From: Thermofilum adornatum
GTDB lineage: Archaea > Thermoproteota > Thermoprotei > Thermofilales > Thermofilaceae
Length of the DNA stretch: 32,000 nt
Direction: 5' to 3'
Assembly: GCF_000446015.1 (NCBI RefSeq)
Contig: NC_022093.1
Span: 690,001-722,000, forward strand
Shown here: piece by piece, positions 1-32,000 of the stretch
Layout: every line of letters starts with the position of its first letter
Numbering within the stretch: the stretch's first letter is position 1
The notes under the pieces: generated by a model
What the model saw: the letters and a program-made list of their open reading frames with translations, nothing else
Database searches by the model: none
What the model was told of the DNA's origin: nothing
Program-made: the position numbers and the translations under genes

Positions 1-740
1 TGCCCCGGCAACGACGAAAATGACTGAGGAAAGGATAGCAGGACCCAAGCCCAATACAGCTCCCCCAAAGGAAAACGGGGCAACACGTCCAAAACCTCCC
101 TGGGCAAACTAGCCCCTGGAAAAAGCTGGGGTACAATCTGCAGGATACCGGCCAAGCTCAAAAAGACAAACCACACAGCCGTCTGGACCCCTCTCAAAAA
201 CAAGCTCCTCGTATACTTCCCCCCAAGGGACCCCGCAATATAGCCAATGCCAAAAGCCAACAAGAGAACCGAGAAAGCCTCCACCAGGCCCCAGAAAATC
301 AGGCCCCACATCTTGAAATACAGCGAGACCACTATGACCCCCGGAATCACCAGAAACGGCACCGAGGCGCCGCCAAGATACACCCCCACCAGGAGAAGGG
401 CAATCCTAAGGTCCCACTCGTCCACCGGCATAAAAGAAATGGGCTTCAAAAGGTCTTCGCTAAGAATAGTATTTGTAGCCGCAGTCACGGCGAAGGCGCC
501 AAAAAAGAGCCCGAGAAGGCCGAGAGCCCCCATAAGCAAGGGGAGCGCACCTATATCAGACAAAAACATTACAGAAGACACTACAGACAAAAAACTCATA
601 AACAGGATGCCCACGGCCATAGACCCAGAGAAAAACCCTCCAAGAAAATACTTTCTCCCAGATACCCCAGACCCAAACTTCCTAGATGCACGGTAAGCAG
701 TCTCCCTAACAAGAACCCTGGACAGCTCCCTCCAGCCCAT
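1..740 (-). CDS. ABC-2-type transporter permease (3' end cut by window edge)
   Basis: Absent from the ORF track because it runs off the window. The reverse-strand frame opens at ATG 740-738, sharing one base with the TGA of the upstream ATPase (TGATG), and stays open to position 1. Hand translation MGWRELSRVLVRETAYRASRKFGSGVSGRKYFLGGFFSGSMAVGILFMSFLSVVSSVMFLSDIGALPLLMGALGLLGLFFGAFAVTAATN... is a multi-span hydrophobic protein. Confidence 0.7.
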   Translation of the reverse strand, partial: MGWRELSRVLVRETAYRASRKFGSGVSGRKYFLGGFFSGSMAVGILFMSFLSVVSSVMFLSDIGALPLLMGALGLLGLFFGAFAVTAATNTILSEDLLKPISFMPVDEWDLRIALLLVGVYLGGASVPFLVIPGVIVVSLYFKMWGLIFWGLVEAFSVLLLAFGIGYIAGSLGGKYTRSLFLRGVQTAVWFVFLSLAGILQIVPQLFPGASLPREVLDVLPRFPLGELYWAWVLLSFPQSFSSLPG

Positions 741-1498
741 CAGAACCCCCACAGCAACCTAATCATCTCCTTAACCTCGTCGCTGAGGCCAGTAGCCCTA
801 AGAAAAACTGACTCCAGGTCGGGCGCCGAAAGCCTCTCCTTTAGCTCCTTCGGGGACCCCGCTCCCACAACCCTCCCCCTACTCAAAATAACAACATTGT
901 CAGCTACAGCCTCGGCAATCTCGAGAATATGAGTAGAAAACACGACGGTCCTCCCCTCACTTGCAAGCTTCCTCAAAAGCTCCTTGAGAATCCTCCCAGA
1001 CTCCGGGTCGAGACCATTAAAAGGCTCATCCAAAATGAGCACCGCAGGCTCGTGGAGAAGGGCCAAAATCAGCGAAAGCTTCCTCTTGTTCCCCAAGCTC
1101 AGCTCCCCACAAAGCTTCCCCACCTGGTCCCCAAGCTTAAAAAGCCTCACAAGACGCTCAATCCTCTCCCTCAAAAACCCGTTGGGAATCCCATATATCG
1201 AGCTAACAAACGAGAACAGCTCACCAGGAGTCAAACTCTCATAAAGAACAACCTCCTCCGGACAATACCCAACGATCCGCCTAGCAGAAACCGGATCCCG
1301 CACAGGGTCAACGCCACCAACCACAACACGCCCAGAATCAGGTCTCACGAGGCCGAGAGCCATCTTCATAAGCGTACTCTTACCCGACCCATTAGGACCC
1401 AGCAACGCGTGGACAACACCCGGCCTAAACTCCACGGAAACACCGTCCAAAACAACATTGCCCCCAAACCTTTTGGACACACCCTGATAAATCAGCAT
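740..1498 (-). CDS. ABC transporter ATP-binding protein (ABC-2/DrrA-like)
   Basis: 252 aa with Walker A GPNGSGKST, signature LSLGNKRKL, Walker B LILDEPFNGLD and an H-loop STHILE. Confidence 0.9.
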   Translation of the reverse strand: MLIYQGVSKRFGGNVVLDGVSVEFRPGVVHALLGPNGSGKSTLMKMALGLVRPDSGRVVVGGVDPVRDPVSARRIVGYCPEEVVLYESLTPGELFSFVSSIYGIPNGFLRERIERLVRLFKLGDQVGKLCGELSLGNKRKLSLILALLHEPAVLILDEPFNGLDPESGRILKELLRKLASEGRTVVFSTHILEIAEAVADNVVILSRGRVVGAGSPKELKERLSAPDLESVFLRATGLSDEVKEMIRLLWGF

Positions 1499-1646
1499 AC
1501 CATATCACTATATAACTAAAACTTCGACTTTATAAACCTATTTATAAATCCCAGCGTCAAACTACAGCAACTCGCCTGAAATGCCAGCTAAACATTGAAG
1601 CAAGCTCTAGAAAAACATATATGCATGTGTTACAAAAAATACATGT

Positions 1647-1889
1647 ATGGCAATCATTACCGTAAGGATCCCCGAAGAACTAAAAAAGAAAATGCGCGAA
1701 ATAGACATAAACTGGAGCGAATACATCAGATCCGCCATAGAGAAAAGAATAGAAGAAGAAAAAAGAAAAAACATAGCCAAAGCAGTCCTACTAAACGAGA
1801 AACTCAGAAAAAAATCCAAGGGCGAACCACCCGCCGAAGAGATCATACGAACATTCAGGGAAAGCCGCTATGGAGACAGTGGTAATTGA
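1647..1889 (+). CDS. vapB: Ribbon-helix-helix (CopG/VapB-like) antitoxin
   Basis: 80 aa. The N-terminus MAIITVRIPEELKKKMREIDINWSEYIRSAIEKRI has a strand-helix-helix pattern. It overlaps the downstream PIN gene by 20 nt. Confidence 0.75.
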   Translation: MAIITVRIPEELKKKMREIDINWSEYIRSAIEKRIEEEKRKNIAKAVLLNEKLRKKSKGEPPAEEIIRTFRESRYGDSGN

Positions 1890-2292
1890 CGCAAGCGTAG
1901 CAGTCAAGTGGTTCGTAGAAGAACACGGCACACAAAAAGCACTAGAACTAAGAGACCGCTACATAGATGGAGAACTAAAACTTATAGCCCCCCAACTATT
2001 CCCATATGAAGTACTAAACGTCCTGCGCTACAAACACCTCTTCACAATAGACGAGCTAAAAACAATAGGCGAAGCCCTCGAGGCCTATTCCATAGACCTA
2101 TATCCACTAGTCGGGAAACTCCGTGACACAACAATCCAAACAGCACACGAAAACAACATAACAATCTACGACGCCTCATACATTGCACTAGCCATAATCA
2201 AAAACACAACACTTTACACCGCAGACAAAAAACTAAAAAACAAACTCACGCCCCAACTTAGACAACTAGTCAAAACACTAGACGAAATCTAA
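1870..2292 (+). CDS. vapC: PIN-domain ribonuclease toxin VapC
   Basis: 140 aa with acidic PIN positions VVIDASVAVKW, IYDASYIALA and LYTADKKL. Paired with the upstream small RHH gene. Confidence 0.85.
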   Translation: METVVIDASVAVKWFVEEHGTQKALELRDRYIDGELKLIAPQLFPYEVLNVLRYKHLFTIDELKTIGEALEAYSIDLYPLVGKLRDTTIQTAHENNITIYDASYIALAIIKNTTLYTADKKLKNKLTPQLRQLVKTLDEI

Positions 2293-2802
2293 CACAAACC
2301 CCCTCCCAACCCCTAAGCAAAACATTTTTGAGATAGCGCCTCCCTTTAAGCCTTCTCCTTGGAAACCCTCCTCAGCTAACGAGAAAACCTCGACCCTTCT
2401 AAGACTCCCTAAAACTTCTCAATCCTACCGAGCCTGCTCCCCTTGTCTCTGAGACCCTCCACTCTCGCCTCCCCCGACTCCTCCAGAAGGCTTCTCAGAG
2501 CCAGAAGACAATTTTTCAAGGTGCTCCAGTATGCGACCGCGCGCGCAGATTCTACTTCACCGTCAACTTCGCCTGAGCCCACGCCCCAGCAGCAACCAGG
2601 GAAGGAATATTGTTTTCTCCCAAGGCTTCCACTTAAAAACCTCGACAATGGGGGACTAAAACTCAAATATTTTTAATGAACGTGATGGGAGAAAAGCCTC
2701 GCATATGCTACCAAGAGGTATTTCTCGCATCACCCTAAACTCTTGATTTAAGAGTTTCTACTGGGAATATAAGCAGGCCAGAAACATTAATGTTGAAAAA
2801 AT

Positions 2803-3465
2803 ATGAGTGAAAATATACCACCCCTAGAAGGCATAAAAGTTGCCGAGCTAGCCATAAAGCTACGCAAATACTTTGACACGGTTTATGGCGCCCACATCTT
2901 CCTCTCTATAGGTACTGTGATAGCATCGTACTGGATGATAATCTTTGCTACAGCTACTGTCTTCAACCTCTTCGAGTCGCTAACCTTTTGGCTTGGGGCT
3001 CTAATCTTAATGTGGGTCCTTATACCCTTCTCTATGCGGCTCGTTCCCTATCCTTCACCTATAAAAACAGCCTCTATTGTGAAAAAGCTTTCCGCCTGGG
3101 TTCTGCCATTTATCATACTATACACAGCTAGCATTTCATTAATCCTTTCCAAAGATCCTCTATTAACCGATATGGGAAAAACCCTCAACATGGGTGGCGC
3201 TGGGTGGTACCTGGCCGTCACACTAGACCTGCTTTTAAACCACTTTGTCTGGGAGAAGCAAGCATATAATAAAGGACAAATTCTAGCAAAACCCTTCCTG
3301 ATCGCAGGAGTCTTTATGCTGGCAACATCTCCGGCAGTCTACTATTTTGGACACCTATATATTGGCGCGGGAAACATCTTGGCCGTCGGGCTAACGCTTC
3401 TCGGCTACGGGATTGCCGCCTTTATCTCTATACGTAAAGCCTACAGGTGGCTCCAAGGTGCATAA
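2803..3465 (+). CDS. Hypothetical multi-span membrane protein
   Basis: 220 aa ORF with several long hydrophobic segments and an ATG start. No family recognised. Confidence 0.55.
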   Translation: MSENIPPLEGIKVAELAIKLRKYFDTVYGAHIFLSIGTVIASYWMIIFATATVFNLFESLTFWLGALILMWVLIPFSMRLVPYPSPIKTASIVKKLSAWVLPFIILYTASISLILSKDPLLTDMGKTLNMGGAGWYLAVTLDLLLNHFVWEKQAYNKGQILAKPFLIAGVFMLATSPAVYYFGHLYIGAGNILAVGLTLLGYGIAAFISIRKAYRWLQGA

Positions 3466-3475
3466 GACCAATGAC

Positions 3476-3784
3476 GTGGCTTACCTGCTCAGAAACTTAA
3501 ACAGCGAACTCTTCAACTCGAAACGCTTCATGATAGTTTCGCTACTCTACATATTTGGAAAAATGAAGCTCTCAGAGCTAAGGAAAATACTCGACCTGTC
3601 ATGGGGAGACCTAGACACCCACATAAAGAAACTAGTTGAACAAGGCTACGTAGAGCTCTGGAAAGAGCCAGGCGAGAAAAAAGTACTGGAGACAGTTGCC
3701 TACCTAACCGAAAAGGGTAGGCAAGAGTACGAGAAACTATACGACGTCCTTAGGGCTATCTCATCCCAGATAGAGACAAAATAA
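3476..3784 (+). CDS. Small winged-helix DNA-binding protein (ArsR/MarR-like fold)
   Basis: The ORF track frame is 3413..3784 with a TTG start inside the upstream gene. GTG 3476, just after the upstream stop, gives about 102 aa. The pattern MKLSELRKILDLSWGDLDTHIKKLVEQGYVELWKE...VAYLTEKGRQEY is typical of wHTH. The start is uncertain. Confidence 0.6.
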   Translation: MAYLLRNLNSELFNSKRFMIVSLLYIFGKMKLSELRKILDLSWGDLDTHIKKLVEQGYVELWKEPGEKKVLETVAYLTEKGRQEYEKLYDVLRAISSQIETK

Positions 3785-4060
3785 TATTTCTTTGTTTTTT
3801 GTACGGAACATGCCCTGCGGAGCGCGCACTACTTCCCCGTCGAGGCCCTACCAGAACAACTCCAAGCAGTCTCCCGACTACTCCCACAGACATATGCGAT
3901 GAGAATAGCGAGGCTGGCGCTCCTACAAGGCCTCGGGCTCAGCAGCCTCTGGCAAGACTTCGCAGCCTTAACACTCTCCGCCTTAATCCTGTTCCCCCTA
4001 GGAGTATCTCTATACAGGTACTCCATCGACCTAGTACGGGTAAAGACACTAGTCGAATAA
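3785..4060 (+). pseudogene. C-terminal remnant of an ABC-2 permease (no start, N-terminal two thirds missing)
   Basis: Open frame found by hand: ...ALRSAHYFPVEALPEQLQAVSRLLPQTYAMRIARLALLQGLGLSSLWQDFAALTLSALILFPLGVSLYRYSIDLVRVKTLVE*. It aligns in pattern with the C-terminus of the intact permease at 23764..24516 (LYFPLEVLPGHLRVAVMLNPPSLAVELVRRAIISG...). The only in-frame ATG leaves about 52 codons. Confidence 0.6.
3795..3800 (+). terminator. Oligo-T tract after the wHTH gene
   Basis: tttctttgtttttt lies directly after the TAA at 3782-3784. Archaeal termination commonly uses oligo-T runs. Confidence 0.3.
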
Positions 4061-4431
4061 ACCCATACAGGCAGGCCAGCGCGCCCAATACAACCTAGCC
4101 CTATAAAAACAGCCCACAGCCTCGGTGCATAGAAACTTCAGAACGCAACACTCCCTTAGAAATACCGTTACATACCGTTCCGTAACGGTAAATTTACAGG
4201 AAGCAATCCGTTATCAACATTGAATAGACAAGACAGAAAGCAAGCACCTCGAATACAAGCAGGCCCTCTCCAGCTTCGACTCCATACTAGCCACCATCTC
4301 CGCTTTAGCCAAAACATGGTAAGGATGAATACACATAAGCGTCAACTATGGAAAAACAGTGGGCGTCTATATGGGCAGGGACCCCTCAAAGAACCTGCAA
4401 ACAACTTATCCCAAAGACCCAGCCCCATACG

Positions 4432-5343
4432 CTACCCACATTCACTGCCTACGCCTAAAGTTCCTAACGAGGAACATTGTCCCCCATACTCCGTCTTCAA
4501 CAACAAGTTCTCCCTCACCAGCCCCTCAATAAGCCCCACGGGGTCCTCAACCCTGCCTACCAGTGCCTCCACGGCCTCCCCATACCTCAAAGGATGAACA
4601 GCACACGTATTCAAAAGCCACGCAACAGGGTCCCCACTGACCAGCCTCGGGGGAGGCTCCGGCATATTCAAGAGCTCCACCCTACCGGAGCCCAGGACCC
4701 CCTGAAACTCCTCGTAGGCCTCCACAAGCTCCCTCTCCGTGGGCGGCTCGACAAAGGACTCCGCAGGCGTCCTTATAGGTACAGAGATATATGCTTTAGA
4801 CAGCCTCAGCCCCCTGAGAAAAGTGGCTATGTCCCTATACACCCCCTTATCCGTGTTCACGCCCCTAACAAACATTGTCTCAGAGATCAGCGTCCCCTTG
4901 TAGGATGACGAAAACTCCCTTATCCCATCTAGGACCCTCTCCAGCACCAGCGACGGGTGCGGCCTATTTATCCTCCTCCAAACCCTTTCCGACACGCTGT
5001 CAACCTTCACCGAGACAACGTCGGCCTGCTCCAAGTCCCTACACACATCCTCCATCCACAACAAGGAAGCATTGGTCAAGACAGCCACCCTGACACCAGT
5101 CTCCCCCTTAACAAACTCTATAATCCTGCCCATACAAGCGTCCAGGGTCGGCTCACCATCCGGAACAAAAGTCACATAGTCAACACTATCCCTATTCCTC
5201 GACACGAAGTCCACAACCTCTCCAGCCACGTCCCTCCAGTCATAGAAACACTTCCTCTCAACACTCAACCTAGCCGTCCGCCCAAGCTGACAATACACAC
5301 AGCTATACGTACAAGTCTTATAAGGAATATTATTAACCCCCAA
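4432..5343 (-). CDS. Radical SAM protein
   Basis: 303 aa with CTYSCVYCQ (a CxxxCxxC cluster motif), then DYVTFVPDGEPTLD and VAVLTNASLL. The track start is TTG, and conserved-looking sequence continues upstream (see findings). Confidence 0.85.
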   Translation of the reverse strand: MGVNNIPYKTCTYSCVYCQLGRTARLSVERKCFYDWRDVAGEVVDFVSRNRDSVDYVTFVPDGEPTLDACMGRIIEFVKGETGVRVAVLTNASLLWMEDVCRDLEQADVVSVKVDSVSERVWRRINRPHPSLVLERVLDGIREFSSSYKGTLISETMFVRGVNTDKGVYRDIATFLRGLRLSKAYISVPIRTPAESFVEPPTERELVEAYEEFQGVLGSGRVELLNMPEPPPRLVSGDPVAWLLNTCAVHPLRYGEAVEALVGRVEDPVGLIEGLVRENLLLKTEYGGQCSSLGTLGVGSECG

Positions 5344-5752
5344 ACTACGGCCAAGACGCCTCGAAAAAACAGGTCCAAAAACATACCCACCCGTATAAAC
5401 ACCACCATCAATAACACCATGCTAAAATTAAAACCTTCCCCTAACCCAAAAACAAGCCCTGAGAAAAGTCTCCACAGCACTCCTAGCAATACTAGTATTG
5501 ACACAGACCATTATCCTAGCCCCACAACCGCACAAGAACAACAACTGCGCGGTGCGCGGCTCGCTGGACACACAGTCATAATGGTCATAGCCAAGCATAA
5601 AGAAATCTAGCTTGTGACACATGACAAGTACTCGCCACAAACCTTATTGTAATATTTATAAATGATTACATAGTTGCAAAGAGTTCCTCTGCTTTCTTGG
5701 GCATAACATACCGCTTCATACCAAAGAGCTAAGCCTACTAGAAATGTGATTG

Positions 5753-5773
5753 ACCCCTGGATTTCTACTGGAG
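5753..5773 (-). promoter_or_regulatory. ORB-like box a
   Basis: The reverse complement reads CTCCAGTAGAAATCCAGGGGT, which is 18/21 identical to box c. It has a dyad-like core plus a G-string. Confidence 0.55.
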
Positions 5774-5840
5774 TAGAATAAAAAAGCAAGGCATAATATA
5801 TTCTCTTTTACTCTACTCACAAGTTTTTCTTTAATATAGT
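5774..5840. other. AT-rich spacer between inverted boxes a and b (candidate unwinding element)
   Basis: 67 bp with 16 G/C by hand count (24 % GC). Flanked by boxes a (- orientation) and b (+ orientation), with both G-strings distal. Confidence 0.45.
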
Positions 5841-5861
5841 TTCCACTTGAAATAGAGGGGT
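5841..5861 (+). promoter_or_regulatory. ORB-like box b
   Basis: TTCCACTTGAAATAGAGGGGT, 18/21 identical to box c. Confidence 0.55.
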
Positions 5862-5938
5862 CTGAGAAGATTATACATGCTACGGGGATTTTTCAACCGT
5901 ATAACTGTATAATGGGGATGGGAAAAGGGGTTTAAATA

Positions 5939-5959
5939 ACCCCTCTATTTCCACTGGAG
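5939..5959 (-). promoter_or_regulatory. ORB-like box c
   Basis: The reverse complement reads CTCCAGTGGAAATAGAGGGGT: a TCCAGTGGA dyad, an A-rich linker and a GGGG string. Confidence 0.6.
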
Positions 5960-6190
5960 TTTTGGAAACGGACAAGTTCGGGCTCTTTATGGTGTTATTC
6001 ACAGTCTTCATTATCTTTTTATCTTTAGTTTAGCAGAAAAATATCTGTTAAAAAAACAGAGAATTTTCCATGATTATACAGTTTCAACAATTGCTGTTGC
6101 ATCTCTGATTTCGGAACCGTAACATAATCCTATACCTCTAATGAGAGAAACGTGAGATCAAATAGCTGCGCATTGTAGATGGATTTTTTC

Positions 6191-6199
6191 TAGCGCGCT
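6191..6199. repeat. Short form of the GC palindrome (TAGCGCGCT)
   Basis: tctagcgcgcttgaa, within the origin-like spacer. Confidence 0.5.
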
Positions 6200-6294
6200 T
6201 GAAACTGCACTATGCTTTTTAGAACCGATGTATACTATACCATACAATGACCGAGCAATAACAACCCGTATCATATGAATGGAAGCAGGTAACA

Positions 6295-6687
6295 ATGTTC
6301 CGAAAATACATGAAGGAACTCAGCCCGACAATCACGAAGGGCGAGGAACCGGGAAGCGAAGACTCTCTGCGGATTATGGTGGCCAAGAACGGCGTGAGGA
6401 CACTTGCCTTGTCTTTGCTGAGGAGATTGAAGCAGGATAAAGAGGATAATCAAAGGAAATACGCCGAGTATGTCTTGGAGGTGGACATCGACCAGCCTGA
6501 GACCGCTGCGTCGCTCTCTATGAAGATCCAGGACTACGACATGGTGCCTAGTCTTGGCTGGCTAGCCGAACCGGTGATAACAACGACCAATAGTGTGAGG
6601 GAGAATGGTTTCGAACGCACGGTCGAGCTTATACTCGAGGGTATCAAGTCTTTCATAATGAGCAAGGTAAAACTCGAAAGGTTATAA
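6295..6687 (+). CDS. Hypothetical protein (orphan, adjacent to the origin-like region)
   Basis: 130 aa ORF with an ATG start and a purine-rich stretch ggaagcaggt 5-14 nt upstream. An oligo-T tract follows the stop. No family recognised. Confidence 0.5.
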   Translation: MFRKYMKELSPTITKGEEPGSEDSLRIMVAKNGVRTLALSLLRRLKQDKEDNQRKYAEYVLEVDIDQPETAASLSMKIQDYDMVPSLGWLAEPVITTTNSVRENGFERTVELILEGIKSFIMSKVKLERL

Positions 6688-6698
6688 AAACTAAATTA

Positions 6699-6704
6699 TT
6701 TTTT
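6699..6704 (+). terminator. Oligo-T tract after 6295..6687
   Basis: aaattattttttgtag lies 12 nt after the stop codon. Confidence 0.3.
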
Positions 6705-6885
6705 GTAGTAGTATTCGGCGCTCGCTGTTTCTCTAGTGTCTTAGCTTTTTCTCTTTGCTGGCTTGATTCTTGGGCTTGGCGGTGTCCTGCTCTTGGGTAT
6801 TACGGGTGGATGGTTGGGGTGCCTAGTTTTAGTATTTGTTGTCGATGTTGTATTGGCTATATATGAAACGCACTGTGTTGACGCT

Positions 6886-6895
6886 AGCGCGCGCT
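6886..6895. repeat. AGCGCGCGCT palindrome, copy 1
   Basis: gacgcTAGCGCGCGCTtagg, upstream of the second vapB. Confidence 0.7.
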
Positions 6896-6950
6896 TAGGT
6901 CTCTTGTGTATATTTTTCACGCTGAGTATTAGAAAAGGTTTTATGTATGT

Positions 6951-6970
6951 CCGTATATACGTATATACGG
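6951..6970. promoter_or_regulatory. Perfect 20-bp palindrome, candidate operator/TATA region of vapBC-2
   Basis: CCGTATATACGTATATACGG equals its own reverse complement and ends 8 nt before the vapB ATG at 6979. Confidence 0.5.
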
Positions 6971-6978
6971 GTGTCTGG

Positions 6979-7263
6979 ATGGCTAAGAGGAAGCTTACTT
7001 TGAGTGTTGAGGGTGACTTGCTAGATGAGGTTAAGGGGATTGTTGCCGTCAGGGGGAGGAGCTTGAGCAGTATCGTTGAGGAATATCTAGAATACCTGGT
7101 TTTCGAGAGGTGGGCTGAAGCTCTTAGCGAGGAGCTGGGTCTTGGCGATCTCGAGCCCACAACGGAATCAGAGATCTCGGGGGGCAGGCCTAGAGGGCTT
7201 GACGCGGCCGCTGTTGTTAGGGAATTGAGGGAGGGGAGGGTGAAGGATATTGCGGGGAGCTAA
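6979..7263 (+). CDS. vapB: RHH-type antitoxin (VapB-like)
   Basis: The track ORF 6763..7263 has an implausible hydrophobic, Cys-rich N-terminal extension. In-frame ATG 6979 gives 94 aa, MAKRKLTLSVEGDLLDEVKGIVAVRGRSLSSIVEEYLEYLV, which fits the RHH pattern. It overlaps the PIN gene. Confidence 0.75.
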   Translation: MAKRKLTLSVEGDLLDEVKGIVAVRGRSLSSIVEEYLEYLVFERWAEALSEELGLGDLEPTTESEISGGRPRGLDAAAVVRELREGRVKDIAGS

Positions 7264-7708
7264 AACTGAGAAGGTGTATTACTTGGACACAAGTGCACTG
7301 GTGAAGAGATATGTGGAGGAGCCGGGCAGCAAAATCATTGATGAGATCTATAGGGATGCGTACAAGGGTGTTGGAAAGCTGGCTTTTTCCTACTGGAACA
7401 TTGCTGAGGTTGCAGTTGTTTTGGACAAGTATGAGAGGAAGCTTGGGCTTGATGCCAGAAAGCTGCTGAGGAACCTGCTTAGTGAGTCTTCGACTCTCTC
7501 TAGGCTGCGCAGGCTTGTAGTTGTCAGTGTTAGTCCCTTAATCCTGCGGGCTTCCTTAAAGCTGGTGCTAAAGCATCACATATATGTTGCGGATGCCCTC
7601 CAGCTGGTATCAGCCAAAAGTATTGGTAACTGCACGTTTGTCACTGGTGACAGGGAGCTGGCAAGAGTGGCTGAAGCTGAGGGATTAAACACATTGTACA
7701 CAGGCTGA
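7250..7708 (+). CDS. vapC: PIN-domain ribonuclease toxin VapC
   Basis: 152 aa with YYLDTSALVKRY, IYVADALQLVSA and FVTGDRELARVA. The alternative start GTG 7274 would give MYYLDTS. Confidence 0.85.
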   Translation: MRGAKTEKVYYLDTSALVKRYVEEPGSKIIDEIYRDAYKGVGKLAFSYWNIAEVAVVLDKYERKLGLDARKLLRNLLSESSTLSRLRRLVVVSVSPLILRASLKLVLKHHIYVADALQLVSAKSIGNCTFVTGDRELARVAEAEGLNTLYTG

Positions 7709-7737
7709 GTGAAAATTGAGATCAAGCAATGTGAGAT

Positions 7738-7747
7738 AGCGCGCGCT
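7738..7747. repeat. AGCGCGCGCT palindrome, copy 2
   Basis: gtgagaTAGCGCGCGCTaagg, starting 30 nt after the vapC-2 stop. Confidence 0.7.
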
Positions 7748-8137
7748 AAGGACAGATGAGGATGGTAAAACTGAGTATGGGGTCCCGGTTCTCCTTTATT
7801 ATGAGGATGTGTGTATAGAGCCTTATGAATATTGAGCGTGTGGGTGGATGCGTGGTAGCCATTTGTTGGCGCGGGCTTGTGGTGATGTTGGTAGGGGTGG
7901 CCTGTTAAAGGCGTGCATGAGGGTCCGAAGGGGGTTGGAGGAGTTGTGTTTGCTCCCATGTTGCTGTTTAGGGTAAAGGGTTTTGGTTGGATATGTGGCT
8001 TGTCTGGGGTTTGTTGTAGGTCTGTTTGTTGCGGTAAGGATGGGGTCCAGGTTGATGGGTTCTTTGTGGCGCTGTTGCCTGTTTTCGGTTATGGGGCTGT
8101 GGCACGGTATGGGTTAAAATCTCTATGTGGGTGGTTG

Positions 8138-8689
8138 TTATATTTTTCCGAGTGCGTTTAGGAGTGCTAGAGTTAGTTGGACTATTAGTGTTGCTATGAT
8201 TGTTGCTGTGAGTGCCCATGTGACCTTTGTTGCGTGGTCTATTCGCTTGTCCAGCGCATCTATTCTTTTGTCTAGTGCGTCAATCCTTTTATCTAGACCG
8301 TCGATCCTCCTGTCCAGCGAGTCTATTCTCTTGTCTAGGTCGCCTATTCTCTCTACGAGCTGTGTGAATGCGCCCTCGAGCCTCGAGACCCTCTCTGAGA
8401 GGCCTGTGACCCTGTCTTCTAGCACTGATATCCTGGCTAGGACCTCGCTCCTCAAGGCCTCGATGCTTTCCCTAGTCTCCTTTCTCAGGGCTTCGATATC
8501 TTGCCTTGTCGCCCTTTCTAGGGCCTCTATGTCGCTCTTCGTGGCCACGTCCCTCAGGACGGCGTTTATCATTGCCAGCCTGACGTCGGGCTCGCCTACG
8601 AGGAGCTCTGCCAGCCTCTTCCTAGCCCTAGCATCGGCCTCAAAAAGCCTGACAACATCCTCGGCAGTAATCGACTGCATCCCCTTCAC
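8138..8689 (-). CDS. Coiled-coil protein with heptad tandem repeats and a C-terminal membrane anchor
   Basis: 183 aa. The long helical region carries DIEALER / DIEALRK / SIEALRS, then five LD(K/R)RID heptads, and ends in the hydrophobic tail VTWALTATIIATLIVQLTLALLNALGKI. Confidence 0.7.
   Translation of the reverse strand: MKGMQSITAEDVVRLFEADARARKRLAELLVGEPDVRLAMINAVLRDVATKSDIEALERATRQDIEALRKETRESIEALRSEVLARISVLEDRVTGLSERVSRLEGAFTQLVERIGDLDKRIDSLDRRIDGLDKRIDALDKRIDALDKRIDHATKVTWALTATIIATLIVQLTLALLNALGKI
8237..8341. repeat. 5 x 21-bp imperfect tandem repeat (coding)
   Basis: Units at 8237, 8258, 8279, 8300 and 8321. Each encodes xLD(K/R)RID on the - strand (ALDKRID, ALDKRID, GLDKRID, SLDRRID, DLDKRID). 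Confidence 0.85.
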
Positions 8690-9040
8690 CTTATAGAGCC
8701 TCTTAAGTATCTTATATAGTTTTCAGTTTCCGGAGTGTGCTCCCTGGCCAAACGCTATAAAGATAAACGTTTTCTATATGTATCCTCCAGATTTTTGGAT
8801 GGGTATCGGGGTAGCCCATGCTCTGGCGTCGCTGTGTATCCAAGCATGAGCACATAAGTGATGGAGGGGCGCGCGTTTTCTGTTAAGAGTGATATTGGTG
8901 TGCTGGAGGTGTATGTAATCTGGGTAGTCAATATTGTGTGATTTGGCTGTTTTTCGTTTTTGGTTGCTTCTTGAGTGGGTGTGTTAAATTAAGAGTTGGG
9001 GTTATATTACCCCGTAGTTGTATTATTGTTAGAGTTGTTG

Positions 9041-9433
9041 ATGGCGCCTAAGATCAAAATTGAGGATACGACGGGGTCTGGGGAGAAGATCACGTTGACT
9101 ATTGAGGGGGCGGAGATTAGCGAGAAAAGGGTGGTGCAGGTTTTGCAGATGCTTCGACTTCTCAAGTCTTCTGGCGGGGGCGTGGTTGAGGAGGGGGAGA
9201 GTATGAAGGAGAGGATTTGGAGGGTTATTGTGGAGAATTTTGGTGATGGGACGTGGTTTAGTATTCGGGACCTGTATAATGTTGCTTCCCGGGAGATGCC
9301 GGACCTGAAGGTTACGGCTGTGTCTACGTATGTTTCCCGCCTTGTCGGCGAGGGGAGGCTTGTTAAGAGGGGGTCGAAGCCGAACACGCGTTACAGGGTC
9401 CAGTCGGTTAGGCGGGAGGCGGCTTATCCATAG
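9041..9433 (+). CDS. Hypothetical protein with C-terminal winged-helix-like region
   Basis: The track ORF starts at 8996, but ATG 9041 (MAPKIKIEDTT...) follows a TATA-like ttatatta at 9003-9010. The C-terminus is SIRDLYNVA...VSTYVSRLVGEGRLVKRGSKPNTRYRV. Confidence 0.55.
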   Translation: MAPKIKIEDTTGSGEKITLTIEGAEISEKRVVQVLQMLRLLKSSGGGVVEEGESMKERIWRVIVENFGDGTWFSIRDLYNVASREMPDLKVTAVSTYVSRLVGEGRLVKRGSKPNTRYRVQSVRREAAYP

Positions 9434-9603
9434 GAGTGGTCCCGGTTTAGCGTTGTATAGGGTTCCCGTTGCGCCTTATGAGGGGGTCTTGTTGCCTTTT
9501 GGTGGCAGTTTTATGGTTATATAGTTGCATGCTTTGGATATAGAGCTTGGGGTCAGAGCGATAACTGTATATATTGTCTTTTTCGAATAATATGTAGGTA
9601 GAG

Positions 9604-10947
9604 ATGAAGAGCTTGGCGAAGCCACTTGTAGCCTTTGTCCTATTATTTTTGTCTTTGTCTCTTGTATCAAGCGTTCTCTTCAGTGCAAGTGGTAATGGTA
9701 GTTGTGGTGCGTCTAATGCACTTGAGAGGACGGGTCCTCTTAGTGTCGACTTGAGGGTTGCTGTTATTAGTAGTGATTCTGGCTTTGTGGAGGGTGTTAG
9801 GTCTGCTTTTGTGGCGAGGGACTTTAGGGTTGTTCCTGTGTCCCGTGCCTGGGAGGCTGTTGGAAAAGACCTAGTAGTTGTCGGCTGGGACGCGTTGGGC
9901 GAGCTGTCAAGATACCCGGGGCTCGTCATAGCACTGGTCAATGGCTCGAGGCTTCTGGCTGTAGCCGAGCCGGGCGTTGATGCCCTCAGGGTGCTCTTCT
10001 CTGGCATCGTCAAGCCAGTAAGGCTCGGCGAAAAGGATGAGCCAAGCGACCCCTTCGCTTTCGTACCAATGGTCGAGGAAAACGGCTACCTATACCCAGG
10101 CTGCGGCCAGAACATGGTTCTCGTGAGGGCTTTACCCATAGGGGGAGGAAAGCTGGCCGTTGAGTATTCTGCGGCGCCGCTAAGGACGAAAAGCGAGCTT
10201 GCAGGGGTAGCGTCGCTACTGGTTAAAGAGTCGTTTGTGGAGCAGCGGTCGCAACAGACAAGGCTGGAAAGTGGGGCGGGCACGTCCGGGTTCTTGTTCG
10301 ATAAGTCGCCGGCATGGGTATACATAGGAAAGTACACTAGTCCGGTGTTTGTTTTTTCTGGTGTTTTTGGAGATGCCGGAGCAACGGACTTTGAAGTTCT
10401 GGCTGGCTGGGGACAGTTTTTGACTGACAATAGTCGTGGGACGTATACGTGGGAGATCGATGTACATTATCACGGGATGGAAGGCCTAAATGGTTATAGC
10501 CCGCCTGTAAAGAATCTGCTTGGTCTCTGGGCTGTTGAGCCGAATAGTGTTGTAGTGGATGCGCTTACAGATAGGTATGGTGACCAGAGGATTAAGGATT
10601 GGGAACCTTTAGGGTCGCCCGGTAACCGCTTCGTGTTGACTATAGGGGGTTACCCAAGGGTGACCTGGGATACGGTTACCGATTTTTGTTATAGTCCCTT
10701 TTACGGCGAGAATGTTGTAAAGGGGGCTACGTGGAAGTGGGGCTTAACGGGCTATAGCTCCAAACTTTATTATGCAATGAAGAGCCAAGTGTGGATGAAC
10801 GCCGTTGGGGTCCTATACTTCAAGGTAACTATCAAGGCGAATACCTTCTTTTATGCGAACGGGCTCAGGGACGTTGCGTCTTCTGGGTGGCATGAATTCT
10901 ACTTCCGGGCGACAACGTCTCGGCTATACTTGCTGTCGACATCATAA
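9604..10947 (+). CDS. Secreted/extracellular hypothetical protein
   Basis: 447 aa. The N-terminal signal-like segment is MKSLAKPLVAFVLLFLSLSLVSSVLFSASG, and the Trp/Tyr/Gly-rich C-terminal half suggests a beta-rich fold. No family recognised. Confidence 0.65.
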   Translation: MKSLAKPLVAFVLLFLSLSLVSSVLFSASGNGSCGASNALERTGPLSVDLRVAVISSDSGFVEGVRSAFVARDFRVVPVSRAWEAVGKDLVVVGWDALGELSRYPGLVIALVNGSRLLAVAEPGVDALRVLFSGIVKPVRLGEKDEPSDPFAFVPMVEENGYLYPGCGQNMVLVRALPIGGGKLAVEYSAAPLRTKSELAGVASLLVKESFVEQRSQQTRLESGAGTSGFLFDKSPAWVYIGKYTSPVFVFSGVFGDAGATDFEVLAGWGQFLTDNSRGTYTWEIDVHYHGMEGLNGYSPPVKNLLGLWAVEPNSVVVDALTDRYGDQRIKDWEPLGSPGNRFVLTIGGYPRVTWDTVTDFCYSPFYGENVVKGATWKWGLTGYSSKLYYAMKSQVWMNAVGVLYFKVTIKANTFFYANGLRDVASSGWHEFYFRATTSRLYLLSTS

Positions 10948-11117
10948 ATATATATTCGGCTAATAGCAAACGGAAGCTTTTTCTTAGAACCTTTCAATGC
11001 CATGCGAGAGAAGTTTATACACGAGGAGGGTTTGCATGTGGTATATTTCGCATCTATGAGCCATGTCTAATATCGTAACACTTAAATATTTTATTGTATT
11101 AATTGCGTTTGGTAACA

Positions 11118-11795
11118 ATGGTTTCAGAGAGCCTCCTGGAGCAGGCGAGGAATCTTCATGGACATGTATGCCCCTACCTTGTTTTGGGCTTGAGGGCTTC
11201 TGAGATAGCTTTTGAGAGGCTGGGAATCACGCGTGTGGGGGTGGCCGAGACTATGAGAGAGGATGTTGTTGCGATAGTTGAGGCTAACAACTGCTTCGCA
11301 GACGGTGTCCAGGTGTTTACTCGTTGCACGTTTGGCAACAATTCCCTTGTTTATCTGGATACAGGAAAGACTGCTTTGACTGTGTTTAGGAGAGGCGAGA
11401 AAAGAGGGGTGAGGGTCTATGTTCTGTCTGAGAGGGTTAGAGAGCTCCTCCAGCCGGAGGTGGGTGAGCTTTGGCGTAGGGTTGTTGCTGAGAGGAGGGG
11501 GTCTAGGGAGGATGCTGAGAGGTTGCACGAAGCGTTCGAGAAGCTTGGACGTGGGATGCTTAACCTGTCGGAGGACTTCTTTAAGATCAGCGAGGTGGAG
11601 GTTGTAGAGGAGCTTGAGAGGGCGCCGATCTTTGAGAGTGTTAGGTGTGAGTCCTGTGGGGAGCTGGTGATGAAGCCTAGGGCTGTCCTTAAGGACGGGA
11701 AGTGGTTCTGCGCGTCGTGCGCGGGTGTGCCTGTACAGGCCGTGGTTGGCAGGGGTATTTCCACCGTGAAGGTTCCCTTTAGGGAGGTGAGCTAG
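11118..11795 (+). CDS. FmdE-domain protein with C-terminal zinc-ribbon
   Basis: NLHGHVCPYLVLGLRA is the FmdE-family hallmark. The C-terminus has CESCGE...CASC. The start is taken at ATG 11118 rather than the track's TTG 11103. Confidence 0.8.
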   Translation: MVSESLLEQARNLHGHVCPYLVLGLRASEIAFERLGITRVGVAETMREDVVAIVEANNCFADGVQVFTRCTFGNNSLVYLDTGKTALTVFRRGEKRGVRVYVLSERVRELLQPEVGELWRRVVAERRGSREDAERLHEAFEKLGRGMLNLSEDFFKISEVEVVEELERAPIFESVRCESCGELVMKPRAVLKDGKWFCASCAGVPVQAVVGRGISTVKVPFREVS

Positions 11796-11796
11796 G

Positions 11797-12939
11797 GTGG
11801 AGAGGAGGACCATTGCATTGGTCATTGTTCTCGTTGTAACGGTAGTGTTGCTAGGTGTTGTTGCAGTAATGGTCTTCCGGGCTCCTGGGTCGCAGGAGAC
11901 GAAGCCTCAAGCGCCCCGTGTCATAACTGTGGTTGACTTTTCTAATAGGACGGTAGAGGTGCCCGTTAATGCTTCTAGGGTCGTCGCCATTGGTCCAGGG
12001 GTGTTGCGGCTAGTTGCCTACCTTGGAGCGCTCGACAAGATTGTTGGTGTTGAGGATGCCGAGAAGAGCTGGTCGCCGCTAGGTAGGGATTACGCGATGG
12101 CGTATGGTGATGTATTTAAGAACCTGCAGGTGATAGGTCCAGGCGGGCCTAGGAATCCTCCTAACCCAGAGTTGCTTAGGAGCGTGAAGCCGGATATTGT
12201 GCTGATGTCTCGGGTGTACGTAGACGTCTACGACCCTGACAGGCTGTCGCAGGAGGTTGGAGCCCCAGTCGTGGTGATCGACTACGGCGTGGCTGGTTAC
12301 CTGAATGTCACGGAGTTTAAGCGCGCGATAACTCTGCTCGGGAGGATTCTGGGTAGGGAGGCTAGAGCGCAAGAGTTGGCCAAATACATTGACGGTGTCG
12401 TCGACGATCTTGCTCAGAGGGTCAGAGTTGCTAAGGTAGCCCCCTCGGTGTATGTTGGGGCAGTGTCGTACAAAGGTGCTCAGCCGTTTACAGGCACGCA
12501 GGGCATGTTTCCGCCTCTACAGCTCTTGAAGACGAGGAGCATAGTCGACGAGCTGGGCAAGAAGGGCTTCGTGAACGTAGACTTTGAATACATACTGAAG
12601 AAGAATCCAGAATATATCTTTATAGACCTTAATAATCTGCAGACGGTTCTGGATGACTATAAAAAGGATTCAGCGAAGTACTGTGCTCTAGGGGCGTTCA
12701 AGGAGGGCAGGGTATATGCATTGCTACCCTTCAACTATTACCACACGAACGTGGCTACAGCCCTCGTGGACGCCTACTTCATGGGGAAGGTGCTCTACCC
12801 AGAGCAGTTCAAGGACGTAGACCCAGCCAAGAAGGCGGACGAGATCTACAGGGTGTTTCTGGGGAAGCCGCTCTACGAGGAGTTCGTGAGGGGCTTCGGC
12901 AGAGGCTTTGGACCCCTAAGCGACCTCTTCAAGTGCTAG
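11797..12939 (+). CDS. ABC uptake substrate-binding protein (BtuF/FepB-type, class 8 PBP)
   Basis: 380 aa with an N-terminal membrane anchor. VVDFSNRTVEVPVNASRVVAIGPGVLRLVAYLGALDKIVGV is typical of the iron-chelate/cobalamin binding-protein family. The GTG start lies 1 nt after the FmdE stop. Confidence 0.85.
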   Translation: MERRTIALVIVLVVTVVLLGVVAVMVFRAPGSQETKPQAPRVITVVDFSNRTVEVPVNASRVVAIGPGVLRLVAYLGALDKIVGVEDAEKSWSPLGRDYAMAYGDVFKNLQVIGPGGPRNPPNPELLRSVKPDIVLMSRVYVDVYDPDRLSQEVGAPVVVIDYGVAGYLNVTEFKRAITLLGRILGREARAQELAKYIDGVVDDLAQRVRVAKVAPSVYVGAVSYKGAQPFTGTQGMFPPLQLLKTRSIVDELGKKGFVNVDFEYILKKNPEYIFIDLNNLQTVLDDYKKDSAKYCALGAFKEGRVYALLPFNYYHTNVATALVDAYFMGKVLYPEQFKDVDPAKKADEIYRVFLGKPLYEEFVRGFGRGFGPLSDLFKC

Positions 12940-12949
12940 GGGCTAGTGG

Positions 12950-13996
12950 ATGGAGCGTGGCGTCTACATTATATTTGAGAGGAAGGTTTTCCTCATAGTT
13001 GTCCTCGCTTTACTGGCTGTTGTATCTGTCCCTGTCACTGTCGCGTTTGGAACTGTGTATAAGCCATGGGAGGTGTTGGCCGGCGTCCTTCTGGGGTCTA
13101 GCGACGTTTTCCAGGCACTAGTTTTAAGGTTTAGGAGGGCCCTGGTTGCGTTACTCGTCGGCGCTCTCCTGGGTGGTGCCGGGGTGCTTACGCAGGCGTC
13201 TTTCAGGAATCAGCTTGCGTCGCCTTTCACGCTTGGTATTTCAAGTGCGTCTGCGCTCGGCGTTGCCGTTGCATTGGTGCTGGGGGTTGGCGGTAGGGGA
13301 AGTAGCTGGTTTGTGTCCTTTTCCTCTCCGTTCGTTCTTGCATTGTTTGCGTTTGCTTTTTCTATTGTTCAGACTCTGCTTGTGCTTCTCCTAGCTTGGA
13401 GGGCGGGGCTAGATCCACGGGCACTCGTCTTGGCGTCTATTTCTCTGAACTTCATGTATCAGGCTGTCTTGTACCTAGTGCAGTACCTCGTGCTTAACGA
13501 GGTTCAGCTTGCCACGGTTGTCTTCTGGACTTTTGGGGATCTTGGGAGAGCAGGCTGGCAGGAGCTGGGCGTCCTTCTTTTTGGAACCCCTGTCTTCGCC
13601 CTGGCTTACCTGGTTCTGCACAGGGATTTGGACTTGCTTGTCTTGGGCGACGACGTAGCCGAGACGTCTGGCATAAATCCGAGGCGGGCTAGGCTTATCG
13701 CCGTGATGGTGGCCGCTCTGGGCGCCGCGCTGGCAACTAGCTTTGTGGGGATACTGGCCTTTCTGTGCCTGCTGTCTCCACATGTTGCAAGGCTTTTGAT
13801 TGGTGGTAGGCATAAGTACCTGGTTTCTGGGTCCATGCTTATAGGCGCCTTGATCCTTGTGTGGGCTGACGCCGTGTCGCGGACTGTTTTGTCGCCCGTC
13901 GTTTTGCCCGTGGGGATAACCTTGTCGTTGACGGGTGCACCTTTACTGATATATCTATTGACTAGGGGTGGCGGGGTTGGCGGCTATAAGGGTTAG
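12950..13996 (+). CDS. FecCD/BtuC-family ABC permease
   Basis: 348 aa and polytopic, with FTLGISSASALGVAVAL and ILAFLCLLSPHVARLLIG motifs characteristic of FecCD transport proteins. Confidence 0.9.
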   Translation: MERGVYIIFERKVFLIVVLALLAVVSVPVTVAFGTVYKPWEVLAGVLLGSSDVFQALVLRFRRALVALLVGALLGGAGVLTQASFRNQLASPFTLGISSASALGVAVALVLGVGGRGSSWFVSFSSPFVLALFAFAFSIVQTLLVLLLAWRAGLDPRALVLASISLNFMYQAVLYLVQYLVLNEVQLATVVFWTFGDLGRAGWQELGVLLFGTPVFALAYLVLHRDLDLLVLGDDVAETSGINPRRARLIAVMVAALGAALATSFVGILAFLCLLSPHVARLLIGGRHKYLVSGSMLIGALILVWADAVSRTVLSPVVLPVGITLSLTGAPLLIYLLTRGGGVGGYKG

Positions 13997-14738
13997 AGGG
14001 GTCTCGGTTTACTTTGGAGGGTTCCAGACGCTTAGGAGTGTGGAGCTTGAGGTTGGAGAGGGGGAGTTTCTCGCCGTTATAGGGCCTAACGGGAGTGGGA
14101 AGACTACTCTGCTTAGGACAATCGTCGGCGTGCTTAGGCCCAGGGTGGGGGCTGTATACATTGATGGGAAGGAGTTGCAGGAGTACAGCAGGCTGGAGCT
14201 GGCAAGAAGGCTGGGATATGTTCCTCAAGGTTTAGAGCGACAGAAGTTTCTCACGGTTCTCGAGTTCGTGTTGACTGGGAGGAGGCCGTATATTTCCTTC
14301 GACTATGCGCGGGTCGACTACGAGAAAGCTATGGAGGCCCTCCGCAGGGTAAATGCCGAGCACTTGGCGGCGAGGACGCTAGATACACTTAGCGGTGGAG
14401 AGTTTCAGAGGGTGGTGATTGCGAGGGCTCTTGCAGGCGAGCCCGAGGTACTCGTACTGGACGAGCCTACGAGCAACTTGGATCCGAGGTTCCAGTTGGA
14501 GATAATGGATATGCTTAGGGGGCTCACGGGGGACAGAATAACTGTTGTTTCCAGCATGCATGACCTTACCCAGGCCTATAGGTACGCGGACAAGGTCGTG
14601 GCGCTTAAGGGTGGACAGATCTATGCTATGGGCAGGCCGGAGGAGGTTCTCACGGAGGACAACCTGCAAAGGATCTACGGGGTGAAGGTTAAAGTTTTTC
14701 CAGAGCACAGGGCCATTATTCTAGACAATTCTCTATAG
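13968..14738 (+). CDS. ABC ATP-binding protein (FepC/BtuD-type)
   Basis: Walker A GPNGSGKTT, signature LSGGEFQRV, Walker B VLVLDEPTSNLD and H-loop SSMHDL. Confidence 0.9.
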   Translation: MAGLAAIRVRGVSVYFGGFQTLRSVELEVGEGEFLAVIGPNGSGKTTLLRTIVGVLRPRVGAVYIDGKELQEYSRLELARRLGYVPQGLERQKFLTVLEFVLTGRRPYISFDYARVDYEKAMEALRRVNAEHLAARTLDTLSGGEFQRVVIARALAGEPEVLVLDEPTSNLDPRFQLEIMDMLRGLTGDRITVVSSMHDLTQAYRYADKVVALKGGQIYAMGRPEEVLTEDNLQRIYGVKVKVFPEHRAIILDNSL

Positions 14739-14846
14739 CATTTTCTGTTTTAAACAAGGATTTACGCATGGATTTATATGTGTTTCAGGGTAGAGTGCAT
14801 GCCCTATGTATCATCTTCCCTTAAGAAAATGATTTAGCGATATATA

Positions 14847-14856
14847 TAGCGCGCTA
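14847..14856. repeat. Short palindrome TAGCGCGCTA
   Basis: gatatataTAGCGCGCTAactagcc, in the spacer before 14892. Confidence 0.5.
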
Positions 14857-14891
14857 ACTAGCCGAACTATAGGAAGTGAGGGGGTATATCG

Positions 14892-15545
14892 ATGAGAAAA
14901 GGGGGTCTATTAAATTACATTTCTTTGTTGATGAGTTTCCTTGGCGTTCTTCTGGGCTTTTTGCCAACGATAATTTACTATGTTGCGTATTATCCGGGGC
15001 TTAAAAGTCTACACGATTCTGATGTTTACCATGGGGATTGCTTAGAGTTTTTCTGGGATGTTGTGGGCGTTAAGGGGCTGGGATCCAAGCTTCTCCCCAA
15101 TCTTTCTTCGGGACAGAAGCAACTGGTCCAGTTGATGCAGGGGCTTTGTAGGGTGTCGAAGATAAAGGTTTTGGATGAGGCCTTTTCTCATCTTGACCCG
15201 GTAAATGTCGACGCTGTGGGTAGCTATATTGCGAGGGAGCTTAAGGCGGACGTTGTCTTGTCTATCCATGTCCCAGAGGAGGCAGAGTGGCTGGGAGAGT
15301 ACTTTATTGTTTTGAGGGATGGGCGTGTCGCGTGGCGTGGGACGCTTGAAGACCTTGCGAGGGAGAATATCTACGAGGTTTATGTGAGGGGGCATGTCCC
15401 GGAGGGACTCGAGGTTGTTGCCTCTCTGGGCTATGTGGCTCTTGTTAGGGCGTCTGAGGATGTGCTTTTTGAGCTTAACAGCCGGGGCGTGATTAGGGGG
15501 TTTAGGAGGGCTGGGGTGAGGGTTTACTATGCTGGGAGGGCTTAG
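14892..15545 (+). CDS. ABC ATPase-like protein lacking the Walker A half (truncated or degenerate)
   Basis: 217 aa that keeps signature LSSGQKQLV, Walker B KVLDEAFSHLD and H-loop SIHVPEE. The first 45 aa or so are hydrophobic (LLNYISLLMSFLGVLLGFLPTIIYYVAYY), and no GxxGxGK(S/T) occurs anywhere. Confidence 0.6.
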   Translation: MRKGGLLNYISLLMSFLGVLLGFLPTIIYYVAYYPGLKSLHDSDVYHGDCLEFFWDVVGVKGLGSKLLPNLSSGQKQLVQLMQGLCRVSKIKVLDEAFSHLDPVNVDAVGSYIARELKADVVLSIHVPEEAEWLGEYFIVLRDGRVAWRGTLEDLARENIYEVYVRGHVPEGLEVVASLGYVALVRASEDVLFELNSRGVIRGFRRAGVRVYYAGRA

Positions 15546-16284
15546 GGTAGCCGTGAAGTGGTATTTTAGGGGCTTGTTTTTGCCGAGTGTTCTTGTTCCA
15601 ATGTTCCTATTGATGCTGTTGTTCTATGGCCTCCTTTATGGGTACTCGTTGGGGCTTGGGGACTCAGGGGAAAAATTTAGGGTTGTGTATTTAGTTGTTG
15701 TCCTTGCCTCGGTGTTTCTTAACCCTCTTTTTCTTGCGTCGGAAGTGGCGCACGTAGCTAGAACCCGGGATATGACGGTGTTCGAAGTGTCTATGCTTGG
15801 TTGTTGGGTCTGCGTCGCCATGGCTAGGCTGGCGGCTCTGTTGGTCTACTTGGCGCCGTACATGTTGTTCCAGGTTGTTGCTTTGTGGTTCTTTGTTCGA
15901 GGTGTGGGGGATGTGGGCCTGGAGGTTGGGCTTCTTCTTGGGCTGTCTCTGCTTTTTTATGGAGGGATAGCTGTTGTCTTGTCGCTTGGAGGTAGCAGGG
16001 TTGTGGCCGTGGTGGGTTCCTCAATGTTGACGTTTTTGTTGCCTACATCTGTCCTGATACTTGTAGGGTCGCTGACGATATATAGGGTGTCTAGCCTAGA
16101 TGTGTTTACATCTGCTGTTCTCTACTTGTTTAACGCACCTTTGAGCTATGTTGCCTCTTATCTGTATGGATTCAGGATGGCGCTTTCTTGGACGCAGGGG
16201 GCGCTTCTACTTGTCCTCGTAGATGTTTTAGTTTTTGCCATGTATGTTTATGCGTTTTCGAGGAAGCAGGAACTGAAAATATAG
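15529..16284 (+). CDS. Polytopic membrane protein (ABC-2 permease-like partner)
   Basis: 251 aa with about 6 hydrophobic spans. It overlaps the upstream ATPase-like gene by 17 nt. Confidence 0.6.
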   Translation: MLGGLRVAVKWYFRGLFLPSVLVPMFLLMLLFYGLLYGYSLGLGDSGEKFRVVYLVVVLASVFLNPLFLASEVAHVARTRDMTVFEVSMLGCWVCVAMARLAALLVYLAPYMLFQVVALWFFVRGVGDVGLEVGLLLGLSLLFYGGIAVVLSLGGSRVVAVVGSSMLTFLLPTSVLILVGSLTIYRVSSLDVFTSAVLYLFNAPLSYVASYLYGFRMALSWTQGALLLVLVDVLVFAMYVYAFSRKQELKI

Positions 16285-16706
16285 GAGCATTTCTAATTTG
16301 TTGATCTTTTGATCTTTGATCTCTGTTGCCTGTTAAATGTATTGGACAATTTTACCCTATCGAAATTATTCGGCTTAATAGTACTGCATATACTGGTTGT
16401 TTTGTCAGTGTATTTTACCTATGTAGACCGTGTTTTAGGGGTTCTGTGTATTATTTCTCTATGAAGTGCCCAAATATGGGTACTTTTAATTCATGAAACG
16501 TTACGTTTAGGGGTATCTATGAGCGCGCGATCATCGTTGCTAGAGGAAGGGGTAAACACAAGTGACAAACTCTTAGGATAAGAGGATCTCTTTATTTTAT
16601 TATACTGGCAGCCGGATTAAACAATGGTGTCATCTAATGGAATGCGAGGTGCGTAGATGTAATTTTCAGAAGAAGCTCAAGCGATTTACGGGGAAGTAGC
16701 TGGTTT

Positions 16707-17440
16707 GTGGTCCTAGTTGTCTTTGTGGGGACTTTTATTCCGCCGATAGCTACGAGGTCTTTTGACCCGTCCCAGACGGGAGAGGTGGTGCTGTATGTTC
16801 TTAGTCATTCACTTGTCCATTCCCTCGCGCCGTTTTACCCCTTGTTCAACATTGTGGCCCTGGTTCTCCTTGTGTCCCTGTGCGTATGGGGGAACAGGGT
16901 TGCCAGGGTCTTTGCATTGTATGCAGGATTAAATTATATCCTGTTTGCCTTTTTGCAGAGCGTGGCTATAACGGATAGGTATTGTGTAGAAATCGTTACG
17001 GGCAACGTCATCATTATGTTGCTGGTAGCCTTTACGTGGCTGTGGGAGGCTGTTGTCATGAAGGGCGACTACTATTTGCGTGGTGCGAGGAGGACAAGGC
17101 TCTGGGTGGTTCCGCTGGCCGTGCTTGCCTTCTGGTACCCCCTGAACCCGAGAACTCCCATGCCCGACTTCAACCCCCTCTATCTCGTTGCGGGACCTGG
17201 GGGCTGGCATTCTGCCTGATGACTCCGCTGTACCTCAGCATTCTTATACTCATGCATCCCAGGGTAAACATTGCGACTATGAGGGTTACAGGGCTGGTCG
17301 GAGCGCTAATCGGCTTCTGGAACGTGGTGGTGAACTTTCTAATGTGCCCAGCTATCCTCTGGTGGAACGGTATCCTCCACATACCCCTAGTGGTAACCTC
17401 CGGCTATGCACTCATACTCTCCTACGCCATGTACCCCTAA
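16707..17440 (+). pseudogene. Membrane protein gene split by a frameshift
   Basis: Frame A (16707..17219) ends ...NPLYLVAGPGGWHSA*. Frame B continues hydrophobic as GTWGLAFCLMTPLYLSILILMHPRVN... to 17440. One extra G in the G5 run at 17199-17203 would join them as ...VAGPGGLAFCLMTPLYL... Confidence 0.55.
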
Positions 17441-17755
17441 AGCTTAAGAATCATTTAGAAAGGGGGAACGTTCTTATAGAATTAGTCCTATGTATGGCTA
17501 TGTGTTTGATAAATGGTAATGCATGCGGTTCAGAGGTTGAGCCTTCGCGGAGTGATAGTCCTATTGTTTATGTTTTCTGACTCTGCTATGAAGGCAACTT
17601 TCCAAAGAAAAACATCAGTGATATATAAGTGATATATATATGAGAATTATTATATTATAGGATTGTGAAAACAACATGATAGCAATAGTGCTTGAGAAAG
17701 GCTCCATAGCGACGCCGAACCGCGATGTTGACATGCGCGCTGATATCAAGGTATC

Positions 17756-18673
17756 GTGGGGTGGTGGAGCGTGCAAGACGTGGTGATAGTTGATCGTGTT
17801 ACTAAGGTTTATCCTAATGGTGTGGAGGCTAATGTGGATGTTTCTTTGAGGATCTGCAGCGGGGAGATTGCTTGTGTTTTGGGTCCTAATGGTGCCGGGA
17901 AGACGACGCTTATCAGGCAGGTTATGGGGATTTTGAGGCCTACGAGGGGTAGTGTGAGGGTTTTTGGGTTGGATCCTGTGGTTCATCAGGGTGTTGTTAA
18001 GAGGAGGATTGCCTATGTTCCGCAGCTTCCTGTTTACTATCCGCACGAGACTGTTGTTGGGATTAGCGAGTTTTTTGCTAAACTGTATGGTGTTCCTCTT
18101 GGCCGCGTTAAAGAGGTCTTAGAGGCCCTCGATCTGTGGGGTATTAGGGATAGGAAGGGGGAGGGGCTTTCGCCGGGAGAGAGGAAGCTGTTACTGCTCG
18201 CGCTTGCCCTTATTAAGGGAGGCGACCTCTATGTGCTGGACGAGCCTACGGCTTTTATGGATGTCCTGAAGAAGAGGACGTCGTGGGAAATGTTGCTTGG
18301 GGAGAGGAGGGAGGGTAAAACCATGATTGTTGTTAGCCATGATGTCGAGGAGGTTAGGAGGATTTGTGACAGGATCTACATCATGTTTGGCGGCCGGCTG
18401 GTTGCAAGTATAGCGTCGCCGTCGGAGCTCAGCAGGGGGGTCGAGGTAAGGGTGTATTATGGGAGGCCGGGGGATATAGCTGATTTCTTTAGGAGGGGGG
18501 AGGTAAAGGTTTCGGAGGAGTCGCTGGTGGCGAGGTATGCCCAGCTGGCTGACGCTGTTGGGGATTTGCAGGAGTTTGCTTTGAGCCCTGTAAGTAGGGA
18601 GGCGAGGGTTTTTCTCGAGTACCCCTCTACGGAGTCTATTGTCGAGTTTCTAGGTGGTGGGAGGGGGCGTTGA
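17756..18673 (+). CDS. ABC transporter ATP-binding protein with C-terminal extension
   Basis: Walker A GPNGAGKTT, signature LSPGERKLL, Walker B LYVLDEPTAFMD and H-loop VSHDVEE, plus an extra C-terminal region of about 90 aa. Confidence 0.9.
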   Translation: MGWWSVQDVVIVDRVTKVYPNGVEANVDVSLRICSGEIACVLGPNGAGKTTLIRQVMGILRPTRGSVRVFGLDPVVHQGVVKRRIAYVPQLPVYYPHETVVGISEFFAKLYGVPLGRVKEVLEALDLWGIRDRKGEGLSPGERKLLLLALALIKGGDLYVLDEPTAFMDVLKKRTSWEMLLGERREGKTMIVVSHDVEEVRRICDRIYIMFGGRLVASIASPSELSRGVEVRVYYGRPGDIADFFRRGEVKVSEESLVARYAQLADAVGDLQEFALSPVSREARVFLEYPSTESIVEFLGGGRGR

Positions 18674-19422
18674 TGAGGCTTCGAGCACTTTTTCTTATGA
18701 TGGGCTTCTTTTTGAGGACCTACATGGAGAACTGGCTATACTTTTTAATGCTGTATTTGGTACCGCTGACTTACCTAGTTGTGGTTTTCGTGATGGCCCA
18801 GGGGAGTCTCGAGGCCCTGGCTACGGGTTTAACTGGCTTCGTTGTGATGGTTGGTTATCAGTATTTGCTCCAAACGTCGGCATCCTTCATTTCGAACATG
18901 TTTGAGCCGCAGGTGTTTGAGACTTACTACTTGATGCCCCTGTCTTTCCCGGAGATACTTGCGTCCTTCATTGCTGTGACAGTGTTCTTGATAAGTATGC
19001 CCCCGGTGGCGCTGTGCTCACTGGTATTGGCGTGGACTGTGGGCATCGTGGATGTTCCCGTATATCTGGCAGGGATAGTCTTGATGTATGCGTTCTTTGT
19101 GCCGCTGGCTGTTCTATTAGCTGTGACCGTGAAGAGGGCGATGACGCTGGGCTCTATCCTATCGTTTTCAGCGTTTGTGTTGATTATAGCGTCGCCGGTG
19201 TTCTACAGGCTTCTTTACGTCTCGGAGCCTTACAGGGCGCTGTTGCTTCTTAACCCGCTTACGCATATTGTGGTGGTTTTGAGGAGTGGCTCTGGGCTTC
19301 AGGAAGGCTTTCCAGCTGTGTCCTCTATTGCTCTTCTCACATTGATGTCTTCGGCTCTCTGGGTTCTCCTCTGGTACAAGCTTCGAGGGGGCGTATTCAC
19401 GATTATTGAGAGGAGGAGCTAA
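18670..19422 (+). CDS. ABC-2-type permease
   Basis: 250 aa and polytopic. Its start overlaps the ATPase stop (ATGA coupling). The C-terminal LNPLTHIVVVLRSG resembles the ABC-2 signature region. Confidence 0.8.
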   Translation: MMRLRALFLMMGFFLRTYMENWLYFLMLYLVPLTYLVVVFVMAQGSLEALATGLTGFVVMVGYQYLLQTSASFISNMFEPQVFETYYLMPLSFPEILASFIAVTVFLISMPPVALCSLVLAWTVGIVDVPVYLAGIVLMYAFFVPLAVLLAVTVKRAMTLGSILSFSAFVLIIASPVFYRLLYVSEPYRALLLLNPLTHIVVVLRSGSGLQEGFPAVSSIALLTLMSSALWVLLWYKLRGGVFTIIERRS

Positions 19423-19687
19423 ATCTGTTTCCCCGTTGTTGTAATGGGTCCCAGTTTGATGGATGAGTATTTTGAATGGGACTGTTCCCTGCTTGTGGTG
19501 GCTGATAAATGTGACTGAAGTTTCTGTTGTGAGTGGCTCAGTTTTTAGGCTCTAAATCACTTTTCATCCGGCTAGGAGTCATCACTGCCTATATACCCAT
19601 CAAACGTTGTAGAGAACACCAAATAAAGATTACGTGTGATTCAACCATGAGCGGGGGTCTTGTCTAAGTGGTTACGGGCTAGGCGCT

Positions 19688-19697
19688 AGCGCGCGCT
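19688..19697. repeat. AGCGCGCGCT palindrome, copy 3
   Basis: aggcgcTAGCGCGCGCTcatt, in the 450-bp convergent spacer. Confidence 0.7.
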
Positions 19698-19854
19698 CAT
19701 TCTTGCCCTGGCTCTGGCGCAGTCCTTAACCATATACGCTTTACCCTGGCACTACATACGTAACTTGGTCCTAAGCGATGACGCCCAGCCAGATTCGCCA
19801 AGTAGACCATTATACCAGCAATTTTTACCCCCCTCGTTTGGCAAAGAATTTCTA

Positions 19855-19868
19855 TTTTTTATTTTTTA
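19855..19868 (+). terminator. Double oligo-T tract on the + strand
   Basis: tctaTTTTTTaTTTTTTaag. It is T-rich only on the + strand, although the adjacent gene is on the - strand. Confidence 0.3.
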
Positions 19869-19872
19869 AGGG

Positions 19873-20511
19873 CTAGTCCCACCAGAGCATGATGTACGCT
19901 TTTCCCTTTGCTACTAGCGATTCGTACTCTTCGCATGTGAGTCTCACTTCTTTTTCCAATGTCAATATGTCGTCCCAGACCACGGGAAGCTCGTCGCATC
20001 CATATTCAACCTTGTCGAGTATTTCCTCCTCGTATTCATATTCTTCCTCGTTCCCCGCGTTCTCTGCCATTGTAGGCCATGAGAACATTTTTCCGATGAA
20101 CGGGGGCTGGACAAACATCTTCTTCCCCTCTCTTTCCACCTCGACAACGGGGAGAATCTCGTCAGGTTGTAAGAGTTGTTTTTCGAGTTTTTTGACGAGG
20201 GGTCTCACGAGCTCCTTTGCCCTGTCGATCGGGATGAGCACAGCCTCTACAATCACACATTCATCCATTAATACATTAACGAGGAAGAGGGTGCTTGGCT
20301 CCCTTTTGGCTAGCTCGACGAAGTCCTTGATGGGTGGGATGTCGTTGACCATCTCCTCCAGCTCTTCTTTTGGGATAAGCCTTGCCACCTCTACCAGCTG
20401 TTGGGCGGTTATCACGCCCTTGTAGGTCGCCCCGTTCCCACTCACATCCACGAGCTGGCTCCTAAGCGTCTCTAACACTTTCTCCGTGAAGTGCACAGAT
20501 TGGGAAGACAC
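19873..20511 (-). CDS. Hypothetical acidic protein (orphan)
   Basis: 212 aa with a GTG start. It is Glu/Asp-rich (NEEEYEYEEEILDKVEYGCDELPVVWDD). No family recognised. Confidence 0.55.
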   Translation of the reverse strand: MSSQSVHFTEKVLETLRSQLVDVSGNGATYKGVITAQQLVEVARLIPKEELEEMVNDIPPIKDFVELAKREPSTLFLVNVLMDECVIVEAVLIPIDRAKELVRPLVKKLEKQLLQPDEILPVVEVEREGKKMFVQPPFIGKMFSWPTMAENAGNEEEYEYEEEILDKVEYGCDELPVVWDDILTLEKEVRLTCEEYESLVAKGKAYIMLWWD

Positions 20512-20955
20512 CTACGTAGTCATCTCCACTCATAAAATTGCACTGCACCTCGGTTAAAATTTTTCTGTAAGAGAAGTGCGAAAATATTTTCCCACGACTT
20601 AGATTGTGAATGTGACGACGTAGAACAGTTTTCTAAGTGTGTCAATCCTCTTCTTTACCTGCTTGTGGTTCTCAGTAAAGTTCACGTGGAATACGATTTC
20701 GTCCCGTAGCCCCTTATTGTCAGGCTGTCCATGTATTTCGACACGTGGCTGTAGTCTATTACAACATTGAATCCCATGCTCTAGAAAAATAACGTCAAGA
20801 CGGCTGTGGTCTTTGTTCTCGACCGTGCTGAATAGCCGGCGTGGCTACAGTTACGTATCCTCTTGATTTCGTTTCGGTTATCCGTGTTGTTGGCGTATGG
20901 GAAGGTATACGCTTTCGTAAATGTTAAAAATGCTTGTGGTTAATTGTTTTTTGGT

Positions 20956-21534
20956 ATGCCTATTCCGTCGCCGGAGGAGCTTCGGCTGTTGAGGATTCGT
21001 GCTGGTCTTACCCAGGCGGAGCTGGCTGAGAGGGCTGGTGTGAGTCAGAGCTTGATTGCTAGGATTGAGTCTGGGAAGGTTAATCCTAGGGTGTCGACTC
21101 TTGTTAGGATTTATCAGGCGCTTGAGGAGTTTATGGAGGAGGAGTTGACGGCGTGTGAGGTTATGAGTAGTCCTGTTGTGTATGTTTTGCCTTCTGCGTC
21201 TCTGTTGGAGGTTGCCAGGCTTATGTGGGAGAAGGGGTTTAGCCAGTTGCCTGTGCTGGACGAGGAGGGGTCCGAGAACTTGGGGACGGTTTTTGATGGT
21301 GATGTTTTGAGGGCGTTTATTCGTGAGAATGCCCGGGCGTCTATGCTTACCGCTGCGGACGTGATGTCGGACCCGTTGCCGATTGTGTCTTGCTCTACGA
21401 AGGTTAGGAGTGTTGCGAGGATGCTTGGTAGGGGCTTGCCGGCTGTGCTGGTGGAGGACGAGATGAAGATTGTGGGGATTATTACTAAGAGTGACATTGC
21501 GAAGCTTCTCTTGCATTCGAAGCCGCAGCAGTAG
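20956..21534 (+). CDS. XRE-type HTH plus CBS-pair domain regulator
   Basis: LRIRAGLTQAELAERAGVSQSLIARIESGKVNP is an XRE HTH, followed by two CBS-like repeats (VMSSPVVYV..., VMSDPLPIV...GIITKSDI). ATG 20956 is preferred over the track's TTG 20944. Confidence 0.85.
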   Translation: MPIPSPEELRLLRIRAGLTQAELAERAGVSQSLIARIESGKVNPRVSTLVRIYQALEEFMEEELTACEVMSSPVVYVLPSASLLEVARLMWEKGFSQLPVLDEEGSENLGTVFDGDVLRAFIRENARASMLTAADVMSDPLPIVSCSTKVRSVARMLGRGLPAVLVEDEMKIVGIITKSDIAKLLLHSKPQQ

Positions 21535-21539
21535 CTGTT

Positions 21540-21549
21540 AGCGCGCGCT
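21540..21549. repeat. AGCGCGCGCT palindrome, copy 4
   Basis: gctgtTAGCGCGCGCTgatt, starting 6 nt after the stop of the HTH-CBS gene. Confidence 0.7.
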
Positions 21550-21935
21550 GATTCTGAATAGTGGATCGAGATACTATACTATGAAGGTCGATAACAAGCT
21601 TCGGGACCCAGAAACATAGTTATAGTATTAGGGAGCTTGAGGAGAACGTGGAGTTAGCGGAGAGGGAGACTATGCATCTAGCGTGCGCCTACGTGAGTCC
21701 ATGTGAGGACCATAAAAGGTGGAATGGTTTTCCTGGTAAGCTATGAATGCCATGCAAGAATTGCAATAAATTGCAAGAAAAAAGCCCTCAAACAGATAGA
21801 ATGTGGTAACTATGACCTGCATCATAATAATAATCTTTGGAATAACTATTTGCTTGGACTAAATAAAAAACATTAATTGTGGCTAAAAAAATAAAAATAC
21901 CTTTTTGTCTTTCGTTGGTATTAGGTGAGGAATAG

Positions 21936-22721
21936 GTGATGAATATGATTAACGGTGAGATGGCCGGGGATGCTTGGGGATCTAAAGATACAGGTGTGCC
22001 TAGGGGCTTTTCTGTGGAGGTTGTTTGTACGGTTAACCAAGACACGTGTGAATCTTTGAAGAGAGATTTTTCTGAGTTGTTTCAGAGACTTTGTAACCGT
22101 GGGTTGTGCTTGAAAAAAGTAATTTTATTTGTGAAGAAACCTAGTGATCAAACAATGCTTCAGTTACATGCTTTTGATTTTGCTACAATCGATGCTTTTG
22201 GGGTATTCTTAGTAGATAGGGAGAAGCCGTTCGAACTCGTCTCGACTCTTAGTGCCATCTTATCATCATATCTTTATTCATCGGGGATTCTTCAGGGCTG
22301 TCCCCGCTGGGTGATTGAGGGTTTCTCGCTGTACTACGCGTTGAAGGCCTATGCTGAGGTGGATGCTGAATCTGCACTTACAGTTGAGAAACGTTTCATG
22401 GAGGAGTCTAAGAAGTCTGGCGTGGATGTTGATGCATTGGGGTCGTGGAGATACAAGGAGCACCCAGTTCTGAAAGCTCTATCAAAATCAAACATTCTTC
22501 AAGAGAAAGCTTACAGAGTCTTTCAGGTATTTTACTCGACTGAGTCTGAGAGGGATGACGGTTCAGTCGCTAGTTTTAGGGCTGTATCGTACATGGTGGT
22601 TAGGAAGGCGTTGGAGTCGTTGGGGTCCAGCGTTGGGGCTGGAGAGGCGTTAAAGCTTCTAGCGTCTTTTGGTGATGGGTGTTCTGCGAAGGTTTTAGAG
22701 CTGAGTGGGTCTGGGGTTTAG
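21936..22721 (+). CDS. Hypothetical protein, first gene of an ABC-2 operon
   Basis: 261 aa with GGTGAGG 6 nt upstream of GTG/ATG starts at 21936/21939. It overlaps the downstream ATPase by 17 nt. PRWVIEGFSLYYA faintly recalls MA-clan peptidase-like domains, but no HExxH is present, so no family is claimed. Confidence 0.55.
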   Translation: MMNMINGEMAGDAWGSKDTGVPRGFSVEVVCTVNQDTCESLKRDFSELFQRLCNRGLCLKKVILFVKKPSDQTMLQLHAFDFATIDAFGVFLVDREKPFELVSTLSAILSSYLYSSGILQGCPRWVIEGFSLYYALKAYAEVDAESALTVEKRFMEESKKSGVDVDALGSWRYKEHPVLKALSKSNILQEKAYRVFQVFYSTESERDDGSVASFRAVSYMVVRKALESLGSSVGAGEALKLLASFGDGCSAKVLELSGSGV

Positions 22722-23757
22722 GGTGCGGGGCTTGGATAAGGGAGTGACATTTAGGGATGTGTATAAATACGTGGTGCACGGCGCCACCTTTGAAACTGAT
22801 GAGAAAGGTGCATACGTTCTCTTGGGCCCCAATGGAAGCGGAAAAACAACTATTTTGAGGCTTGCCGCTGGTGTCTTGAAGCCTGAGAAGGGAATAGTAC
22901 TTGTAGGCGGGAGGGATCCTTACAGGGATCACTTTGCTAAGGGCAGAATAACGTATGTGTCCAATACTGTGTTGGCAGACACATTTGAGACATGTGGGAG
23001 CTACTTGAGTTTTTATCTTCAGACAACGCCGAGGGACATGAAGGGGGATTTGAAAGAGGCAGTTTCGTACTTTGGGGTTGAGGGGATGCTAGGGCAACCA
23101 GTGTTTAAACTGAGTGCAGGTCAGAGGAAGAGGCTTGAGTTGTCAAAGTTGCTCCTGAGGAAAGCCACATATATATTTGTTGACGAGCCTACGGCTAACC
23201 TAGACAGTGATGGGAGGCGAAAAGCCATAGAACTCATTAAGAGGCTTTCTGGAAGCTCGCTTGTTCTATTGGCTACCCACGAGCTTGACACGGTGGATGA
23301 GTTGGAGGCAGATGTAATAGTTGTGAAGGACGGGGTCGTTGAGAACATTTACAGCTATGAACAGTATGTAAAGTTATCGGACAAGTTGCAAGGAGGCTAC
23401 CTGTTAGTCGCTAAGGTTTCCTGGAAGCCAAAGGCCGGGAATCCAAGGGATTTCCTGAAGAAGTACGGCTCCAAGGTGGAGATCCGAAGGTTGGAGGTCG
23501 ACGCAACGGCATTGCTTCGGAGCATGGGGATAGACTTGGGCGACTTCGGGGAAAACCCTAGCGTATCTGTGGTCTGGATGGATGTTGATTCTTCGGAGAT
23601 GCCTGCTGGAACCGTTTTTAAGGCTCCCGAGGGCCTCATGGTACCCTTGAACCTGGAGCTAGTTGCTGTTGACAGGGCTACTGTTTCTAAGCTCATAGAG
23701 GACTTGATGGATAAGGGCGAGGTTGAGGACTTGAGGATTACTAGGGTCGCTGGGTGA
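22705..23757 (+). CDS. ABC transporter ATP-binding protein with long C-terminal domain
   Basis: Walker A GPNGSGKTT, signature LSAGQRKRL, Walker B IFVDEPTANLD and H-loop ATHELD, plus about 130 extra C-terminal residues. Confidence 0.9.
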   Translation: MGLGFRVRGLDKGVTFRDVYKYVVHGATFETDEKGAYVLLGPNGSGKTTILRLAAGVLKPEKGIVLVGGRDPYRDHFAKGRITYVSNTVLADTFETCGSYLSFYLQTTPRDMKGDLKEAVSYFGVEGMLGQPVFKLSAGQRKRLELSKLLLRKATYIFVDEPTANLDSDGRRKAIELIKRLSGSSLVLLATHELDTVDELEADVIVVKDGVVENIYSYEQYVKLSDKLQGGYLLVAKVSWKPKAGNPRDFLKKYGSKVEIRRLEVDATALLRSMGIDLGDFGENPSVSVVWMDVDSSEMPAGTVFKAPEGLMVPLNLELVAVDRATVSKLIEDLMDKGEVEDLRITRVAG

Positions 23758-23763
23758 AGTGGG

Positions 23764-24516
23764 ATGGGGTTGCGTGACTACCTTGAGGTATCGTGGGTGT
23801 TGGTGTCCTACGAGTTTAGGGGGCTCTTCAAGAGGAGGGTGGAGTTTTTGTTGTCGCCTATGCTTTCATGGGCTATAGCCATGTTGATTACCCCTCTTGG
23901 GCTCAAACTTTATGGGTCTTCTATAGGGTTGGAGAAGGTCGTTGTTACGGGCATGATTATTCAGGGAACAATAAGTGGGGCAGCGATAGCTCCATTCTAC
24001 TTTTTGGTTGAAATAAGCTTGGAGTCTGTCGATAAATTGATGCAGGTTCCCTTGCCGAGGTGGGTCGTTCTTCTGTATAGGCTTCTCGTGTCGGCCACAG
24101 CTGGGCTGTTTGTCTCTTTGTTTGTCTGGTTACTTGCGCTCCCATACTTGGGCTTTTCTCTGGCATCCTTACTATCGGTTGTCATTGCATCGTATGTGGC
24201 CTCGCTTGGCATTTTTGGGCTGGTGTCTCTGGTCGGCTACAAAGTGAAGAATATTCAGAGGCTCTCGATTGTTGCAACGCTTTCAAGCGCGGTTCTATCG
24301 TATCTGAGCCCCCTATATTTTCCTCTAGAGGTTTTGCCTGGGCACTTAAGGGTTGCAGTTATGCTTAACCCTCCTTCTCTGGCTGTAGAGCTTGTGAGGA
24401 GGGCTATTATATCGGGTGTACTTGATGCTGGCACTTTTGCCTTGATGCTTTTGGTTAACTTGGTGTGGTTCCTAGCGGGCTTTGATGCGGTGGTGAATAA
24501 GCTGGATAATAGATAG
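23764..24516 (+). CDS. ABC-2-type permease
   Basis: 250 aa with six hydrophobic spans and the C-terminal LYFPLEVLPGHLRVAVMLNPPSLAVELVRRAI motif region. Confidence 0.8.
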   Translation: MGLRDYLEVSWVLVSYEFRGLFKRRVEFLLSPMLSWAIAMLITPLGLKLYGSSIGLEKVVVTGMIIQGTISGAAIAPFYFLVEISLESVDKLMQVPLPRWVVLLYRLLVSATAGLFVSLFVWLLALPYLGFSLASLLSVVIASYVASLGIFGLVSLVGYKVKNIQRLSIVATLSSAVLSYLSPLYFPLEVLPGHLRVAVMLNPPSLAVELVRRAIISGVLDAGTFALMLLVNLVWFLAGFDAVVNKLDNR

Positions 24517-24531
24517 CCCTTGTACAGCTTG

Positions 24532-25869
24532 CTAGACTGGTTGGAGGTATTTTTGTGGCTGTAGTAGCCATTGCCATAGTGGGATGTATGTTATTTTTAG
24601 GTTGCCTTGTTGTTCCTGGGCTTTGAGATCCCAGGTTATTACTAGTGCATGGGTTGTTTGGAGTTCTTGGGATGCCTTTATGAGTGCGGCTTTTTCTCTA
24701 GGCTTTATTTCTGTCTTGCTCGATGCGTAGGTGACTTGTATGAGTTGTCTTGGTCTTTGTCCCTTTGTAATTACGAAGTCTACTTCTGGGCCTTCCCTTT
24801 TGCCGTATTCTCTCCAGTAGTTTAGTGTGTAGCCGTTTCGGGCTAGCTCGACTGCGACGATGTTTTCCATTAGTTTGCCGAGGTTTTCTGTAGATTCCGT
24901 GCTTAAGGTAGTGATGATGCCGTTATCTATTATGTAGGCTTTTTTGGGGTACTGTTTCCTGTTCCTGATTGTTGGGGAGTATATCTCGGAGAGGAGTACT
25001 AGGTAGGCCTGCCTGGCGCACTCGACGTATTCAATGAGTTTGGCTTTGCTTGTCCTGTATCCCAGGGACTTTGCAAAGTTGTAGAGCTTTGAAACGCTGA
25101 ATAGACCTGTCGCGCCCGTGACGAGGGCGGAGAGTACAAGGTCGAGGATGTCTGGGTCCAGCCTGCATCTTTCAACTAGGTCCCTGTAGAATATAGCGTT
25201 GTAATGGGACTTGAGGAATGCTCTTTTTTCCTCTGGGGTCTCCGCTAAGACTACTCTTGGGAAGCCCCCATAGACAAGGTACTCTCTTAGTAGGCGTAGA
25301 ACTGTGCCTCTCTCTTCTAGGTATGAAAGGGTCTCTGGGTCCCGTATCTCGGCCCTTTTCGCCTTGATAAATTCCCGGAAGCTAAATGGGAAGACTGTAT
25401 AGTCTACGCTTCTGCCCCTGAGGGCGTCTGCTATCTCTTTGCTTGTAAGCTTTGAGGTAGACCCCGTTATGTATATTTTGTACTTTTCCGAGTCGTGGAT
25501 CCTGCGGACCCACTTGTCCCAGTCGTTCACGAGCTGTACCTCGTCGAGGAGCAAGTATATAGGTCGGCTCACGTCGGGCTCAAACGTCTCATAGTAGACC
25601 TTAACCATGTCCTCGAGATCATTAGCGTCAAGCCTACGTAGCCTCTCATGCTCAAAGTTAACATAGAGAATGTTGCTCCTCGGGACACCCAGAGCCATAA
25701 GCTCGCCTACCAGCTGGAAAAGCCTATACGTCTTTCCCGCCTGCCTTGGACCCGTAACAGTGACTATATATGTCGGATCCAGGGGCAACTTGATCTCTCG
25801 TTCGACGACACTTGGAAGTTTCCGGGTCTTCCAATCGGCTAGAACCCAACGGAAATCTTCTTCACGCAT
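24532..25869 (-). CDS. AAA-superfamily ATPase of the COG1373 type (AAA_14 + DUF4143 architecture)
   Basis: 445 aa with Walker A GPRQAGKTY and Walker B LLLDEVQ. The layout is the one I recognise from the widespread archaeal ATPase family of unknown function. Confidence 0.8.
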   Translation of the reverse strand: MREEDFRWVLADWKTRKLPSVVEREIKLPLDPTYIVTVTGPRQAGKTYRLFQLVGELMALGVPRSNILYVNFEHERLRRLDANDLEDMVKVYYETFEPDVSRPIYLLLDEVQLVNDWDKWVRRIHDSEKYKIYITGSTSKLTSKEIADALRGRSVDYTVFPFSFREFIKAKRAEIRDPETLSYLEERGTVLRLLREYLVYGGFPRVVLAETPEEKRAFLKSHYNAIFYRDLVERCRLDPDILDLVLSALVTGATGLFSVSKLYNFAKSLGYRTSKAKLIEYVECARQAYLVLLSEIYSPTIRNRKQYPKKAYIIDNGIITTLSTESTENLGKLMENIVAVELARNGYTLNYWREYGKREGPEVDFVITKGQRPRQLIQVTYASSKTEIKPREKAALIKASQELQTTHALVITWDLKAQEQQGNLKITYIPLWQWLLQPQKYLQPV

Positions 25870-26013
25870 ACTGTTTTAACAGAAAACAACATTTTATTAA
25901 AGTTGTTCTAACAGAAAACAACTTTTCCCAAAAACCATACAAAAACATCCAGGGAAGACAAAGTCATTGAGACCCTATTAAAGCTCCGAAGCAAATAGAA
26001 ACTTCCCAACATA

Positions 26014-26112
26014 TGGTGGGCCCGCCGGGATTCGAACCCGGGACCCCCCGGTGTTCCAGCGCGCGGCGCGCGCTTATGAGCCGGGTGCTCCACCTGGCTG
26101 AGCTACGGGCCC
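26014..26112 (-). tRNA. tRNA-Met: tRNA with anticodon CAT (elongator Met type, or Ile2) carrying a 22-nt intron; CCA encoded
   Basis: Hand-folded cloverleaf: acceptor GGGCCCG/CGGGCCC, D arm GCTC/GAGC, anticodon stem CCCGG/CCGGG, loop CTCATAA (CAT at 26076-26078), T arm CCGGG-TTCGAAT-CCCGG. The intron is at about 26053-26074, at the canonical 37/38 position. G1:C72 argues against an initiator. Confidence 0.85.
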
Positions 26113-26609
26113 TAAGGTCATTAGTTAGAGGTATTTTTTGGTAATAAATTTTTCTTTGCTGGGCATTTACGCACTAATCAGAGAACTTGTAGGAGGCATA
26201 TAGGAGGTGTTTTGGGACGATAGCTGGTACTGTGATCTCGTTTTTAATAGGATATCTATTAGGATCACTATTAAATGAAATGGATGTATGTGATAGTGGA
26301 TTAGCATTGCTTTCGTAGCATGGCTAAATGCGAATGCTTGATGGTTATATGACTTAGGCTATTATCCCTCTTCTGAAGACTTATCGCTTTTTCTATATTC
26401 CCAGTTTCAGAGGCTATATGATGGCATGAAGTGGGTATCAATGGGCATGTTTATCTTTGGGATGGGAATAGCTCTTTTTGTTATAGTGGCAATGGAAGAA
26501 CTCAAAGAAAAAAATAGACAAACTAGAAGCAAAGCTGTCCCAGCAAATAGCCCCAGAGAGATAAAATACCCTGCCAGCTCTGTCTCGGTGTTTAGGGAAA
26601 AAGTTTTTC

Positions 26610-27941
26610 TTAGAGTTTTCTTTGTGCTTCTTTTATGGATTCTTCTAGTATGGATAATCCTGTCTCCATTTGTTCTTGTGTGATTGTGAGTGGTGGCGCT
26701 ATTCTGATTGTGCTTTGGCCTGCACCTATGACGAGCAGTCCCTTTTTGAATGCCGTGTCGAGGGTTAGCTGTAGGAGTTTTATGTGTGGTTCTCCTTTCT
26801 CTGTTACGAGTTCTGCGCCTATCATTAGTCCTTTGCCTCTTACGTCTCCTATGGCGGGTATCTCTGTCTGCATTTCTCTAAGCCTCTTCATCGCGTATTC
26901 TCCGACCCGTGTGGCATTTTCGAGTAGTTTTTCTTCTTCAATTACCTGTATGGTTGCCAGTGCAGCTGCACAGCTTACTGGGTTTCCGCCGAACGTTGAG
27001 GCGTGTGAGCCGGGCGGGAGGTCCATTACTTCTGCTTTTCCTATGATTGCTCCTAGGGGTAGCCCGCTGGCTATTCCCTTGGCGACTGCTATTATGTCTG
27101 GTGTTACGCCGAAGTGTTCTATCGCGAACCACTTACCTGTTCTACCCATGCCGCTCTGTACCTCGTCCACTATGAGTAGGAAGCCGTACTTGTCTGCTAA
27201 CTCTCGGAGCCTCTTGAAGAATTCTGGTGGGGGCACAATGTATCCTCCCTCGCCTGCAATTGGCTCTATGACGACTGCGGCTACTTCTTCTGGCGGGACG
27301 TATTTCTTGAGCATCCATTCCTCGATGAAATCTACGCACCACATGTTGCATTCTGGGTATCTCTGTTTGAAGGGGCAACGGTAGCAGTAGGGGTAGGGGG
27401 CGTGATATACTCCTGGGAGTAGGGGTCCTAGGTGCCTCCTCTGGACAGGCTTGCTACTGGTCAGCGAGAGTGACCCGTATGTCCGCCCGTGGAAGGAGCC
27501 AGCGAATGCTATGATGTATGGCCGTGTCCCGCGGAAGTGTCCCCTAGCTGTCTTTATTGCGGCTTCAATAGACTCGGTCCCGCTGTTGGTGTAGAAGACT
27601 TTCTTTGGGAAGGCTCCTGGCGTTATCTTTGACAACTTTTCGGCAAGCTTTACTGGCTCCTCGTATAGGAAGTCTGTAAGCGAGTAGTGGAGATACTTTT
27701 CTGCCTGCTCCTTTATTGCCTGGACGACTTTGGGGTGTGCATGGCCTACATTTGTTACGGCTATGCCCGAGTTGAAGTCTAGGTAAACATTTCCATCAAC
27801 GTCCTCTACCCATACGCCGTAGGCACGTTTAACGACGAGGGGGTACCACCTGGCAAAGCTCTGCATGAGTAGCTCGGAGTCTTTTTTGACTATTTCCATT
27901 GATTTGGGTCCCGGAGGGGGAACCACGATGTTTGGCTTCAT
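26610..27941 (-). CDS. Class-III PLP-dependent aminotransferase (4-aminobutyrate/ornithine aminotransferase family)
   Basis: 443 aa with YLDFNSGIAVTNVGHAHPKVV, FYTNSGTESIEAAIK, LLIVDEVQSGMGRTGK and AVAKGIASGLPLGA (PLP lysine context). Confidence 0.9.
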   Translation of the reverse strand: MKPNIVVPPPGPKSMEIVKKDSELLMQSFARWYPLVVKRAYGVWVEDVDGNVYLDFNSGIAVTNVGHAHPKVVQAIKEQAEKYLHYSLTDFLYEEPVKLAEKLSKITPGAFPKKVFYTNSGTESIEAAIKTARGHFRGTRPYIIAFAGSFHGRTYGSLSLTSSKPVQRRHLGPLLPGVYHAPYPYCYRCPFKQRYPECNMWCVDFIEEWMLKKYVPPEEVAAVVIEPIAGEGGYIVPPPEFFKRLRELADKYGFLLIVDEVQSGMGRTGKWFAIEHFGVTPDIIAVAKGIASGLPLGAIIGKAEVMDLPPGSHASTFGGNPVSCAAALATIQVIEEEKLLENATRVGEYAMKRLREMQTEIPAIGDVRGKGLMIGAELVTEKGEPHIKLLQLTLDTAFKKGLLVIGAGQSTIRIAPPLTITQEQMETGLSILEESIKEAQRKL

Positions 27942-28005
27942 CGATTTATAAACTATTAACGGTAAATATATATATTTCTATGCGAAGATTTCTACACGAA
28001 GTGTT

Positions 28006-28563
28006 ATGGATGTAACATTTGACATTATATGGCTTGGGCGGGGTGGCCAAGGCGTTGTTACGGCGGCAAACCTGCTGGCAGAGGCGTCCATTAGGAGCGG
28101 CAAGTATGCACTCTCTATACCCTTCTTCGGTGCCGAGAGAAGAGGAGCCCCGGTCTTTGCATATAACAGGATTTCTGACGGCAAGATTCTTAGCAGGGCC
28201 CGTGTGACCCGGGCAGATCTCGTGGCTGTGCTTGACCCTACTCTTCTGGAGACTTTTAGGCTTGAAGGCTTTTTGAAGCCTGGAGGGAAAATAGTGGTGA
28301 ATAGTGGGGGGAGAAGACTTAAATTGCCTAGCGGGGTAGAGTCTTACTGTCTTGACGCTGTCTCGGTTGCCGAGTCTCTTGGGCTTAGGCTCGCGGGCAT
28401 AGTGCTTGTAAACATGCCTATGCTTGGTGCAACTGCAAGGATGTATGGCGGGGTAGAGTTTATGCATCTCGAAGAAGCCGTGAAAGACCTTATTAGGTCC
28501 CAGGTCGAAAAGAATGTTGAGGCTGTGAAGAGGGGTTGGGAGAATGTCGGGAAGTGCAGTTAA
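28006..28563 (+). CDS. 2-oxoacid:ferredoxin oxidoreductase gamma subunit (POR/VOR type)
   Basis: 185 aa. IIWLGRGGQGVVTAANLLAEA...FGAERRGAPV is typical of gamma subunits. Confidence 0.85.
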   Translation: MDVTFDIIWLGRGGQGVVTAANLLAEASIRSGKYALSIPFFGAERRGAPVFAYNRISDGKILSRARVTRADLVAVLDPTLLETFRLEGFLKPGGKIVVNSGGRRLKLPSGVESYCLDAVSVAESLGLRLAGIVLVNMPMLGATARMYGGVEFMHLEEAVKDLIRSQVEKNVEAVKRGWENVGKCS

Positions 28564-28804
28564 GCTCTTGGCGAGGCCTACAGTTGGGGCTGTATCTGCG
28601 GGGTCCTGGCGAACCGAGAGACCGGTCGTCGACATGTCTAAGTGTAAGCTTTGCGGCGTTTGCTGGCTATACTGCCCTGACGGCGTAATAGAGATAGACG
28701 ACGAAAAGAAGATGCTCAAGATAGACTACGACTACTGTAAGGGTTGTGGTATCTGTGCACAGGAGTGCCCGTTCAAGGCTATATCCATGGTGAGGGAGGG
28801 GTGA
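28544..28804 (+). CDS. 2-oxoacid:ferredoxin oxidoreductase delta subunit (2x[4Fe-4S] ferredoxin-like)
   Basis: 86 aa with CKLCGVCWLYCP and CKGCGICAQECP cluster motifs. Confidence 0.85.
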   Translation: MSGSAVKLLARPTVGAVSAGSWRTERPVVDMSKCKLCGVCWLYCPDGVIEIDDEKKMLKIDYDYCKGCGICAQECPFKAISMVREG

Positions 28805-29973
28805 AGACTGTGGCTGGCAAGGAAAGACTCCTTTTGACTGGAAACTATGCCGCCGCATACGCCGCACGGGACGCAGACGTAGACGTGGTCTCGGCTTACC
28901 CCATAACTCCCCAGACGACTGTCATAGAAAAGATCGCCGACTTTATTGCCTCGGGAGAGCTAAACGCAAAGTTTGTACGTGTTGAGTCCGAACACAGCGC
29001 TATGGCTGCCCTCATAGGCGCATCCAGCGTGGGGGCAAGGACCTTTACAGCTACGAGCGCCCATGGCCTATTATACATGTATGAGGTGGTGTGGTGGGCG
29101 TCGGGCGCCAGGTTGCCCATAGTCATGGGGCTGGTTACACGTGCTCTTGGACCGCCCTGGAGCATATGGAGCGAACATGCAGATTTCTATACTATGAGGG
29201 ATAGCGGGTGGAACCTGTTCTTCGCCTCAAACGCCCAGGAGGTATACGACCTGCTCTTGATTTCCTATGGGGTGTCCGAGAACCAGGAAGTGATCCTGCC
29301 CTCCTGTGTGGGTTGGGATGCGTTCGAGGTTAGTCACACGTATGAGCCTGTTTCCGTTCTAGGAAGAGAGGAAGCTTCGAGATTCCTGCCGCCGAAGGGG
29401 TCGTTTAAGCCGTCTTTGAGTAGCGAGGAGCCCGGGTCTCTTGGAAACCTCGCCTACCCGCCCGAGTACCTGGACATTAGGCATACCATGCGCCAGGCGT
29501 CTGACAAGGTTCTCGGGGTATTTAGGGAGGCGGCGGTAAGGTATGCGAAGCTTACGGGCCGCGACTACTCGGGGATGTATGAGTGTTACAGGTGTGAGGA
29601 CGCAGATACAATAATCGTTGGCATGGGGTCCATTATGGGCGAAGCTTACAGGGCTGTTGACAATTTACGTGACGAGGACATGAAGGTTGGTGCTCTGAAG
29701 CTTTGGGTGTATAGGCCGTTCCCATATGAGGAGCTCTACAAGGCTGTCCAAAACGTGGATACAATAGTCACTGTGTCTAGGTCTTCTGTGTTTGGGAGCA
29801 TGTCTCCGATCGGACTGGACTTTGCGTCCCTGATAGCGTCTAGGGGTCTAGACGCAAAGATAGCTGACTATGTGGCTGGCGTTGGCGGGATGGATGTTTA
29901 TGCAGAGGACTTTGTTGGAATGGTTAAGGATGCTCACAAGAATACTGGTAGGAATGTTTGGTGGGTGAGATAG
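28801..29973 (+). CDS. 2-oxoacid:ferredoxin oxidoreductase alpha subunit
   Basis: The start is taken at GTG 28801 (GTGA overlap with the delta stop) rather than the track's 28744. LLTGNYAAAYAARDADVDVVSAYPITPQT is the usual alpha N-terminus. Confidence 0.85.
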   Translation: MKTVAGKERLLLTGNYAAAYAARDADVDVVSAYPITPQTTVIEKIADFIASGELNAKFVRVESEHSAMAALIGASSVGARTFTATSAHGLLYMYEVVWWASGARLPIVMGLVTRALGPPWSIWSEHADFYTMRDSGWNLFFASNAQEVYDLLLISYGVSENQEVILPSCVGWDAFEVSHTYEPVSVLGREEASRFLPPKGSFKPSLSSEEPGSLGNLAYPPEYLDIRHTMRQASDKVLGVFREAAVRYAKLTGRDYSGMYECYRCEDADTIIVGMGSIMGEAYRAVDNLRDEDMKVGALKLWVYRPFPYEELYKAVQNVDTIVTVSRSSVFGSMSPIGLDFASLIASRGLDAKIADYVAGVGGMDVYAEDFVGMVKDAHKNTGRNVWWVR

Positions 29974-30870
29974 ATGTCGCACAGGATGTTCCCGAAAGAG
30001 GAATACATACTCAAAGGGCACGCTGCCTGTCCAGGCTGTGGAGCCACGTTGCTACTTAGACATGTCTTGAAGGCTCTAGGGCCAAACACTTACCTCGTTA
30101 TACCTGCCTGCTGTACGAGCGTGATTGCTGGCCCCCATCCAAGGTCGGCGTTTAAGGTTCCGGTTCTCCACATAGCCTTCGCGGCCAGCGCGGCTGCTGC
30201 CTCAGGCATGATTGAGGCACTCGACAAGCTTGGGAAGCCAGCGAACGTCGTGGTTTGGGCGGGAGATGGAGGCACTGTTGATATAGGCATCCAGGCTCTG
30301 AGTGGAGCGGCTGAGAGGGGCCACAACATAATATACATATGTTATGATAACGAGGCATACATGAACACGGGTATACAGAAGTCCGGCTCTACGCCGTACA
30401 AGGCCTGGACCACTACGACCCCAACGGGTAATGTAAGCTTTAAGAAGGATGTCCCGTCGATAATGGTTTCCCACAGGGTTCCCATTGTAGCGACGATTAA
30501 CCCCGCATACCCAAACGATATCTACGAGAAGCTCAGAAAGGCGCAGGGCATAAAGGATGGTCTAAAATATATACATGCCTTCTCGCCATGCCCGCCGGGC
30601 TGGAGATACGACTCGAGCCTGACGGTAAAGATCGCACGTCTAGCCGTTGAGACGGGCATATGGGTTCTCTACGAGGTTGACCATGGAAAGTTCAGGCTTA
30701 CGGGACCCAGCAAGAACCTATTAGACAAAGACAAGAGGAAACCTGTTAAAGAATATCTAAAGCTTCAGGGAAGGTTTGCACACCTGAGAGAGGAGGACAT
30801 AGAGGAGATCCAGAGGCTCGTAGATGCACAGTGGGAGTCTATCGCCAAGCTGTTAAAAGAGCAAGAGTAG
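29974..30870 (+). CDS. 2-oxoacid:ferredoxin oxidoreductase beta subunit (TPP-binding)
   Basis: 298 aa with CPGCG and GDGGTVDIGIQALSGAAERGHNIIYICYDNEAYMNTG (TPP motif). Confidence 0.9.
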   Translation: MSHRMFPKEEYILKGHAACPGCGATLLLRHVLKALGPNTYLVIPACCTSVIAGPHPRSAFKVPVLHIAFAASAAAASGMIEALDKLGKPANVVVWAGDGGTVDIGIQALSGAAERGHNIIYICYDNEAYMNTGIQKSGSTPYKAWTTTTPTGNVSFKKDVPSIMVSHRVPIVATINPAYPNDIYEKLRKAQGIKDGLKYIHAFSPCPPGWRYDSSLTVKIARLAVETGIWVLYEVDHGKFRLTGPSKNLLDKDKRKPVKEYLKLQGRFAHLREEDIEEIQRLVDAQWESIAKLLKEQE

Positions 30871-32000
30871 AACCGATATAGCTAGGGCCAGGAAGACAAG
30901 TAGCAAGCCGTCCCTTGTGTTTTTCCTTGTAGCAACTGATATCTTGTCTAGTTTTTCGCCGTCCATGAACTTGTCCCTTACTGACAGGACAGTGTAGCCG
31001 ACCTCTGCCTCCTGGAGGCTGGCCAACGCGTCCTGGGCGCATTTCACTGCTTTTTCTAGGACTTGCTCTGGGTTAACGGATCCCACGGGGTAATAGTCTC
31101 TGCCCTGGTAGAGCCCAGTATAGATGTGTGTGTCGGTCGTTGTAACTATGACTGTGTCTGCCATGTTGCCCAGCCTCGACACAAGCCTTGCCTTGAAGTC
31201 GGGCTCCATATTGTTACCGTCGAAGGACGCCACTAGGAACCTTTTCCCTCCTATGCTTATTGCGGCGCAAGCTATGCCTGCGGGTCCAATGGTTATATTG
31301 TCTGTATAGTCTATGCTCGAGAAGCCTGCCTGTATCTTTCCCTCAGTTATCTTGTTCTCGGTAGCGGTCCTCACGGCGGCTATTATTTTTGCTATCTCGT
31401 CTTCTTGTTCGTTTTCAATCTTTAGGAAGCCGTCTGCGATCATGTTGTGATTGTCGACTGTGACTGTGCCTAGCTCTTCTAGCGAAAGCTCTGAGACCCT
31501 GTATGGGAGGTCCTCCATTATAACTATGGGGTCTAAAAATGCTAGTCTTGGTATGTCTCCGAATCCTAAGACCGTTATCCTAAGGAGGCTCGTTGTATAT
31601 TCCCCAGCCCACCCGGAGCTAGCACGTGGCTGTACCTGTGCTCCGCATATTGCGCTGGCCACCCGACTTGTAGCTTCAACCGTAGCTAGGTTCTCGGAGT
31701 GCGCAACTGGTGCCTTGAGGAATAATACAGGAACTTTTGAGCACTGTTTTACAAGCTGGGGTAGGGTGCTACTTCCAAGTGTCCTCAATGGTCCAGGATG
31801 CACGTTTGAAACGACGAGTCTGCCAATTTCCTGGCCACGGCTGTGGAAGGAGTAGATGTGTATGGGTAGTGTCCTCTCTGTTGATATTTTTTCGAGGTAC
31901 TTTTCTACGTCTATGTGGTCGCCTGAAAGGATGTATCTGAGAAAGGCTTCGAGGAAGCCGAGGCTACTCACACCAGCGATTCTCCTTATCCTGCTGTCGA
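30853..32000 (-). CDS. Conserved-looking archaeal protein with C-terminal membrane anchor (5' end beyond window)
   Basis: The frame stays open upstream of the track's GTG 31971 to the window edge. The C-terminus is the hydrophobic GLLLVFLALAISVLLLLF. It may be DUF2070-like, but I cannot verify that. Its 3' end overlaps the beta-subunit gene by 18 nt. Confidence 0.6.
   Translation of the reverse strand, partial: DSRIRRIAGVSSLGFLEAFLRYILSGDHIDVEKYLEKISTERTLPIHIYSFHSRGQEIGRLVVSNVHPGPLRTLGSSTLPQLVKQCSKVPVLFLKAPVAHSENLATVEATSRVASAICGAQVQPRASSGWAGEYTTSLLRITVLGFGDIPRLAFLDPIVIMEDLPYRVSELSLEELGTVTVDNHNMIADGFLKIENEQEDEIAKIIAAVRTATENKITEGKIQAGFSSIDYTDNITIGPAGIACAAISIGGKRFLVASFDGNNMEPDFKARLVSRLGNMADTVIVTTTDTHIYTGLYQGRDYYPVGSVNPEQVLEKAVKCAQDALASLQEAEVGYTVLSVRDKFMDGEKLDKISVATRKNTRDGLLLVFLALAISVLLLLF

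Follow-up and report, generated by a model that had tools for sequence, protein, structure and literature searches.

The window analysed here is a 32,000-nt stretch of the chromosome of Thermofilum adornatum, a hyperthermophilic crenarchaeon of hot springs (NC_022093.1, positions 690,001 to 722,000), in which two arms of opposite strand composition lie on either side of an AT-rich non-coding gap.

1..5670, unstranded: left arm; + strand A+C-rich, keto skew about −0.25, four-fold-site strand component −0.49
1647..2292, + strand: vapBC-1, left arm; third-position keto skew −0.63 and −0.72 (the latter for vapC-1)
5671..6294, unstranded: candidate replication origin; AT-rich non-coding gap with the change of skew sign at its edge
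5752..5774, − strand: ORB-like box 1, GACCCCTGGATTTCTACTGGAGT
5842..5862, + strand: ORB-like box 2, TCCACTTGAAATAGAGGGGTC, inverted relative to boxes 1 and 3
5939..5960, − strand: ORB-like box 3, ACCCCTCTATTTCCACTGGAGT, which includes the 13-mer ATTTCCACTGGAG
6701..32000, unstranded: right arm; + strand G+T-rich, keto skew +0.18, four-fold-site strand component +0.29 to +0.40
6982..7708, + strand: vapBC-2, right arm; third-position keto skew +0.40 and +0.28 (the latter for vapC-2)
24532..27941, − strand: genes for an AAA_14/DUF4143 ATPase and a class-III aminotransferase, lagging genes of the right arm; four-fold keto skew +0.44 and +0.59 on the + strand

Keto skew, (G+T−A−C)/N counted on the + strand, is −0.256 for positions 1–5600 (GC skew −0.262; (T−A)/(T+A) −0.251; purine skew 0.00) and +0.181 for positions 6701–32000 (+0.186, +0.175 and 0.005, respectively). 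The left/right difference of 0.44 exceeds 30 standard errors (binomial standard error ~0.013 on the left and ~0.006 on the right). Objective segmentation places the flip at position 5670, in keeping with a sequence-only reading of this DNA, which had put the polarity change near 5.6–6.7 kb and whose base counts for seven 60-nt rows are all exact on recount. Its description of non-coding DNA as A/C-rich at 5344–5600 and G/T-rich at 7709–8137 also holds (keto skew −0.41 and +0.42). Because the + strand of the left arm is A+C-rich, a leftward fork has its leading-strand sequence in the − strand of that arm, which is rich in G+T. Oriented by leading strand, the composition is A.208, C.199, G.290 and T.303, with G > C and T > A, as in the bacterial polarity.

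The asymmetry follows the DNA strand irrespective of gene orientation. Among 31 hand-curated genes, 20 of which were scanned against Pfam (including most of the minus-strand and most of the left-arm plus-strand genes), third-position keto skew on the + strand is −0.41 for + genes and −0.57 for − genes left of the flip, and +0.34 and +0.32, respectively, right of it. The asymmetry therefore persists when genes are re-oriented to their coding strand, the operation by which the sequence-only reading had proposed to challenge it. Consistent with the third-position data, the strand component at four-fold degenerate sites is −0.49, −0.32 and −0.43 on the left and +0.33, +0.40 and +0.29 on the right, so that its size of 0.29–0.49 compares with at most 0.15 for the coding-strand component. 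The skew of intergenic DNA follows the DNA strand as it does at third-codon and four-fold degenerate sites. Purine skew tracks the coding strand only at codon position 1 (+0.26 to +0.32), and keto skew does not track it. Furthermore, the two same-orientation vapBC pairs differ across the flip, as had been read from the sequence (vapC-1 −0.72, vapC-2 +0.28).

These data bear on an alternative in which the asymmetry arises from a coding-strand or transcription-linked bias, from codon selection combined with gene-orientation bias, or from selection for polar G/T-rich motifs. We consider this alternative next to impossible, since right-arm minus-strand and left-arm plus-strand genes share the + strand skew of their neighbours, intergenic skew follows the strand, and the left arm is free of gene-orientation bias yet has a skew at least as strong. 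On the right arm, 20 of 25 genes do lie on the + strand and point the same way as a rightward fork; a coding-strand component of modest size is present (s about −0.1 to −0.15), and highly expressed genes (Alba, POR) depart from the local strand skew, the weak points within the window being the POR alpha/beta/delta genes (four-fold keto skew 0 to +0.15). Nor do motifs offer a way out: k-mer skews are predicted by mononucleotide frequencies (r = 0.94–0.98), and none among them stands out beyond single-base expectation. As the main cause, coding-strand, codon-selection and motif bias are refuted by the third-position, four-fold decomposition and k-mer results. The earlier attribution to a strand-specific mutational bias, not codon selection, is upheld by the four-fold and non-coding sites, the k-mers and polarised SNPs.

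In the gap at the flip, GC content falls to 0.35–0.45 in 400-nt windows starting at 5700–6100 (0.35–0.36 for starts at 5700–5900), compared with 0.49 for the whole window, and positions 5610–6295 contain no + strand ORF of at least 60 aa and just two short listed minus-strand ORFs of 60 aa each. Two of the ORB-like boxes lie on the − strand and one on the +, with an arm complementarity of 81–90%, and a very AT-rich spacer of 69 nt separates boxes 1 and 2. In particular, the 13-mer ATTTCCACTGGAG of box 3 is identical to the Cdc6-bound P. furiosus ORB2/mini-ORB oligonucleotides (PMC1904270). Three loci (L024, L025 and L016) carry the same origin region at 90–92% identity and with the same flip. 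From these sequence features, we propose the AT-rich gap with its three boxes as a candidate ORB-type replication origin, previously unrecognised, which presumably fires in vivo. The cluster is not among the four published Ori-Finder2 origins of T. adornatum; published Origin 3, matched by sequence, is the tRNA-bearing cdc6 upstream region, and Origins 1, 2 and 4 seem to coincide in part with an rRNA gene or with tRNA genes. The cluster can also be located by these references:

CP007493.1, between 1,624,262 and 1,636,233: ORB cluster
Strain 1910b, ~28 kb upstream of cdc6 AGT35192: ORB cluster

The candidate origin is reminiscent of archaeal ORB oriC regions (Pyrococcus oriC, Sulfolobus oriC1 and Aeropyrum oriC1) in being an AT-rich intergenic region flanked by inverted ORB boxes, which carry the TTCCA..GGA core and a G-string together with the 13-mer matching the Cdc6-bound Pyrococcus ORB, except that no orc1/cdc6 (or whiP) initiator gene adjoins it. 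Its neighbours are a radical-SAM gene and a gene for a 130-aa protein without a Pfam match. The nearest Orc1/Cdc6 gene, with a single mini-ORB-like box upstream, lies ~28 kb away at about window position 33.65 kb, a distance that speaks against a replication footprint.

SNPs polarised across 5–7 strains reveal a higher per-site C>T rate on the leading-strand sequence than on its complement, by 1.6-fold in the left arm, 1.55-fold in the right arm and 1.5-fold in the right flank (stratified test in which the flip fixes the polarity; z = 3.19, p = 0.0014). Together with the position of the flip at the ORB cluster and its polarity, this excess points to a replication-associated mutational bias of the deamination type. 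The left-arm spectrum implies an equilibrium keto skew of −0.22 (−0.39 to −0.02), close to the −0.21 observed, and keto and amino changes there are balanced (62 versus 62). The right arm shows a net keto-to-amino flux in two data sets (71 versus 101, p = 0.027; 106 versus 159, p = 0.0014), and its implied equilibrium is +0.07 (−0.15 to +0.24) versus +0.30 observed; hence it is not clear that the right-arm skew is still being maintained. The A>G asymmetry does not agree between the arms (1.7-fold left, 0.75-fold right) and, like the right-arm flux, runs counter to a replication footprint.

In our view, bidirectional replication that starts from an ORB-type origin at window 5.67–6.29 kb has probably left this asymmetry as its mutational footprint. 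The flip coincides with the ORB cluster, the skew is independent of gene orientation, the bias operates at the level of single bases, and C>T changes are asymmetric today with the right polarity. On either side of the origin, one strand would carry the nascent-leading-strand sequence, and the parental strand with that sequence would serve as the lagging-strand template and be transiently single-stranded. This strand would gain T and G and lose C and A, mainly through C>T changes, the chemistry plausibly being deamination of the single-stranded template in an organism that grows optimally at 80 °C (PMC6965361). Such a bias would act on DNA irrespective of transcription, and genes on opposite strands would therefore end with opposite synonymous-site compositions.

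The strong skew (four-fold-site strand component 0.3–0.5) forms a plateau that reaches at least 23 kb to the left of the origin and 26.5 kb to the right, the left arm continuing at −0.32 to −0.43 for at least 17 kb more on loci L001/L146. It ends abruptly at the DUF2070/SpoU junction, ~0.5 kb past the right end of the window. Within the block the strand component is flat (0.29–0.49), with no gradient with distance from the origin before the sudden drop. In the ~48 kb sampled outside the block, the left reach being a lower bound, the strand component is +0.08 at 27–33 kb, +0.17 at 50–70 kb and ~0.04 at roughly −80 kb, 3- to 10-fold lower in these three regions of the same genome. The asymmetry described earlier thus stands within the window, but its strong form stops just beyond the right end and takes up a block of at least 50 kb instead of an entire replichore. 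Unlike classical replication skew, the strong skew is not kept up along the replichore in the regions sampled, and this counts against a replication footprint.

The confinement may be explained if only this block had kept a constant orientation to the origin long enough to reach equilibrium, on a chromosome that would otherwise be heavily rearranged. Gene order around cdc6 differs from that of T. pendens exactly in the right boundary region and an arcadin/SMC gene carries a reversed skew, both of which fit a rearrangement history; this is the reading of the confinement that we tentatively prefer. A second possibility, which we consider rather unlikely, is an origin-proximal mode of replication, in which the lagging-strand template within ~25 kb is exposed far longer or more often and asymmetric mutations dominate only there, possibly through delayed lagging-strand priming or strand-displacement-like synthesis, repeated abortive initiation, or fork pausing at defined barriers. 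A plateau that has the origin at its centre and extends about equally far in either direction (at least 23 kb left, 26.5 kb right), the sudden fall at the right edge and the 3- to 10-fold lower strand components outside would suit such a mode, as would ~118 other metagenome ORB-motif loci without such flips, which indicate that the flip is not a generic property of ORBs. The C>T asymmetry, however, is no greater inside the block (1.55–1.6-fold) than just outside (1.5-fold), a distance gradient is absent inside the block, the right arm looks out of equilibrium instead of actively maintained, and the right boundary is a gene junction that is also near the synteny break with T. pendens. It is a rather doubtful conjecture that T. 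adornatum has a 'hyper-skew' domain of ~±25 kb that results from a way of replicating found only close to this origin, for which a lagging-strand template that stays single-stranded for long after initiation, repeated abortive firing and forks held at domain boundaries are candidates. If true, the domain would be a mutational record of initiation dynamics, undescribed for any archaeon, and published predictions would have missed the true principal origin of the organism.

The mutation spectrum also bears on whether the asymmetry was once much stronger throughout the genome, for example because of a transient repair defect, and is now decaying everywhere, with this block as its best-kept relic. 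The right-arm flux, with an implied equilibrium well under the observed skew, and the similarity of the present right-side spectrum inside and outside the block are what decay would leave. We judge this improbable, because the left arm is balanced, with a spectrum that reproduces its skew, and because a radical-SAM gene is fully skewed although its closest genome-database relatives, Desulfurococcaceae copies, are unskewed. With 5.9% singletons per site, the right arm is no less diverse at the neutral level than the DNA outside (5.1%), which gives no sign of slower decay close to the origin.

T. pendens orthologues of five housekeeping block genes have a third-position skew mostly near zero, and at the Cdc6 loci of T. 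pendens and Infirmifilum the strand component is close to 0, indicating that the bias arose in situ in this lineage. We consider it very unlikely that a foreign replicon was captured, be it a plasmid or virus that integrated or a large chromosomal fragment from outside, whose origin and skew would both predate its arrival. Specifically, the universal single-copy housekeeping genes L37ae, KsgA, exosome, SBDS and proteasome alpha lie in the block with full skew, and block housekeeping genes are 0.77–0.87 identical to T. pendens, matching genes outside; as these genes are vertically inherited, the block is not a captured plasmid. What invites the idea of capture is a skew in a discrete block centred on an origin, the many toxin-antitoxin and ABC-transporter genes in the block, whose content differs among strains, and the view, established for crenarchaeal chromosomes (Robinson & Bell 2007), that origins can be captured. 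No PLSDB plasmid resembles the block, no Thermofilum-like viral contig bears this ORB, and no integrase gene was recognised among the ORFs examined. Judged by gene content, boundary and similarity to plasmids or viruses, with the right boundary as the one reached, the block does not qualify as an integrated extrachromosomal replicon.

Archaeal chromosomes are usually described with little or no replication skew, and their origins are often predicted from weak signals. To our knowledge, synonymous-site asymmetry of this size is otherwise found only in the most skewed bacteria and in mitochondria. The GC-skew index is below 0.05 in most archaeal genomes, with a reported maximum of 0.122 (PMC2684130), in agreement with the earlier remark that the asymmetry is stronger than expected for an archaeon. 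The phenomenon is a known one, replication strand skew, in a form unusually strong for an archaeon.

In bacterial replication skew, the leading strand has G > C and T > A, and in Borrelia, Chlamydia and Lawsonia codon usage is also shaped by it. The T. adornatum block shares with it the sign switch at an origin (here a candidate), the G+T-rich leading-strand sequence, the presence at synonymous and intergenic sites whatever the gene orientation, the C>T asymmetry in polymorphism and, between orthologues, a slight directional shift at codon positions 1+2. It differs in that the host is a crenarchaeon with an ORB/Orc1-type candidate origin, in that TA skew equals or exceeds GC skew, and in the restriction of the strong form to a block of at least 50 kb. 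In vertebrate mitochondria, deamination of the single-stranded H strand (C>T and A>G) makes it rich in G+T. The two systems share a pure keto/amino asymmetry, with GC skew close to TA skew, no purine skew and an amplitude of the same order, and the left arm has both C>T and A>G excess; in contrast, the T. adornatum pattern extends in both directions and changes sign at the origin, the right arm does not share the A>G excess, and the amplitude is not graded with distance from the origin as in mitochondrial-type single-strand exposure. In human 'N-domains', where replication is likewise of the Orc/MCM type, total (TA+GC) skew also jumps upward at an origin, except that its amplitude there is about an order of magnitude below that of the block and decays linearly to the next origin, in place of a plateau and drop.

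The T. adornatum skew gives a sharp, testable origin call and may serve as a natural record of strand-specific mutagenesis of the deamination type at 80 °C, under a eukaryote-like replication machinery. Its confinement in space could be informative about how forks behave or about how fast the chromosome is rearranged. Codon usage is distorted by the skew, and amino-acid usage is shifted to a small extent. It is also associated with long spurious antisense ORFs, a possible source of error for gene callers, as had been suggested from the sequence: the antisense strand is stop-free over at least 70% of gene length in 9 of 27 block genes, compared with 1 of 28 genes elsewhere in the species.

The base counts of 60-nt rows from which the sequence-only reading proposed a strong A+C versus G+T asymmetry that ignores gene orientation were each reproduced exactly. 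The + strand is A+C-rich in the left arm (1-5670) and G+T-rich in the right arm (6701-32000), and blind piecewise segmentation places the sign change of the keto skew, (G+T−A−C)/N, at 5670.

Composition of the + strand on either side of the flip
1-5600: GC skew −0.262; (T−A)/(T+A) −0.251; keto skew −0.256; purine 0.00
6701-32000: GC skew +0.186; (T−A)/(T+A) +0.175; keto skew +0.181; purine 0.005

With a binomial sampling error of about 0.01, we infer that the left-right contrast amounts to tens of standard errors. The non-coding stretches singled out in the sequence-only reading follow the same rule, with keto skews of −0.41 at 5344-5600 and +0.42 at 7709-8137. The latter, 429 nt in length with no plausible gene, carries the most extreme skew of the window (GC skew +0.53).

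The gene set comprises 31 curated genes, 20 of which were scanned against Pfam, including most minus-strand genes on the right and plus-strand genes on the left; several of these returned no Pfam family. The segment 16,707-17,580 was excluded from codon statistics; the three plus-strand ORFs there (170, 152 and 130 aa, membrane-protein-like in sequence) overlap in different frames, as would be expected of a frameshifted or decaying gene. At third codon positions, the keto skew read on the + strand takes the sign of the arm for genes of either orientation.

Keto skew at third codon positions, read on the + strand
Left of the flip: plus-strand genes −0.41; minus-strand genes −0.57
Right of the flip: plus-strand genes +0.34; minus-strand genes +0.32

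Four-fold degenerate sites were split into a strand component (r, averaged over the two gene orientations) and a coding-strand component (s). Within the window, r is −0.49 for the left arm; the right arm, taken in halves, gives +0.33 and +0.40, and |s| is at most 0.13. Uncalled DNA also obeys the strand rule, and the asymmetry persists once genes are re-oriented to their coding strand; position-1 purine skew tracks the coding strand, which is the rule in genomes generally. The observation is confirmed, and by kind it is replication-associated compositional skew, a well-known phenomenon. New are its amplitude for an archaeon, its anchoring on an ORB-type candidate origin that published T. adornatum predictions missed, and its restriction to a block, 50 kb or longer, around that candidate origin. 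The GC-skew index is below 0.05 in most archaeal genomes, the highest reported being 0.122 (PMC2684130), and archaeal replicative asymmetries are described as weak and often 'inverted' (PMC3269017). The skew is not mentioned in the searchable T. adornatum literature.

The flip coincides with an AT-rich, non-coding stretch at 5671-6294 (GC 0.35-0.36 in 400-nt windows starting at 5700-5900), which contains three boxes of 21-23 nt.

ORB-like boxes at the flip
5752-5774: GACCCCTGGATTTCTACTGGAGT
5842-5862, inverted: TCCACTTGAAATAGAGGGGTC
5939-5960: ACCCCTCTATTTCCACTGGAGT

The box core, ATTTCCACTGGAG, recurs unchanged in the Pyrococcus furiosus ORB2 and mini-ORB oligonucleotides bound by Cdc6/Orc1 (PMC1904270), and the layout matches the canonical archaeal oriC, in which an AT-rich spacer lies between inverted ORBs (PMC4010727). 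The skew turns from negative to positive across the cluster, so that the strand running 5′ to 3′ outward is G+T-rich on both sides, the same polarity as that of the bacterial leading strand. An orc1/cdc6 gene lies about 1.65 kb past the right end of the window, at a distance of some 28 kb from the ORB cluster. In both T. adornatum (locus L012, ~15,620-15,640) and T. pendens (locus L020, ~9,974-9,995), a single mini-ORB-like box, CTTCTACTGGAT, is positioned directly upstream of the orc1/cdc6 start; it may be an autoregulatory Orc1 site. A search for Orc1/Cdc6 paralogues as a route to other origins returned orthologues only, which were then used for the comparison with T. pendens and Infirmifilum.

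Sequence comparison shows that the ORB cluster (5752-5960) is none of the four Ori-Finder2 origins in a 3C-seq preprint on T. adornatum 1910b. The cluster lies upstream of Origin 3 by about 28 kb; that origin, placed at 523 kb (shifted coordinates), is the cdc6 upstream region at about window 33,312-33,653, just outside the window. The 'ORB' motif matches of Origin 3 appear to fall inside a tRNA gene, and Origin 1 looks like rRNA sequence. In the published 3C map, a secondary diagonal meets the main diagonal at 750-1000 kb and 1700-100 kb; we claim no link between this diagonal and the ORB cluster, the crossing positions showing no obvious coincidence with it.

The radical-SAM gene at 4432-5343 adjoins the candidate origin and is fully skewed (third-position keto −0.52). 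The closest matches of its protein among GTDB species representatives are from Desulfurococcaceae (69-78% identity), with no match from Thermofilaceae, and the gene may be a horizontal acquisition. Immediately right of the ORBs, 6295-6687 encodes a 130-aa protein with no Pfam family, which is kept with vapBC-2, the right-arm toxin-antitoxin pair, on five short conspecific contigs. In a 90%-identical relative (L024, ~1,600-5,500), an insert of about 4 kb sits beside the ORBs, between window 5459 and 5728. Part of the insert (about 105 nt) matches window 26,452-26,557, an intergenic stretch near tRNA and aminotransferase genes, at 91% identity, and may be a small repeat or mobile element. An intron-containing tRNA gene occupies 26,014-26,112 on the minus strand (Rfam, 54 bits); its anticodon was not assigned by ARAGORN.

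On the right side, four-fold skew in six other strains remains high through DUF2070 (+0.31 to +0.35) and collapses past it (SpoU −0.09, Cdc6 −0.01, GPN-ATPase +0.12), and segmentation gives a keto skew of +0.003 for window 29,971-38,470. On the left side, universal housekeeping genes of either orientation remain skewed as far as 23 kb or more from the origin.

Four-fold skew of left-side genes
KsgA −0.52; L37ae −0.57; exosome RNase PH subunits −0.51 and −0.33
SBDS −0.20; proteasome alpha −0.38

A patch of about 3 kb with reversed sign covers the arcadin/SMC-like member of the crenactin cluster (four-fold +0.30; 12,148-14,538 of L146, the leftward extension of the left arm, or approximately window −9.2 to −11.6 kb); this gene looks as though it had recently been inverted or relocated from the opposite arm. 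The Alba gene is also reversed relative to its left-arm surroundings (+0.64; 3243-3524 of L001 and 8791-9072 of L146). Alba, which is highly expressed, has strongly A/C-ending codons on its coding strand, and the highly expressed POR delta, alpha and beta genes (28,544-30,870) have a skew near zero; the deviation of Alba and POR points to A/C-ending codons being favored by translational selection, which would work against the mutational bias or add to it. The plateau of strong skew (|r| 0.29-0.49) is flat, centred on the origin and at least 50 kb long, its left extent being a lower bound, and a distance gradient was looked for within the block and is absent. Around the plateau the skew is 3- to 10-fold weaker and, on the right at any rate, keeps the same polarity. 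In particular, r is +0.17 at 1.671-1.693 Mb of CP007493.1, some 50-70 kb to the right of the origin, and about 0.04 (of either sign with respect to the window) at a ribosomal-protein locus some 70-90 genes left of crenactin. AAA_14 paralogues were rejected as samples of distant T. adornatum regions, since the GC contents of two contigs (0.38 and 0.59) assign them to other organisms.

The k-mer skews in the block (k = 2-4) are predicted almost completely from single-base frequencies (r = 0.94-0.98), indicating that the bias is at the level of bases and not selection for polar motifs; a KOPS-like, motif-driven skew was rejected on the same grounds. The present mutation spectrum was taken from third-position and non-coding sites in 5-7 aligned strains, 97.6-99.9% identical, with singletons treated as derived.

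SNP spectra by region (low power, imperfect singleton polarisation); C>T is the per-site ratio of leading-strand sequence to its complement
Left arm: C>T 1.6-fold; A>G versus T>C 1.7-fold; amino-to-keto versus keto-to-amino 62 vs 62; keto skew at spectrum equilibrium −0.22 [−0.39, −0.02], observed −0.21
Right arm: C>T 1.55-fold; A>G versus T>C 0.75-fold; amino-to-keto versus keto-to-amino 71 vs 101 (p = 0.027); keto skew at spectrum equilibrium +0.07 [−0.15, +0.24], observed +0.30
Right flank, outside the block: C>T 1.5-fold; A>G versus T>C 1.2-fold; amino-to-keto versus keto-to-amino 64 vs 50; keto skew at spectrum equilibrium +0.07 [−0.15, +0.26], observed −0.01

The C>T asymmetry is significant in a stratified test (z = 3.19, p = 0.0014). 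From established chemistry, cytosine deamination on the lagging-strand template while it is transiently single-stranded would leave such a signature. The left arm sits at the equilibrium that its own spectrum predicts. In the right arm, the C>T asymmetry is accompanied by an A>G deficit and a net keto-to-amino flux, the latter reproduced by a second pile-up (amino-to-keto versus keto-to-amino, 106 vs 159; p = 0.0014). The spectrum of the adjoining flank, outside the block, is similar, with if anything a gain of G+T, and no stronger present-day asymmetry is evident within the block than beyond it. The strand-specific mutational bias proposed in the sequence-only reading is supported by four-fold and uncalled sites that follow the strand, by base-level k-mer skews, and by the C>T asymmetry.

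We weakly prefer rearrangement history as the explanation for the confinement of the strong skew: full equilibrium skew would be reached only where orientation to the origin has been kept for about one neutral substitution per site. Gene order unlike that of T. pendens on both sides of cdc6 and the reversed-skew patch within the left arm favor this explanation, whereas the three samples outside the block are weakly skewed rather than strongly skewed with mixed sign. Specifically, the proteasome-SBDS-exosome and hydrogenase-PEP synthase-TrpRS blocks have swapped sides of cdc6 between T. adornatum (L146 and L152) and T. pendens (L020), a gene order that indicates several large rearrangements at the locus. 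A local, distance-dependent physical process near the origin would fit the origin-centred, roughly symmetric extent, but would leave the level profile, the sharp drop at a gene junction and the absence of any stronger present asymmetry within the block unaccounted for, and we consider it improbable. Capture of a foreign replicon is unlikely: the block contains single-copy housekeeping genes that are 0.77-0.87 identical to those of T. pendens, in line with genes outside it (0.50-0.92), and nothing alike is present in PLSDB or among viral contigs.

The Cdc6 loci of T. pendens Hrk5 (r = −0.05) and Infirmifilum sp. NZ (r = −0.01) have no flip. Five housekeeping genes of the T. adornatum block adjoin cdc6 in T. 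pendens, where their third-position skew is mostly near zero; the T. adornatum copies have an A+C shift at position 3 and a slight one at positions 1 and 2. Desulfurococcaceae loci, used as an unskewed crenarchaeal baseline, have ordinary coding-strand skew only. Among the metagenome loci listed with the ORB motif, at least 120 in number, a comparable flip is found only in two, which are 90-92% identical to the T. adornatum origin; the remaining loci serve as baseline only.

An antisense stop-free run of at least 70% of gene length is found in 9 of 27 block genes, 1 of 28 genes elsewhere in T. adornatum, and 1 of 12 in T. pendens, a contrast not separated from the slightly higher GC of the block (0.49 vs 0.46-0.47). 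The suggestion that long antisense ORFs are a side effect of the skew therefore holds as an association; causation is plausible. PORgamma of the window has an identical copy in strain 1505 (CP007493.1), and crenactin on the left extension is 99% identical to a 90%-identity cluster with a member equal to AGT35143.1/AJB42855.1 of T. adornatum 1910b and 1505; the syntenic left-arm loci were obtained through that member. The FmdE, permease and ABC-transporter blocks (~10.9-20.9 kb and 21.5-24.5 kb) are missing in strain 1505 (CP007493.1) and variable in metagenomic strains, and the DNA left of vapBC-2 is also different in strain 1505.

Follow-up and report, generated by a model that had tools for sequence, protein, structure and literature searches.

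Replication origins built from origin recognition boxes (ORBs) have been described in several archaea. Sulfolobus oriC1 contains three ORBs, of which ORB2 and ORB3 are inverted around the duplex-unwinding element (DUE) (PMC12141716). Origins located away from orc1/cdc6 genes have been documented in Aeropyrum pernix (PMC5333045) and noted in Thermoproteus tenax, whose origin location was left uncertain by the authors (PMC3189178). No experimentally mapped origin of Thermofilum was found in the literature searched. The stretch of DNA analysed here (the window) comprises 32 kb of the hot-spring archaeon Thermofilum adornatum 1910b, with 49.3% G+C. Its positions 5727–6185, a module found at ~695.8 kb of CP006646, very likely constitute a chromosomal replication origin of the oriC1 class, the class recognised by Orc1-1. 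This assignment as an ORB-type oriC is based on the consensus of the boxes, the outward-pointing pair of boxes around an AT-rich spacer, the syntenic conservation in T. pendens and a strand-independent switch in skew; taken together, these features strongly support in silico the origin proposed in the original prediction. Other ORB clusters or other types of origin may exist in this organism, and the locus need not be the sole or the dominant origin.

The module contains three boxes of 21 bp. ORB a (5753–5773, minus strand; CTCCAGTAGAAATCCAGGGGT) forms the left arm of an inverted pair, with its G-string on the far side from the spacer, and ORB b (5841–5861, plus strand; TTCCACTTGAAATAGAGGGGT) forms the right arm. 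ORB c (5939–5959, minus strand; CTCCAGTGGAAATAGAGGGGT) is the closest of the three to the pan-archaeal ORB consensus. The boxes are disposed in a (−,+,−) layout, in which a and b are inverted, their G-strings pointing outwards and their dyad halves adjoining the spacer, and all three fit the pan-archaeal ORB pattern YTCCASTNGAAATNNAGGGGT. A direct check reproduced exactly the positions, orientations and sequences originally predicted for them. In sibling strains box c reads CTCCAGTGGAAACGGAGGGGT, differing only at variable spacer positions, and this is very near to the A. pernix ORB, reportedly given as CTCCACAGGAAACGGAGGGGT by Gaudier et al. in 2007. The count of the 21-mer with up to three mismatches, which had been proposed together with the prediction, returned within the window the three boxes only, that is, three copies in 32 kb compared with 0.00 expected from 100 shuffles. 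Neither the rest of the window nor the further Thermofilaceae loci covered contained any additional copy, which speaks against a dispersed repeat or MITE.

The gap that houses the boxes (5269/5344–6294) is the longest non-coding stretch of the window. An Rfam search of the gap gave no family above threshold, with SraG below it (E = 0.22). Within the gap, a conserved origin core of 459 bp (5727–6185) was delimited by alignments and blastn maps. The a–b spacer (5774–5840), which is the candidate DUE, is 67 bp long with 16 G+C (23.9%), and a 16-nt imperfect inverted repeat is located at 5771–5786 and 5803–5818. The b–c spacer (5862–5938) is conserved, with 75% of its columns invariant, and contains copies of ATTATACA(T/G) at 5870–5878 (plus strand) and 5905–5913 (minus strand), as well as a G-rich run at 5913–5929, whose final GGGG (5926–5929) pairs with the CCCC of box c to form the palindrome GGGGTTTAAATAACCCC. 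After box c there is a second AT-rich segment (5990–6091), with 25.9% G+C at 5990–6070 against 49.3% in the window, which carries a conserved palindrome, TCTGTT-N5-AACAGA, at 6044–6060, and ATTATACAG at 6073–6081. The original prediction had described a 67-bp stretch with 16 G/C between boxes a and b, a second AT-rich run at about 5990–6070 and a region devoid of any credible ORF, and the analysis agrees on the three points, no credible ORF having been found in the gap. Single-strand folding of the gap merely mirrors the inverted boxes, and a scan for bacterial promoters and terminators is not meaningful, the host being an archaeon.

The conservation of the module was assessed by counting invariant columns over 10 Thermofilum lineages with 84–99% DNA identity. 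The boxes contain 81–90% invariant columns (86% for box a and 90% for box b), compared with 22% and 3% in the flanks. In the a–b spacer only 57% of the columns are invariant, yet it is AT-rich in all the lineages. The core is kept as a unit, with the left and right flanks swapped exactly at its edges between Thermofilum lineages. The same three boxes are found in T. pendens, in the same orientations and 71 and 80 bp apart, within a syntenic gap that has a T2SSE-like ATPase on one side and the 130-aa winged-helix gene described below on the other. The T. pendens counterparts of boxes a and b are TGCAGTAGAAATTGAGGGG and TCCATAGGAAGTCAAGGGG, respectively, and box c is the centre of a 40-nt block that is almost unchanged in this species.

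A search of the genome collection with the pattern YTCCASTNGAAATNNAGGGGT placed these boxes in a broader context. It yielded at least 120 stretches; among the matches listed, archaea of many phyla account for 117 and sequences with a bacterial label for 3, although the archaeal share may partly mirror the scanning order of the collection. The free positions of the pattern are strongly biased among the matches listed (position 8 is G in 104 of 134, and position 15 is A in 109 of 134), which points to homologous sites instead of chance matches. Regarding neighbouring ORBs in inverted orientation, 29 pairs in the loci listed face outward (−,+) and 6 inward, and five of these six belong, as the second half, to a (−,+,−) triple of the kind described here. 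The spacers of the outward pairs among the matches listed have a median G+C of 0.34, against 0.49 for their loci; the corresponding values here are ~0.25 and 0.49. Of 36 tabulated ORB pairs in inverted orientation (the genome-collection loci listed plus the window), the one described here has the shortest spacer, at 67 bp, and metagenomic ORB pairs have spacers as short as 55 bp. An orc1/cdc6 gene lies in the same 8-kb block in 54 of the 120 matches listed, at a median distance of 322 bp. An orc1 gene adjoins the ORB in 15 of 25 genome matches among those listed and in 2 of the 12 metagenomic ORB pairs whose flanks measure 2.5 kb or more.

The strand composition changes abruptly at the module. 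The lowest point of the G−C walk is at 5846 and that of the keto walk at 5822, both within the a–DUE–b module, and the G/C and A/T skews flip inside it. All the genes on the left have negative GC3 and positive AT3 skews, and nearly all those on the right have the opposite, independently of the gene strand. Gene orientation was rejected as the cause of the skew, since plus- and minus-strand genes agree in the sign of their third-position skews. The G+T-rich strand runs 5′ to 3′ away from the module, which indicates the polarity of an origin and not that of a terminus. The jump in keto excess at the module is 0.42–0.47. The skew jump is 4–5 times larger than at other ORB loci, and the skew is also seen where another sequence forms the left flank. 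The strong skew fades ~12–15 kb leftward, and rightward it fades at ~12 kb in the core sequence and at ~26 kb in strain 1910b. A replichore-wide skew is unsupported, as a remote locus of strain 1505 (L149, 125–145 kb below the start of L129, the locus that carries orc1-1 in this strain) shows none; this locus is ~130 kb from the inferred origin position. The flip from A+C-rich to G+T-rich sequence claimed in the original prediction is real, with minima at 5822 and 5846 and independence of the gene strand, but the skew was overstated, being local instead of demonstrably an extremum of the whole replichore. It is possible, although rather doubtful, that this skew island records a real mutational process confined to the origin-proximal DNA, for which two routes can be envisaged. 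Single strands that persist on the lagging-strand template close to an origin that fires constantly may have combined with fast cytosine deamination at 80–90 °C, and helicase run-ahead or abortive initiation bubbles may have provided these single strands. Alternatively, the fork direction may be fixed only near the origin, the remainder being copied from variable or origin-independent starts.

No orc1/cdc6 gene was found inside the 32-kb window. The DUF2070 gene (30853–32000, minus strand) extends past the window end; the genes that come next in sibling genomes are SpoU, tRNA-Glu and an Orc1-1-type initiator, the last of which starts at a window-equivalent position of ~33.65 kb. In strain 1910b the Orc1-1-type gene (AGT35192.1) starts ~1.65 kb past the right end of the window, two genes beyond the last window gene and ~27.7 kb from box c. 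The product of its orthologue in strain 1505 (L129, 13680–14873) obtains its best scores with two ORB-binding initiators, S. solfataricus Cdc6-1 (2qby_A, 398 bits) and A. pernix ORC1 (2v1u_A, 383 bits). The statement in the original prediction that there is no initiator gene nearby thus holds for the window, but not for the DNA just past its edge. Origin and orc1-1 are separated by 10.85 kb in the sibling strains, against 49 kb in T. pendens. ORBs adjoining orc1-1 were sought as an alternative, and none was found within ±10 kb of this gene in the T. adornatum-group strains, T. pendens, Infirmifilum sp. NZ and a Thermofilum sp. MAG. An initiator immediately beside the origin, a typical although non-obligatory trait of ORB origins, is not found here, and the non-adjacency of the gene removes a usual supporting cue for the origin. 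Contrary to what had been proposed, the neighbourhood is nevertheless not unusual, for a non-adjacent orc1 gene has precedents and is common in the ORB survey.

The increase in the origin–orc1-1 distance from 10.9 to ~27.7 kb is explained by three strain-specific gene islands in strain 1910b. Variable island 1 (6185–8807), which contains a 130-aa orphan, a vapBC pair and a coiled-coil gene, is missing in strains of the L128/L133 type. The orphan (6295–6687) has only 7 relatives among 1.84 billion representatives, and no family was found for it in Pfam, NCBIfam or PHROGs. Variable island 2 (9443–20917), with a 447-aa protein and ABC-transporter clusters, stretches the distance from 10.9 kb together with variable island 3 (21551–24490). 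Between the first two islands there is a gene for a 130-aa protein with a C-terminal winged-helix domain (9041–9433, plus strand), which is found only in Thermofilaceae. Both in the T. adornatum strains and in T. pendens no conserved gene lies closer to the origin on its right side; we infer that the product of this gene could be a candidate lineage-specific origin-associated factor. The skew domain also holds the housekeeping genes Por, aminotransferase and Alba, with crenactin nearby, and their order is kept in T. pendens. Synteny via the radical SAM gene was rejected: a 77% identical homologue (L006) has ORB-free surroundings, so the linkage of this gene to the ORBs is not conserved.

By analogy with Sulfolobus oriC1 and A. 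pernix Ori1, ATP-bound Orc1-1 monomers, supplied in trans, would bind each ORB with a fixed polarity. The bound Orc1-1 would distort the DNA and bring MCM to the AT-rich spacer, from which two forks would leave in opposite directions. On the same analogy, box c, together with the conserved motifs on its right side, would probably be an auxiliary part of the origin, with a role in loading or regulation.

A conserved module of this kind might also be a dormant or minor origin, which binds Orc1-1 and seldom fires, most replication proceeding from other origins or in an origin-independent manner. The skew fades within ~12–26 kb and is absent ~130 kb from the inferred origin position of strain 1505, as would suit such a locus; Crenarchaea often have 2–4 origins, and dormant ones are found in Haloferax mediterranei (PMC5333045, PMC4595724). 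T. adornatum itself has at least one further full Orc1/Cdc6 gene (bioRxiv 10.1101/2021.04.30.439615). We nonetheless consider a dormant origin unlikely, because the skew is very strong, does not depend on the strand and changes sign exactly at the module, which speaks for an origin that fires often and in a constant direction, and because oriC1/Orc1-1 is the most widely conserved type of archaeal origin (PMC12141716). That the boxes are operators, through which the divergent neighbours are regulated by an Orc1/Cdc6 paralogue or some other factor, and not a replication start, is very improbable. The neighbours are replaced between lineages while the 459-bp core is retained, so the module is not tied to a particular regulated gene, and an inverted pair around an AT-rich spacer combined with a skew switch is a trait of origins and not of operators. 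The points in favour of operators are the location of the boxes in a divergent intergenic region, the frequency of single ORB-like matches with no adjoining orc1 and the ability of Orc1 paralogues to regulate transcription, as Orc1-2 does in Sulfolobus (PMC9738581).

There is only the slightest chance that the module is the captured origin of an extrachromosomal element or a mobile repeat, with the skew island as the footprint of a former small replicon. Origin capture from extrachromosomal elements has been proposed for Sulfolobus and Aeropyrum (PMC4010727), and the local, roughly symmetric skew domain and the flanks rich in vapBC pairs and strain-specific islands would be compatible with it. 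However, the domain carries housekeeping genes in an order shared with T. pendens, and the skew holds even where the left flank is a different sequence. Searches with Pfam, NCBIfam and PHROGs revealed no integrase, no PHROG match of note and no element-type initiator; a plasmid search gave no match, and the 8 matches in a viral collection were estimated to be near chance. The boxes, moreover, are of the chromosomal oriC1 type, and the Orc1-1 gene is linked to them.

The reading as an oriC1-class chromosomal origin provides a concrete, testable candidate for both T. adornatum and T. pendens, for which the predictions found in the literature searched point to tRNA or rRNA sequence instead of ORBs. 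The four T. adornatum “origins” obtained with Ori-Finder2 (preprint), the only predictions published for this species, correspond to one 16S rRNA gene and three tRNA-containing gaps, one of which, “Origin 3”, adjoins the same orc1-1 gene. Their “ORB motifs” are tRNA arms, none of the four includes boxes a–c, and they were rejected as tRNA/rRNA artefacts. The DoriC entry for T. pendens was likewise described via a tRNA-like sequence (PMC4009838). The ORB-type origin of T. adornatum was thus very probably missed by the published predictions. On the map of the T. adornatum 3C study, whose coordinates are shifted, the origin would fall at ~0.496 Mb, which alters the reading of the origin against the contact map. 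The distances of 10.9, 27.7 and 49 kb from the same module to the initiator gene form a natural series for the decay of linkage via gene-island insertion and rearrangement. If single strands close to the origin or a limited fork direction are indeed what the skew island reflects, it would offer, at the level of sequence, a rare view of how replication proceeds in a hyperthermophile.

Among the described systems, oriC1 of Sulfolobus (Saccharolobus) resembles the Thermofilum module in having three ORBs, two of them inverted around an AT-rich DUE, with an ORB–DUE–ORB length of ~110–130 bp. The ORB core is in both cases a TCCAGTGGAAA-type dyad followed by a G-string, and the closest relative of the Thermofilum initiator is Cdc6-1 (PMC12141716). 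Ori1 of A. pernix (oriC1; ORC1/Cdc6-1) also has canonical ORBs flanking an AT-rich region, and neither cdc6 gene of this organism adjoins its origins (PMC5333045, PMC8287685). It differs in containing four ORBs, two on each side, and in having been validated by biochemistry and 2D gels, whereas the Thermofilum origin is a prediction from sequence analysis. T. tenax is of the same order-level group, and its one conserved ORB motif is located far from the sole cdc6 gene (PMC3189178), unlike Thermofilum, in which the ORB module and orc1-1 are still loosely linked (11–49 kb) and the skew switches sharply and locally.

The three 21-bp boxes of the original prediction, likened there to origin recognition boxes (ORBs), are found in the window sequence at exactly the predicted positions and strands: box a at 5753-5773 on the minus strand (CTCCAGTAGAAATCCAGGGGT), box b at 5841-5861 on the plus strand (TTCCACTTGAAATAGAGGGGT) and box c at 5939-5959 on the minus strand (CTCCAGTGGAAATAGAGGGGT). 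With up to three mismatches allowed, the 32-kb window contains three occurrences of the 21-mer, all of them these boxes, compared with none in 100 shuffles. No non-coding gap in the window is longer than the one in which the boxes sit (~950-1026 bp), and a search of Rfam returned no above-threshold family for it. The AT-rich segments described with them are also present: the spacer between boxes a and b (5774-5840), the candidate duplex-unwinding element (DUE), has 16 G+C in 67 bp, and the second run after box c (5990-6070) has a G+C content of 25.9%, against 49.3% for the window. Judged by its sequence, the module at 5727-6185 is very probably a canonical Orc1-1/ORB origin that is not adjacent to its initiator gene, and the ORB consensus, the inverted pair, the synteny with T. 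pendens and a switch in strand composition support in silico the oriC that had been claimed. An origin would thereby be newly pinned down for Thermofilum.

Besides the ORBs, the motif ATTATACAG (5870, 5905 and 6073) and the palindrome TCTGTT-N5-AACAGA (6044-6060) are kept in all T. adornatum-group lineages. The first of these, as ATTATACA(G/T), is present inside the origin in three copies (5870-5878, 5905-5913 and 6073-6081); an exact inverted repeat of 11 nt, with 159 nt between its arms, is made up by two of them. The sequence GGGGTTTAAATAACCCC (5926-5943) overlaps box c. A second factor may bind at these conserved non-ORB motifs.

The predicted flip of the plus strand from C+A-rich to G+T-rich takes place inside the module, with the minimum of the G-C walk at 5846 and that of the keto walk at 5822, and its polarity is that of an origin. 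At third codon positions, the six genes left of the module, which lie on both strands, all have negative GC skew and positive AT skew. Nearly every gene on the right has the opposite signs, those for AAA14, aminotransferase and DUF2070 on the minus strand among them; gene orientation is ruled out as the cause, since the signs are the same on both gene strands. The magnitudes of GC3 and AT3 skew are 0.2-0.8 in the island around the ORBs, which was followed over window ~1-32000, L133 1-20759 (reverse complement) and L129 1-20897. The jump in keto excess, taken as the 2.5 kb right of the site versus the 2.5 kb left of it, is 0.42-0.47 in the window and in two loci of sibling metagenome-assembled genomes (MAGs; L128 and L133), against 0.10 or less at 11 other archaeal ORB-pair loci; it is 4-5 times that of other archaeal ORB loci. 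In metagenomic loci of the T. adornatum group it is 0.15-0.54, versus -0.08 to 0.16 (median 0.01) in 25 other metagenomic pairs, and it is still present at loci with unrelated DNA on the left. Leftward, the skew decays ~12-15 kb from the origin and, rightward, past DUF2070 (~12 kb without the strain-specific gene islands, ~26 kb in strain 1910b). In strain 1505, whose module is placed just left of the locus L129, L149, which lies 125-145 kb below the point where L129 starts and so ~130 kb from that position, is a locus without skew (pooled GC3 -0.01, AT3 +0.06). The switch is weak in T. pendens. Because the skew is local and fades within ~12-26 kb, the switch is taken to support strongly, but locally, a site of fixed replication direction and is not counted as a demonstrated genome-wide extremum. 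This very strong, origin-centred, local strand asymmetry is the one feature notable in its own right.

Boxes a and b are unchanged in strains that are 97-99% identical, and box c differs at two variable spacer positions only. Scanning metagenomes for ORB pairs that face outward added further lineages, with 84-93% identity over the module. In a 10-lineage alignment, invariant columns make up 81-90% of the boxes, 75% of the b-c spacer, 57-58% of the AT-rich parts, 22% of the left flank and 3% of the sequence beyond 6185. The DNA outside the core is unrelated between lineages, the exchange occurring exactly at the edges of 5727-6185.

The same module is found at the syntenic site of T. pendens Hrk5 (9599-9806 of locus L231, CP000505 ~487,967-488,174), where the gap upstream of the orthologue of the 9041-9433 gene contains all three boxes, oriented (-,+,-) as in T. 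adornatum and spaced by 71 and 80 bp. The two species have a near-identical 40-nt block around box c and also share a gene order comprising the crenactin cluster, Alba and a T2SSE-like ATPase on the left and the 130-aa gene, HTH-CBS, aminotransferase, Por, DUF2070 and SpoU on the right. The searchable literature gives no report of this candidate origin of the type species. The crenactin/arcadin-like cluster (L133 14452-20759; L231 1-9521) contains an actin-family gene, an SMC_N protein, Alba and the T2SSE-like ATPase; it adjoins the origin on the left in T. pendens and lies ~9-15 kb to its left in T. adornatum, with accessory genes between.

Three gene islands of 1910b are absent from the sibling MAGs: island 1 (6185-8807), one edge of which is the edge of the origin core, island 2 (9443-20917) and island 3 (21551-24490). 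They contain a vapBC pair, a coiled-coil gene and ABC transporters, all lie between the origin and the Orc1-1-type initiator gene (orc1-1), and share the strong skew polarity of the core genes. In T. adornatum strains and T. pendens alike, the conserved gene nearest to the module on its right is always that at 9041-9433 (+), which encodes a 130-aa protein limited to Thermofilaceae, without a Pfam, NCBIfam or PHROG family. Its C-terminal half is confidently modelled as a winged helix (pLDDT ~88-92), for which Foldseek returned generic winged-helix regulators only. A second 130-aa protein, the lineage-restricted orphan encoded at 6295-6687 (+), had seven relatives in a set of 1.84 billion representatives; its gene adjoins the core in most T. 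adornatum-group lineages and is absent from L128-type strains. The radical SAM protein left of the gap (4432-5343) is 100% identical to N186_04010; in the sibling MAGs its gene is fragmented into 76 aa and 201-212 aa (L128 1311-2139; L133 6110-6938) and is probably a pseudogene there. At 26014-26112 (-), ARAGORN reported a "tRNA-???" of 99 nt whose anticodon has four bases; it is conserved in L128 and L129 and is probably an intron-containing archaeal tRNA.

Regarding the initiator, it had been claimed that no such gene lies nearby. There is indeed no orc1/cdc6 gene inside the window, and yet orc1-1 starts 1.65 kb past its end. Exact look-ups identified the window genes as AGT35155 through AGT35189 of 1910b (CP006646), and the Cdc6/Orc1 gene AGT35192.1, placed at 0.72 Mb (bioRxiv 10.1101/2021.04.30.439615), is two genes beyond the last of them. 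The window is collinear with L129 of strain 1505 (CP007493) as far as its end, and in that strain and several MAGs the order is PorB, DUF2070, SpoU, tRNA-Glu and Orc1/Cdc6, which puts the start of orc1-1 at a window-equivalent of ~33.65 kb. By matching the published "Origin 3" coordinates to the tRNA-Glu gap, window position x was taken as CP006646 690,000 + x, so that the boxes would lie at ~695.75-695.96 kb. Among solved structures, the orc1-1 product scores highest against S. solfataricus Cdc6-1 (398 bits), followed by A. pernix ORC1 (383 bits), with far lower scores for Cdc6-3 (184 bits) and ORC2 (76 bits); by similarity, the nearby initiator is assigned to the type matching ORBs. From box c to orc1-1 the distance is ~27.7 kb in 1910b versus 10.85 kb in L128-type strains, owing to the three islands, and the T. 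pendens boxes are ~49 kb from orc1-1. In the Thermofilaceae genomes reached, the 10 kb on either side of orc1-1 contain no ORBs. The T. tenax chromosome, with its sole ORB motif far from its sole cdc6 gene (PMC3189178), is a precedent for an origin unlinked from the initiator gene, as is A. pernix, whose origins do not adjoin orc1/cdc6 (PMC5333045), and orc1 is adjacent in only 15 of the 25 evaluable genome matches listed and 2 of 12 metagenomic short-spacer pairs. The neighbourhood, originally called unusual, is therefore not a strong anomaly, and the contrary impression came partly from the window edge.

The only predictions for T. adornatum found in the literature searched are four Ori-Finder2 sites in a 3C-seq preprint (bioRxiv 10.1101/2021.04.30.439615, sequences in supplementary note 1). 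On inspection, one of these is the 16S rRNA gene and the other three are gaps that contain tRNAs, "Origin 3" being the tRNA-Glu gap adjoining orc1-1 (L129 13340-13679). Their reported "ORB motifs" are tRNA arms ("Sulfolobaceae ORB motif 1" is tRNA T-arm sequence), boxes a-c are absent from all four, and they were rejected as rRNA/tRNA sequence. A DoriC-type prediction for T. pendens, too, is described via tRNA-like sequence. No published account of the three-box module was found in the literature searched.

The main alternative is a dormant or minor origin, a reading suggested by the local extent of the skew and by the other origins that may exist. That the boxes serve purely as operator sites is unlikely, because the core is retained while the neighbouring genes change. 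There is no support for an origin captured with a mobile element, as the site has no element genes, no plasmid match and viral matches at about chance level, nor for a dispersed (MITE-like) repeat, as the window holds no copies of the 21-mer (up to three mismatches) beyond the three boxes; housekeeping genes in conserved order flank the module.

The boxes were compared with those of other archaea by scanning the pattern YTCCASTNGAAATNNAGGGGT over one genome per prokaryotic species. At least 120 stretches matched; among those listed, 117 are archaeal, from many phyla, and three are labelled bacterial, a share that may depend in part on scanning order. The latter (L065, Chloroflexia; L090, Lachnospiraceae, with an outward ORB pair; L109, Gammaproteobacteria) may be mis-binned archaeal contigs. 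Free positions are non-random among the matches listed (position 8 is G in 104/134, position 15 is A in 109/134), and an orc1/cdc6 gene is present in 54 of the 120 blocks listed, with a median distance to the box of 322 bp. Among the loci listed, 29 inverted neighbouring pairs point outward (-,+) and six inward, five of the six being the second half of a (-,+,-) triple with a layout identical to a-b-c; the outward-pair spacers are AT-rich (median G+C 0.34 versus 0.49 for the loci). Sulfolobus oriC1 is described as having three ORBs, of which ORB2 and ORB3 flank the DUE in inverted orientation, and as binding one Orc1-1 monomer per ORB with defined polarity (PMC12141716), a layout that the Thermofilum boxes a-b-c match.

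Follow-up and report, generated by a model that had tools for sequence, protein, structure and literature searches.

Comparison of alleles among closely related strains shows that a short palindrome made up of G and C, GCGCGC or GCGCGCGC, arises, as far as the aligned sequences allow it to be read, together with DNA loss or rearrangement and sits at the joint. The motif was studied in genomes of the type of Thermofilum adornatum, a crenarchaeon that grows at about 80°C (PMC6965361). Our preferred reading, to which we give a probability of roughly one half, is that GCGCGC and GCGCGCGC are a fixed-sequence junction filler left by non-homologous DNA end joining in these genomes. End-joining repair is poorly understood in hyperthermophilic archaea. 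If the filler reading is correct, the genomes would constitute a readable record of past DNA breaks, with the same six or eight bases marking non-homologous joints, so that illegitimate recombination, gene loss, and gene-block gain could be counted directly in such an archaeon. A further implication would be a new enzymatic activity that gives a defined G/C sequence to DNA ends.

Occurrence of the GC palindrome in the window

The window, by which we mean the whole stretch of 32,000 nucleotides analyzed here, has a G+C content of about 50% and contains the 10-mer AGCGCGCGCT four times, at positions 6886 to 6895, 7738 to 7747, 19688 to 19697, and 21540 to 21549, where dinucleotide-preserving shuffles yield 0.04 copies. 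A T lies directly 5' of all four copies. An exact recount agrees with the initial annotation on these copies and their positions, and it returns the same 14 loci of the core GCGCGC that had been found by eye; they correspond to 21 overlapping matches, compared with 3.8 in shuffled sequence. The shorter forms that had been listed are all present, but one of them, GCGCGCT, is located at 17735 to 17741 and not at 17745.

A gene map was assembled from the gene calls of near-identical contigs and from long open reading frames. According to this map, 24% of the window (7.8 kb) is non-coding, with a G+C content of 43%, and 24 kb is coding. Twelve of the 14 GCGCGC loci lie in non-coding DNA, where a first-order Markov model predicts 0.67, an enrichment of about 18-fold (binomial P = 2e-6 for this placement), and the motif is present in 11 of the 19 spacers that are 100 nt or longer. 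The initial annotation is thereby borne out in its claim of an enrichment in AT-rich spacers. Its companion claim, that the motif is avoided in genes, finds no statistical support: protein genes hold one locus against about 3.3 expected, a deficit that is not significant. That locus, GCGCGC at 12321 to 12326 on the plus strand, is indeed the single one in a protein gene, as had been reported. A further locus sits in a tRNA gene, where it forms the hairpin of an intron (26059 to 26073). The copy at 12321 lies inside a periplasmic-binding-protein gene (..E F K R A I..) and is shared by all strains; the Thermofilum relatives L001, L018, and L019, which are 80% identical, have it too. It is ordinary coding sequence outside the phenomenon.

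A search for a larger repeat, a MITE, or a small-RNA gene around the core, by repeat detection, by aligning seven sites, and by looking for shared k-mers across 22 sites, returned the GC core alone. The flanks have nothing in common except a tendency to A on the 5' side and T on the 3' side of the core. A 20-nt resemblance was seen upstream of the sites at 6193 and 7739 and is not general. An Rfam scan of the window found tRNA alone. Some sites precede a gene, some follow one, and some lie between convergent genes, at distances that vary, and mapping them against gene starts and stops, a check that had been proposed earlier, reveals no fixed position or distance. A promoter or terminator element was rejected on the grounds of this inconsistent placement. 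Literature searches on the 10-mer, on GCGCGC in Thermofilum or in archaea, and on T. adornatum found no description of the element, in keeping with the earlier statement that no described element matches the motif.

Strain alleles and deletion joints

The window was compared with about a dozen contigs of 92 to 99% related strains, taken from independent assemblies (NCBI MAG, JGI, ENA, and Logan). Contigs L009, L011, and L013 are 99.7 to 99.98% identical to the window; L008, L010, L012, L014 to L017, L027, and L031, which come from other metagenomes, are about 94 to 98% identical over shared blocks; and L030 is a 92% relative at the protein level. The GC-rich Thermofilum relatives L001, L018, and L019, Thermofilum pendens Hrk5 (L028), and Infirmifilum lucidum (L033) served as farther comparators. 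The comparators were found with an exact-protein look-up and two collection scans. An aminotransferase encoded in the window (positions 26610 to 27941, minus strand) is 100% identical to Thermofilum adornatum AGT35185.1.

Between T. adornatum-type strains, differences at the sites are indels or replacements, not point mutations, and the blocks of homology between the window and other strains stop exactly at (GC)3-4. Small indels elsewhere between the strains are ordinary. The clearest cases are four deletions in which a segment of 0.5 to 1.4 kb is replaced by the motif. In L008 and L010, the sequence ..GGGGTC-GCGCGCGC-CTGTAAAG.. stands in place of window positions 9442 to 10504, a segment of 1,063 bp that covers the 5' two-thirds of a 447-amino-acid open reading frame and is intact in five others (the window and four more). 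In L027, ..AACAAT-GCGCGC-GGGGTATT.. replaces positions 11120 to 11751 (632 bp) inside the FmdE gene; because this gene is kept intact in nine strains and in 80%-identical relatives, the deletion in L027 is the derived state. At 14847 to 14856 (TAGCGCGCTA), GCGCGC takes the place of a segment of 561 to 590 bp with a 179-amino-acid gene. The short allele with GCGCGC is found in the window, L009, L011, L013, and L014, and the long allele without it in L008, L010, L012, L016, and L017; the flanks TATATA and TAACTAG are common to both alleles (TATATA-GCGCGC-TAACTAG in the short one). Finally, at 17735 to 17741 (GCGCGCT), the window, L009, L011, and L016 have GCGCGC where L015 has 1,406 bp between ..ACAT and TGAT.., with genes for a Cys-rich peptide of 52 amino acids and a radical SAM enzyme of 441 amino acids.

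Two further sites are replacements of a few bases. At 6191 to 6200 (TAGCGCGCTT), the window reads TA-GCGCGC-TTGAAAC and L008 reads TA-TTC-TTGAAAC, and the homology with L031 breaks 6 bp away. At 16522 to 16529 (AGCGCGCG), the window, L009, L011, and L016 have CTATGA-GCGCGC-GATCATCG, compared with CTATGA-TTCTT-GATCATCG in L015. The segments replaced by the motif thus range from 3 bp to 1.4 kb, comprising the four deletions (1,063, 632, 561 to 590, and 1,406 bp) and the short stretches TTC and TTCTT. The motif-less alleles of these two sites (L008, at about 1860 on the reverse strand, and L015, at about 4905) share the 8-mer ATTCTTGA, which may possibly be a target preference or a coincidence.

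Other copies mark the edges of rearranged blocks. The copy of AGCGCGCGCT at 6886 forms the left edge of a vapB/vapC-like block; homology with L008 and L031 begins at 6894, right after the motif, and to the left of it their sequence is unrelated (..GGCGATTTTGGGCC) and has no motif. The copy at 21540 lies 6 nt past the stop codon of an HTH-CBS gene and at the left edge of a 2.9-kb ABC-transporter block (21550 to 24490). Neither block nor motif is present in L008, L010, L012, and L031, which have TTCGCATGCTG and 82 bp there, and three lineages diverge at this locus immediately past GCTGTT. The neighbors of both blocks, whose edges are the sites 6887 and 21541, vary between strains. L008 has window positions 5728 to 6689 as an inverted copy, with GCGCGCGC (at 1358) at one of its ends.

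None of the undeleted alleles has the motif at either end of the segment that is lost elsewhere, which implies that the motif arose together with the deletion. Polarity was assigned by parsimony and is firm for two deletions only. A two-step history, in which the motif was inserted first and the adjacent deletion followed later, may apply instead. Recombination between two preexisting copies was rejected on the same undeleted alleles, which have no copies at either end, and microsatellite slippage from GCGC seeds was rejected on the motif-less alleles, which have no seed. An assembly or library artifact was ruled out, because the same alleles recur across independent assemblies together with SNPs nearby.

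An automatic census of the comparisons identified 34 clusters of homology breakpoints, and 10 of these are no more than 5 bp away from a (GC)n locus in either genome. Window positions within 5 bp of a site make up 0.76%, and the excess of breakpoints has a binomial P value of 3e-5 under a deliberately conservative null. Counting against the filler reading, about two-thirds of the breakpoints have no filler, for example, the joint of a 1,079-bp deletion at window position 15030/15031 and that of a 4-kb deletion in L031.

The clustering of breakpoints at motif sites could also be understood if the motif were a preexisting fragile or recombinogenic site at which breaks start, either through a tendency to form Z-DNA or a cruciform or because a nuclease or topoisomerase specific for GCGCGC acts there. 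Two sites accord with such an order of events. At 7739 the motif is common to four strains while the adjacent 163 to 206 bp varies, and 6193 has GCGCGC in one strain, TTC in another, and a synteny break 6 bp off in a third. However, the segments lost in the two deletions of firm polarity are intact in five and nine strains, respectively, with no GCGCGC at either end, so that the fragile-site reading would still need a prior insertion of the motif, which is the very step to be explained. Tracts of 6 to 8 bp are, moreover, very short for Z-DNA or cruciform instability. We consider a fragile site improbable as the explanation.

Conservation at orthologous spacers had been named in the initial annotation as a check of the idea that spacers retain the motif for a function, be it as a binding site, a GC clamp, or a Z-DNA element. 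Ten window sites can be compared in strains of 92 to 97% identity. Seven of them (6193, 6887, 14849, 16523, 17735, 21541, and the tRNA intron) are absent, replaced, or at a synteny break, and with no shared flanks among the sites the idea does not hold for most of the motif copies. The conserved sites are 7739, 8869, and 19689 only. The copy of AGCGCGCGCT at 7738, 30 nt past the stop codon of the PIN (vapC) gene, is also present in L008, L014, and L031; the indel of 163 to 206 bp starts at its 3' edge, and L008 and L014 have an extra GTA at its 5' edge. GCGCGCG at 8869 to 8875, between divergent genes, is the same in the window, L008, L009, L010, L014, L016, and L031, and the copy of AGCGCGCGCT at 19688, between convergent genes, is the same in the window, L008, L009, L010, and L012. 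These three sites are more than a purely neutral scar requires and in this respect weigh against the filler reading. The remaining spacer sites considered are a (CG)4-type run at 2538 to 2546 in a 510-nt spacer, which only the window sequence covers, and AGCGCGCA (3821 to 3828) and AGCGCGCC (4078 to 4085), which share a spacer between convergent genes and for which the sole comparator is the near-identical L009.

A site under selection, whether it acted as a domain boundary, as a GC clamp against thermal melting of AT-rich spacers, or as an operator bound by a dimeric protein, would fit the perfect palindrome, the roughly 18-fold enrichment in spacers with 11 of 19 long spacers occupied, and the three sites conserved among strains. 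It is difficult to reconcile with the loss or replacement of 7 of 10 sites in strains that are 92 to 97% identical, with the inconsistent placement relative to starts and stops and the lack of a conserved flank, and with the presence of the motif in the remnant of a deleted gene (L027) and in a tRNA intron. We judge this account very improbable.

A footprint of a mobile element deserves more weight and is, of the rival accounts, the least unlikely one, although unlikely in itself. A transposon with GCG(C) ends, for example, a TA-targeting IS630/Tc1-like element or a MITE, would insert in spacers and on excision leave a few terminal bases of each inverted end behind, and imperfect excision would remove flanking DNA. 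A constant palindrome in two sizes, 6 and 8 bp, is what such an element would leave; a 5' TA is present at 8 of 21 distinct sites, with TA on both sides (TA...TA) around 7739, 14849, and L016:100, and flanking deletions are typical of imprecise excision, as established for P elements and Tc1. On the other side, no occupied site was found, and the roughly 250 kb of sequence from strains and relatives contained no full-length element with matching termini. The longer alleles (590, 1,406, 1,063, and 632 bp) have neither GCGC ends nor inverted repeats and consist of ordinary genes. In a non-systematic look through window open reading frames, gene calls, and strain-specific segments, no transposase or Y1 (RAYT) gene was noticed. 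At most sites, furthermore, a TA on each side is missing, and the flanks of the deletion joints are unrelated.

The filler reading would join these observations as follows. A break accompanied by some loss of sequence would be followed by the addition of the same short G/C extension (GCG or GCGC, as a 3' tail) to both ends. Because such tails would be self-complementary and very stable at 80°C, the ends could be held together and ligated, and the joined tails would form a palindrome of 3+3 or 4+4 bases. In spacers the scar would be neutral and would accumulate, and a scar in a protein gene would be purged, as it would displace the reading frame or break it. A longer version in the anticodon loop of a tRNA might survive, with its hairpin and the anticodon stem being excisable as an intron. 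Against this reading, we know of no enzyme or pathway by which DNA ends would gain a fixed, alternating G/C sequence, and Ku-type end joining is, to our knowledge, missing in most Crenarchaeota. Template-independent synthesis of palindromic repeats by thermophilic polymerases might conceivably supply the filler bases.

Two of the four clean deletions with GCGCGC start exactly at a start codon, namely, that at 17735 compared with L015 and that of the FmdE gene in L027. The L015 segment missing at 17735 runs from the ATG of the 52-amino-acid peptide (MGQCCINCQFC..) to the TGA of the 441-amino-acid radical SAM enzyme (L015:6022-7566). The coincidence with start codons could be due to chance, to selection for nonpolar deletions, or to a link with leaderless transcription starts.

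The tRNA-Met intron

The gene for tRNA-Met(CAU) occupies positions 26014 to 26112 on the minus strand, as determined with ARAGORN, with Rfam (tRNA, 54 bits), and by orthologue alignment. It contains an intron of 22 nt (sense sequence AGCGCGCGCCGCGCGCUGGAAC) at 26053 to 26074, minus strand, at tRNA position 37/38, and the hairpin of this intron is the GC palindrome. Contigs L008 and L010, which are 97% identical to the window around the locus, have an intact tRNA-Met of 77 nt that differs from the window by a clean 22-nt indel, and removal of the 22 nt from the window gene yields the same canonical 77-nt tRNA. L031 has the same intron as the window; L030 has an intron in which the central base of the hairpin is changed and in which there are two changes in the 3' tail; and I. 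lucidum has no intron. With T. pendens included, the orthologous tRNA-Met genes exhibit four different intron states across five lineages. That the same GC palindrome occurs here as at the spacer sites, present or absent between close strains, counts in favor of the filler reading.

The intron region is predicted to fold into the anticodon stem and a 7-bp GC hairpin. A hand-drawn bulge-helix-bulge with a 3-bp central helix has a free energy of -18.9 kcal/mol, compared with -23.2 kcal/mol for the stem plus hairpin with two 6-nt loop sides. The strict motif would be a helix, a 3-nt bulge, a 4-bp helix, a 3-nt bulge, and a helix; at the putative splice sites of this intron, a bulge-helix-bulge would be possible only in a relaxed form.

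Reviews state that tRNA introns in Thermoproteales move at the DNA level by a mechanism that is not known (PMC4090602). The "transposing" tRNA introns of Thermoproteales described by Fujishima et al. in 2010, as related in PMC4090602 and PMC10714607, resemble the present intron in their rapid gain, loss, and relocation. As related there, that work concerns similar introns across tRNAs and not the same GC palindrome in spacers or at joints. We put forward, as a doubtful extension of the filler reading, that a dedicated break-repair activity in Thermofilum writes the fixed (GC)3-4, and at times a GC hairpin of greater length, at non-homologous joints. This activity would also be where new introns and rearranged tRNA genes of Thermoproteales come from at the DNA level: the splicing endonuclease would recognize a GC hairpin in the anticodon loop along with the anticodon stem, and the hairpin would become an intron. 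Among closely related lineages, this one tRNA-Met gene has no intron, the GC-hairpin intron, or two other introns, and it offers a testable route to the gain and movement of short Thermoproteales tRNA introns at the DNA level, a question open since 2010.

The T. pendens orthologue (L028:11418-11542; CP000505) was missed by both ARAGORN and Rfam and has two noncanonical introns, one of 16 nt in the D-arm region and one of 29 nt past the anticodon stem with a palindrome, CACGCGTAGC..GCTACGCGTG, that is GC-rich and 10 bp long. The gene for tRNA-Glu(UUC) at L031:4514-4594, L032:4514-4594, and in L030, in the spacer between the Cdc6 and SpoU genes, scores 29 bits with Rfam, has extra bases in the anticodon region, and is probably another intron-containing tRNA gene; the spacer around it is greatly unlike in L030 and in L031/L032. 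A comparison of the 15-nt intron hairpin with viral contigs gave over 120 nonspecific matches to GC-rich phage contigs and was uninformative.

Distribution among lineages and comparison with known systems

In T. adornatum-type contigs, 3 to 12 loci are found in non-coding DNA, compared with 0.3 to 0.7 expected, and 0 to 2 in coding DNA, compared with 1.8 to 3.3, the excess being limited to spacers in this group. I. lucidum has no motif excess (1 non-coding locus versus 0.3 expected and 2 coding loci versus 4.1). T. pendens has 7 non-coding loci versus 1.8 expected and 18 coding loci versus 10, and in this genome GCGCGC and CGCGCG are both about 3-fold above the expectation from base composition, genes included. 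A second, substitution-type process may contribute to the coding excess of T. pendens. GCGCGC is clustered in its spacers: a 300-nt spacer at L028:1639-1938 has three copies, and another three lie less than 55 nt apart at L028:4604-4656. An excess of alternating purine-pyrimidine runs in T. pendens has been reported without explanation (Huang and Mrazek 2014; PMC4060949), and the filler reading may account for it.

The T. pendens counts bear on the possibility of a word bias, in which a GCGC or GCGCGC methyltransferase together with T:G-mismatch repair would turn near-matches into the palindrome, as has been proposed for HIP1. GCGCGC is a restriction-type palindrome, its roughly 3-fold excess in T. 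pendens, like that of CGCGCG, extends to genes, and the excess of alternating purine-pyrimidine runs there (PMC4060949) would be in line with such a bias. A single T/C change separates TGCGCGCG in L018 from TGTGCGCG in L019, two GC-rich relatives, the sole exception to the rule of insertion or replacement. But substitution cannot make a 6- to 8-bp insert at a deletion joint or replace TTC and TTCTT, and the limitation of the excess to spacers in the T. adornatum group also speaks against it. A role in restriction or methylation is possible but leaves the appearance of the motif at deletion joints unexplained, and of all the accounts considered, word bias is the one that we credit least.

HIP1 (GCGATCGC) of cyanobacteria is similar to the motif in that it is a short, G/C-rich, perfect palindrome that is far overrepresented and whose function is not known, and excision between HIP1 copies is reportedly promoted. 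HIP1 is plentiful within coding DNA too, a feature seen here in T. pendens only; the window, by contrast, has 1 locus in its 24 kb of coding DNA and 12 in the 7.8 kb that is non-coding. HIP1 is thought to spread by nucleotide substitution, whereas the motif in the T. adornatum-type strains arises by insertion or replacement at joints, the one exception being that in the relatives L018 and L019.

The GC clusters of yeast (Saccharomyces) mitochondrial DNA are palindromic inserts of G and C only that lie in AT-rich spacers, vary between strains, and are tied to deletions and rearrangements; occasionally they are tolerated inside RNA or protein genes. The placement of 12 of 14 loci in spacers of 43% GC and the variation of 7 of 10 comparable sites between strains are alike. 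However, yeast GC clusters are structured units of 30 to 60 bp that fall into sequence classes, and the Thermofilum unit has 6 to 10 bp, no internal structure, and no class-specific flanks. The yeast clusters often have a short target duplication, whereas bases are lost in the Thermofilum replacements (TTC, TTCTT, and 0.5 to 1.4 kb). They are discrete insertions in an organelle genome; the Thermofilum motif is the sequence of deletion joints in an archaeal chromosome.

End-joining filler and the N and P nucleotides of V(D)J recombination likewise add extra bases exactly at the joint of two trimmed ends, and P nucleotides are palindromic, as the motif can be. Known fillers are random, copied from nearby, or palindromic to the flank, whereas (GC)3 or (GC)4 is the same at unrelated joints, and the undeleted alleles have no GC run near the segment ends. 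The excision footprints of Tc1/mariner/IS630 elements share with the motif a constant short palindrome derived from two element ends and often bracketed by TA. Here, by contrast, no matching element was found, TA brackets occur at a minority of sites, and the 5' TA is missing at deletion joints other than that at 14849. The RAYT-mobilized REP/BIME elements are also extragenic palindromes spread through spacers, but REPs are imperfect palindromes of 20 to 40 nt that have a conserved tetranucleotide at the 5' side and are linked to a transposase gene. The Thermofilum sites showed none of these features, as far as the transposase gene is concerned among the open reading frames and gene calls examined. 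In its behavior the motif is most like yeast mitochondrial GC clusters and end-joining filler, and in its form it resembles HIP1; we do not class it as a member of any of these kinds, because it departs from yeast clusters in length and structure, from filler in that its sequence is not random, and from HIP1 in coding abundance and in spread by substitution. It likewise departs from REP elements and transposon footprints in defining features.

Window positions 5400 to 24500 form a hypervariable island with a toxin-antitoxin pair, orphan genes, and several ABC transporters, and the gene content of this island varies from each examined strain contig to the next. L031 lacks the entire block of the FmdE gene and the iron-type ABC transporter (10888 to 14891). 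L015:6022-8446 encodes a Cys-rich precursor, a radical SAM enzyme, an ABC ATPase, and a permease and looks like a complete peptide-maturation operon, of which the window retains only the transporter genes (17771 to 19422). The 217-amino-acid open reading frame at 14892 to 15545 is a fusion that results from the 1,079-bp deletion relative to L008, L014, L016, and L017, with a joint that has no GC filler. It combines the N terminus of a membrane protein with the C-terminal half of an ABC ATPase, has an LSGGQ-like motif and Walker B but no Walker A, and is probably a pseudogene. In the coiled-coil gene at 8138 to 8680 (minus strand), a 21-nt periodic, heptad-like repeat of at least four copies (8237 to 8350) varies in copy number between strains, with indels of 33 and 42 nt in L008 and L016. 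The signs of the G/C and A/T skews flip near 6 kb (1 to 6000 versus 6000 to 32000), matching the change in gene orientation, which the skew tracks because the coding strands are G- and T-rich.
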